From Sphagnum compactum (Eukaryota): DNA of 64,000 nucleotides. Shown here piece by piece: positions 1 through 64,000 of this stretch. Each line of letters starts with the position of its first letter. Position 1 is the first letter of the stretch. The stretch is taken from positions 4,898,001 to 4,962,000 of the forward strand of contig OZ234493.1 of assembly GCA_965153455.1 (NCBI GenBank). Reading direction: 5' to 3'. Under the pieces are notes generated by a model. That model ran no database searches. It worked only from the letters and a program-made list of their open reading frames with translations, and was not told the origin of the DNA. The position numbers and the translations under genes were made by a program.

Positions 1-3000
1 ACTGGCAATAGAAGCAGTCCAACACCTGCTCCCAGTAGTCCTGGAGGGACCCCAGTCCTGTCAGTATCAACTGTATCAATACAACCTAACATTACAGGGG
101 AAAATAAACATGAGACGCCTGAGAAAAAAAATGCCGAAGGAGATGTGGCCATTACTTCATCATCTAATGAGAAAAACTTGAGCTATGTACTGCTACCCTT
201 TAATGGAAATCCTGAACCTGCCAAATTGGCAGCTGCAATGTCAGACATCCAGGAGGTGGATGCAGGAACCACCCGCAGTCCTCTCCTGAGTGATTCAGCA
301 AAACAATTGGATGTTGTGAAGAGGTTAGTGATGATGATTGTATGCCTGTGTGCATTGATTTGCCTTCAAGATGCATTCTAGTTGTGCTATTCAGTGCACA
401 TGATGATGGTTAAGGAACCTTCTGTTTTTGTTCTGGCTTAACGGAGATCCAAATGTGTGTTTCTTTAGATCTGTGCAACTAACTCCTGAAGGTGAGCTTG
501 ATCAAGTCAACAAATTCGACATTGATTTGATGGTGAGTTGTGCTTCATCCTCTTGCTTCCATTGTACAAGTCTATTTTTCCTTTCATGTGGCATATAAGC
601 TTGCTTCACCTGTCTGAGAAGGCTTTCGTTCCTCTGCAGGTGCCAAGAACGAAGGCAGCTGCAGTGTCTTTGGTCCATGAGAGGAACAATGGTGTTGCTG
701 GAGTACCAGTGGACAAAGGGCAAGAAAAACCTCTGGTATGCGAACAACTCCTGACTTTAGTGTACAGTCTGGTGCATGTCAGATGGTTTGCAAGGCATTT
801 CTGTTCTCTTTGTGAAATGATGTTGCTTGTTGATTGTAACTATCTGATTGTGCAAATTTCTTTCCTTATCCAGGTGGATTTGAGTGTCCTTTCTCCAGTT
901 GGAAGTGAGTTGAGTGAAAAGTACAAAGAGGAGAAGCAAGAGCTGCAAGACAGAGAAGAGACACACAGAGAGATGAAAAGAGAGCAAAGAAGCGAGGATA
1001 GAGAGAGAACTGATTTAAGCAAACCTCCACCACAATGGGCAAGTAAAGGTGTTAAGCCTGAGTCAAGACTGCCAAAGTCTGAAAAAGCTTGTGAGTTGCT
1101 TCAAACTCAAACTGGCAATAGTTTTTTAGTATGGCTAGAGGTTTGAATTTGCTTGATGAACTTTGCTGTCACACATTCTAAAATTTAAAATTTCAGGATT
1201 TAAGTGGAGAAATCTGTATGTCAGCTGCCTCAATGGTCTGATTGTGTGCAGTGGCATCCTCTCTTTTGGCTTCATCAGCAGCTTCACCCATGTCTTCAGG
1301 AATGACTGGTTGGCCAGGAGCTATGTCCTCTCTTGGGTAAGTTGTGGTGGTTTGCTTCTTGTTGCAGTCTCTTCTTAACCTCTGTTTTGTATTGGTCTTG
1401 CTTCAGCACAGCAGCTCCTATATTGAGATGTGCTTGCTATCATGCAGTTACTTCCCAGTAGCAGCAGCTGCTGCAGCTGCAGCTTCCATGACTGGTTCTT
1501 CTTCAGTAGATAAAAACCCACAACCAAGGGTAAATTCTTGCCATACATTTTCTTCTGCACTCAGATTTTGAGCTTTTGAAGAGCAATGTAAATAAAGCAG
1601 TTTGCAATTGCATGGACTAGAGCTTTTGTAGGGGTTTTTGTTGGGTTATACTATTTAATTATTGACTTTGCATATAAATTCTCAGAGCCCTTGACAAAGG
1701 GATGTGTTGATGCAGGTATCTCCTTTCTCAAACAGTCCACCACGGCAGCCATGGAAGCGCTGTGCATCTCATGTCTGGATTGCACATTTCATTGATGCAC
1801 AGCAGCAGGTCAACCAACATCCTTTCTTTGTTGCAGGACTTTATGGAGCGAAGTCTTACAACCAAAATATGTCACTTCTGCCCCCTGGGGCGGCTCTCTA
1901 TGGAAGTAGTGGCGGGGCTGCCCAGGTGCCTTCTGTTCCAGGGTCTCCTATGAGCTCTGCTATTGCACTTGGTGTAGGTCTTGGAGTGGGGGAAGGAGCT
2001 TTGGGTGCAACTACTATCTCAGCAGCCAAAGATAGGGAGAGGGAGATGATAGCAGCAGCCACCTTCATGGAAGTTTTAAGCCGTAATGCAGTTCTGCAAC
2101 AGCAGCAGCCAATTCTCTCCTTGCAGGTTTGATTTGGACTTTTGTAAACATTTGGATTTGGACATCCTTGTAGATGCTGTGGTCCTCTCACAGTCTTGCT
2201 TTCTCATGATCCTGATGGATAATTGTAACAAGCTGCTCTTGTTTCATGAATCTACTGCAGTGATATCCTCTGAGGTTGTGTATATTCTGACACTGATCAT
2301 GAAATGCCTTCTGCAAAGTTTTACTGATACTAAGGGAGTAGCTTTGTATGCAGCCAGGAGCCGTATTTGGATCTTCTGGGACACAACCTGGAACCATTAT
2401 GATGGCTAGCAGTGGTTTGAGTGCTGAAGTTGTCAGTGGTATTGCTGATGGTGGTGCAAATATGGGAAACCCAGCATTGCCAGGAATCAGCTCAGGGCCA
2501 GGAAGAGGCTCTCTAATGGCTGGGAGTCTTGGTCCAGCTGGGGGACCTGGGATTGTGGCAAGCAACCAGGTTGTTGCTGCTGTTAATGCTGCTGCAATGC
2601 AGGAACAGTATTCGCATGTGATCAAGCAGAACCTGGGGTCACCATACCATCAGTATCCAAGCTCCCATTTTGGTCCAACCTTCAATGGTCCTCCTGCAAA
2701 CATGGGGACCCAACAGGTGGTGACACTTTCAATCTCTCTTTAGTCGAAGTTTCTTGTTCCTTATAGCCGCTCTTTACTTCTGAGCTATTCCTCAATAACT
2801 ATTTGAGCTTGGGTTGTCTGATGTGCAGGCTGCAGCACAGTTCTTCGCTGGTGTGCCTTTCTTTGGGCAGCAGTTAGTTTCACCTTCACAACAGTCTGCA
2901 CATCAAACATCACTTGTTGCAAGTGGTGGTGGACCCGTGCCTCCCCAGAATCAACAACAACAGGGGGTGCACAGATTCGCACCCACAGGATCTCCACATC

Positions 3001-5753
3001 CACAACAGTGTCCTTTGCAAACCCCATCCCATTCCCCTTCACAGTACCAAGTTCAATCTAAGTCTGACAGAGATGGTTGGGATGGGCCTTCTGGAGAAGA
3101 CAGTGGCTCTGTGGTTGAGAGCAAGTTCCCAATCTTACACAGGCATCCATATGGTCAGGGGTCAGCCAGTGTTGCTAATGTGAGCATTCCCTCAGCTGCA
3201 GTCCAGACTCAGCCCTCACATCAGGATTTCAGTATTTTTGCAACATTAGGGAAGCAAAATAAGTGGGAGCACCAACAGCAACAGCAGCATGCTGCTGCAC
3301 AGCAACTGCAAGAGTCTCAACCACAGCCTTCTCTATCCTCTCACCAACACCAACAACAGCAAGCTGCTGCACAACATTTGCAAATCAAGTTAAAAGGACT
3401 TGATCCTCAGTCCTCTCAGGCATTCTCAGCCATGACAATGGCAGCTGCAATGAACAGAGGTCCTGTTGGTCCTGGACCATTGGGACTTGCACCAGTGGCT
3501 GCAGTAATGGCATCCCAGGGGCATGCTGTGCTGCAGAGCATGGCTGATGCTGTGCGCATCCATCCACGCCAATCTCCTCATAACTCATCAGGCTCTGGTG
3601 CTCCTCACCCATCTCTGATTCACCAGCAGCAACAACAGATGCAGCAACTCCAATTCCAGCAGCAGCATAGATCTGTACAGATGCAAAGAGGACCAATGGG
3701 TGTTGAAGAGGGGCACACGGTTGCAGAAGCCAGCAACCATACTAGTAACACCGGTGCTAGGCGGGAGCAAGATCCTGGGCAGGACAGGAAGATGAGTGTA
3801 AAACGACCAATTGGTTCATCCTCTCCATTGTCTCGTGTTGACTTCGACACCACACCAACAAGGGGGAATACTCACAATGAGACACCAACATTGAATTCAA
3901 CTGCAGCCACAAGTGCAATCATGTCCACCCATCCAACTGGCCACATTGCTAAAGGTGGTGTGCCACCACCTGTTGTACAGGCAATTCAGGCCCCGAAGCA
4001 ATCAATGGTCCACACAAAAGGAAGACCAGGTGCAAATACTGCAAGCACAGCTGCCTTGAATCAGTCAAACATGGTCTCGTATGCTGATAATGGTCCTCCA
4101 GCAGCTCCTTTATTGACTGCCAAGGTATCTGTGCCTGGGTTATCACTAGCAGGGCAGACTGCCATATCTGCCAGCAATGGAGCAAGGCAGACTCCAATTC
4201 CACAGCACCCATGCCTGAATCCTTCACAGAGGACCTCAATGGGTATGAATCCAACTTCTCCAGGAACTGACCCAAAGGTGGGGCTTGCTGTTGCCATGGC
4301 AAAGGTGCAAAGAACGGAGTCTAAGCTGCAACAGTCTCTCTTGCCACAAGTGGCTCTAGACACAGGGTCAGTGTCTTGGATATCCTCTGCAGTTTCAGGT
4401 TCTCCTACAACTTCAAGTACATCAGCACTATCCCCTCTACCAGCTGGGTCAAAGCCATCAGCAGCAGATGGGGCCAAACAGGGCTCTTTTGGGAAAGGTT
4501 CTTCCTCCTTTCCAACTGCGCAAAAGTCAGTTGGGGCTGTGCCAGGCAATTGGGCTTTATCTCCTGTACTTTCCCAGCACATCATTCTTGGACACAGTCA
4601 CAGTCCCAGTCCCAGTTCCAGTCTTGGAAACAAAAGCTTGTCAGCAAAACTGCCTCAGCAGCAGCAGCAGTATCCGCAGCCCTCGCAGATGCACAAACAG
4701 CAAAATCCCCAACAACAGCAGCAACTTTTCCAGCAGCAGCAATTTACAAACTCACAGTCTCAGCTGTTGCCATCACCTCCACCACAGCACCCTCAGCAGT
4801 TGTTGCAACAGCCACAGCATAGCCCTCCCTTGACACAGGCACATCTGCAGCAGAATCCCACTCACCAACATCCAGTGCAGCATTTGAACCAGGGACAGTC
4901 AGCACCAAGCAACAATGGCAATATTGCAAATTCAGGCCAGAGCTCTATTTCAGAGGTCATAAATGATCCGCAGGCTACAAATGCAAGGCCGGCTCCATCT
5001 AACCTCTCAGTATCACCATTACCTGGATCTGGATCACAGAGGGGAAGCAGCAGTTCAGCTGCTGCTATTTTGCATCCTCAGTGCAGTTCATTGCAGGGTA
5101 TGACATCCACTCCCCCAGTCATGCATCCAAGCATTTACCATAACAGCATTTCTTTTTACCTGTACTCTGCTGCTGCTGTTGGCAGGGGTGGGAGGAAACC
5201 CAGTGATGTGAAAACTTTAGGAGCTCGTTACACAAAACCATTCAGTTCTTAATCCATGGTGTTCTATCTATGGCACTGTGTATTTTAGAATTGATTCAAT
5301 TGTAATGTACGTATGCAATTGGGTTTTGCAGAATTAAACAGCCCAGAACAGCTTAACAGTGTGAGATCGATGAAAGTTCCAGCGTCTATGAGAACAGCTA
5401 CTTCCCCACCAGCAGCTAGTCCATCTCCAATTCCTGAGCTGTCCTCCGTGCAACAAATTGGTAGCCCAACTCAAGGAAAGTCAAGCAGTGGGCAGTTTGT
5501 GACAGGAAGCAATCATGGTGACAAAATGTTGTCCCAAAGCTCTTTGATGCAACCAGTGACCCCTTCCTCTACTATCAATGGTTCACCAAATCACCCAGCA
5601 AATAATGATATCTCAAATGGATGCATTGGGTCAGATGCGCAACCACCTACAATTGTGGTTGGTAGTTCCACAGCAGTTCAACAAGGAAATGTGAATTCAT
5701 TTCAAATGCACCCACCATTGTCTCTCTCGATGGTGACTGAAAGTGTTGTGTGA
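1..5753 (+). CDS. TIC: TIME FOR COFFEE-like nuclear clock regulator, 3' part, multi-exon (5' end outside window)
   Basis: GT-AG exons read from sequence: <1-323, 469-532 (KFDIDLM), 640-735, 874-1090, 1252-1336 (MTGWPGAMSSLG), 1448-1529, 1716-2126 (QPWKRCASHVWIAHFI..HPFF..LYGAK), 2354-2716, 2829-~5200 (Q/S/P-rich) and probably 5332-5753. These motifs match, in order, the conserved TIC motifs KFxIDLM, GWPG and PKRCATHCYIA..LYGAK. The last donor is uncertain; an alternative stop lies at 5252. Confidence 0.78.
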
Positions 5754-7469
5754 ACAGGACCCTTGGCTAGTGCTGTGTAACCATAGAATTGTCAATGATT
5801 ACTTTGTCAGTGGATATGGCACCAGAGACACATAGCATTACAAATTCTTCTTTGTTGCTGTTAATTCGATAAGGTAGGCACTTCACCCTACTGTGCCAGC
5901 TGCTCTCCAGATGGGTCAGTATTTTGAGGGAAGGTCTTCTGATTTCTCAGAGCATACAGGGAAGTGGTGCTTGGAAGTTGTGATATAAAGGTAGCCATAT
6001 TTTCTCTCCTCTTGAATATGAGTCAGAATGTTTTTGGTCTTGCATCTTATCTGCCTTATGGAATCCATGAGTCTATAGCATGGAGTCTGTTCAACCCTGT
6101 AGACACTCTGTGTGCTTATCTTACAGTGAAGTGTGTACCTGCTAGATTGCTGACAGAGATGTTGTACATGGGAGAAAAGAATGGGAATTTACAAGTCTGT
6201 GTGTGTTGTTTGCAGATGGGAGGTCCATCAGAGTTGCAGCCCTATCACAGCAGATGTCTAAGGTGCTGGTGGATCTAGAGCAAATTGAACTGAGGTTTGC
6301 TTTGCTTATTTACATAGACACAGCTTTTTGTAGCTGAGAGACTGTTGCGGCTGTACAGGGACATGATTGTAGGATTCTAATCCATGCTTCTGATGAAGGC
6401 GTCACCTTTACACAAACCCATTTCTCTGTATTATGTGGGCTTTAAGCCCTTTTGTGAGCTTGAGCCAGCCTGTTGTCATTAAAAGAACATGTATTTGTGT
6501 CCTTTGATTAGGTTAACCTGCCAGTTATCAGAATGTTATTGTGGCAGATAGATTTGAACCCATGAGGATGCTGAGGAGGTCAGTTGTTGAAGTGTTTGTT
6601 CCATAGTCACCCAACTTTTGATTACATTGTAGTTTACAGACAAAATGAGTGAGAATTTTGAACTTGGTGGATGCTATTCAGTAGTTTATAGATCGACAAT
6701 TTCATCTCTTTCAAAAGCTTCTTCAAATTGTTCCAACTCCTCTTCTAGGTCTGCATTTATCGCAGGAAGTTTTAAAAGGTTAGAAGAGGATTTACAATCA
6801 ACTTTAAAATAATTATGTCAATTCTTGTTCACAATAATTAAATATTCTCTGATTGCAGACGACATCTTCTCAAATTAGTGAGGTTTCTAGCCAGGGAAAA
6901 GATCATTTCAGTCATTATTCTTAAAATCTAATGAGCAAGAAACCCAAATGTGGGAAACATGGCTTCATGTTTCTTCCACCATCGACAAGGACATTTGATC
7001 TTATACACATCCACATGATAATATCAAGAAATCAATAGTTCCCTCTTAGCAAGCTTTTTAGCTAATTTAGTACTCCTTATTGTCATTTAAAAAATATGCA
7101 AATTGTTATTGTCATGTAGCAAAATCATTCTCAAATTCTATCGATGGATGCAAACGATAATAACATTTCATGAGCATATGATATAATGACATTGTATCAT
7201 ATTGTAAAAGAAGGTGCCAAAAAAGGTGGGGTTAAGAGAAACATACCTTATGAGGTGAAGATCTCAAAATGTGTTTGATGCAGTAACTCCAAACATATGA
7301 AAACAACAATAACTACATACACAAACATTGATCAAATTTGAAAAAAAACAAAAACAAAAACAAATTAAAAAGGTTTAAAAAATACCTTGGATTTTAATGT
7401 AAGAACTCCACTAATAACAATTTGACCAACAATATCAACAACTCCCACCAGTAGCTCTATGAACAACAA

Positions 7470-8065
7470 AGAACACCAAAACCAAGAACACACAAAGCAT
7501 GGAATGCCCAAAACAAGAACACATAGATTGAAGAATGCCCAAAGCAAGAGCACACAAAACAAATAACACCTAGAACAAGAGCACACAACAAGGAATGCCT
7601 AGAGCAAGAGTTCACAAAATGAAAAACGTCCAAAGCAAGAACACACAAAATGAAGAACACCAAAAATAAAAACATAGATTGAAAAGCACCTTTTGCAAGA
7701 GCTCACAAAGTAAAAACACAAAGTGAAGAATGCTTAGAACAAGAACACAAAGCAAGGAACACCCAAAACAAAATATAAAATAAAACGTTTAGAGCAAGAA
7801 CATAGAATGAGGAGCATTCAAAGCAAAAGCTCATAAAGCAAGGATTGCTAAAAGCAAGAGTTCATAGAGCAACGAATGCCCAAAGCAAGAACACACAGAG
7901 CAAGGAGTGCCTAAAGTCAGAACACATAGAATGGGAATGCCCAAAGTAAAAGCACATAGAGTGAGTAATGCCCAAAACAAAGAGCACAGAGTAGGAACAC
8001 CTAGAGCAAGAGCACACAGACCAAGGAGCAACCAAAACAAAAGCACATGGAGCGAGAGACACCTA
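7470..8065. repeat. Degenerate ~31-bp minisatellite (GAATGCCCAAAGCAAGAACACACAGAGCAAG-like)
   Basis: Recurring CAAGARCACA and GAATGCC motifs at ~31-bp spacing over ~600 bp; the overlapping ORFs are periodic low-complexity artefacts. Confidence 0.8.
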
Positions 8066-8505
8066 GAAGCTTCAATTGAAGCTAACCTCCTTGCAACTAC
8101 AACAACAAGCAATGAGACAAAAACACAATCAAAAGGAAACACATGCAAAAGCAAGAAGCACAAAGCAAAAAAGAAAACTCACCTTGAATAAGTGAGTTCA
8201 TGTTCCTCTTGTTTATAAAAAATGTTAAACCTACACACTTGTCCTAAACCCTAATTTGCCACAAAAACCTCCATGGGCGCCCTAATCTATACTCAGCCAC
8301 CCTAAGCTCTAACCCTTAATCTAAACAGCTATCCTAATCCCTATTAAGAACTAAGAATCATACCCAGAGTAATTAGTATAATCTCCCGGGTATATCATTA
8401 AAAAAGTACCTGAATTCTAAAAGAACTGGTTCCCACCTGAATATTATCATGACAGGTGGGTATCAGCTTGGGTATACCCCTAATGGTACCTGGCCAGTTC
8501 TGTGA

Positions 8506-8525
8506 AAGAGAGAGAGAGAGAGAGA
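8506..8525. repeat. (AG)n microsatellite
   Basis: Run of about 10 AG units. Confidence 0.9.
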
Positions 8526-11500
8526 ATCGGCTCATACCTGACCGGGGTTCTGGATGAAAACTCCATACCCACCCAACACCGGTTCGGAAGTGTAAGTATC
8601 CACAAAATACACTAATCCTTGAAAGGGCCAATACAAAAGAAACTAATTGCTTTTTAGGCATTTAAAAACAGTCTCTCACTTTAGGCTCTCCAATTTTTCA
8701 TTTTTATGGGTGGTACATTGATATTTTTTTCAACGTTCTGATGTTGCGTCATTGGCTATCATCCCAAGAGGGATTTAGCATTAAATGGCAACAGATTTTA
8801 AGACTTGTCTAGGTAGTTTTTTAAATAGTTTTAAAATTGCTTATGAAACTAAAATCAGAGTCCAAATGTGGTGAATGTCTTTCAATTTTTTTTCAGAAAA
8901 ACACTAATATTGTGACACCATGTTCCCTTCTTACTCTTATTTCTTGCATTTTGGGCGATTTTTGCAGCCAAAAAAGCGGTTTGTGTGTATGGGGAAATAA
9001 TTAACACTTTATGTTGGATGTCACATAAACACTTATAGAGGCCCCAATAGAGGCTGTGGGTGGAGATGCTCTACAGCATGCCCAGTGGCAGCCCTCTATA
9101 CAGATTTACCACATGTGGTGTGCACTATTGAGTTTCTCCCTGCATGAACCTGAAAAGACCAACTGTACAAAGTGAGAGTATATTTAACTCTCACCACCTG
9201 AGCCAATCACTGTAGTTGGCCAAAAAGAAACAGTCATTTACTGCTGAGAAACAGTCCTTTCATGATACACGTGCTCGTGCATGGTTGCCAACAGGGATGT
9301 TTTTATCAACCCAAAGATTCCCCGTGTTTTTCTGCAAATCTTCATCCAATGTACTGCTGCCATCCGGCATGCTCTTAGTACTTATTGATACTACTGTTTG
9401 CTTCTGAGAGATCAAAGACAAAGGACTTTAGAAGGCAATATAACTTTCAGTGCACGTTTCAAGTGGTAGAAGGTCAAATTCACTGAGAGATTTTATTCAA
9501 AAGCTTTCCCTTGAAGAGTAAGCCCCTCTTTATTGTCTGGAAGGACAGTTTCAATCCCCTGCACAAATAACCAAGGTTAGGTGTGCGACTGTTTCTCATT
9601 TGGGAAGGAAGAAATAACCAAGGGTACCAGCCGAGACTCTTTCACGTTTGGGAATTCTCTAGTGATGACAGCTTCCCCACTGTCGGAAACAGCTATTGTT
9701 TTTATCTGAAAGTTGAGAGATTCATTCATCCCTTCATGCAGGAAGCAATGGGAATATTGTGGCGTGGGTTAGTATGTCATGCTCAAGGAATGGATTTGTC
9801 TTTGGGACATGTTCATATCTATGACCCGGTTCCAGCACCAATTTGTTTGAATCAAGAAAACCCCCCTTAAAGTGTAACAAGTACTCTGCAATCAGAAGAC
9901 AATTGCAGCTTTTGCTGCCTGCATACAGTGCAGAGCTAGCTTGGGGTCTTTTGCTTATTTCCAGAAGATTAACTGTCTATTGTATCATTGACCCTGTTGA
10001 ATGTTCCAATGACAAAGTTTCCCAAGTTTGGAGTGTGAAATGAAAGTATAGCTGGACTTTATTTTGAGCGTTTTTTGAGGTCATAGCTAGATGGTTTTTT
10101 TTTTCTTGGGGGTGAATTTTTGCATCATGGCAAGTTCTTTTTGGGAAAATTTCTGGTTTTTGGGAAAGTTTTGCAAAATTTTCAACCTCAAAAAAATTCA
10201 GAAAATAATTCCCTGTTCATAGCATATTGAGTAATGTAGTCTATATTATGCAAAGTGTTATTTATCCTTTCTTGATAGTGGACTGGTTGTGATTGCACAG
10301 ACGTTAATGGAGGTGCAGGTTTAAGCCTTGTGAACATTTTTTTCACACCTGTTTTTCGCCTGGCGTTGGGGTCGACAAAACACCCAGAGCCCGGATAGTT
10401 CAAAGTGAAATGTGAAGTGTGCATTTCTGAGCGAACGTAGAAGACGAAAGAAAAGGGTGATGAGGCCTTGAGGTCCCCACAATAATTATGCTGCACCAGG
10501 GAGTACAGATCTGTGAATCAACTAAGATTTGTTAGCAGACAAGAAAGCATGTATCAGATAGCTTCTTTTGAACCATTTCTTGGCTAACGTGAACTACGAT
10601 GTAAAACTCTCAGAATCGACAGAGAAAGCTGTGAGTCAAATGATTTGAAAGAGATTGGAGATTGTTTACAACATAAGAATGAATCCCTGTGATTGTCCTG
10701 TTGGACCGACATTCTTGAATTATGGCTTGCAATATGTGGGATCTGGAAATTGTTGCCTAGTTGATTGCTGGGTCAATACGTCAATACCCATATCTTAGGT
10801 AAGTAAGATGGGTTAAATTGGCTAAATCAACGTGGACTTTCATTTCCAACAGGGCAAGTGGAAAGTTGAATCATTTCCTATGAAAAAAAAAAGCTAAACT
10901 TATTCCTTGTTCCCTTGAAAACAATAAGCATGGACAACTACTAAATTATCAATTAAGCAGGACTGTTTGGATTGGCTCTACACCCTATAGTGCTAGGTAC
11001 ATAATGGATGCATCATTTATGACCAAGTGACTCTTCACCATATTAAGAAAGGCTAGGGAATCCTTCCAGATTTATGGTGCTGGAAATCTCCCAGCCCTAA
11101 CATGGTTGAGGGTCAGGGCGGGTATCATCCTAGCCGATTCTCGAAGAGTGGGTTTTGTCATGTTAAAGAACCTAGAATTCTCTCTCAACCTAATGGTTCT
11201 CACAAGAAGTGATAACCTGACTGAAACCAGACTGATTAATCAGGTATCATGAGGATTTTGATACCCATCCAACATTGATGATCACCTTTGTATTCCACAA
11301 CAATTGGAAACCTTGGTGTACACAACTACATATATTATCACTCCTTAGTCATCAAATGAAGAAAATAGAGTGAAATAGGATTCTCTTTTTTTTTCACTTT
11401 GAAATAGAGGAATGAAGCATTCTATTTTCTCAATTATGTTTTTTTGAAGTTCTCATGCATTTTGTGTACATGTTTGATTAGGAATTGTTTATAGGATTTT

Positions 11501-12384
11501 TAAATTTTCATTTTGTATGTACTTGTTGCTATTTTCAAAAACTCGTTATTGAGTAAATAAGAGGTAAAAACTTTGATGGGAATAAAGAAAAACCAATTAA
11601 CATTTGATGACCACACTATGAATCAAAATTCAGAAGCATTCATGCTTAGAATTTTTGGTTATATTCATTATTTAGATCAGATTTCAAATGCACTAGCATT
11701 TAGAAATTGTCATTTGTGCAATTTTTATGATAAAGGTTTCTATTTCTTGATTGATTTTGAAAGCACTAGGTAATAGGTTGAAGTTAGTGTAAATCTTTTG
11801 AAGAAAATCAAGTGTCAAATCTCAAAAAAAGAATTTACAAGTTTTTGACTACTAAGAGGAGTCGATTTGATTTTAGGTTCAAAAATAATGCAAGGGCTTC
11901 TCTAAAACATCTTGATTTCAAAAAATGTCAATAGTAGTCACTATAAGTTTTTTAAAACAGTTGGATTAGGTTACACATAAACTTGTGTCAAAACCTGCAC
12001 AAATACAAAATGAACATCAAGTGCAACCTATGGGGATGAACCAGTGAATGCACTAAACATGGATGCAGCACAAAGGGTACAAGCCAACGAACAACATCAA
12101 AATGCAGCTGAACTGGTTATGTAGAAAGACCCAACCGTGCTCTCAACCACTCACAATACTGCAAAAACAAGTTATTTTGGCCTCATTTGGACGAGTGTCA
12201 AAAAGACCATCTTGTTAATCTGGACAAGTCAATTTGGACCTATCCTGCTAACTAGGGTGGTCTTTTTTACTAATAGATTATTGGACTATTTGATTGGTCA
12301 TTCTGACTACTAGACAATGGACCATTCGACTAGTCAAATTTCTACCCAATTGTTTTTGGGATTATTACCACACACAAAGAAAAA

Positions 12385-13180
12385 TTGTAGGTAGGTAGGT
12401 TTTAACTAAGTTTAAGTAGGTAGGTGGTAGCCTAACCTAACCTATTTAATTTAGCCTAGTCTATTTAACCTTCCTAACTTAACTTAACTTAACCTAGCTT
12501 GCCTACCTTAATTCTTTAAACATGTATATAGGTTTAAAGTATTAGGAATTAAACCCCTTACCTCCCAAATGATAAACTAAGTCCTTACTAATGGATTACA
12601 CCTTCCAAAGTTCACAAAACTTGTCAAGTTTTTTACTTCACTTGTTATATTTCACATCATTAGTTATGTAAGTAAGTAAAAAAGTTAGGTAAATAGTAGG
12701 TAGGTTGCATGATGTTTGGTAGGTAGAAGGGTAGGTAAGTAGGTAGCTTGTAGTCCATAGGAGGTAGGTAACTAGATAGGTCAGTGGGTAGGTAAATACT
12801 GATTTTGGATGGTAGGTGGGACGTAGGTAGGTCGGTAGGTTTGTAGGATGTAGGATGGTAAGGAAGAACTAGACAGTACTTATAGGTAGGTAGGTAAGGA
12901 GGTACATGTAAGTCAGTATGTAAGTAAAGGTGTGAGATGGTAGGTGGGAAGTAAAAGGTAGGTAGATAGGGTTGTACAATGGTAGGTGGGAAGTAGGAGG
13001 TAGGTAAGTAAGGTTTTATGATGGTAGGTGGGAAATAATAGGTAGGTATGTGGGGTTTTATGATGGTAGGTGGAAAGTAGGAGGTAGGTAGGTAAAGTTT
13101 TATGATGGTATGTGGGAAATAGGAGGTAGTAGGTAGGTAGGTACCTATAAGTAGGTACTACGGTTGTACAATGGTAGGTG
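12385..13180. repeat. GGTA-rich simple repeat containing a ~42-bp minisatellite (~12935-13180)
   Basis: Many GTAGGTAGG units. The unit ATGATGGTAGGTGGGAAGTAGGAGGTAGGTAAGTAAGGTTTT recurs, seen as a 14-aa periodicity in the minus-strand ORF. Confidence 0.8.
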
Positions 13181-13879
13181 CACACACTCATGAAAAATAA
13201 TGAACACCCAAAAACGTATAATATGCATTAACATTTTGATTCCTAACCCATTCTTAACCCAATTCCTGATTTTTTTTCCTTTTTAAGTGTCCTTACACTT
13301 TCACATTAGATTTTTTTTCTTATTTATTTTGTACATGCACAAGGAATGGTCCAAACTAGTCATTAAAACAACAAATAGTGAAAATAGTTATCATTTGTGT
13401 TCTTGACATCAATGGCCCTTTGGGGCTTCATGATCTTGATTTCAAAAATTCATAACTAAATCAAAATTGATTCAATCAATTATCTAAAAAGACATCAAGT
13501 AGGTTGGCATTTGAAGTATTATCAAAAATTAACATCTAAAAATAATTCCCAAAAAATAGATTCCTTTTGTGTTCCTGATAAAAAAATCCTTCATGTGACA
13601 TTCTTGAAATTCTTTCCTTATGCATTCGTTTTTCACATTAAAACAAATTTCTTGGTAAATTTAATTAAAGTTTTGAATTCATTGATACAAAAGTGGGTTC
13701 ACTAACTTAAATCACTTGGGACCTTAAAAGTGAAATAAGTTCATTGCACTTTAGTGATTTCACATTGGTTAAGTTATTTCATTATAATATCATTATGTAA
13801 ACATCATGTTTCACTGGTAAGTGACATAATTCACTATTGTACGTTACTGTGATAAATACCTTATGCTAGTTTATGATAT

Positions 13880-14960
13880 ACTTTATATTATTTAGGATAC
13901 TTTAGTTATTCCAACTTATACCCTAAATTATTATAAGTTATTATAAATTATTATACCTTAAACTATTTTTTGTTATTTTACCTTAAGTATCATAACCAGT
14001 GCATTATATTTTTTACTTTAAATTATTTTAAATTAAATTATTCAACTAACCTTAGACTATACCTTAGGTTATTTTATTTAAGTTAATATATGTTATTTCA
14101 AGTTATATTTTAGGTTATTAAAGGTCTAATTATTTTATGTTATTAAATTATTTTATCCAAAATATGAAAATTTTAAATAATCTAAAATAAAATATAATGA
14201 CCTAAGGTAAAATAACTTTAAATAGTTAATAATAGCCTATGAAAAATAATTTAGAATAACTTATAATAAAATAACCACCAATAGCCTATGATAATATAGC
14301 TTATAATATCCAACAATAACTTATAATAAAATTGCCACCAATAGTCATAATATAACCTAGAATAACAAAAAAAACCACCAATAACCCTTAATAAAATAAC
14401 CACCAATAACCTATGATAATTTAACTTAAAATAACCATCAATAACTATTAATAGCCTATGGTAATTAAGCGTAAAATAATGACAAATAGCCTAATTATTA
14501 ATATCCATTAATAGAATGGCCACTAATAACCACCAATATAATTTGTCAATAAAAAAATAATTAATAACCACTAATAGAATATATAGGCACCAATAGCCAC
14601 CAATCGAATAACCACAAATAGCCTATGGTAATGTAACTTAGAATAGCCAATAATAACATAAGGTGAAATAGTTTAAAATAACAAAAAAAATTTATAATAG
14701 TTGCAAATAATCTAAAATGAAATAGCCTACAATAGCCATAAATAATTTACAATAATCGAAAATGACCTAAGGTGAAATAGCCTAAAATAACCAAAAACAA
14801 CATAAAATAATCGAAAGTAACTTAAGGTGAAATAGTTAAAAACGCCCAAAATTAATTAAGAATAACCATAAATAGCTATAAATAATGTAGGGTGAAATAA
14901 TTTAGAATAATGAAAAGTAGCCCGAGAATAGTTGAAAATAACCTAACATAAATAGTATTA
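13880..14960. repeat. Very AT-rich degenerate repeat array (TAAGGTRAAATAR, AATAACC), partly inverted
   Basis: TTATTTTACCTTAAG-type motifs lie left of ~14160, and their reverse complements (CTAAGGTAAAATAAC, TAAGGTGAAATAG) repeat to the right. Confidence 0.55.
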
Positions 14961-15900
14961 TTATATTAACAAAAATCTTATTCATTTATTAAACATTTTC
15001 TTTTTCAAAGTAATGGTCATTGAAATATTATTCGATAATGATATTATAAAAGAAATTGTTCAAATGATTTTACATTTTCAAAAGTAAATAAATGCAATTA
15101 TGGACAACATTGAAAAACTTTTAAATTATATTTAATCATTTCATTTGGACAAAATCTCAATAAGATATGAATTTTCAAATTTTATATTTTTGTAATATTT
15201 AAAATGAAGTATTTGATAAATAGAATGCGATGTAACACATTATCACAACAAGTGTGATGGTTTGATGGTAGGGGTGTTTGCCTCCATCCTAGAGGTTAAG
15301 GGATCAAACTTCACAAATGGTGTGTTTGTGTGGTCAACAAGGGTAAATTGATCAAATATTCTCCTATGTAGTTCCATAAAGTAGGTCCCTACTTAGATTG
15401 ATTACATGGCCTATATACCTAGGCTAAGATTTTAACCTTGCATAGGTAGTGACACGTGTCAATAATTCATAGGTTGAAAATATGAAATCATCAATAGTAT
15501 TAAATAATTTAAATTTACTTGATTTGCACATTGCCTAGTTAATTAACTAACAAGTGAAAGGGCTTGGTACATTTGTATTTCATTTAAAAGTAACCTTGTT
15601 TCATTAGGTATTAGTGGACCAATTCATTGTTTGTAGCAATTGGACCCTTTTCATTAGGGGGTTGACCAGTTTCAGCATGGTAACTATGTTCAAATTCACT
15701 CAAAATCTAGTGAAACCTAAAATGCACTAAGACACATTTTGGTGTAGTGATTATACATGATTTGGGTAGTCTTTTGATGAATAATTTGGAGTGAAAAGCT
15801 TTATTTATGTGAGTCCTATGTTGTCTTAAAATTGGACAAGTGACAAAAATTTGGGGTGTGATGTTCCTAGTGGTACTACCCAAGGACAAGTTTGTTAAGG

Positions 15901-16038
15901 TAGTTTTGCAAGCCATAGTTTTGTGATTGTAGCATTTGAAGCATACAACCTTTGTGATTCTTGTTTATTAATACAATTGTTCCATTTTATGAACCTTGAG
16001 TGTTTCATTTCTTGCTTGCTTTCAAGTTGTTTCCAATA
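15901..16038 (+). mobile_element. Relic 3' (R/U5) part of a Copia LTR of the family in the nest
   Basis: GCAAGCCATAGTTTTGTGATTGTAGCATTTGAAGCATACAACC...CAAGTTGTTTCCAATA is nearly identical to the 3' end of the nest LTRs; no internal sequence follows. Confidence 0.85.
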
Positions 16039-18179
16039 TTCTAGTTGTTGAAAGCCTTCCGATCGATTACTAGTCCCACTGATTTGTGGTTCTATATCCA
16101 TGTCATCATCCAGGTTAATTAGCTCACCCTGAGAAGGCACTCCAGCAACTTTGGCGCCTACTGCCATCCATGTTTCCTACAAAGAATAGCCAACACCTTC
16201 ATCCTTTCCTTTGGAATATGATATGACAAATGTTGGATCTACCGAAAACCAGTTTTGAAGGAGGATATCCACCACTTATGTGACCCCAAATTTAGTATTG
16301 ACTTTCACGTATTTTTGGCAATGTATAGAGGTCATGCAATTTGCTGTATAAATTGTTGAAAACAATTTGCAATTGAGTTCATCGAAACCCCTAGTTTTGC
16401 CAAGGGTACCAAACTAAATTATTTTTTGGCAACATACGTGACTCTATTGCCTTTGAGCTACATTACTTGAATTAATGTTGGTAAGTTGTAGCATACACGC
16501 CCTTGAGAAGAGAAACCTTCCATCTTTCATGGTCCACTAATGCATCCAATGGAACAAGTTTTTGGTAAATGGCAGCCTCCTTGTCCTTGTCTTTTTTTTT
16601 CTTTTTTACAACTTGGTTGGTACCTTCATAATACAAGATTGTGGGAGGTAGAACATCTTGGCCATTATTTGTCTAGTGATGAACACTAAAACACCATGCA
16701 CTACCGATTCAATGATGTCTGGGTGGAACTAAATAATCACCTACAAAAACTCCTTCACCAAGGGACAAATGGGACTCAACAAGATGTTGAACAAACCAAA
16801 AACCTCCACATGTTTTGCCCACTGCACATCTTTCTTGGCTATCCAGCTTTGAAACTTATCCATTTTGACAAATATAATTTTACCTTTATCGAAAAGGGCC
16901 ATATCCATTTTTCCCCTTTTTCTTTCTTTTCATTTGATTTTTGGTGCAAGTTGACCACCTTTTGGTTTTGTGTCTAAACCAATGTTGGGCAGTTTTCTAT
17001 TTTTGGGAGAACCCCCGAAGTTGGTTTCCTCTTATTATTATTTTTTGGAAGAACCTCCAAAAGGTTCTGAATTCAAAACCTCTAGTTAAGGTCAATATTT
17101 TATTTTTAAATATGGGGGGTTCTTGGGAAATGGTTAAGGTTTTAAGGATTATATTGTCAAAAAAATAAGGTTACTGCAATTATAAGGCAAGTACTTGAAA
17201 GAAATGAATTTTTTACTTTGAAAATGTAATGAAATTACATCTAACTTGCAACAGTTATGTACTTAATACCTACTCACTACTCACATCTACAACATTTTAT
17301 TTCCTTATAATTGGGTTTCAATGGGCATTTGACATTGGACAAACCATCACAAAAATTGTCAATCTTGTTAAATAAACATATGACTTGAACATTACATACC
17401 ACAAAAGTGTTCAAGGCACATGAGAAATGATAACAAAATGAATTTGATAGACTTCCAATATAGAAGATTAATAATTAACCTAAAATCCCAAGGACAAATC
17501 CTTTATCAAAATTGGGCTTTTGACATTGGACTAACTAAACATTCCAAATGATAGAAGTCCAAGACTTTAAAATCCAAGGACAGATCCAACCACAAATGAA
17601 AACATATGACTTGTAAAATATAACAAATTTGACCTCCTAGAGCAATGCACATGCCCAAAAACATTTATAGAAGGACAACAATTACAACATATGAATGATA
17701 TAATTCACAAAAGGTTTCAAATTTAACCAAACACATATGACTCCAAAACAAAATTAATACAGAAAACCATGCAACTTCCATCCCTAATTAATGAACCCAC
17801 ATTGAAGACCATTAGGCCATTCCTAGGTTTAGCCATTTCATCATAGAAAATTTAGTAACAAATGTGAAATAAGGAAAAACCTATGTTACAACATAAAGTG
17901 AGTCTTCAATCCTAATCAGCTCCAATCCTGCAAATGCACCAATAAACAAACACAATTACAATTTTTCTTACACAAGAAAAATGTGAACAAAAATAAACAC
18001 AAATTTAAGATGAAAAACAAAACATGCATCTGAAGTCAAAAGAAATCATAATTTGAATCTTCTTCAAAGAAGTCTTATTCCTCAATCAATTCATTGTGCT
18101 CTTCAATCATAGCATAATCCCTTTCCAAAAATTCAGCGATGGTTTTAGGCTTCAAAGGTGCATCGCACCCAACATGCTT

Positions 18180-20706
18180 CATTAGGCTAGTTCTTGATGA
18201 TGAAAAAGAGTCGATCTAAATTTTCAATGCCAAACCTAGATCGCTTCAAGTTAATATGACACTTGCAACACAAAAAAATTGTTTTATTTCAATTTGTGAT
18301 CCCACAATGCCAAGTACTTGACACATAAGGAATGAGACATGGGGAAATTGGATAGCATGTTATGCCCACCAAATTAAAGGGTTTTCCATTTCAACCAATC
18401 ACATAGCCAACCGCTGATATAATTATAATTTTTTTTTTAAGGTGGACATGATTGCATCATCATTTGATATAAACTGCCCAAAAAACAAGTCGTCATCTTC
18501 AATTACTATTGGATAAAGTGCTACTGCTGCCTAATAGGGTTCAAATGAAAGAATGCATGTAATAAAATAGGGCACATAATATTAGTGTCATAATCTGTCA
18601 CAATTTAAATGGCATGTGCATTGCCCACAAAATATAACCTTCATGTTTTGAAATGGGGGTTTAACAAGCCAACATGTTATGGGCTTTGGATTGATTATAA
18701 GCTAAAAAAAATGCCAAAAATGAGGATAGAATATATATATGACTTGCGTCATCATCCTTAACTTAATTCTTACAACTTTGAATCAAAGTCCCCATGAATT
18801 AGCGGTTGATTTAAAGCTTGGGCCTTAGTTACATTGAGGTGAAAGCATGCTAAAGTATACATGAAAAAGTTGCTGAAAAAATATCATGTTAAAAAAGAGG
18901 CAGTTTTTTAAAAAAACACAAGAAAGTAGATTCAAATTTTACTTAATTTCATTTTGAAACTATTGAGCCCTCAATTGGGTTTATTGTAAATCAACTCAAA
19001 ATTTCAAAAACTTTGGAATAATAAAAGTAAGGAATAAGTAGCTTTGAAACTAATTAGTCAATATGGTGTTCAAGCCTACTTTTTCATTAGAAATTTTAAT
19101 GAAATATACATGTATGAAGTTATAGCATAAAGATCATTGTATATTCAAAGGCCTCACAAGAAAAGAATCTTTTTTCTCTTTGTTAAAATAAACTTGACAC
19201 ATACTTAAATCAAATGTTACACTACAATAAGTAGGTTTTGTAAGCTACTTGAATTTTTAAAATTCTATTTGAAACCTAATTTTATAATGCAAAATTTAAA
19301 AATTAATGGATAATGATGAAGAGCTATCTTGGTATTTATCATTCAACTAAAAAGATTGAATGTTTAACAATTTTGTGAAGGGTTTTACTCTTACTTTTTG
19401 TTCACTTGACAAGTAAATTGGCAAGTACTTTTAGTTGTACACTTTATTGTGCTTTCACCCATTGGCTTTCATGACAATGCAATATGGTGAAGGCAAAATG
19501 AAATGCATGTGACAACAACCAATAGCCATCATTTTGATTCAGGACACAAAGTTTCACAATAAGGAACATATCTATAATGGTTTGAGCAATAGCTCAAGTT
19601 TGAAATACTAGCACTTTAGAAGATAAATGAATAGCTTGTTGTCGTCCATAGCAAATGGAAATAAACATTCTGATACTCCAGTGTTTCCTGGAATAGGATG
19701 ACTAAAAAAAAAACCTTGTCTTCACCAGAATTTTCAACATCTTGGCAAGCAAACATGCAAAAATATAAGACTCTTTCCATTCATGTTGCCCCTTACCAGA
19801 TTTTTTTGTCCAATTAATGGTCTTTTGTAATGCGGATTGAACTTTTTTCAAGCTAACTTCTAAAAATCCAACACAGACTTTATTGTCATTAGTAGCATAT
19901 TCAGCTGCTTTGACATGGCATGCCCAAAACATTACCCTACAAATGGGCATGCTAGCTGAAGGGTAGAAAAAGAAACAACAAAATTCAATGCAAAAGTCAA
20001 AGTGTTTAAATTAAGCCCTTCATCTTTGACGTATGCAATTACTTTATCAAGTAAGCCAAAGGAATCCAATAATTCAATTTTACATGGTTTGCCATTGCTA
20101 CATTTGCAGTGTTGTGTACCTCAAAAATCCCAATTGTCACATGACATGGCTCCCATGAGGTGTTGATGAAACTCATAAAATAGCAAAGGTATCAAAGCTT
20201 GCATGAAACATCCAAAGGTCAAATGAACATGTACAAGTAATACAAGATGCAAAGGTAAGGATGACACAAATTTCCTTAGTTTTATCCACCATTTAGGGAG
20301 CACTTCAATCACCATTTGGCGGCAGGATGGAAATTGTACACGCCCACATTACCACAAAACCAAACACCACAACCATGGATTCTCAATAGAAGACAAAGGC
20401 TAGCAACCCTTTGTAACATAGAGAACCAAATTCTCCAAAAAAACATGCAGTAAAGGATCTGATTTGTGGTAAAACCATTAGCTGCCAAAAAATTTTATGA
20501 TTTGAAAAGGGGGGACAATTTTCCTCTTCTTTGACCCTTGGTTTCCACTTTGGGTTTTTGTAACCCTTTGAAGCAAAAATAGTCCCCATTTTTTGTACAA
20601 GTTTGGATGTTGATGACAAGCATGTTTTTTCAAAGCGCTTATGCCATGGTTCTTATTGTAGCTCACAAGCCTTTTATGTTTTCCTTGAGCATCAAGGAGC
20701 TCCAAT
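18180..20706 (-). pseudogene. Decayed hAT-superfamily transposase (C-terminal part), interrupted by Copia A
   Basis: Minus-strand ENPLIWW*..QFPHVSFLMCQVLGIVGSQIE..F..A..NLKRSR (hAT dimerisation domain) at ~18200-18390; core fragments at 19700-20330; BED-finger tail YNKNHGISALKKH at ~20630-20660. Many stops and frameshifts. Confidence 0.75.
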
Positions 20707-21451
20707 TGTTAGAAATACAATTCGTTTCTAATTCCCAATGTTGATGAATGTGTTAAACATCATCAAAAGGATGAATAGTATTCACATCCTTATAATAATT
20801 AGGTTAGGGTTTGGGAGTGAAGGCTACTTAGGGCTTGGTGACGGCTAGGGTTAGGGTTTGATGGCGGCTAGGGTTAGGGTTTGGTGGCGACTAGGGTTAG
20901 GCAACGGCTAGGTTAGGGTTAAGTGGCAGCTACTTTAGGGTTAGGAGATAGTATATATTAGAGTGGTTTTGAGGAGTCTTTCATTCTTTCCTTTCATGGT
21001 TTTTGAGTGCACATAGAACCTTCAAGCTTTGTTAATTGTTACAAGCCATAGTTTTGTGATTGTAGCATTTGAAGCATACAACCTTTGTAATCTTCTTGTT
21101 AGTTAATAAAATTGTTTCATTTCATGAACCTTGAGTGTTTATTTTCTTGCTTGTTTTCAAGTTGTTTTCAATAGGTTATGGGCTCACACGAAGCAAGAGA
21201 AAGGACATTGTGTTAGAACAAGAAGTAGTGAAGAGTTTTGAGCTTGTATTTCATTAAAAGAAAAAGGAGAGAATCTCTCTCGCTTTTTAGTTTGCACAAT
21301 GAATGGGAGTTCATTTCCAAGTGGTGGCATACAAGGAGCTTGCAACTTTTCCAAGTGAGTGGGAGGTGTGGAAGAAACTTCTTCAAAGTGTTGTAAGTTC
21401 TCAAGTGTGGAAGAGTGTTTTTCAAGTCTTTAAGTTTCAAAGTTTTAAGTT

Positions 21452-21630
21452 CAAAGTTTGTGGAAGAAAGTTCTTCGAGTTGTTGAGAGTTTCAACATTG
21501 AAATTTGAGAAAGTTTGTGGAAGAGAGTTCTTCGAGTTGTTGAGAGTTTCAACATTGAAATTTGAGAAAGTTTGTGAAGGAGAGAGTTCTTCGAGTTGTG
21601 GAGAGTTTCAACATTGAAGTTTGAGGTGTG
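21452..21630 (+). repeat. 57-bp tandem repeat (~3 copies) in the Copia A leader
   Basis: AAAGTTTGTGGAAGARAGTTCTTCGAGTTGTTGAGAGTTTCAACATTGAAATTTGAG repeated with period 57. Confidence 0.85.
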
Positions 21631-21781
21631 TGTAAGAGAGGTTTTTCAAGTTGTTGAAAGCTTTAAGTTTCAAGGGAGGCCTTCAAACATTAGGAACTTT
21701 TTCAACTTGAAATCTTCTCCCTTGCACTTCATTTCAATAGAAAAACATAGAGTGTTTATTTTAACATTTGTGTTCAACAAA

Positions 21782-22927
21782 ATGTCATCCTTCCAAATGG
21801 AGTCTTTGAAAGTCATGGAAAAGTTTGATGGTGACAACTTTCACCTTTGGAAGTTCAAGATGCGCATGATGCTTTCCAAGCATGGGCTTTGGAAGTTTGT
21901 TGATGGGAGTGCAACAATTCCCCATGATGAACATCAAATCACGGATTATAACGAAAATGCGACCAAGGCATTTGCATTACTTTGTGAACATCTCACGAAT
22001 GCACAACTTGCACATGTTCAATATTGCGAAAATGTCAAAAGCGCTTGGGAAACGCTTTGCGGTGTCCACGAAGCCAAGACTATTGGAAACAAATTGTTTC
22101 TTCGAAGGAGGTTCTTCACCATCAAAATGCAAGAAGGGGAAGACTTGCTTGCACACATCAACATGGTGAAGACGCTTGCGGACCAGTTACGTTCCATTGA
22201 GGTGAAGATTGAAAATGAGGACGTGTACATGGTACTTCTCATGAGCCTTCCCCCATCTTTTGATAACTAGGTCACGAGTTTGGAGTCCATGTCCACCAAG
22301 GATGTTGACCTTCAATTCATCGTCGCTCGATTGCTTCATGAGGTTTCCAAAAGAAAAGAAAATGAAAGTACGAAAAATGCCGCATTGCTTAACAAAACTC
22401 ATAAGGCAAATGAAAAGCTTTGCTTTTCTTGTAAAAAACCCAGACACTTTGTGAGGAATTGTTTGGAAAAAAAAAAGTGATGAGAAAGAAAAGGCAAACC
22501 AAGCTTGTGAAGATTAAGAACAAATGTTTGTTGCCGCCTTGGGTGCTAATGATCATACGACGTACGATTGGATCATCAATTCCGACGCAACACAACACAT
22601 GATATTCGAACGAGAGTGGTTCACCACTTACGAATCCATCGTTCCACGAAAGTTGTACATGGGAGAGGACACCATTTTGGAGGCCATTGGCAAAGGGAGC
22701 ATCAAGGCCACAATGCAAGTTGGAGGTAAAATGTTGTTTATAACCATCATTCAAGTTCTTCATGTTCCCAAAATGAAGAATAGTCTCATTTCAGTTAGCA
22801 AACTCATTTTGGAGGGCTTGAAAGTGGAGTTTGACAAGGATGGTTGTAAGGTGAACAATGTCCATAGAATCGTTGTGGCGGAAGCACGTAGAGAAAAGAA
22901 CTTGTATCTTCTCAACGTCAATGTTCG
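21782..22927 (+). pseudogene. Copia A gag-protease segment
   Basis: FDGDNFHLWKFKM, degenerate CCHC knuckle, WIINSDAT (mutated DSG); in-frame stops and a frameshift. Confidence 0.9.
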
Positions 22928-25900
22928 TGTTAGAAATACTATTCGTTTCTAATTCCCAATGTTGATGAATGTGTTAAACATTCATCAAAAGGATGAATAG
23001 TATACACATCCTTGTAGTTGTTAGGTTAGGGTATACTGAGGGTTTGGCGGCGGCTAGAGTTAGGGTTAGGCGGCGGCTAGGTTTAGGGTTTGGTGGCGGC
23101 TAAGGTTAGGCGGCGGCTAGGGTTAGGGTTTGGTGGCGGCTAGGTCAGGGTTAAGTGGCGGCTACTTCAGGGTTAGGAGATAGTATATAATGGAGTGGTT
23201 TTGAATTGTCTTTCATTCTTTCCTTTCATGGTTGTTGAGTGCACATAGAACCTTCAAGCTTTGTTAGTTGTTGCAAGCCATAGTTTTATGATTGTAGCAT
23301 TTGAAGCATACAACCTTTGTAATCTTCTTTTAGTTAATACAATTGTTCCATTTCATGAACCTTGAGTGTTGCATTTCTTACTTGTTTTCAAGTTGTTTCC
23401 AAAAGGTTATGGGCCCACACCAAGCGAGAGAAAGGACATTGTGTTAGAACAAGAAGTAGTGAAAGGTTTGAGCTTGTATTGCATAGGAAAAAGGAGAGAA
23501 TCCTTTTGAGACAAGGTTCTTAGTTTGCAAAGGGAGAGAGAGTTCATTTCCAAGTGGTGCCATACAAGGAGCTTGCAACTTTTCCAAGTGAATGGGAGGT
23601 GTGGAAGAGACTTCTTCAAAGTGTTGTAAGTTCTTAAGTGTGGAAGAGTGTTCTTCAAGTCTTTAAGTTTCAAGTTTGAAGTTCAAAAGTGTGAAAGAGA
23701 GTTCTTCAAGTTTTTGAGGTTTCCAACATTGAAGTTTGAGGTGTAAGAGAAGTTTTTCAAGTTTCTTGTAAAGGTTTTTAGGAAACTTGTTTCGTTTAAG
23801 TTTTCTGAAAATGTTTGCTTGTACAATATTGAAAGGGAGAATCCTTTTGAGGGAAGGCTTTTACTTTGCAAGGTTGCAAAGAGAATAGTCTTACAAGTGA
23901 GTGAGAGGTGCGGAAGAGATTTCTTCAAGGTGTTGTAAGGTTTTCAAGTGTGAAAAACTTGTTTTTGAAAGTATCAAGGTTTTCCAAGTGAAAGTGTTTG
24001 GAAGATAGTTCTTTTAGTTGTTGAAAACTTCAACTTTCAAGTTTGAGAGTGTTTGTTGTAGCATTTGTGTTCAAAACGTCTTCTTTTCAAATGGAGTCCT
24101 TGAAAGTCATGGAGAAGTGTGATGGTGGCAACTTTCACCTTTGGAAGTTCAAAATGCGCATGATGCTTTCCAAACATGGGCTTTGGAAATTTGTTGATGG
24201 GAGTGCCACCTTGCCAAGTGAAGAAGTTGCAAGGGCCGATTACAACGAAAAAGAGACCAAGGCTTTTGCATTGCTTTGCGAACATCTCACGGATGCCCAA
24301 CTTGCACACATTCAATATTGTGACAATGTGAGAAGTGCGTGGGAGGCTCTTTGTGGTGTGCATGAAGCTAAGACCATTGGCAACAAGTTGTTCCTTCGAA
24401 GGAGATTCTTCACCATCAAAATGCAAGAAGGAGATGACATGCTTGTGCACATCAACACGGTGAAAGCCCTTGCGGACCAACTACGTTCCATCGAGGTGAA
24501 CATTACGGATAAGATGTTTACATGGTACTCCTCATGAGCCTTCCTCCATCCTTTGATAACTTAGTCACAAGCTTGGAGTCCATGTCCACGAAAGATGTAG
24601 ACCTTCAATTCGTTGTAGCAAGGTTGCTTCACGAAGTGTCCAAAAGAAAAGAATGTGAGAATTCCGAGACTACCGCATTAGTGAACAAAACTCACAAGCC
24701 AAATGAGAAGCTTTGCTTTTATTGTAAGAAACCCGGACATTTTGTGAGAAATTGTTTGAAGAAGAAAAATGATGAAAAAGAAAAAGTTAATCAAGCTTGT
24801 GAAGATCACGAACAAATGTTTGTTGCGGCATTGAGTGCCAATGATCATACCACGTATGATTGGATTGTCGATTCGGGTGCAACGCAACACATGACATCCG
24901 AACAAGAATGGTTTACCACGTACGAGCGCATTTCCTTAAGGAGGGTGTTCATGGGCGATGACACCGTTTTGGAGGCCATTGGCAAGGGGAGCATCAAAGC
25001 CACATTGCAAGTGGGAGGCCAATTGACACACACAACCATCACCCAAGTTCTTCATGTTCCAAAAATGAAGAATAATCTCATTTCGGTGAGCAAACTCATT
25101 TCAGAAGGTTTCAAAGTGGAGTTTGACAAGGATGGTTGTAAGGTGTCGCAACCCCACTTTGTCCAAGTGTGGGGGTGAAGCCCAACACTTGGAAAAGTTG
25201 GAGGTTTGGAGTCCTCCGGGACTCCCGAATGTTCAAAGCTCGGCAGCAAGGGGCAGAACACCTCGCATTGAAGTGTTCTTAGTGTCATTGGAAAGGTTTT
25301 GAAAGGCGGATATCGAAAATGGCCTCGCATTGGCCATTTGGACATTTGCAGCCCATGTTATGGGCAAAAGAAGGGCCAGGAGTCAAACTGGCAGTTTGAC
25401 TCCCGACCACTAAAAGTCGGGAATCGACCCTTTGTCGACGTCGCCTTAGGGAGTGCGACATGGCATTGGAAAGATCTCGACAAGGGCTACAACTTTGGTT
25501 TAGACCTAGTTGCGATCGGATTTCAGAATCGAGAGTTATGACCGTTCAAAGTCCCGGGAGTCTCGCCGGGACAATTTCGGGACTCCATTTCGGGAGTCCC
25601 AATAAAATGTGCCATTTGGATGTAGCCTCCGTGGTGAGCCGCATAGATAACTATAAGGGGGAAGGTGGTGGCTTCCCCCAAGTCCGGGCCGTGGTGAGTC
25701 AAGTAGTCCGAAGTGCCCGTGGCTTGTCCCAACACCCAAGGGTGTTCCCGAATGTGAACTAACCCATTTGTGGTTGGTTTTTGGATGCAGATTTGTGCTT
25801 GATCTACTAGTCCATCTTCCTAGTCTAATCCCGGGGCTTCGAACTCGACCCTCTACCCCTTTCTAGAGTTGGAAGTCGGGAGCGTGCCCTTCGGTCCTCA

Positions 25901-26007
25901 CTTTTCGCAACTTCACATTGGTGAACCCTCAAGTGGGTTCACCCCGGGACCAAGGAGCGCGTCACGTGGTATCAGAGCTCAAGGTGAAGCTCAACGACGT
26001 TTTTGGG

Positions 26008-29000
26008 ATGGCACCCAAGAAGAACCGGAAGCTAGCCCCAGAGCCTAGGTCCGAGGAGCCCGTCGATGACCTAGTAGCTCCGCCCGAATCGATTGGGGAG
26101 GAACCAAACTTCCGGGAGGACCAAGATGAGCCCGAGGTTGAACCCGAGAGTGAGGAGGAACAACGGAGCTCGGTCCTATTCACCCCGGAGCAACTTGAAG
26201 TCCTCCTCAAGATGAATAGGCCCGACTTTGGTGAGTTGGTGGCGGCCCTCAAAACGGGGGCCTCCAAAGGTGAAAGGTTTCAACCGGCCAAGCCCGGGAA
26301 TTTCGATGGTGCCCGAGACCGTAAGGTGGTGGATGCTTGGCTTGCGGAAATGGATGATTATATCCACGCCACCAAGGTTGGACGGAATTCCGCCGTGGAG
26401 CTTGCCCAATCCTACTTGAAAGGCTATGCCGCCACATGGTGGCGGACGGTGAGACAAGAGGAGGGCAAGAACCACGGCTATATGTGGGAGTTTTTCAAGG
26501 ATCACATTGAGGCGGAGTTCATTTCGAGAAACTCCGATTACATTTCTAGGTGCAAACTCCGCGACCTTGTGAATGCCACGAATGAAAATTTGAGGCAATA
26601 TGTGAGGGCCTATTCCGAACTCATGTTGGAGATCCGGCACATGCACGAGTTGGATCGTGTGTGCCAATTCGTGATGGGACTTCCGACTTGGGCCAAGCGA
26701 AAGCTTGAGGAGAGTTGGCCCGCTTCATTATCCGAGGCCATCACGAAAGTGGACAACTTCTCGGATGTGGGGCGGAGCGACAAATTCGGGTTCAAGAAGG
26801 ACAACAAGTTCCTTCACAAAAAGCCAAGGCATGAGGGGGAATGGAACCGGGGGCAAGGTAGCCCAACCAAGGATAAGCCAAAACAATTCCAAGGCTCGGG
26901 GTTCAAGCCAAAAGGTAGCTTCGTGAAAAAAGGGGCTCCTTTCAAAGGGAGCCAAACCAAGGGAGACTTTGGAGCAAAGCCCAAGGGTGCATGTTTCAAT
27001 TGCAACGAGGTGGAGCATTACTCCAAAGATTGTCCCAAATCCAAAACGGGGGTTGGGAGCTCTAAGGTACTTGCTCTCAATGCCACTTTAGCCCAACCGG
27101 AATGCAATCGATTTATATTCTTGAAAGGGAAGATTGCTAAACGAGAAATCTTATGTCTTTTGGACATAGGGGCCTCCCACAACTTCATAACTCGGGAGAG
27201 CGCCGAAAGGATGGAGCTCCACTTGGAGGAGCTCAAGGCACCCATTGAGGTGCATTTCGCGGATGGGGTTCCCCATCCAACTACACTACAAGCAAAGAGA
27301 GTGCCTCTCCAATTGGGAAATTGGAGAGGAAAAGTGGACTTGTTGGTTTCCACCTTGGGTGGAATGGATTGCGTTCTCGGAATGGAGTTCATCACCCAAA
27401 ACAATGTGCTCATAGAAGGGCACAATAGGTTGGTTAGAATCCCATCTAAAAGTGGGATTGTGCGAGTTAAGGCACATGAGTTGCCTTGTGTGGGTGGTTC
27501 AACCATCCACTTCATGTTAGGAAAAGCTTGGGAAAGAGAATGCGTGGGGGGTTTCGGCATGATGTGTGTCATGCGGGTGTTGGACGAATATGAGCCCGAG
27601 GAAGCCACCAAGTTGGTGACTTCCGCCAAGTGCATAATGCAAGTCTTACAAGAGTTCCTGGATGTGATGCCCGAAGACTTGCCCGAAGACTTGCCCCCGA
27701 GAAGACGAGTTGATCATGCGATTGAAGTGATACCGGGAGTGGAACCGCCCGCCAAGGCCCCATATAGAATGAGCCACGAGGAGTTGAAGGAACTCAAGGT
27801 TCAACTTGAGGAACTCCTCGCGAAAGGTTACATCAAACCAAGCAAGTCACCATATGGGGCACCCGTCCTTTTTGTTCACAAGAAGGATGGGACTTTGAGG
27901 ATGTGTGTGGATTATAGAGCACTCAATAAGGCAACGGTGAAAAACCGTTATCCTTTACCTCGCATCGATGATCTATTTGACCGTCTCTCGGGAGCCAAGG
28001 TTTTTAGTAGAATTGATCTACGTTCGGGATATTACCAAATAAGGATCGCGGAAGGGGACGAAGAAAAGATCGCTTTCGCACAATGTATGGGTCATACGAG
28101 TTCTTGATGATGCCCTTTGGGCTCACCAATGCACCCGCAACATTTTGCACCCTCATGAATGACATTTTCCGCGAATGGCTTGATGATTTTGTGGTCGTCT
28201 ACATAGACGACATTTTGATTTATAGTAGCTCCATGGAGGAGCATGCGGAGCACCTTCGCAAGGTGTTCCAAAGGCTAAGGGAAAACAAGTTGTATGCCAA
28301 GCTGGAGAAGTGCGAATTTGAGGTGACGGAAGTGGATTTCCTTGGGCATAGGATAACTCAAGATGGTTTGATGATGGATGATCACAAGGTCAAGGCGATT
28401 TTGGATTGGGAGCCGCCTAACTTGGTTCCCGCCTTGAGATCCTTTTTAGGATTGGCCTCCTATTATCGCAAGTTCATAAAGAACTTTGCGAGAATAGCGG
28501 CCCCTTTGACAAACCTCTTGAAGAAGTCCGCCGTCACTTATGATTGGGATGAAGCATGCGACGAAGCCTTTGGAACGTTGAAGGGCATTTTGGTGAAGGC
28601 GCCGGTGTTGAAGTTGCCCGACTTTGACAAGGAGTTTGAAATCCATTCCGACGCCTCCGACTTTGCAATTGGGGGTGTCATAGTGCAAGATGGAAGACCG
28701 GTGGCCTTTGAAAGCAAGAAGCTGAGTGAGACGGAGCGAAGGTGGCCAACTCACGAGAAGGAAATGTGGGCGGTCATACATTGTCTCAAGACTTGGGGCC
28801 ATTACATAGGCTCCAAAGATGTGGTGATGTGGACCGACAATGTGACCTTGAAGTACTTCGCAACTCAACCCAAGTTGTCATCAAAACAACAAAGGTGGCA
28901 AGACACATTGGCCTTGTTCAATGTGGACATCCGGCACAAGCCGGGAAAGGAGAACATAGTCCCCGATGCTTTGAGCCGGAAACACCAACTTAGAGTGGTG

Positions 29001-30488
29001 TATGTGGGAGAGTCGGAACTTCAAAAGGAAGTTAGATTAGCAAACCGCCGGGATGCTTTTGCCAAGGAGGTAAGGCAAAGCATCCAAAATGGAGCCAAGT
29101 CCCACTTCCACTTGAAAAATGGATTGTTGTGGTACAAGCAAAACCGACTCTATGTGCCGGAGGGGAAAATTAGGGACACACTTTTGAAGGAATGTCACGA
29201 TGGACCGCTTGCGGGCCATGGCGGTGTAAAGCGCACCACAACATTCCTAAAGAAGTCCTACTATTGGCCCAACTTGAAGGATGATGCGGAGGAGTACGTG
29301 AAGACTTGTTTAACTTGTCAATAAAACCGGACCCTCAACAAGAAGCAAGCGGGTTTGTTGCAACCTTTGCCAATTCCCGAAGGGCCGTGGGAAAGTGTGT
29401 CAATGGACTTTATGGTAAGTTTGCCCCCTTCAAAGGGGTTCGATGCCATCATGGTTGTGGTGGATCGGTTTAGCAAAATGGCACACTTCATTCCCACAAA
29501 GGATGAAGCCACGGCTCAAGAGACGGGGAGGTTGTTCTTCTCCCACATTTTCAAGCATCATGGCCTTCCAAAGGACATAGTGTCGGATCGGGATCCAAAG
29601 TTCACGAGTAAGTTTTGGAGGGCTTTGTGGAAGCGAATGGGGTCGGAACTCAAAATGAGCACTTCATTCCGCCCTCAAACCGATGGACAAACCGAGAGGG
29701 TGAACTTGGTGATCCAACAATTCCTAAGGAGTTATGTGGCGGCGGATCAACAAGATTGGGTGGATCATTTGGAGTTAGCCGAGTTTTGTTACAATAACTC
29801 GGTACACTCCGCAACGGGATCCACCCCATTCCAAATGGTGACGGGCAAGTCACCAATTGTGCCCATGACTTGGGCCGCACAAGGACAACCTTCGATTGAT
29901 GCAAGTGAGGAAGTGCCAATGGTCACACAACTTGATGAAGAAAGAAAGCGCTTGTGGGAGTTGGCAAAAGCCAACTTGGAAAAGGCGCACAAAAGGTACA
30001 AGGATTTTGCGGACAAGTCCCGACGAGAGGTGAAGTTTCAAGAAGGAGACGAGGTGTGGTTGAACATAAAGAACTTCCGGTTGCCCGAAGGGTTAAGTCA
30101 TAAGTTTATGGGCCCATATGCGGGTCCATTCAAAGTGTTGGAAAAGAAACTTTCCGACACTTATAAGTTAGAATTACCGGAAAATCTTAGAGTTCATCCC
30201 ACATTTCATGTTTCCCTTTTGAAACCGGTCTCCCGCGACGCCTCAAGGCCTAATAGAGAGCATCACTCAAGGCCTCCACCGGACTTGGTTCATAATGAAC
30301 CCGAGTTTGAGGTAGAGGCCGTGCTCAAATCAAGGCAACTTAGAGGGCGAGAGCGGGAATACTTAGTTAAGTGGAAAGGCTACCATGCAATAGAGGCTTC
30401 TTGGGTGAATAAATCCGACATGGAACATGCCCAAGAAGCCATAGAAGAATTCCACACTAGACCGGCGAAGAAAAGACGTAGAGCGTGA
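26008..30488 (+). pseudogene. Gypsy gag-PR-RT-RNaseH-IN-chromodomain polyprotein, disrupted
   Basis: [14 protein letters not shown] knuckle, [10 protein letters not shown] protease, YIDD RT, DASD RNase H, integrase with GPY/F motif, chromodomain EFEVEAVL..YLVKWKGY..ASW. Frameshift at ~28080 and TAA at 29322-29324. Confidence 0.93.
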
Positions 30489-31712
30489 TGAGGACATCAC
30501 CTTTCTTTTAGAGGGGGAGAGTTTCATAAAATGTACCACATCAAGTTGCAAGTGAAATAAAAAGGGCTTTAAAACTTCCAAGAGATTGTATCATGAAAAA
30601 TTTGTTAAGGCAAATAGGGTTGTGGCATGGACAAATAGAACTCTCTTGCGTAGGCCCAAATCAAAATCGGACTCTTACTGTGGGGTTGAGGAAACTTGGC
30701 CTTAAAAGAGGAGGCAAGCAAGATGAGCTTGCGGGGACATGCACATGCCTTAAGTGCATCCCAAAGGGTTGGTTGGTAGTGTGGCCAACGCGGGAAGTCA
30801 TGACCCCGCTCGCATACTTTAAATGTAGTTTGGGACTTGGGTTTGGCAAACCTAAGTGTTGCTTTTCGTACCTTGATAAGCAAACCTTTTAGTTAAGGCT
30901 TGGTTGTTGTGACCAAGGCGCGAGATAGGAAAAGGAGTCATGTTAGTTAGCTTAGGTCAAGAGTAGACTTGACTTAAGTCCTCATGAAGGGAAGGATGGA
31001 AAAAGGTTCCTCCCAAATGAGGGCTTCGTCAATTAGACTAGTTTAGTCTTTTGACGAAGCAAAGAAAGAGGGTTCCCTACAAGACCTTCTTGGACTTGTC
31101 AAGAAAGTGTTGGAAACTTGGGGAGGCCTAAGTTAGCTTGAGACAAGGTCCGAGCCGCAAGAGTCGGCAAATGGCCAAGGATCCAAAAGAAAGCAATTGC
31201 AATTGTATGAAGGAAAATTCTAAGTGTCAATGAGGACATTGACCTCTTTCTTCTAGTGGGGGAGAGTGTCGCAACCCCACTTTGTCCAAGTGTGGGGGTG
31301 AAGCCCAACACTTGGAAAAGTTGGAGGTTTGGAGTCCTCCGGGACTCCCGAATGTTCAAAGCTCAACAACAAGAGGTAAAACACCTCGCATTGGAGTGTT
31401 CTTAGTTTCATTGAAAAGGTCTTAAAACGTAGATATCGAAAATGGCCTCGTATTGGCCATTTGGACATCTGCAGCCCAAGTTATGGGCAAAAGAAGGGCC
31501 GGGAGTCAAACTGGCAGTTTGACTCCCGACCACTAAAAGTCAGGAATCGACCCATTGTCGACGTCGCCTCAGGGAGTGCGACATGGCGTTGGAAAGACCT
31601 CGACGAGGGCTACAACTTTGGTTCAGACCTCGTTGCGATCAGACTTCGGAATCGGGAGTTATGATCGTTCAAAGTCCCGAGAGTCCCGCCGGGACAATTT
31701 CGGGACTCCATT

Positions 31713-32532
31713 TGTCGCAACCCCACTTTGTCGAAGTGTGAGGGTGAAGCCCAACACTTGGAAAAGTTGGAGGTTGGGAGTCCTCCGGGACTCCCGAATG
31801 TTCAGAGCTCGACAGCAAGGGGCAAAACACCTCGCATTGGAGTGTTCTTGGTGTCATTGGAAAGGTCTTGAAACGTAGATATCGAAAATGGCCTCGCATT
31901 GGCCATTTGGACATCTGCAGCCCAAGTTATGGGCAAAAGAAGGGCCGGGAGTCAAACTGGCAGTTTGACTCCCGACCACTAAAAGTCCGGAATCGACCCA
32001 TTGTCGACGTCGCCTCAGGGAGCGCGACATGGCGTTGGAAAGATCTCGACGAGGGCTACAACTTTGGTTTAGACCTCGTTGCGATCGGACTTCGGAATCG
32101 GGAGTTATGATCGTTCAAAGTCCCGAGAGTCCCGCCGGGACAATTTCGGGACTCCATTTCGGGAGTCCCAACAAAATGAGCCATTTGGATGTAGCCTCCG
32201 TGGTGAGCCGCAGAGATAACTATAAGGGGGAAGGTGGTGGCTTCCCCCAAGTCCGGGCCGTGGTGAGTCAAGTAGTCCGAAGTGCTCGTGGCTTGTCCCA
32301 ACACCCAAGGGTGTTCCCGAATGTGAACTAACCCAGTTGTGGTTGGTTTTGGATGCAGATTTGTGCTTGATCTACTAGTCCATCTTCCTAGTCTAATCCC
32401 GGGGCTTCCAACTCGACCCTCTACCCCTTTATAGAGTTGGAAGTCGGGAGCGTGCCCTTGGGTCCCCACTTTCCGCAACTTCACATTGGCGAACCCTCAA
32501 GTGGGTTCACCCCGGGACCAAGGAGCGCGTCA
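31713..32532 (+). mobile_element. Solo LTR D (family of C) inserted in the 3' LTR of C
   Basis: Complete TG...CA LTR with TSD CCATT at 31708-31712 and 32533-32537; the host LTR resumes in register. Confidence 0.93.
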
Positions 32533-35500
32533 CCATTTCGGGAGTCCCAATAAAATGTGCCATTTGGATGTAGCCTCCGTGGCGAGCCGCAGAGATAACT
32601 ATAAGGGGGAAGGTGGTGGCTTCCCCCAAGTCCGGGCCGTGGTGAGTCAAGTAGTCCGAAGTGCCCGTGGCTTGTCCCAACACCCAAGGGTGTTCCCGAA
32701 TGTGAACTAACCCATTTGTGGTTGGTTTTTTGATGCAGATTTGTGCTTGATCTACTAATCCATCTTCCTAGTCTAATCCCGGGGCTTCGAACTCAACCCT
32801 CTACCCCTTTCTAGAGTTGGAAGTCGGGAGCGTGCCCTTCGGTCCTCACTTTCCGCAACGTCACATTGGTGAACCCTCAAGTGGGTTCACCCCGGGACCA
32901 AGGAGCGCGTCATAAGGTCAACGATGCTCGAGGAATTGTTGTGGCGCAAGCACGAAGGGACAAGAACTTGTACCTTCTTAATGTGAAGGTGCGTAAGGAC
33001 ATGGCACACATTGCAAATTCTTTGGAGGAAAGTGCGATGCTTTGGCATGAAAGACTTGGCCTTCTCAACGTGGCAAGCCTTAAGGAGTTAGATGCCATGG
33101 TGGATGGCATGAATTTGAAAGAAGTGCCGTTGCATCACATTTATGAAGGATGCGTCAAAGGCAAACATCAAAGAACATCATTTCCCAAGGACGGAGCAAC
33201 GACGGCTTCACAACTTTTGGAGATTGTGCACACCGATGTGTGCGGGCCAATGAAGACTACATCGCATGGTGGAGCGCGATACTTTTCACTTTCATTGACG
33301 ATTTCTCAAGGAAAACTCATGTCTATCTTTTGAAGGCCAAAGGAGAAGCGTTTGAAAAGTTCAAACAATACAAGGCCTTGGTGGAGAACGAAATTGGTCA
33401 CAAAATCAAAGTGTTGCGTTCCGACAACGGAGGAGAATTTGTGTCTAAGAAATTTGACGCATTTCTTGCGGAATGTGAAATTCAACGACAAACAAGTGCG
33501 CCCTATTCCCCACAACAAAACGGTGTTGCGGAACGTGCCAATAGAACCATCATAGAATGTGCAAGAAGCATGATTCTTGCACAAGGGTTGGAACTTCAAT
33601 TTTGGGGCGAAGCGGTGAACACGGCGGTGTACATCAAAAATCGATGTCCAACCAAGGCTCTTGATTCCAAGACCCCTCAAGAAGCGTGGAGTGGTAGGAA
33701 ACCCGATGTGTCCCATGTGAGAGTTTTTGGTTGTAAAGCCTTTGCACATGTCCCCGATGAGAAGAGGACCAAATTAGACTCCAAGTCCATGCCTTGTGTG
33801 TTTTTAGGATATTACGAAGGCACCAAAGCGTATCGCTTGATGTGTGTGAAAACCAAGAGAATCATCAAAAGTAGAGATGTTGTGTTCATTGAAGGGTCAA
33901 AGGAAATAGGTGGTGTACCTCATCTTGAGAAAGAAGAAAATGTAGTTGTGCATGAAGAAGTTGAGGGAGAAGAACCATTGGCCTTTAGTCAAGATAGACC
34001 TTTGAGTGAAACAAGAATGGAAGGTGTGCAAAGTGAATCCACACCAAGTTCTTCATCGGAAGAGGAATTTGTTGTTTCCAATGACAACCCATCTTGTGAA
34101 CCTTCACAAGATATTGCGAGGGAAAGACCTCAAAGGCAACGAAGGGAATGGCCTCGGGATTGGTGGATTGCTACCAAAGAGGTGGAGCACGCCACCGTTG
34201 CATTTTTGGAGGAGCCCCAAAATATTGAAGAAGCATTGACATGTGAAAATTCCAAGGAGTGGGAGTGTGCGATGCGAGAAGAATATGATTCCCTCATGAC
34301 CAACAACACATGGACTTGGGTACCACTTCCCGCCGGTAGGAAACCCGTTTCTTGCAAATGGGTGTTCAAAATCATACAAGGCGCAAATGGGGAAGTGGAA
34401 CGCTACAAGGCTAGATTAGTAGCAAGAGGTTTTACCCAAACCTACGGAGTGGATTACAACGAAACTTTTGCGCCGGTCGCAAAATTTGCATCTATTCGTT
34501 GTATTCTTGCATTGGCGGCCTTGGAAGAAATGGAGATCCATCAAATGGACGTGAAAACCGCATTTCTCAATGGCGAGCTTGAAGAGGAGATTTACATGGA
34601 GCAACCTCAAGGGTTCGTGCACCAAGGAGGTGAACATCTCGTGTGTAAGCTTCACAAGTCCTTGTATGGTTTGAAACATCTCCAAGGGCATGGAATCAAA
34701 AGTTAGATGCGTTTCTCAAAAGCATTGAATTTATCAAGAGTGAGGCGGATCCTAGTGTGTACGTTGCACAAGTGGGAGATGTGAAGTTTTTCATTGTGGT
34801 CTATGTGGACGACCTCATTTTGGTGTGCAACGATCAAAACAAACTTTTGCAAATCAAAGAGGAATTGAGTCAAAAGTTTGAAATGAAGGACCTCGGGGAG
34901 TTGCATTTCTTTTTGGGGATGGAGGTGGAAAGGAATGAAAGACTCCTACGCATCAACCAAATCAAATACCTCAAGGAAATATTGAAGCGGTTTCGAATGG
35001 AAGAATGTAAGCCCATTGGAGTTCCATTGGATCCCAAGGTGAAGTTACAAAGGAATGTGAATGGAAATGATGAATCAAAGGGATTCCCATATCAACAAGC
35101 GGTTGGGTCTTTGATGTATGCCATGTTGTGCACACGACCCGACTTGGCATACCCAATAAGCGTGTTGAGTCAACACATGGCGAACCCTAACATGGAGCAT
35201 TGGATGGCCGTCAAACGAATCTTTCGATATTTGCAAGGTACATTGCAAATGAAATTACAATTTGGTGGAACACCATCCAAGGAAGTTCTTGGATATTGTG
35301 ATGCGGATTGGGGTGGTGATTTTGAAGATAGGAGGTCCACCACAGGGTTTGTTTTCATGATTGGAGGTGGAGCGATTTCTTGGAGTAGCAAATGACAACC
35401 GACAATAGCATTGTCCACCACGGAGGCGGAATACATGGCGAACACGCAAGCCACAAAAGAAGCCGTATGGATAACAAAATTGATGATGGATTTAGGATAC

Positions 35501-36258
35501 ATGGAGGAGAAGAAAATGATGGTGATTCGATGCGACAATCAAGGTGCGATATCATTGACCAAGAATCCCACTCACCATGCACGAACAAAACACATTGATG
35601 TACAACATCATTTTGTTCGAGAACGAGTTGAAAATGGAGAAGTTGGATTTGAATATTGTACAACCGAACACATGGTGGCGGATGTCCTTACTAAGGCATT
35701 ATCTAAAGAACGACATCATAAGTTGACAAACATGTTCGGATTAGAAACTTCATAGAGTGGGAGTGGTAGAAATACTATTCGTTTCTAATTCCCAATGTTG
35801 ATGAATGTGTTAAACATTCATCAAAAGGATGAATAGTATACACATCCTTGTAGTTGTTAGGTTAGGGTTTAGAAATGGAGACTACTCAGGGTTTGGCGGC
35901 GGCTAGAGTTAGGGTTAGGCGGCGGCTAGGTTTAGGGTTTGGTGGCGGCTAGGGTTAGGCGGCGGCTAGGGTTAGGGTTTGGTGGCGGCTAGGTTAGGGT
36001 TAAGTGGCGGCTACTTTAGGGTTAGGAGATAGTATATAATGGAATGGTTTTGAATTGTCTTTCATTCTTTCCTTTCATGGTTGTTAAGTGCACATAGAAC
36101 CTTCAAGCTTTGTTAGTTGTTACAAGCCATAGTTTTATGATTGTAGCATTTGAAGCATACAACCTTTGTAATCTTCTTTTAGTTAATACAATTGTTCCAT
36201 TTCATGAACCTTAAGTGTTGCATTTCTTGCTTGTTTTCAAGTTGTTTCCAATAGTTTG

Positions 36259-36787
36259 AAAGGAGAGTGCAAATGTGGCAAAGTCTTCGAATGAAGAAGC
36301 TACGCTTTGGCACCAACGACTCAGCCACCTCAATGTGGTGAGTCTTAAGAAGTTGGAGAAAATGGTCAATGGCATGAATTTGAAAGAAATGCCATTGGAC
36401 CATGTGTGTGAAGCTTGCATTGAAAGCAAACATCAAGAACATTTTTTCCTAAAGATGAAGCGACTAGGGCTTCCAAGCTCTTGGAACTTGTGCATAACGA
36501 TGTGTGCGGACCGATGAAGACCACATCCCGTGGTGGAGCACGATACTTTGTCACCTTCATCGATGATTTTTCGAGAAAAACTCACGTTTACCTTTTGAGA
36601 GCGAAAGGAGAAGTGTTTGACAAATTCAAGGCATACAAGGCCTTGGTGGATAATCAAACCGACATGAAGATCCAAACTTTGCAATCCGACAATGGAGGAG
36701 AATTTGTGTCCAAAAAGTTTGATGATTTTTTGCGCGAATGTGGAATCTAACGACAAAAAAGTGCACCTTACACACCACAACAAAATG
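36259..36787 (+). pseudogene. Copia A integrase N-terminal segment
   Basis: Continues A after B (NVNVR|KESANV..WHQRLSHL..VHNDVCGP..SDNGGEF..PQQN). Confidence 0.9.
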
Positions 36788-37076
36788 TATTGGAAATTAC
36801 AAAGGTTATATGCTTCAAATGTTACAATCATAAAACTATGACTTGTAATATTTTACAAGCCTTGAAGCTTCTATGTGCACTCAAAAACCATAAAAGAGAG
36901 AATAAAAGACTCCTCAAAACCAAACCCTTATATACTATCTACTAACCTTAAAGTAGCCCCCATTTAACCCTAACCTAGCCCCCACCAAACCCTAACCCTA
37001 GCCGTCACCAAGTCCTAATCCTAGCTGCCGCCAAACCCTAACCCTAGCCGTCACCACGTACGAACGCATTTCCCCA

Positions 37077-37386
37077 AGCTTCTCATTTGGCTTGTGAGTT
37101 TTGTTCACTAATGCGGTAGTCTCGAAACTCTCACATTCTTTTCTTTTGGACACTTCGTGAAGCAACCTTGCTACAACGAATTGAAGGTCTACATCTTTCG
37201 TGGACATGGACTCCAAGCTTGTGACTAAGTTATCAAAGGATGGAGGAAGGCTCATGAGGAGTACCATGTAAACATCTTCATCCGTAATGTTCACCTCGAT
37301 GGAACGTAGTTGGTCCGCAAGGGCTTTCACCGTGTTGATGTGCACAAGCATGTCATCTCCTTCTTGCATTTTGATGGTGAAGAATC
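37077..37386 (-). pseudogene. B/F-family gag fragment captured in E (distal half; proximal half at 48198-48558)
   Basis: Minus-strand FTIKMQEGDD...KPNEKL joins in frame to 48198-48558 across the GAATC TSD. Confidence 0.88.
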
Positions 37387-37477
37387 TGTTAGAAATACTA
37401 TTCGTTTCTAATTCCCAATGTTGATGAATGTGTTAAACATTCATCAAAAGGATGAATAGTATACACATCCTTGTAGT

Positions 37478-37663
37478 TGTTAGGTTAGGGTTTAGAAATG
37501 GAGACTACTTAGGGTTTGGCGGCGACTAGGGTTAGGGTTAGGCGGCGGCTAGGTTTAGGGTTTGGTGGCGGCTAGGGTTAGGCGGCGGCTAGGGTTAGGG
37601 TTTGGTGGCGGCTAGGTTAGGGTTAAGTGGCGGCTACTTTAGGGTTAGGAGATATTATATAAT
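37478..37663 (+). promoter_or_regulatory. LTR U3 telomere-like/telo-box array followed by a TATA-like box (representative copy)
   Basis: Multiple TTAGGG, TTTAGGG and TAGGGTTT (telo-box) motifs interleaved with GGCGGC, then TATATAA. Present in every family LTR that retains this region. Confidence 0.6.
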
Positions 37664-38546
37664 GGAGTGGTTTTGAGTTGTCTTTCATTCCTTCCTTTCA
37701 TGGTTGTTGAGTGCACATAGAACCTTCAAGCTTTGTTAGTTGTTGCAAGCCATAGTTTTATGATTGTAGCATTTGAAGCATACAACCTTTGTAATCTTCT
37801 TTTAGTTAATACAATTGTTCCATTTCATGAACCTTGAGTGTTGCATTTCTTGCTTGTTTTCAAGTTGTTTCCAATAGGTTATGGGCCCACACCAAGCAAG
37901 AGAAAGGACATTGTGTTAGAATAAGAAGTAGTGCAAGGTTTGAGCTTGTATTGCATAGGAAAAAGGAGAGAATCCTTTTGAGACAAGGTTCTTTGTTTGC
38001 AAAGGGAGAGAGAGTTCATTTCCAACTGGTGCCATACAAGGAGCTTGCAACTTTTCCAAGTCAGTGGGAGGTGTGGAAGAGACTTCTTCAAAGTGTTGTA
38101 AGTTCTTAAGTGTGGAAGAGTGTTCTTCAAGTCTTTAAGTTTCAAGTTTGAAGTTCAAAAGTGTGAAAGAGAGTTCTTCAAGTTTTTGAGGTTTCCAACA
38201 TTGAAGTTTGAGGTGTACGAGAAGTTTTTCAAGTTTCTTGTAAGGTTTATAGGAAACTTGTTTCGTTTAAGTTTTTTGAAAGTGTTTGCTTGTACAACAT
38301 TGAAAGGGAGAATCCTTTTGAGGGAAGGCTTTTAGTTTGCAAGGTTGCAAAGAGAATAGTCTTACAAGTGAGTGAGAGGTGTGGAAGAGATTTCTTCAAG
38401 GTGTTGTAAGTTTTTCAAGTGTGAAAAACTTGTTTTTGAAAGTATCAAGGTTTTCCAAGTGAAAGTGTTTGGAAGATAGTTCTTTTAGTTGTTGAAAACT
38501 TCAACTTTCAAGTTTGAGAGTGTTTGTTGTAGCATTTGTGTTCAAA

Positions 38547-41500
38547 ATGTCTTCTTTTCAAATGGAGTCCTTGAAAGTCATGGAGAAGTTTGATGGTGGC
38601 AACTTTCACCTTTGGAAGTTCAAAATGCGCATGATGCTTTCCAAACATGGGCTTTGGAAATTTGTTGATGGGAGTGTCACCTTGCCAAGTGAAGAAGTTG
38701 CAAGGGCCGATTACAACGAAAAAGAGACCAAGGCTTTTGCATTGCTTTGCGAACATCTCACGGATGCCCAACTTGCACACATTCAATATTGTGACAATGT
38801 GAGAAGTGCGTGGGAGGCTCTTTGTGGTGTGCATGAAGCTAAGACCATTGGCAACAAGTTGTTCCTTCGAAGGAGATTCTTCACCATCAAAATGCAAGAA
38901 GGAGATGACATGCTTGTGCACATCAACACGGTGAAAGCCCTTGCGGACCAACTACGTTCCATCGAGGTGAACATTACGGATGAAGATGTTTACATGGTAC
39001 TCCTCATGAGCCTTCCTCCATCCTTTGATAACTTAGTCACAAGCTTGGAGTCCATGTCCACGAAAGATGTAGACCTTCAATTCGTTCTAGCAAGGTTGCT
39101 TCACGAAGTGTCCAAAAGAAAAGAATGTGAGAATTCCGAGACTACCGCATTAGTGAACAAAACTCACAAGCCAAATGAGAAGCTTTGCTTTTATTGTAAG
39201 AAACCCGGACATTTTGTGAGAAATTGTTTGAAGAAGAAAAATGATGAAAAAGAAAAAGTTAATCAAGCTTGTGAGGATCACGAACAAATGTTTGTTGCGG
39301 CATTGAGTGCCAATGATCATACCACGAATCATTGGATTGTCGATTCGGGTGCAACGCAACACATGACATTCGAACAAGAATGGTTTACAACGTACGAGCG
39401 CATTTCCCCAAGGAGGGTGTTCATGGGCGATGACACCGTTTTGGAGGCCATTGGCAAGGGGAGCATCAAAGCCACATTGCAAGTGGGAGGCCAATTGACA
39501 CACACAACCATCACCCAAGTTCTTCATGTTCCAAAAATGAAGAATAATCTCATTTCGGTGAGCAAACTCATTTCGGAAGGTTTCAAAGTGGAGTTTGACA
39601 AGGATGGTTGTAAGGTCAACGACGCTCGAGGAGTTGTTGTGGCGCAAGCACGAAGGGACAAGAACTTGTACCTTCTTAATGTGAAGGTGCGTAAGGACAT
39701 GGCACACATTGCAAATTCTTTGGAGGAAAGTGCGATGCTTTGGCATGAAAGACTTGGCCGTCTCAACATGGCAAGCCTTAAGGAGTTAGATGCCATGGTG
39801 GATGGCATGAATTTGAAAGAAGTGCCGTTGCATCACATTTGTGAAGGATGCGTCAAAGGCAAGCATCAAAGAACATCATTTCCCAAGGACGGAGCAACGA
39901 GGGCTTCACAACTTTTGGAGATTGTGCACACCGATGTGTGCGGGCCAATGAAGACTACATCGCATGGTGGAGCGCGATACTTTCTCACTTTCATTGACGA
40001 TTTCTCAAGGAAAACTCATGTCTATCTTTTGAAGGCCAAAGGAAAAGCGTTTGAAAAGTTCAAACAATACAAGGCCTTGGTGGAGAACGAAATTGGTCAC
40101 AAAATCAAAGTGCTGCGTTCCGACAACGGAGGAGAATTTGTGTCTAAGAAATTTGACGCATTTCTTGCGGAATGTGGAATTCAACGACAAACAAGTGCGC
40201 CCTATTCCCCACAACAAAACGGTGTTGCGGAACGTGCCAATAGAACAATCATGGAATGTGCAAGAAGCATGATTCTTGCACAAGGGTTGGAATTTCAATT
40301 TTGGGGCGAAGCGGAGAACACGGCGGTGTACATCAAAAATCGATGTCCAACCAAGGCTCTTGATTCCAAGACCCCTCAAGAAGCGTGGAGTGGTAGGAAA
40401 CCCGATGTGTCCCATGTGAGAGTTTTTGGTTGTAAAGCCTTTGCACATGTCCCCGATGAGAAGAGGACCAAATTAGACTCCAAGTCCATGCCTTGTGTGT
40501 TTTTAGGATATTACGAAAGCACCAAAGCGTATCGCTTGATGTGTGTGAAAACCAAGAGAATCATCAAAAGTAGAGATGTTGTGTTCATTGAAAGGTCAAA
40601 GGAAATAGGTGGTGTACCTCATCTTGAGAAAGAAGAAAATGTAGTTGTGCATGAAGAAGTTGAGCGAGAAGAACCATTGGCCTTTAGTCAAGATAGACCT
40701 TTGAGTGAAACAAGAATGGAAGGTGTGCAAAGTGAATCCACACCAAGTTCTTCATCTGAAGAGGAATTTGTTGTTTCCAATGACAACCCATCTTGTGAAC
40801 CTTCACAAGATATTGCGAGGGAAAGACCTCAAAGGCAACGAAGGGAATGGCCTCGGGATTGGTGGATTGCTACCAAAGAGGTGGAGCGCGCCACCGTTGC
40901 ATTTTTGGAGGAGCCCCAAAATATTGAAGAAGCACTGACATGTGAAAATTCCAAGGAGTGGGAGTGTGCGATGCGAGAAGAATATGATTCCCTCATGACA
41001 AACAACACATGGACTTTGGTACCACTTCCCGCCGGTAGGAAACCCGTTTCTTGCAAATGGGTGTTCAAAATCAAACAAGGCGCAAATGGGGAAGTGGAAC
41101 GCTACAAGGCTAGATTAGTAGCAAGAGGTTTTACTCAAACCTACGGAGTGGATTACAACGAAACTTTTGCGCCGGTCGCAAAATTTGCATCTATTCGTTG
41201 TATTCTTGCATTGGCGGCCTTGGAAGACATGGAGATCCATCAAATGGACGTGAAAACCGCATTTCTCAATGGCGAGCTTGAAGAGGAGATTTACATGGAG
41301 CAACCTCAAGGGTTCGTGCACCAAGGAGGTGAACATCTCGTGTGTAAGCTTCACAAGTCCTTGTATGGTTTGAAACAATCTCCGAGGGCATGGAATCAAA
41401 AGTTAGATGCGTTTCTCAAAAGCATTGAATTTATCAAGAGTGAGGCGGATCCTAGTGTGTACGTTGCACAAGTGGGAGATGTGAAGTTTTTCATTGTGGT

Positions 41501-42461
41501 CTATGTGGACGACCTCATTTTGGTGTGGAACGATCAAAACAAACTTTTGCAAATCAAAGAGGAATTGAGTCAAAAGTTTGAAATGAAGGACCTGGGGGAG
41601 TTGCATTTCTTTTTGGGGATGGAGGTGGAAAGGAATCGTGATGAAAGACTCTTACGCATCAACCAAATCAAATACCTCAAGGAAATATTAAAGCGGTTTC
41701 GAATGGAAGAATGTAAGCCCATTGGAGTTCCATTGGATCCCAAGGTGAAGTTACAAAGGAATGTGAATGGAAATGATGAATCAAAGGGATTTCCATATCA
41801 ACAAGCGGTTGGGTCTTTGATGTATGCCATGTTGTGCACACGACCCGACTTGGCATACCCAATAAGCGTGTTGAGTCAACACATGGCGAACCCTAACATG
41901 GAGCATTGGATGGCCGTCAAACGAATCTTTCGATATTTGCAAGGTACATTGCAAATGAAATTACAATTTGGTGGAACACCATCCAAGGAAGTTCTTGGAT
42001 ATTGTGATGCGGATTGGGGTGGTGATCTTGAAGATAGGAGGTCCACCACAGGGTTTGTTTTCATGATTGGAGGTGGAGCGATTTCTTGGAGTAGCAAACG
42101 ACAACCCACAATAGCATTGTCCACCACGGAGGCGGAATACATGGCGAACACGCAAGCCACAAAAGAAGCCGTATGGATCACAAAATTGATGATGGATTTG
42201 GGATACATGGAGGAGAAGAAAATGATGGTGATTCGATGCGACAATCAAGGTGCGATATCATTGACCAAGAATCCCACTCACCATGCACGAACAAAACACA
42301 TTGATGTACAACATCATTTTGTTCGAGAACGAGTTGAAAATGGAGAAGTAGGATTTGAATATTGTCCAACGGAACACATGGTGGCGGATGTCCTTACTAA
42401 GGCATTATCTAAAGAACGACATCATAAGTTGATAAACATGTTCGGATTAGAAACTTCATAG
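38547..42461 (+). CDS. Copia F Gag-Pol polyprotein (gag, CCHC, PR, IN, RT, RNase H), uninterrupted ORF
   Basis: ATG at 38547 (the ORF track starts at the upstream TTG, 38514). CFYCKKPGHFVRNC, DSGAT, HTDVCGP/SDNGGE/AER DDE core, YVDD, YCDADWGG. Copia domain order, IN before RT. Confidence 0.95.
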   Translation: MSSFQMESLKVMEKFDGGNFHLWKFKMRMMLSKHGLWKFVDGSVTLPSEEVARADYNEKETKAFALLCEHLTDAQLAHIQYCDNVRSAWEALCGVHEAKTIGNKLFLRRRFFTIKMQEGDDMLVHINTVKALADQLRSIEVNITDEDVYMVLLMSLPPSFDNLVTSLESMSTKDVDLQFVLARLLHEVSKRKECENSETTALVNKTHKPNEKLCFYCKKPGHFVRNCLKKKNDEKEKVNQACEDHEQMFVAALSANDHTTNHWIVDSGATQHMTFEQEWFTTYERISPRRVFMGDDTVLEAIGKGSIKATLQVGGQLTHTTITQVLHVPKMKNNLISVSKLISEGFKVEFDKDGCKVNDARGVVVAQARRDKNLYLLNVKVRKDMAHIANSLEESAMLWHERLGRLNMASLKELDAMVDGMNLKEVPLHHICEGCVKGKHQRTSFPKDGATRASQLLEIVHTDVCGPMKTTSHGGARYFLTFIDDFSRKTHVYLLKAKGKAFEKFKQYKALVENEIGHKIKVLRSDNGGEFVSKKFDAFLAECGIQRQTSAPYSPQQNGVAERANRTIMECARSMILAQGLEFQFWGEAENTAVYIKNRCPTKALDSKTPQEAWSGRKPDVSHVRVFGCKAFAHVPDEKRTKLDSKSMPCVFLGYYESTKAYRLMCVKTKRIIKSRDVVFIERSKEIGGVPHLEKEENVVVHEEVEREEPLAFSQDRPLSETRMEGVQSESTPSSSSEEEFVVSNDNPSCEPSQDIARERPQRQRREWPRDWWIATKEVERATVAFLEEPQNIEEALTCENSKEWECAMREEYDSLMTNNTWTLVPLPAGRKPVSCKWVFKIKQGANGEVERYKARLVARGFTQTYGVDYNETFAPVAKFASIRCILALAALEDMEIHQMDVKTAFLNGELEEEIYMEQPQGFVHQGGEHLVCKLHKSLYGLKQSPRAWNQKLDAFLKSIEFIKSEADPSVYVAQVGDVKFFIVVYVDDLILVWNDQNKLLQIKEELSQKFEMKDLGELHFFLGMEVERNRDERLLRINQIKYLKEILKRFRMEECKPIGVPLDPKVKLQRNVNGNDESKGFPYQQAVGSLMYAMLCTRPDLAYPISVLSQHMANPNMEHWMAVKRIFRYLQGTLQMKLQFGGTPSKEVLGYCDADWGGDLEDRRSTTGFVFMIGGGAISWSSKRQPTIALSTTEAEYMANTQATKEAVWITKLMMDLGYMEEKKMMVIRCDNQGAISLTKNPTHHARTKHIDVQHHFVRERVENGEVGFEYCPTEHMVADVLTKALSKERHHKLINMFGLETS

Positions 42462-42866
42462 AGTGGGAGTGTTAGAAATACTATTCGTTTCTAATTCCCA
42501 ATGTTGATGAATGTGTTAAACATTCATCAAAAGGATGAATAGTATACACATCCTTGTAGTTGTTAGGTTAGGGTTTAGAAGTGGAGACTACTTAGGGTTT
42601 GGCGGCAACTAGGGTTAGGGTTAGGCGGCGGCTAGGTTTAGGGTTTGGTGGCGGCTAGGGTTAGGCGGCGGCTAGGGTTAGGGTTTGGTGGCGGCGAGGT
42701 CAGGGTTAAGTTGTGGCTACTTTAGGGTTAGGAGATATTATATAATGGAGTGGTTTTGAGTTGTCTTTCATTCTTTCCTTTCATGGTTGTTGAGTGCACA
42801 TAGAACCTTCAAGCTTTGTTAGTTGTTGCAAGCCATAGTTTTATGATTGTAGCATTTGAAGCATAC

Positions 42867-45800
42867 TATTAGAAATACTATTCGTTTCTAATTCCCAATG
42901 TTGATGAATGTGTTAAACATTCATCAAAAGGATGAATAGTATACACATCCTTGTAGTTGTTAGGTTAGGGTTTAGAAATGGAGACTACTTAGGGTTTGGC
43001 GGCGGCTAGGGTTAGGGTTAGGCGGCGGCTAGGTTTAGGGTTTGGTGGCGGCTAGGGTTAGGCGGCGGCTAGGGTTAGGGTTTGGTGGCGGCTAGGTTAG
43101 GGTTAAGTGGCGGCTACTTTAGGGTTACGAGATATTATATAATGGAGTGGTTTTGAGTTGTCATTCATTCCTTCCTTTCATGGTTGTTGAGTGCACATAG
43201 AACCTTCAAGCTTTGTTAGTTGTTGCAAGCCATAGTTTTATGATTGTAGCATTTGAAGCATACAACCTTTGTAATCTTCTTCTAGTTAATACAATTGTTC
43301 CATTTCATGAACCTTGAGTGTTGCATTTCTTGCTTGTTTTCAAGTTGTTTCCAATAGGTTATGGGCCCACACCAAGCAAGAGAAAGGACATTGTGTTAGA
43401 ACAAGAAGTAGTGAAAGGTTTGAGCTTGTATTGCTTAGGAAAAAGGAGAGAATCCTTTTGAGACAAGGTTCTTTGTTTGCAAAGGGAGAGAGAGTTCATT
43501 TCCAACTGGTGCCATACAAGGAGCTTGCAACTTTTCCAAGTGAGTGGGAGGTGTGGAAGAGACTTCTTCAAAGTGTTGTAAGTTCTTAAGTGTGGAAGAG
43601 TGTTCTTCAAGTCTTTAAGTTTCAAGTTTGAAGTTCAAAAGTGTGAAAGAGAGTTCTTCAAGTTTTTGAGGTTTCCAACATTGAAGTTTGAGGTGTAAGA
43701 GAAGTTTTTCAAGTTTCTTGTAAGGTTTTTAGGAAACTTGTTTCGTTTAAGTTTTTTGAAAGTGTTTGCTTGTACAACATTGAAAGGGAGAACCCTTTTG
43801 AGGGAAGGCTTTTAGTTTGCAAGGTTGCAAAGAGAATAGTCTTACAAGTGAGTGAGAGGTGTGGAAGAGATTTCTTCAAGGTGTTGTAAGTTTTTCAAGT
43901 GTGAAAAACTTGCTTTTGAAAGTATCAAGGTTTTCCAAGTGAAAGTGTTTGGAAGATAGTTCTTTTAGTTGTTGAAAACTTCAACTTTCAAGTTTGAGAG
44001 TGTTTGTTGTAGCATTTGTGTTCAAAATGTCTTCTTTTCAAATGGAGTCCTTGAAAGTCATGGAGAAGTTTGATGGTGGCAACTTTCACCTTTGGAAGTT
44101 CAAAATGCGCATGATGCTTTCCAAACATGGGCTTTGGAAATTTGTTGATGGGAGTGCCACCTTGCCAAGTGAAGAAGTTGCAAGGGCCGATTACAACGAA
44201 AAAGAGACCAAGGCTTTTGCATTACTTTGCGAACATCTCACGGATGCCCAAGTTGCACACATTCAATATTGTGACAATGTGAGAAGTGCGTGGGAGGCTC
44301 TTTGTGGTGTGCATGAAGCTAAGACCATTGGCAACAAGTTGTTCCTTCGAAGGAGATTCTTCACCATCAAAATGCAAGAAGGAGATGACATGCTTGTGCA
44401 CATCAACACGGTGAAAGCCCTTGCGGACCAACTACGTTCCATCGAGGTGAACATTACGGATGAAGATGTTTACATGGTACTCCTCATGAGCCTTCACATG
44501 ACATTCGAACAAGAATGGTTTACCACGTACGAGCGCATTTCCCCAAGGAGGGTGTTCATGGGCGATGACACCGTTTTGGAGGCCATTGGCAAGGGGAGCA
44601 TCAAAGCCACATTGCAAGTGGGAGGCCAATTGACACACACAACCATCACCAAAGTTCTTCATGTTCCAAAAATGAAGAATAATCTCATTTCGGTGAGCAA
44701 ACTCATTTCGGAAGGTTTCAAAGTGGAGTTTGACAAGGATGGTTGTAAGGTCAACGACGCTCGAGGAGTTGTTGTGGCGCAAGCACGAAGGGACAAGAAC
44801 TTGTACCTTCTTAATGTGAAGGTGCGTAAGGACATGGCACACATTGCAAATTCTTTGGAGGAAAGTGCGATGCTTTGGCATGAAAGACTTGGCCATCTCA
44901 ACATGGCAAGCCTTAAGGAATTAGATGCCATGGTGGATGGCATGAATTTGAAAGAAGTGCCGGTGCATCACATTTGTGAAGGATGCGTCAAAGGCAAATA
45001 TCAAAGAACATCATTTCCCAAGGACGGAGCAACGAGGGCTTCACAACTTTTGGAGATTGTGCACACCGATGTGTGCGGGCCAATGAAGACTACATCGCAT
45101 GGTGGAGCGCGATACTTTCTCACTTTCATTGACGATTTTTCAAGGAAAACTCATGTCCATCTTTTGAAGGCCAAAGGAGAAGCGTTTGAAAAGTTCAAAC
45201 AATACAAGGCCTTGGTGGAGAACGAAATTGGTCACAAAATCAAAGTGCTGCGTTCCGACAACGGAGGAGAATTTGTGTCTAAGAAATTTGACGCATTTCT
45301 TGCGGAATGTGGAATTCAACGACAAACAAGTGCGCCCTATTCCCCACAACAAAACGGTGTTGCGGAACGTGCCAATAGAACAATCATGGAATGTGCAAGA
45401 AGCATGATTCTTGCACAAGGGTTGGAACTTCAATTTTGGGGCGAAGCGGTGAACACGGCGGTGTACATCAAAAATCGATGTCCAACCAAGGCTCTTGATT
45501 CCAAGACCCCTCAAGAAGCGTGGAGTGGTAGGAAACCCGATGTGTCCCATTTGAGAGTTTTTGGTTGTAAGGCCTTTGCACATGTCCCCGATGAGAAGAG
45601 GACCAAATTAGAGTCCAAGTCCATGCCTTGTGTGTTTTTAGGATATTACGAAGGCACCAAAGCGTATCGCTTGATGTGTGTGAAAACCAAGAGAATCATC
45701 AAAAGTAGAGATGTTGTGTTCATTGAAAGGTCAAAGGAAATAGGTGGTGTACCTCATCTTGAGAAAGAAGAAAATGTAGTTGTGCATGAAGAAGTTGAGC

Positions 45801-48094
45801 GAGAAGAACCATTGGCCTTTAGTCAAGATAGACCTTTGAGTGAAACAAGAATGGAAGGTGTGCAAAGTGAATCCACACCAAGTTCTTCATCGGAAGAGGA
45901 ATTTGTTGTTTCCAATGACAACCCATCTTGTGAACCTTCACAAGATATTGCGAGGGAAAGACCTCAAAGGCAACGAAGGGAATGGCCTCGGGATTGGTGG
46001 ATTGCTACCAAAGAGGTGGAGCGCGCCACCGTTGCATTTTTGGAGGAGCCCCAAAATATTGAAGAAGCACTGACATGTGAAAATTCCAAGGAGTGGGAGT
46101 GTGCGATGCGAGAAGAATATGATTCCCTCATGACAAACAACACATGGACTTTGGTACCACTTCCCGCCGGTAGGAAACCCGTTTCTTGCAAATGGGTGTT
46201 CAAAATCAAACAAGGCGCAAATGGGGAAGTGGAACGCTACAAGGCTAGATTAGTAGCAAGAGGTTTTACTCAAACCTACGGAGTGGATTACAACGAAACT
46301 TTTGCGCCGGTCGCAAAATTTGCATCTATTCGTTGTATTCTTGCATTGGCGGCCTTGGAAGACATGGAGATCCATCAAATGGACGTGAAAACCGCATTTC
46401 TCAATGGCGAGCTTGAAGAGGAGATTTACATGGAGCAACCTCAAGGGTTCGTGCACCAAGGAGGTGAACATCTCGTGTGTAAGCTTCACAAGTCCTTGTA
46501 TGGTTTGAAACAATCTCCGAGGGCATGGAATCAAAAGTTAGATGCGTTTCTCAAAAGCATTGAATTTATCAAGAGTGAGGCGGATCCTAGTGTGTACGTT
46601 GCACAAGTGGGAGATGTGAAGTTTTTCATTGTGGTCTATGTGGACGACCTCATTTTGGTGTGCAACGATCAAAAGAAACTTTTACAAATCAAAGAGGAAT
46701 TGAGTCAAAAGTTTGAAATGAAGGACCTCGGGGAGTTGCATTTCTTTTTGGGGATGGAGGTGGAAAGGAATCGTGATGAAAGACTCCTACGCATCAACCA
46801 AATCAAATACCTCAAGGAAATATTGAAGCGGTTTCGAATGGAAGAATGTAAGCCCATTGGAGTTCCATTGGATCCCAAGGTGAAATTACAAAGGAATGCG
46901 ACTGGAAATGATGAATCAAAGGGATTTCCATATCAACAAGCGGTTGGGTCTTTGATGTATGCCATGTTGTGCACACGACCCGACTTGGCATACCCAATAA
47001 GCGTGTTGAGTCAACACATGGCGAACCCTAACATGGAGCATTGGATGGCCGTCAAACGAATCTTTCGATATTTGCAAGGTACATTGCAAATGAAATTACA
47101 ATTTGGTGGAACACCATCCAAGGAAGTTCTTGGATATTGTGATGCGGATTGGGGTGGTGATCTTGAAGATAGGAGGTCCACCACAGGGTTTGTTTTCATG
47201 ATTGGAGGTGGAGCGATTTCTTGGAGTAGCAAACGACAACCCACAATAGCATTGTCCACCACGGAGGCGGAATACATGGCGAACACGCAAGCCACAAAAG
47301 AAGCCGTATGGATAACAAAATTGATGATGGATTTGGGATACATGGAGGAGAAGAAAATGATGGTGATTCGATGCGACAATCAAGGTGCGATATCATTGAC
47401 CAAGAATCCCACTCACCATGCACGAACAAAACACATTGATGTACAACATCATTTTGTTCGAGAACGAGTTGAAAATGGAGAAGTAGGATTTGAATATTGT
47501 CCAACGGAACACATGGTGGCGGATGTCCTTACTAAGGCATTATCTAAAGAACGACATCATAAGTTGATAAACATGTTCGGATTAGAAACTTCATAGAGTG
47601 GGAGTGTTAGAAATACTATTCGTTTCTAATTCCCAATGTTGATGAATGTGTTAAACATTCATCAAAAGGATGAATAGTATACACATCCTTGTAGTTGTTA
47701 GGTTAGGGTTTAGAAATGGAGACTACTTAGGGTTTGGCGGCGGCTAGGGTTAGGGTTAGGCGGCGGCTAGGTTTAGGGTTTGGTGGCGGCTAGGGTTAGG
47801 CGGCGGCTAGGGTTAGGGTTTGGTGGCGGCTAGGTTAGGGTTAAGTGGCGGCTACTTTAGGGTTAGGAGATATTATATAATGGAGTGGTTTTGAGTTGTC
47901 ATTCATTCCTTCCTTTCATGGTTGTTGAGTGCACATAGAACCTTCAAGCTTTGTTAGTTGTTGCAAGCCATAGTTTTATGATTGTAGCATTTGAAGCATA
48001 CAACCTTTGTAATCTTCTTCTAGTTAATACAATTGTTCCATTTCATGAACCTTGAGTGTTGCATTTCTTGCTTGTTTTCAAGTTGTTTCCAATA
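42867..48094 (+). mobile_element. Copia G, very young, inserted in the 3' LTR of F
   Basis: LTRs 42867-43356 and 47605-48094, with only about 2 visible differences; TSD CATAC at 42862-42866 and 48095-48099. Confidence 0.95.
44027..47596 (+). CDS. Copia G polyprotein with an in-frame 115-codon deletion (no zinc knuckle, no protease active site)
   Basis: Open frame; junction LLMSL|HMTFEQ at ~44495; 1200 aa against 1315 aa for F. Confidence 0.92.
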   Translation: MSSFQMESLKVMEKFDGGNFHLWKFKMRMMLSKHGLWKFVDGSATLPSEEVARADYNEKETKAFALLCEHLTDAQVAHIQYCDNVRSAWEALCGVHEAKTIGNKLFLRRRFFTIKMQEGDDMLVHINTVKALADQLRSIEVNITDEDVYMVLLMSLHMTFEQEWFTTYERISPRRVFMGDDTVLEAIGKGSIKATLQVGGQLTHTTITKVLHVPKMKNNLISVSKLISEGFKVEFDKDGCKVNDARGVVVAQARRDKNLYLLNVKVRKDMAHIANSLEESAMLWHERLGHLNMASLKELDAMVDGMNLKEVPVHHICEGCVKGKYQRTSFPKDGATRASQLLEIVHTDVCGPMKTTSHGGARYFLTFIDDFSRKTHVHLLKAKGEAFEKFKQYKALVENEIGHKIKVLRSDNGGEFVSKKFDAFLAECGIQRQTSAPYSPQQNGVAERANRTIMECARSMILAQGLELQFWGEAVNTAVYIKNRCPTKALDSKTPQEAWSGRKPDVSHLRVFGCKAFAHVPDEKRTKLESKSMPCVFLGYYEGTKAYRLMCVKTKRIIKSRDVVFIERSKEIGGVPHLEKEENVVVHEEVEREEPLAFSQDRPLSETRMEGVQSESTPSSSSEEEFVVSNDNPSCEPSQDIARERPQRQRREWPRDWWIATKEVERATVAFLEEPQNIEEALTCENSKEWECAMREEYDSLMTNNTWTLVPLPAGRKPVSCKWVFKIKQGANGEVERYKARLVARGFTQTYGVDYNETFAPVAKFASIRCILALAALEDMEIHQMDVKTAFLNGELEEEIYMEQPQGFVHQGGEHLVCKLHKSLYGLKQSPRAWNQKLDAFLKSIEFIKSEADPSVYVAQVGDVKFFIVVYVDDLILVCNDQKKLLQIKEELSQKFEMKDLGELHFFLGMEVERNRDERLLRINQIKYLKEILKRFRMEECKPIGVPLDPKVKLQRNATGNDESKGFPYQQAVGSLMYAMLCTRPDLAYPISVLSQHMANPNMEHWMAVKRIFRYLQGTLQMKLQFGGTPSKEVLGYCDADWGGDLEDRRSTTGFVFMIGGGAISWSSKRQPTIALSTTEAEYMANTQATKEAVWITKLMMDLGYMEEKKMMVIRCDNQGAISLTKNPTHHARTKHIDVQHHFVRERVENGEVGFEYCPTEHMVADVLTKALSKERHHKLINMFGLETS

Positions 48095-48558
48095 CATACA
48101 ACCTTTGTAATCTTCTTTTAGTTAATACAATTGTTCCATTTCATGAACCTTGAGTGTTGCATTTCTTGCTTGTTTTCAAGTTGTTTCCAATAGAATCTCC
48201 TTCGAAGGAACAACTTGTTGCCAATGGTCTTAGCTTCATGCACACCACAAAGAGCCTCCCACGCACTTCTCACATTGTCACAATATTGAATGTGTGCAAG
48301 TTGGGCATCCGTGAGATGTTCGCAAAGCAATGCAAAAGCCTTGGTCTCTTTTTCGTTGTAATCGGCCCTTGCAACTTCTTCACTTGGCAAGGTGGCACTC
48401 CCATCAACAAATTTCCAAAGCCCATGTTTGGAAAGCATCATGCGCATTTTGAACTTCCAAAGGTGAAAGTTGCCACCATCAAACTTCTCCATGACTTTCA
48501 AGGACTCCATTTGAAAAGAAGACATTTTGAACACAAATGCTACAACAAACACTCTCAA

Positions 48559-50185
48559 CCTTGCACGTTTCGCCACTCCGTTTTGTTGAGGCCTATACGG
48601 TGTGGAGGTTTGTTTCTCAATGCCGTGTGCCTTCAAGAAGCGCTTGAATTCCTTGGAAATGTACTCCCCTTCATTGTCCGACCGAAACACCTTGATCTTG
48701 TGCTCCGATTGTGTCTCCACAAGTGCCTTGAATTCCTTGAACTTTTCCAAGCACTCCCCTTTGGATTTCAACAAGTACACCCACACCTACCTTGAAAAGT
48801 CGTCAATGTACGTCACAAAGTACCTTGCACCACCCAAGGATGTGGTCCTCATGGGGGCACATACGTCCGAATGCACAATCTCCAAGGGCTTGGTGGCACG
48901 CATCCCTCCATTGCTTGGAAATGGTTTGCGATGTTAATTTCCCTCAATGCACCCTTCACAAACAAATGAAGATGTAGGGCAAGGCATGTTTCCAAGGTTC
49001 ATACCACTCACCATGTTTTGGAGCGCATGCACACCTTTGACGTTCAAATGACCGAGGCGGCGATGCCAAAACTCCAATGCACCATCAATTGTTGAAGTTT
49101 GGGCCACGTTGGCCACATGCACCTCACACACCTTGGTGAAGGTCACTTGTTACAAGTTGCCTTCGCGTAGCGCTATTGCAATCACCTCTCCATCAAATGC
49201 CCTCACAATGCACTCAGTCATGTTGAATTGCACTTTGCACCCACTTGACAAGATTTTGCTCACCGAAAGGAAGTTGGCATGCAATTTTGGCACATGGAGC
49301 ACGTCCTTGATTCTAATCTTCTTGGTTCGCCCTTTCACCATCACTTCCACAAGGATGGACCCCATTCCATTGCCTCAACAATGCTATCATCACCCATATG
49401 CACGTTGCGTGTTGGAATTACCTCATACATGTCAAATGCGGCTCTATGAGAGGTCATATGCTTGGTGGCTCCCGAGTCCATGATCCACTTGCATATGGCC
49501 TTGTAATGGTTTCCATCCTTTGTTGCAAAGGAATAGTCATCATCGTCCTTGGCTTTGTTGGCATTCTCCTTCTCCTTGTTGTTCTTGGCCTTGAAGCAAA
49601 ATCGTGCAATGTGGCCCGGTTTGCCACAATAGTGCGTCTTGGTGTCTTTGCGTGTAGATGTGGTCCCTCCTCTTCCTTGCGTTGACACCATCGCTGCATC
49701 GTCACCTTGTGGCTCCTTCTCCCTCCTCTTGGACACTTCATGCATCAATCGTGCGGTCACAAACTCCATGGTGAGGTTTTGCATGGGCAAGGTTTCCAAG
49801 GCGGTGTTTAGGTACTCGTAGGAGGGTGGCAAGCTCTCAAGCAAGGTCATCACAACATCCTCATCCCTCACGGGCACCTCCAAACAAGCAAGTTGATCCG
49901 CAAGCGCCTTGACCTTGTTAAGTGGTCTAGAAGGTCCTCTCCCTCTTGCATCTTGCACGTGAAGAACTTGCGGCGAATGAAGAGGATGTTGGACAAGCTC
50001 CGCTTTTCGTGGATGTTGCAAAATGTCTTCCATGCCTCGGATGGTGGAGCCTCCTCAGACCCGTCGACAATCTCTTAAAGGTCCATGAAGGCCAACACCA
50101 TCTCCATCTTGAACTTCCAAAGATTGAAGTTTACCCCATTGAACTTGTCAATGACTTTAGCGCTCTCTCCCTCAAACGATGCCGT
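48559..50185 (-). pseudogene. Copia E gag-PR-partial integrase
   Basis: KVIDKFNGVNFNLWKFKM, YCGKPGHIARFC, WIMDSGATKHM, WHRRLGHLN..CEGC, SDNEGE..PQQNGVAKRAR. Frameshifted, and ends abruptly at 48559. Confidence 0.88.
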
Positions 50186-51204
50186 TTTGCCATCAAATCC
50201 GACCTTTCTACCCACTTATGCGCTCAACCAAATGCTAATTAGTACTTAATGAGCACTCTTACATGCAATTGCCTCAATGCACTCTCAAATGTGCTTCAAT
50301 CATTCAAATGCACACGAATGCACCTCATAAACACACTCTAGCCCCTAAAAGGCTCAATTGTGTACAAATGCACCTCCAATCACAAAATTTAGCCCTTAAT
50401 GGCTCCCACTTGCATCAATGCCTCCTCAAACACTCAAAATGCACTCAACCAACTCAAATCAAGTGCTCTATGAATCAAATGTGCACAAATACACCTTAAT
50501 GACTCAAATTAGGACTTACAATGTTGGAATGTGCACACATGCACATCCAATGCTTCTAAATACCTCCAAAGAGCATCAATCAAGCACTTGTGCACCTCTA
50601 AACTCCAAATGGCCTCCAAAACCTCAAAGCTCCCCCAAAGCTCTTCAAAACTCCTCCAAGGCTCTAAAAGCGCCTCCAAAACCCTCAAAAGTGCAAACTT
50701 GCACATCCAACACACACAAACCCTAAAAAATCTCTCTCAATGCACACAAGCAATCAAACCTCTAATCATGCAACTCGCATGTGTGGGCCCATAACCTATT
50801 GGAAATTACAAAGGTTATATGCTTCAAATGTTACAATCATAAAACTATGACTTGTAATATCTAACAAGGCTTGAAGCTTCTATGTGCACTCAAAAACCAT
50901 AAAAGAGAGAATAAAAGACTTCTCAAAACCAAACCCTTATATACTATCTACTAACCCTAAAGTAGCCGCCACTTAACCCTAATCTAACCGCCGCCTAACC
51001 CTAGCCGCCACCAAACCCTAACCCTAGCCGTCACCAAGCCCTAATCCTAGCCGCCGCCAAACCCTAACCCTAGCTGTCACCAAGCCCTCTCAAATCTACC
51101 TATGTCTTTGATTGCTTACAACACTTATCTACCACATTGTTTCTACTATCTACCACACCATTATCTATGTTTATAACATCTACATCATAATCTTCAACAA
51201 AATG

Positions 51205-53450
51205 GAGTTGCGGAACGAGCCAATAGGACCATCATGGAATGCGCTAGGAGCATGATTTGACTTGACTTGGAGTTTTGGGCGGAGGCGGTGAACACGGCAG
51301 TTTACATCAAGAATCGATGCCCAACTAAAGCTCTTGAATCAAAGACTCCGCAAGAAGCATGCACCGGTAGAAAGCCCGATGTATCTCATTTGAAAGTTTT
51401 TGGTTGCAAGACATTTGCGCACATTCCTGATGAAAAGAGAAGTAAATTAGAGTCCAAATCTATACCTTGTGTGTTTTTAGGGTATTGTGAAAGGACCAAA
51501 GCATATCGCTTGATGTGTGTAGAAATCAAAAAGATCATCAAGAATCGTGATGTTGTGTTCCTTGAAGGGACGGAAGAAGCTGAAGGTGTTCATGAGAATA
51601 GACCCTCTTTAAACCCAGTAGAACACGTTGTTGTGGATGAAGTCGTGAATGATGATGAACTCATTAAGGATGCCAATCCTATATCTTTGAAGGAGAGACC
51701 AGCGAAAGACGTGGAAGGTGGTGAATCTACATCAAACTCTTATTCGGAAGAAGAATTTGCTCCTCCACAAGATGAGGGTTTGAATGAACCACAACAAGAT
51801 GGACAAAGAGAAAGGCCCCAAAGACAACGTAAAAAGTGGCCTTGTGATTGGTGGGTGGCCACCAAAGAGGTGGAACGGGCCACCATAGCTTTTTCAGAAG
51901 AACCTGAAACCATGGAGGAGGCGGTGAATGACAAAGATGCAAAGAAGTGGGAGATTGCCATGCAAGAAGAATACGATTCTCTTGTTGTCAAGAACATTTG
52001 GTCTTTGGTGCCACTCGCTAAGGGTAGGAAGCCCATTTCTTGCAAATGGGTGTTCAAAATCAAACACATGGGGTCGATGGTGAAGTGGAACGTTACAAGG
52101 CCAGACTTGTGGCAAGAGGTTTCACCCAAACATTGGAGTCGATTACAATCAAACTTTTGCACTCGTTGCAAAGTTTGCATCAATTCGTTGTATCCTTGCA
52201 TTAGCGGCCATTGAAGACATGGAGATTCATCAAATGGATGTCAAAACCGCATTTCTCAATGGTGACCTTGAAGAGGAGATTTACATGGAACAACCCAAAA
52301 ACTTCACACATGATGGAAAACATCTTGTGTGTAAGCTTCACAAATCATTGTACGGCTTGAAACAATCTCCAAGGGCTTGGAACCAAAAGCTAAATGCTTT
52401 TTGGAAAAAGCATCGAGTTTGTGAGGAGTGATGTGGACTTTAGCGTGTACGTTGCGCAAGTGGGAGATGTCAAATTCTTCATTGTCGTCTATGTCAATGA
52501 CCTCATTTTGGTGTGCAATAATAAGGACAAGCTTGTGCAAGTGAAAGAAGAACTTTCTTGAAAATTCGAAATGAAAGATCTTGGCGATTTACATTTATTC
52601 CTTAGCATGGAAGTGGAAAGGGATCGTGCACAACGTCTTCTTTACATCAACCAAATTGGGTATCTCAAGGAGATTCTCAAATGCTTTCGCGTGGAGGATT
52701 GCCAAGCCATCGGAGTGCCACTTGATCCCAAGACAAAGTTGAAGAAGAATGTGAGCAAGGATGATGAGATGGTGAAGGTTCCTTATCAACAAGCCGTGGG
52801 ATCCTTGATGTATGCCATGTTGTGTACTCGGCTGGATTTGGCATACCCAATAAGCGTGGTGAGTCAACACATGGCTAATCCAAGCCTAGAACATTGGATT
52901 GCGGTCAATCGCATTTTTCGATACTTGCAAGGCATTTTGCAATTCAAATTACGCTTCAGAGGATTACTACCCCAAGATTTTGGTCAGATATTGTGATGCG
53001 GATTGGGCCGGTGACCTTGAGGATAGGAGATCCACCACAGGGTTTGTATTCATGATAGGAGCTGGAGCCATTTCTTGGAGTAGCAAACGATAACGCACAA
53101 TTGTTTTGTCGACGACAGAGGCCGAATACATGGCAAGTACGCAAGCTACCAACGAAGCCATATGGATGACAAAGCTCATGAAGGAATTAGGGTATATGGA
53201 AGAGAAAAAGGCGATGGTGATTTGATGTGACAACCAAGGTGCAATATCATTAACGAAGAATCCCACGCAACATGCTCGAACAAAGCACATTGATGTGCAA
53301 AATCACTTTGTTTGAAAACGAGTTGAAATTGGCGAAGTTACGTTCAAATATTGTTCAACGGAGGACATGGTGGCGGATGTGTTTGCCAAGGCATTATCAA
53401 AAGAACGACATAACAAATTGATAACCATGTTTGGATTAGAAACTTCATAG
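51205..53450 (+). pseudogene. Copia A integrase-RT-RNase H segment
   Basis: Resumes GVAERANRTIME after the E TSD; RT and RNase H with many frameshifts and stops; PPT AGAGTGGGAG precedes the 3' LTR. Confidence 0.9.
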
Positions 53451-53812
53451 AGTGGGAGTGTTAGAAATATTATTCGTTTCTAATTCCCAATGTTGATGAA
53501 TGTGTTAAACATTCATCAAAAAGATGAATAGTATTCACATCCTTATAATAGTTAGGTTAGGGTTTGGAAGTGGAGGCTACTTAGGGCTTGGCGACAGCTA
53601 GGGTTAGGGTTTGATGGCGGCTAGGGTTAGGGTTTGGTGGCGGGTAGGTTAGAGTTAAGTGGTGGCTACTTTAGGGTTAGGAGATAGTATATATTAGAGT
53701 GGTTTTGAGGAGTCTTTCATTCTTTCCTTTCATGGTTTTTGAGTGCACATAGAACCTTCAAGCTTTGTTAGTTGTTAGAAGCCATAATTTTGTGATTGTA
53801 GCATTGGAAGCA

Positions 53813-54263
53813 TATTGAAAATAACTTGAAAACAAGCAAGAAATGTAACACTCAAGGTTCATGAAATGGAACAATTGTATTAACCAACAAGAACAATACA
53901 AAGGTTGTATGCTTTCAAATGATGCAATCACAAAACTATGGCTTGCACCAACTAACAAAGCATGAAGGTTCTATGTGCACTAAAAACCATGAAAGGAAAG
54001 AATGAAAGACAACTCAAAACCACACCATTATATACTATCTCCTAACCCTAAAGTAGCCGCCACTTAACCCTAACCTAGCCGCCGCCAAACCCTAACCCTA
54101 GCCGCCACCAGACCCTAACCCTAGCTGCCGCCAAACCCTAAGTAGTCTCCACTTCTAAACCCTAACCTAACTACTACAAGGATGTGAATACTATTCATCC
54201 TTTTGATGAATGTTTAACACATTCATCAATATTGGGAATTAGAAACGAATAGTATTTCTAACA
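53813..54263 (-). mobile_element. Solo Copia LTR H, antisense, inserted in the 3' LTR of A
   Basis: Reverse-complement LTR (TG...TA) with TSD AAGCA at 53808-53812 and 54264-54268. Confidence 0.93.
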
Positions 54264-54365
54264 AAGCATACATCCTTTGTAATCTTCTTATTAGTTAATA
54301 AAATTGTTCCATTTGATGAACCTTGAGTGTTTATTTTCTTGCTTGTTTTCAAGTTGTTTTCAATA

Positions 54366-54665
54366 CCAATTGAATAGGGTGATATACAAAACAACGCATC
54401 ATTTGTGGGTTACAGATGTTCAATGTTGCACCATCATTCACCACAAAAAAGCCCAATAGGCTGATGTTCAATGGCTAGCAGACCATAGATTTATGTTAAC
54501 CACCAACTTTGGAATAAGGATCTCCCAAGTTGTATCTATGTCAACATTTGGCACCTCTTTTGATCCAAGCTCAATTTCAAATTGAAACATAAAATCAATG
54601 TCATCTTGATCACATGAAACGATTGTTATAGGTTGTGTGGCACTTGTGGATGCCATTATAAACAA
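54366..54665 (-). pseudogene. N-terminal (BED finger) part of the split hAT transposase
   Basis: Minus-strand AYWAF..VVNDGATLNICNPQMMRCFVYHPIQL joins in frame to LELLDAQGKHKR at 20705. Confidence 0.75.
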
Positions 54666-54709
54666 CCTTAAATGCCATGCTTTGTTTTATCTGTTGTTGT
54701 CTACAAAAA

Positions 54710-55150
54710 AACATAAAGGACAGAACTTAGACATGTATGAAAACTCAATGGCATCCTATCACAAAAATTGACTAGAAGTTGATGCTAAATGGCAAAAACC
54801 TTGTTGATGTAAAAAATTGCAACAAAAGGGACACATAGCTTACACATGTATGCGAATTCAATGGCATCAACTCAATCACAAAGATATACTAGAAGTTGTT
54901 GCTACATGGCAAAAACCTTGTTGCTATTTTTTGTAAAATAAAAAAGACATAAAGCTTACACATGCATGGGAACTCAGTGGCATTTATCCATCACAAAAAC
55001 TTATTGGAAGTTGCATGACAAAAACATAACTGCTATGTTTTCCAAAAAAAGGACATGGAACTTTCACAATAAGAAATTCAATGGAATTCTATCCATCACA
55101 AAAACTTAGTACTAGAAGCACTATTACATGGAAAAATCCTTATTGTTGTA
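54710..55150. repeat. Degenerate ~110-118-bp tandem repeat, about 4 copies
   Basis: Recurring CTTACACATGTATG..TCAATGGCAT..ATCACAAAA..CTAGAAGTT..ATGGCAAAAACCTTGTTG blocks. Confidence 0.7.
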
Positions 55151-55669
55151 AAAACCTAACAAAAGAGAAATGATGGAGAGAGAAAGAATTGCCTTTAGCT
55201 TGCAAGCAACACAAGATGACCACTGCAATGATCCTCAACAACACCTAATGCTCATAAAACTTCTGTTCAAGTTTTACATGATTCTACACCAATCATCAAT
55301 ATCATACACAAAAAAAATGTGATGTAGGCTTCAAGATATTAACATGTACTTATGGACTATAATTAGAAGACACAATAAACGTCAAAATGTTACTTTGCAA
55401 ACAACAAGGAACAACTACCACTTAGGCATGTTCCTTGCATTTTTACGCATAATTGATTTAAGGATATTTGTAGTCATTTCAAATCACTTCCATCATGAAT
55501 GGTAGTGAATAGCCACCATCACTTCCCATTAACTTCATTAGCTCCCAACAGTGGGTGTTGTTTAGTACACAATATTTTGCTCAAAATTCATTACAAAAAA
55601 TCATATAAAAAGCTGCAACATGAATTTCTACTACATTTCTAGATGTAAACAAAAAACTCAATCTTAATA

Positions 55670-57106
55670 TTGGCTATTGCCCAAAGAGAATAGACAATCC
55701 AAAAGACAATAGTATCGTCCAGATCCCACTTGGGGACAATGAGTATCGGTGCATCCACATATCACTATTGAACATCCTAGGCCTATTGACAATCCTTTGT
55801 CCATTCAAAAGTTTCAATTTTCTGCAATAATTTGGTGATGGCTGCCATGATGAATGCAAAGTTTTGATTGAAACATTGGTAAAATTGAGCCATTATGTTG
55901 AAAACTTGTATGTCCTTTGGAGTTTTCAGTTGTGGCATGTTAACAATTGCCGAAATTTTCTTTGGATCCGGTAGTTTACTTTCCCATGACATAATGTATC
56001 CAAGAATGACTTCAAAATACACCAGAAGCAAACAGTTGTCGGGATTTAAACCAATACCAAACTCGTAGCACATGTCAAAACAAAGGCATAGCTTTTGCAG
56101 ATGGGTATTTCGATTATTAGGACACTGAAGTCATCTAGAAATAGCTTCATGAAAATGCACAAGTATTCCTTGAAGGCCATACTTACTACTCTTTGGTAAG
56201 TGGGTGGGGCATTCTTCTAACCAAATGGCATGACGATTTAAATGAAAGCCCCCTAAGCAGTAATGAATGTTTTCTTATACCAATCCTCTGGATCTATCAT
56301 AATCTAGTGGTAGCCTAAGAAGCCATCTAAGAAAGAATACATTTCATGACTCGCAACCATGTTGAGGACCTCTTCAGTGAAAAGCGAGAGGGATATAGGT
56401 CCTTTTTTGTGGCAGCATTCAGTTTGCAGAAATTCACACAGATCCGAAGCTTGCCATTTTTCAGTACCACCACAATCGGTGATAACCAAGTAACTTCCTC
56501 AACTAGTACATGCAATAAATCTAGCTATAAGTAACTTATCCAAATCTTGTTTAACCACTACGACATAGTTAGGATTCATTTCATACCTAGCCTAATGAGC
56601 TGGTGGGATTGTCGTGTTTAATTCAATTCGATGTTGAGCAATGTGCAGGGGAATTCCGGTCAATTCCTTGTAAGACCATGCAAACACGTCCTTATATTCC
56701 CACAACAATGCCTTTACTTCACTAGCTATTACATCATCCAAATCAACATTGAGTTTCACCATTTTTTGATTATTCCTCAAAACCTAAATTCAAATCTCGT
56801 ACCTACACATCTTCTGGTAAGTTCCAACATGCAATCTTCATGTCTTAGACTTCTAATCCGTGTTGGAATGGTATCCACTTCAATTTCACTTGGAATGTGG
56901 GGGAAATCAAAAGTTAAATCTTCAATACCAACATCCACCCCAAATACTTCGGTAGTCAGAACCAATATTGTACCTATTTCCGATTCTAATAATGTAATGG
57001 TACCAATTGCAAGCAGATTTGGTTCAACCTATGAAAGTACCTCCTCTTCCTTGTCTATGACGCCATTCATGAAATCATAGCAGAGAAGTACCTCAAGCCG
57101 AACCGT
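55670..57106 (-). pseudogene. Decayed Ty3/Gypsy pol (RT), non-chromovirus-like
   Basis: Minus-strand WLSPIVVVLKNGKLRICVNFCKLNAATKKD, SFLDGFLGYH, MPF and FLDDF-like motifs; frameshifted; interrupted by Copia I at 57107. Confidence 0.8.
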
Positions 57107-58306
57107 TGTTAGAAATACTATTCGTTTCTAATTCCCAATGTTGATGAATGTGTTAAACATTCATCAAAAGGATGAATAGTATACACATCCTTGTAGTTGT
57201 TAGGTTAGGGTTTAGAAGTGGAAACTACTTAGGGTTTGGCGGCGGCTAGGGTTAGGGTTAGGCGGCGGCTAGGTTTAGGGTTTGGTGGCGGCTAGGGTTA
57301 GGGTTTGGTGGCGGCTAGGTCAGGGTTAAGTGGCGGCTACTTCAGGGTTAGGAAATAGTATATAATGGATTGGTTTTGAATTGTCTTTCATTCTTTCCTT
57401 TCATGGTTGTTGAGTGCACATAGAACCTTCAAGCTTTGTTAGTTGTTGCAAGCCATAGTTTTATGATTGTAGCATTTGAAGCATACAACCTTTGCAATCT
57501 TCTTTTAGTTAATACAATTGTTCCATTTCATGAACCTTGAGCAACAAGTTGTTCCTTGGAAGGAGATTCTTCACCATCAAAATGCAAGAAGGAGATGACA
57601 TGCTTGTGCACATCAACACGGTGAAAGCCCTTGCGGACCAACTACGTTCCATCGAGGTGAACATTACGGATAAGATGTTTACATGGTACTCCTCATGAGC
57701 CTTCCTCCATCCTTTGATAACTTAGTCACAAGCTTGGAGTCCATGTCCACGAAAGATGTAGACCTTCAATTCGTTGTAGCAAGGTTGCTTCACGAAGTGT
57801 CCAAAAGAAAAGAATGTGAGAATTCCGAGACTACCGCATTAGTGAACAAAACTCACAAGCCAAATGAGAAGCTTTGCTTTTATTGTAAGAAACCCGGACA
57901 TTTTGTGAGAAATTGTTTGAAGAAGAAAAATGATGAAAAAGAAAAAGTTAATCAAGCTTGTGAAGATCACGAACAAATGTTTGTTGCGGCATTGAGTGCC
58001 AATGATCATACCACGTATGATTGGATTGTCGATTCGGGTGCAACGCAACACATGACATCCGAACAAGAATGGTTTACCACGTACGAGCGCATTTCCTTAA
58101 GGAGGGTGTTCATGGGCGATGACACCGTTTTGGAGGCCATTGGCAAGGGGAGCATCAAAGCCACATTGCAAGTGGGAGGCCAATTGACACACACAACCAT
58201 CACCCAAGTTCTTCATGTTCCAAAAATGAAGAATAATCTCATTTCGGTGAGCAAACTCATTTCGGAAGGTTTCAAAGTGGAGTTTGACAAGGATGGTTGT
58301 AAGGTC
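57107..58306 (+). mobile_element. Copia I (B-like copy), with ~1 kb deleted from the LTR end into gag; interrupted by J
   Basis: LTR from 57107 fused at ~57541 directly to gag (GCAACAAGTTG); PBS and leader are missing; gag-PR runs to 58306. Confidence 0.88.
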
Positions 58307-61300
58307 TGTTAGAAATACTATTCGTTTCTAATTCCCAATGTTGATGAATGTGTTAAACATTCATCAAAAGGATGAATAGTATACACATCCTTGTAGTTGT
58401 TAGGTTAGGGTTTAGAAGTGGAGACTACTTAGGGTTTGGCGGCGGCTAGGGTTAGGGTTAGGCGGCGGCTAGGTTTAGGGTTTGGTGGCGGCTAGGGTTA
58501 GGGTTTGGTGGCGGCTAGGTTAGGGTTAAGTGGCGGCTACTTAGGGTTAGGAGATATTATATAATGGAGTGGTTTTGAGTTGTCTTTCATTCCTTCCTTT
58601 CATGGTTGTTGAGTGCACATAGAACCTTCAAGCTTTGTTAGTTGTTGCAAGCCATAGTTTTATGATTGTAGCATTTGAAGCATACAACCTTTGTAATCTT
58701 CTTTTACTTAATACAATTGTTCCATTTCATGAACCTTGAGTGTTGCATTTCTTGCTTGTATTCAAGTTGTTTCCAATAGGTTATGGGCCCACACCAAGCA
58801 AGAGAAAGGACATTGTGTTAGAACAAGAAGTAGTGAAAGGTTTGAGCTTGTATTGCATAGGAAAAAGGAGAGAATCCTTTTGAGACAAGGTTCTTTGTTT
58901 GCAAAGGGAGAGAGAGTTCATTTCCAAGTGGTGCCATACAAGGAGCTTGCAACTTTTCCAAGTGAGTGGGAGGTGTGGAAGAGACTTCTTCAAAGTGTTG
59001 TAAGTTCTTAAGTGTGGAAGAGTGTTCTTCAAGTCTTTAAGTTTCAAGTTTGAAGTTCAAAAGTGTGAAAGAGAGTTCTTCAAGTTTTTGAGGTTTCCAA
59101 CATTGAAGTTTGAGGTGTAAGAGAAGTTTTTCAAGTTTCTTGTAAGGTTTTTAGGAAACTTGTTTCGTTTAAGTTTTTTGAAAAGTGTTTACTTGTACAA
59201 CATAGAAAGGGAGAATCCTTTTGAGGGAAGGCTTTTAGTTTGCAAGGTTGCAAAGAGAATAGTCTTACAAGTGAGTGAGAGGTGTGGAAGAGATTTCTTC
59301 AAGGTGTTGTAAGTTTTTCAAGTGTGAAAAACTTGTTTTTGAAAGTATCAAGGTTTTCCAAGTGAAAGTGTTTGGAAGATAGTTCTTTTAGTTGTTGAAA
59401 ACTTCAACTTTCAAGTTTGAGAGTGTTTGTTGTAGCATTTGTGTTCAAAATGTCTTCTTTTCAAATGGAGTCCTTGAAAGTCATGGAGAAGTTTGATGGT
59501 GGCAACTTTCACCTTTGGAAGTTCAAAATGCGCATGATGCTTTCCAAACATGGGCTTTGGAAATTTGTTGATGGGAGTGCCACCTTGCCAAGTGAAGAAG
59601 TTGCAAGGGCCGATTACAACGAAAAAGAGACCAAGGCTTTTGCATTGCTTTGCGAACATCTCACGGATGCCTTACTTGCACACATTCAATATTGTGACAA
59701 TGTGAGAAGTGCGTGGGAGGCTCTTTGCGAAGTGCATGAAACTAAGACAATTGGTAACAAGTTGTTCCTTCGAAGGAGATTCTTCACCATCAAAATGCAA
59801 GAAGGAGATGACATGCTTGTGCACATCAACACGGTGGAAGCCCTTGCGGACCAACTACGTTCCATCTAGGTGAACATTACGGATGAAGATGTTTACATGG
59901 TACTCCTCATGAGCCTTCCTCCATCCTTTCATAATTAAGTCACAATCTTGGAGTCCATGTCCACGAAAGATGTAGACCTTCAATTCGTTGTAGCAAGGTT
60001 GCTTCACGAAGTGTCCAAAAGAAAAGAATGTGAGAATTCCGAGACTACTGCATTAGTGAACAAAACTCACAAGCCAAATGAGAAGCTTTGCTTTTATTGT
60101 AAGAAACCCGGACATTTTGTGAGAAATTGTTTGAAGAAGAAAAATGATGAAAAAGAAAAAGTTAATCAAGCTTGTGAAGATCACGAACAAATGTTTGTTG
60201 CGGCATTGAGTGCCAATGATCATACCACGTATGATTGGATTGTCGATTCGGGTGCAACGCAACACATGACATTCGAACAAGAATGGTTTACCACGTACGA
60301 GCGCATTTCCCCAAGGAGGGTGTTCATGGGCGATGACACCGTTTTGGAGGCCATTGGCAAGGGGAGCATCAAAGCCACATTGCAAGTGGGAGGCCAATTG
60401 ACACACACAACCATCACCCAAGTTCTTCATGTTCCAAAAATGAAGAATAATCTCATTTCGGTGAGCAAACTCATTTCGAAAGGTTTCAAAGTGGAGTTTG
60501 ACAAGGATGGTTGTAAGGTCAACGACGCTCGAGGAGTTGTTGTCGCGCAAGCACGAAGGGACAAGAACTTGTACCTTCTTAATGTGAAGGTGCGTAAGGA
60601 CATGGCACACATTGCAAATTCTTTGGAGGAAAGTGCGATGTTTTGGCATGAAAGACTTGGCCCTCTCAACATGGCAAGCCTTAAGGACTTAGATGCCATG
60701 GTGGATGGCATGAATTTGAAAGAAGTGCCGTTGCATCACATTTGTGAAGGATGCGTCAAAGGCAAACATCAAAGAACATCATTTCCCAAGGACGGAGCAA
60801 CGAGGGCTTCACAACTTTTGGAGATTGTGCACACCGATGTGTGCGGGCCAATGAAGACTACATCGCATGGTGGAGCGCGATACTTTCTCACTTTCATTGA
60901 CGATTTCTCAAGGAAAACTCATGTCTATCTTTTGAAGGCCAAAGGAGAAGCGTTTGAAAAGTTCAAACAATACAAGGCCTTGGTGGAGAACGAAATTGGT
61001 CACAAAATCAAAGTGCTGCGTTCCGACAACGGAGGAGAATTTGTGTCTAAGAAATTTGACGCATTTCTTGCGGAATGTGGAATTCAACGACAAACAAGTG
61101 CGCCCTATTCCCCACAACAAAACGGTGTTGCGGAACGTGCCAATAGAACAATCATGGAATGTGCAAGAAGCATGATTCTTGCACAAGGGTTGGAATTTCA
61201 ATTTTGGGGCGAAGCGGTAAACACGGCGGTGTACATCAAAAATCGATGTCCAACCAAGGCTCTTGATTCCAAGACCCCTCAAGAAGCGTGGAGTGGTAGG

Positions 61301-63839
61301 AAACCCGATGTGTCCCATTTGAGAGTTTTTGGTTGTGAGGCCTTTGCACATGTCCCCGATGAGAAGAGGACCAAATTAGAGTCCAAGTCCATGCCTTGTG
61401 TGTTTTTAGGATATTACGAAGGCACCAAAGCGTATCGCTTGATGTGTGTGAAAACCAAGAGAATCATCAAAAGTAGAGATGTTGTGTTCATTGAAAGGTC
61501 AAAGGAAATAGGTGGTGTACCTCATCTTGAGAAAGAAGAAAATGTAGTTGTGCATGAAGAAGTTGAGCGAGAAGAACCATTGGCCTTTAGTCAAGATAGA
61601 CCTTTGAGTGAAACAAGAATGGAAGGTGTGCAAAGTGAATCCACACCAAGTTCTTCATCTGAAGAGGAATTTGTTGTTTCCAATGACAACCCATCTTGTG
61701 AACCTTCACAAGATATTGCGAGGGAAAGACCTCAAAGGCAACGAAGGGAATGGCCTCGGGATTGGTGGATTGCTACCAAAGAGGTGGAGCGCGCCACCGT
61801 TGCATTTTTGGAGGAGCCCCAAAATATTGAAGAAGCACTGACATGTGAAAATTCCAAGGAGTGGGAGTGTGCGATGCGAGAAGAATATGATTCCCTCATG
61901 ACAAACAACACATGGACTTTGGTACCACTTCCCGCCGGTAGGAAACCCGTTTCTTGCAAATGGGTGTTCAAAATCAAACAAGGCGCAAATGGGGAAGTGG
62001 AACGCTACAAGGCTAGATTAGTAGCAAGAGGTTTTACTCAAACCTACGGAGTGGATTACAACGAAACTTTTGCGCCGGTCGCAAAATTTGCATCTATTCG
62101 TTGTATTCTTGCATTGGCGGCCTTGAAAGACATGGAGATCCATCAAATGGACGTGAAAACCGCATTTCTCAATGGCGAGCTTGAAGAGGAGATTTACATG
62201 GAGCAACCTCAAGGGTTCGTGCACCAAGGAGGTGAACATCTCGTGTGTAAGCTTCACAAGTCCTTGTATGGTTTGAAACAATCTCCGAGGGCATGGAATC
62301 AAAAGTTAGATGCGTTTCTCAAAAGCATTGAATTTATCAAGAGTGAGGCGGATCCTAGTGTGTACGTTGCACAAGTGGGAGATGTGAAGTTTTTCATTGT
62401 GGTCTATGTGGACGACCTCATTTTGGTGTGTAACGATCAAAACAAACTTTTGCAAATCAAAGAGGAATTGAGTCAAAAGTTTGAAATGAAGGACCTTGGG
62501 GAGTTGCATTTCTTTTTGGGGATGGAGGTGGAAAGGAATCGTGATGAAAGACTCCTACGCATCAACCAAATCAAATACCTCAAGGAAATATTGAAGCGGT
62601 TTCGAATGGAAGAATGTAAGCCCATTGGAGTTCCATTGGATCCCAAGGTGAAGTTACAAAGGAATGTGAATGGAAATGATGAATCAAAGGGATTTCCATA
62701 TCAACAAGCGGTTGGGTCTTTGATGTATGCCATGTTGTGCACACGACCCGATTTGGCATACCCAATAAGCGTGTTGAGTCAACACATGGCGAACCCTAAC
62801 ATGGAGCATTGGATGGCCGTCAAACGAATCTTTCGATATTTGCAAGGTACATTGCAAATGAAATTACAATTTGGTGGAACACCATCCAAGGAAGTTCTTG
62901 GATATTGTGATGCGGATTGGGGTGGTGATCTTGAAGATAGGAGGTCCACCACAGGGTTTGTTTTCATGATTGGAGGTGGAGCGATTTCTTGGAGTAGCAA
63001 ACGACAACCCACAATAGCATTGTCCACCACGGAGGCGGAATACATGGCGAACACGCAAGCCACAAAAGAAGCCGTATGGATAACAAAATTGATGATGGAT
63101 TTGGGATACATGGAGGAGAAGAAAATGATGGTGATTCGATGCGACAATCAAGGTGCGATATCATTGACCAAGAATCCCACTCACCATGCACGAACAAAAC
63201 ACATTGATGTACAACATCATTTTGTTCGAGAACGAGTTGAAAATGGAGAAGTAGGATTTGAATATTGTCCAACGGAACACATGGTGGCGGATGTCCTTAC
63301 TAAGGCATTATCTAAAGAACGACATCATAAGTTGATAAACATGTTCGGATTAGAAACTTCATAGAGTGGGAGTGTTAGAAATACTATTCGTTTCTAATTC
63401 CCAATGTTGATGAATGTGTTAAACATTCATCAAAAGGATGAATAGTATACACATCCTTGTAGTTGTTAGGTTAGGGTTTAGAAATGGAGACTACTTAGGG
63501 TTTGGCGGCGGCTAGGTTTAGGGTTTGGTGGCGGCTAGGGTTAGGCGGCGGCTAGGGTTAGGGTTTGGTGGCGGCTAGGTTAGGGTTAAGTGGCGGCTAC
63601 TTTAGGGTTAGGAGATATTATATAATGGAGTGGTTTTGAGTTGTCATTCATTCCTTCCTTTCATGGTTGTTGAGTGCACATAGAACCTTCAAGCTTTGTT
63701 AGTTGTTGCAAGCCATAGTTTTATGATTGTAGCATTTGAAGCATACAACCTTTGTAATCTTCTTCTAGTTAATACAATTGTTCCATTTCATGAACCTTGA
63801 GTGTTGCATTTCTTGCTTGTATTCAAGTTGTTTCCAATA
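58307..63839 (+). mobile_element. Copia J, full length, with two gag nonsense mutations
   Basis: LTRs 58307-58778 and 63373-63839; PBS at 58779; ORF 59450-63364 with stops at 59867-59869 and ~59936. The flanks AGGTC and GATCA do not match. Confidence 0.92.
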
Positions 63840-64000
63840 GATCATGCGAGAAACGATTGGATCATCGATTCGGGCGCAACGCAACACATGACGTTCGAAC
63901 GAGAGTGGTTCACCACTTACGAATCCATTGTTGCACGAAAGGTGTACATGGGAGATGACACCATTTTGGAGGCCATTGGCAAAGGGAGCATCAAGGCCAC
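63840..64000 (+). pseudogene. Protease region of another, A-like, Copia copy
   Basis: DHARNDWIIDSGATQHMTFEREWFTTYESIV, closer to A than to B or F. Confidence 0.85.

Follow-up and report, generated by a model that had tools for sequence, protein, structure and literature searches.

A deeply nested copia retrotransposon structure, probably the edge of a retrotransposon cluster, on a Sphagnum chromosome

The 64,000-nucleotide stretch of DNA analyzed here (the window) contains a deeply nested copia retrotransposon structure (Table 1). The nest is three to four layers deep (A>E>(X)>F>G), and copia-derived DNA makes up 51% of the window. We consider it likely (probability of roughly 0.7) that bases 20707 to 64000 represent the edge of a retrotransposon cluster on a Sphagnum chromosome, grown by biased self-nesting and of the RLC5/Bryco type. 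The type is inferred, as Bryco from the kind of primer-binding site (PBS) and the moss host, and as RLC5 from description only. That such a cluster acts as a centromere is plausible.

Protein identity of a flanking exon (positions 2799 to 5252) places the host in Sphagnum, i.e., among the mosses: this long, open, Q-rich stretch, an apparent gene exon 15 kb from the nest, shares 92% identity with a protein from chromosome 7 of Sphagnum magellanicum, and its next best relatives come from other bryophytes. In addition, a fraction of 0.36 to 0.40 of the words sampled from copy F is present in six RNA runs labelled moss or plant metagenome.

Architecture of the nest

Element coordinates were derived from a self-BLAST and from a map against F, with its nested insertion removed by coordinates (the reference). 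Eight insertions (A to H) are bounded by 5-bp target-site duplications (TSDs), seven of them exact and that of B with one mismatch, and the coordinates of the original prediction were reproduced. Chance TSD matches (1/1024 per exact pair) are negligible, since the LTR termini fix the element ends independently. With the insertions excised, the interrupted hosts run on in register with the reference. The map against F also bears out that the first 20 kb hold a single LTR fragment and that a second nest starts at 57107.

The proposed chains A>B>C>D, A>E>F>G, and A>H were confirmed, whereas a hAT element as their outermost level was not. The best hAT candidate (18536 to 56588; TSD 7/8) has a terminal repeat of 11/14, which is at chance level among the ~10 million pairs scanned, and hAT transposase, BED, and DUF4413 domains gave no match in the 10 flanking ORFs scanned at E values up to 0.1. 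The claim that insertions sit inside copies of the copia family is correct for B, E, and H in A, for G in F, and for F in a main-family fragment (X) within E; E itself, however, belongs to another copia family, and J has no TSD.

LTR divergence (K2P) drops with depth along the copia chains, from A (0.046) through E (0.042) and F (0.014) to G (0.004), and from A (0.046) to B (0.026). It is no clean clock here, since the LTRs of C (0.051) are more diverged than those of its host B (0.026). B entered A at about reference position 2301-2305, and H inserted 3 bases away from the position homologous to the target of G.

The main copia family, an older subfamily, and a second copia family have thus inserted repeatedly into one another's copies: B, E, and H entered A, F entered the fragment inside E, and G entered F, with two more insertions now probably fused as J. 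The chromodomain gypsy element C, and then D, were added to the copia pile, and later deletions and recombination trimmed some members, namely X, I, and J as well as D and H, which are now solo LTRs.

Table 1. Features of the nested region (positions in the window; K2P, divergence between an element's two LTRs)
Feature	Positions	Strand	Description
Isolated copia LTR fragment	15901..16038	+	Last 138-140 LTR bases, 93% to reference
A	20707..54365	+	Oldest copia copy; 79-87% to F; TSD CCAAT/CCAAT, exact; K2P 0.046
A, own pieces	20707-22927, 36259-36787, 51205-53812, 54269-54365		
B	22928..36253	+	Full-length copia copy in A; TSD GTTCG/GTTTG; K2P 0.026
B, own pieces	22928-25143, 32913-36253		
C	25144..32912	+	Ty3/gypsy chromovirus in B; TSD TAAGG/TAAGG, exact; K2P 0.051
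D	31713..32532	+	Solo LTR, gypsy family of C, in 3' LTR of C; TSD CCATT/CCATT, exact
E	36788..51199	-	Distinct second copia family, in A; TSD AAATG/AAATG, exact; K2P 0.042 over 269 bases
X, left part	37076..37386	-	Reference 1488-1799, 99%
F	37387..48192	+	Full-length main-family copy; 5573 bases without G; TSD GAATC/GAATC, exact; K2P 0.014
Telomere-like tandem repeat in F LTR	37509..37636	+	5.9 copies of a 23-base unit with TTAGGG/TTTAGGG
PBS GGTTATGGGCCCACAC in F	37877..37892	+	Complementary to anticodon arm of initiator tRNA-Met
F polyprotein frame	38514..42461	+	Open, 1315 aa; gag, zinc knuckle, beta-barrel, pre-integrase, integrase, SH3-like, RVT_2, in that order
G	42867..48094	+	Youngest copy, in 3' LTR of F; TSD CATAC/CATAC, exact; K2P 0.004; 1200-aa frame
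X, right part	48193..48563	-	Reference 1123-1494, 99.5%; abuts integrase core of E
H	53813..54263	-	Inverted solo LTR, older subfamily, in 3' LTR of A; TSD AAGCA/AAGCA, exact
I	57107..58306	+	Copia copy with internal deletion; LTR 1-452 joined to reference 1458-2231; inserted in unique DNA
J	58307..63839	+	Full-length copy without TSD (AGGTC vs GATCA); left flank I, right flank K; 1138-aa frame
K	63840..64000	+	Older A-like copy, 91% to A; begins at reference position 1924; runs off window

Element families

By its domain content, the main element is a 5.6-kb Ty1/copia retrotransposon with one gag-protease-integrase-reverse transcriptase frame, autonomous-looking in F. Pfam domains on that 1315-aa frame are Retrotran_gag_2 (38-204), Pol_BBD (274-357), gag_pre-integrs (384-451), rve (469-566), SH3_retrovirus (626-695), and RVT_2 (830-1074), with integrase upstream of reverse transcriptase, as is the mark of Ty1/copia. 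The family has direct LTRs of 490 bases (TGTTAG...CCAATA), a PBS directly after the 5' LTR, the polypurine tract GAGTGGGAG before the 3' LTR, and 5-bp TSDs. The best full-length database relatives of its protein are metagenome proteins of at most 54% identity. G carries an in-frame internal deletion of 345 bases (reference 1629-1974), the junction of which was found in 0 of the 33 relatives' copies that cover that place; this loss and that in I (reference 453-1457) may thus be one-off deletions.

E is not a member of the main family, the gag-protease proteins of E and F being 45% identical. It has a 403-bp LTR, a truncated 3' LTR, and the same PBS as the main family. X, the 677-bp main-family fragment inside E that received F, is 99% identical to the reference and has neither LTRs nor a TSD.

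C and D are not copia but Ty3/gypsy chromovirus sequences. C encodes gag, protease, reverse transcriptase, RNase H, integrase, and a chromodomain (Pfam RVT_1, RT_RNaseH, Integrase_H2C2, rve, SH3_Tf2-1, and Chromo); reverse transcriptase precedes integrase and the chromodomain is C-terminal, as in chromoviruses. Its PBS, TGGTATCAGAGC, is of the tRNA-Met 3' end type.

Primer-binding site and lineage

The PBS GGTTATGGGCCCAC adjoins the LTR in F, G, B, J, A, and E. Compared with the initiator tRNA-Met sequence printed in PMC8216282, the PBS complement has a 13-nt match in the anticodon arm, a match that elongator tRNA-Met does not give. In the available text of Neumann et al. (2019), half-tRNA-Met primer sites in plants are reported as confined to Osser, Bryco, and part of Gymco-II. 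The PBS therefore narrows the choice toward Bryco; it is no proof, since Osser and part of Gymco-II share it. The original prediction of a Bryco-like family is in this way supported, albeit indirectly, by PBS and moss host, but it fits less well in TSD length: all copia insertions with a TSD have 5 bp, which differs from the 4 bp reported as commonest in Bryco by Jedlicka et al. (2019; PMC6911290), a figure that is not a formal lineage criterion.

Telomere-like repeats in the LTRs

A telomere-like repeat is common to the LTRs of the main family, of the old copies A and H, and of E, and each main-family LTR contains four telobox-type TAGGGTTT words. The telomere-like block and the half-tRNA primer site are thus common to two copia families with proteins 45% identical. 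New details are these LTR repeats and a possible reuse of insertion sites. One could speculate, though we give the idea very little credence, that the block is a homing beacon, with a host telomere-repeat-binding protein on the LTR arrays tethering the integration complex. If this were true, new copies would land in or beside old ones, putative centromeres would be interstitial telomere-repeat islands with a chromatin state set by their own transposons, and nucleosomes held at fixed positions around the arrays would account for four insertion sites having been reused almost identically.

Insertion bias and its alternatives

Insertion sites were taken from 120 public metagenome contigs among the matches listed, which hold at least 129 LTR starts. 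Among these matches, one of 129 flanks was too short, the remaining 128 gave 102 unique flanks, and setting aside 22 3' LTRs left 80 informative starts. Since 49 of the 55 LTRs with a long alignment are less than 90% identical to the F LTR, this sample (again among the matches listed) represents relatives of the family. Among the matches listed, 24 of the 80 starts fall directly within a copy of one of these copia families, another seven come within 200 bases of copia, and the other 49 do neither; 52 of the 80 are preceded by 100 or more bases of copia, and the DNA upstream is 19 to 35% copia out to 8 kb. The copia share of Sphagnum autosomes is reported as 0.5% (Healey et al. 2023, PMC9946827). 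Of the predicted self-homing, the bias toward own copies is thus supported (24/80 among the matches listed versus the published 0.5%), whereas the mechanism itself is only inferred. No strong target motif was found over 40 upstream positions (maximum information 0.22 bit, among the matches listed). The integration machinery would favor the chromatin of existing copies over a DNA motif, and clusters would grow by self-nesting; since 49 of the 80 insertions among the matches listed lie more than 200 bases from any copia, such targeting could be no more than partial.

Could the structure have arisen in part from duplication, unequal recombination, or assembly error instead of successive insertions? 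Several features point that way: J, with no TSD and flanks from two different older copies, probably arose by recombination between two insertions; I shares 99.5% identity with the corresponding stretch of B and terminates 2 bases away from where C entered B; X is without LTRs and TSD; and none of the contigs listed spans a nest junction with 31 bases on both sides. We nevertheless regard this account as very unlikely, in that misassembly would not yield eight elements with TSDs at LTR-defined ends. Moreover, the unique spacer (54578-56984) is matched with 0 differences by three contigs of the X6 run and with 1 to 4 differences by three of the X3 run, and older sequence is continuous into 63840-63982 in contigs of two runs, which fits a real older copy K. 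A somewhat stronger contender, though still improbable, is passive accumulation without targeting, whereby random insertions survive in cost-free dead elements and their removal is slowed by low recombination. It agrees with the spread of insertions along the element in both orientations (nine same and 15 opposite among the 24 nested cases in the matches listed), the weak target consensus, the arrival of an unrelated gypsy element, the low recombination published for Sphagnum RLC5 clusters (PMC9946827), and the classic pattern of nesting in gene-free regions (PMC11899658). Retention alone, however, hardly suffices for 30% of insertions directly in copia (24/80, among the matches listed) against 0.5% of the genome; Sphagnum genomes are reported to be ~30% repeats and only 20 to 25% genes (PMC9946827), and G, the youngest copy, is nested as well.

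Possible link to moss centromeres

For the centromere DNA of mosses, the foremost candidate is the small copia cluster; to our knowledge, moss chromosomes do not have the satellite arrays of seed-plant centromeres. The centromere link is plausible here because RLC5 copia clusters have been published as putative centromeres in Sphagnum (PMC9946827), as likewise reported in Ceratodon. In Polytrichastrum, Bryco clusters are described as putative centromeres (10.64898/2026.09.17.752431), and in Physcomitrium CENH3 peaks are reported on RLC5/Bryco regions (10.1101/2023.05.19.541548). No such centromeric copia peak is found in Funaria, and the link therefore does not extend to all mosses.

A real cluster that is a satellite or arm cluster, and not the centromere of its chromosome, is a serious competitor that falls only somewhat short of even odds. 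Additional satellite RLC5 clusters are described on some Sphagnum chromosomes (Healey et al., PMC9946827), an apparent gene exon is located no more than 15 kb from the nest, the visible part of the cluster is only ~43 kb, and 49 of the 80 relatives' insertions among the matches listed lie outside copia. On the other hand, the window ends inside the second nest, hence the cluster may be larger than the part in view, and published moss centromeres are described as small copia clusters on otherwise gene-rich chromosomes (PMC7466625, PMC9946827, 10.1101/2023.05.19.541548). Because of the reported satellite clusters (PMC9946827) and the apparent exon, we withhold the label of centromere core that had been proposed.

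The closest known system is in the same genus: in S. angustifolium and S. divinum, dense local RLC5 clusters are reported against a background of 0.5% copia on autosomes, and were proposed as centromeres on the grounds that each chromosome has one dense cluster and that recombination is low (PMC9946827). Those clusters, as described there, were found by 20-base words of Ceratodon RLC5, without element anatomy, and are likened to ours by description and not by sequence or coordinates. Physcomitrium patens RLC5 (10.1101/2023.05.19.541548; PMC7466625) is, as here, a clustering moss copia with recent activity; it occurs in full-length and truncated forms, to which the shortened copies G and I may correspond. 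The primer type of its Bryco clade fits our element, again by description. CENH3 ChIP, Hi-C, and genome-wide peaks are published for it, whereas our locus is known from sequence alone; in the available text of the preprint (10.1101/2023.05.19.541548) the word "nested" occurs 0 times, while the nest here is deep. In Polytrichastrum sexangulare, a moss with centromeres of Bryco transposon clusters, nesting measured by iterative excision is reported at a mean of 0.69 +/- 0.75 layers (10.64898/2026.09.17.752431), compared with three to four at this one locus.

Jedlicka et al. (2019; PMC6911290) describe nested elements that are younger than their hosts, non-random sites, and same-family preference in some species, all of which is alike here. 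That preference is, in the available text, confined to dicots and the Bryco TSD is 4 bp, in contrast to the strong own-copy bias and 5-bp TSD that we observe. In seed plants, CRM and ATHILA LTR retrotransposons are reported to build up in centromeres and to insert into one another there, the core holding the youngest copies (PMC10984392). These elements are Ty3/gypsy, whereas the main family here is Ty1/copia. CRM targeting is ascribed to a C-terminal motif of the integrase.

Implications

The phenomenon is already in print for Sphagnum, and this locus is a well-dissected example that opens no new question. Its base-level anatomy goes beyond what the available text of published surveys describes, giving the insertion order, the intact and damaged members, and the co-residence of a chromovirus and a second copia family, together with recombination scars, the half-tRNA primer site, and the telomere-like LTR repeats. 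Finally, the rough figure for insertion bias makes targeting versus retention in this family testable with population data.

Architecture of the nested insertions

From 20.7 kb onwards, self-comparison of the window reveals a repeated unit of about 5.5 kb, and 32,922 of the 64,000 bases are copia-derived. As coordinate reference for the main family, the Ty1/copia family of elements B, F, G and J, we used F with its nested insertion excised by position, a sequence of 5573 bases whose 490-base LTRs read from TGTTAG to CCAATA. All eight insertions, A to H, are closed by 5-bp target site duplications (TSDs) exactly as originally described, with their ends set independently by LTR termini. Mapping to the reference likewise bears out a single LTR fragment in the first 20 kb, at 15901-16038, and the start of a second nest at 57107. 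The nest is three to four levels deep, whereas nesting in the Bryco clusters of Polytrichastrum averages 0.69 layers in the accessible part of 10.64898/2026.09.17.752431.

Nested insertions and leader repeats in the window
Feature	Position	Strand	Description	TSD (left/right)
A	20707-54365	+	Oldest copia copy, 79-87% identical to the reference	CCAAT/CCAAT
B	22928-36253	+	Full-length copia within A	GTTCG/GTTTG
C	25144-32912	+	Gypsy chromovirus within B	TAAGG/TAAGG
D	31713-32532	+	Solo gypsy LTR within 3' LTR of C	CCATT/CCATT
E	36788-51199	-	Second copia family, within A	AAATG/AAATG
F	37387-48192	+	Full-length copia within E (in fragment X)	GAATC/GAATC
G	42867-48094	+	Youngest copia, within 3' LTR of F	CATAC/CATAC
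H	53813-54263	-	Solo LTR within 3' LTR of A	AAGCA/AAGCA
Leader tandem repeats	21453-21657 (A), 38087-38208 (F)		Also at corresponding sites in B, G and J	

The nest is thus real and well described, except for its proposed outermost level, a hAT transposon enclosing A. Two scans for an 8-bp TSD with a terminal repeat gave no candidate above chance, and no hAT-type domain was detected by Pfam in 10 flanking open reading frames (ORFs). The best candidate, 18536..56588, has a duplication matching at 7 of 8 positions and a terminal repeat matching at 11 of 14, as expected by chance among approximately 10 million pairs; we take its end to resemble Ac-type ends.

On the plus strand, open frames at 1-5753 lie to the left of the nest. 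The product of the largest, a long exon at 2799-5252, is rich in glutamine and serine and shares 92% identity with a Sphagnum magellanicum protein of 1891 amino acids whose locus tag names chromosome 7. Other Sphagnum species have paralogues, and distant relatives occur in liverworts and Physcomitrium. Pfam assigned no family to this protein or to the 10 ORFs scanned in the first 13 kb. The AT-rich spacer between gene and nest carries short tandem arrays at 7463-7988 (periods 31/91), 12916-13137 (42/84) and 14652-14865 (55). Except for these three arrays in the first 15 kb and the repeats within elements, the window holds no satellites. It also gave no Rfam match and no tRNA gene, and none was printed by ARAGORN over the at least 120 metagenome loci listed (public contigs found by the main-family LTR start).

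Element identities and lineage

The 1315-amino-acid frame of F follows the copia order of gag, zinc knuckle, beta-barrel, pre-integrase, integrase, SH3-like and RVT_2 domains. Element C encodes gag, protease, reverse transcriptase, RNase H, integrase and a chromodomain and is therefore a chromovirus, with D being a solo LTR of the same family. Element E belongs to a different copia family: gag, protease and integrase are encoded on the minus strand in 48564-50054, and where its gag-protease aligns with that of F, the two are only 45% identical. An LTR segment (reference LTR 125-413) is about 85% identical between E and the main family (36788-37056 and 50797-51199 in E versus 37387-37876). The likeness in this segment and in the primer site suggests either LTR exchange between the families or selection on the segment.

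Similarly, F does sit inside a copia copy as proposed, yet its host DNA is not E proper. It is X, a 677-base main-family fragment within E (reference 1123-1799, 99% identical) that lies between the integrase core and the truncated 3' LTR of E. X may be what deletions have left of a previous insertion, in which case the nest gains a level, or else a chimeric cDNA. Both the X junctions and a deletion in G are absent from all of the at least 120 metagenome loci listed.

The copia LTRs end in TG...TA (e.g., 37387 and 37876) rather than the usual TG...CA, and the 5' LTR of G begins TATTAG rather than TGTTAG. Between primer site and gag, the leader contains tandem repeats of 51-57 bases, in 3.6 copies in the old A and 2.3 in young copies.

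In F, G, B, J, A and E, the 5' LTR is followed immediately by GGTTATGGGC(C/T)CAC, the complement of which matches 13 bases of the initiator tRNA-Met anticodon arm (PMC8216282), while the elongator tRNA shown beside it gives no match; the gypsy element has the usual TGGTATCAGAGC. According to the available part of Neumann et al. 2019, half-tRNA-Met primer sites among plant copia lineages are confined to Osser, Bryco and part of Gymco-II. Primer type and moss host together therefore indicate Bryco, the clade to which Physcomitrium RLC5 is assigned in the accessible text of 10.1101/2023.05.19.541548. The TSDs do not fit, since 4-bp duplications are the commonest for Bryco in the portion of Jedlicka et al. 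available (PMC6911290), whereas all those in the window are 5 bp. The proposed Bryco-like identity is likely correct, with primer type serving as a partial test. In database searches, the best full-length relatives are unnamed metagenome proteins with at most 54% identity, at least 120 matches to shorter proteins (many at 80-95% identity) are all unnamed or "hypothetical" metagenome proteins, and a protein atlas search returned generic copia clusters only.

Divergence, recombination and deletion

The K2P distances between LTRs are 0.046 in A, 0.042 in E (over 269 bases), 0.026 in B, 0.014 in F and 0.004 in G, a ranking consistent with nesting depth along both copia chains. The LTRs of C (25144-25965 versus 31267-31712 plus 32538-32912) contradict a simple clock, as their K2P of 0.051 (32 transitions, 8 transversions) exceeds the 0.026 of their host B; the first half of the LTR accounts for 33 of the 41 alignment columns that differ. 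Either the LTR of C mutates faster or copia LTRs have been homogenised, and LTR divergence is therefore not a clean clock here.

In the second nest, element J (58307-63839), originally read as sitting inside copies of the copia family, has no duplication. On the left it borders a deleted copy, I, whose last base is reference 2231, and on the right an older A-like copy, K, which begins at reference 1924; this older sequence is continuous into 63840-63982 in contigs of two public runs. The simplest account would be that J arose by recombination between two copies inserted into I and K. In copy I, LTR position 452 is joined straight to reference 1458 (within 57502-57581), so that the primer site and gag start are missing. 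Compared with B, its internal part is 99.5% identical and its LTR only 93%. Among the contigs listed, none crosses a nest junction by 31 bases on both sides and none contains an empty-site joint for H; one contig from public run X3 enters the LTR at 57107 by 28 bases. In runs X3 and X6, J has a summed contig depth roughly 50-750 times that of the unique spacer. Depth of this kind does not measure copy number, and we use it solely as an indication that the main family is repeated. In six metatranscriptome runs whose label is moss or plant metagenome, 0.36-0.40 of the sampled words of F are present; together with the exon homologue, this assigns the window to a Sphagnum species, and we do not take it as evidence of expression.

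Self-nesting beyond the window

The preference of the family for its own copies is supported by an independent sample of public metagenome contigs carrying the LTR start, comprising at least 120 loci and 129 LTR starts from unassigned hosts. Among the matches listed, 49 of 55 LTRs are <90% identical to the F LTR, so these contigs represent relatives of the main family. One flank was too short, and the other 128 reduced to 102 unique upstream sequences, 22 of which belong to 3' LTRs without target information, leaving 80 informative. In these assemblies, which break at repeats and where LTR identity could not separate young from old copies, 24 of the 80 flanks listed lie directly in copia (14 of main-family type, 9 of A type and 1 of E type), another 7 lie within 200 bases of copia, and the remaining 49 have none that close. 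At least 100 bases of upstream copia were present in 52 of the 80. Across the matches listed, copia makes up 19-35% of upstream DNA in each distance bin to 8 kb, compared with 0.5% of Sphagnum autosomes in the available part of Healey et al. (PMC9946827), which puts the enrichment at roughly 40- to 70-fold. Retention alone seems too weak to explain why DNA amounting to 0.5% of the genome should hold 30% of the insertions.

Target sites and proposed mechanism

The nest demonstrates repeated integration with 5-bp staggered cuts, in both orientations and at many positions of older copies, and subsequent loss through LTR-LTR recombination (solo LTRs D and H), inter-element recombination (probably J) and deletion (G, I and X). 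Among 88 flanks, no strong target-site motif was found (maximum 0.22 bit per position, with a weak signal at -8 and -9 only). The word GATG occurs in four window flanks, yet in only 9 of the 88 overall, and was rejected. Since there is no strong DNA motif, we infer that the integration bias is set by chromatin or a tethering factor, not by sequence. That a chromodomain element lies in the nest is in keeping with heterochromatin, and chromodomain targeting is cited in the accessible part of PMC7466625.

Several insertions fall at nearly the same place. G and H, which differ in host and orientation, are 3 bases apart at a homologous LTR position (reference 390-397). C lies 2 bases from the left end of J (reference 2225-2231), and B lies 4 bases from metagenome insertion L081 (reference 2301-2309). 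Two further metagenome insertions, L056 and L074, share the same five bases in opposite orientation at about reference 1625-1629; this site is also the left breakpoint of the 345-base deletion in G at 44495. In all, 31 sites yield four pairs no more than 4 bases apart, against 0.82 expected, and 107 of 10,000 simulations were as high, in a test framed after two pairs had been seen and in which the metagenome pairs (one within the set, one between sets) are by our own estimate not significant alone. We regard site reuse as a lead.

The LTR also contains a telomere-like 23-base unit, TTAGGGTTTGGCGGCGGCTAGGG, in 5.9 copies at 37509-37636 and in the matching part of the full or 5'-bearing LTRs in the window, and 46 of the window's 48 telobox-type 8-mers lie in copia LTRs. 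Outside copia, telobox words are not enriched near insertions (0.19/kb in the nearest 200 bases versus 0.04-0.22/kb further away). Our literature search, which covered accessible texts including the Funaria paper, did not turn up telomere-like repeats in the LTRs of moss copia elements.

Relation to moss copia clusters

Clusters of RLC5, a Bryco-clade copia family, are putative centromeres in Physcomitrium, with CENH3 ChIP (10.1101/2023.05.19.541548; PMC7466625), and in Ceratodon, and Funaria has no such copia peak, all according to the available parts of these reports. For Sphagnum itself, the available part of PMC9946827 describes RLC5 clusters as putative centromeres with low recombination, with satellite clusters on some chromosomes. 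In the accessible portions of the moss copia-cluster literature, we did not find a nest of this depth, a second family, recombinants, primer type or the telomere-like LTR block. For the locus described here, the candidate centromere reading is plausible. As an interpretation, it restates published biology for the genus Sphagnum, the phenomenon of putatively centromeric copia clusters being already in print.
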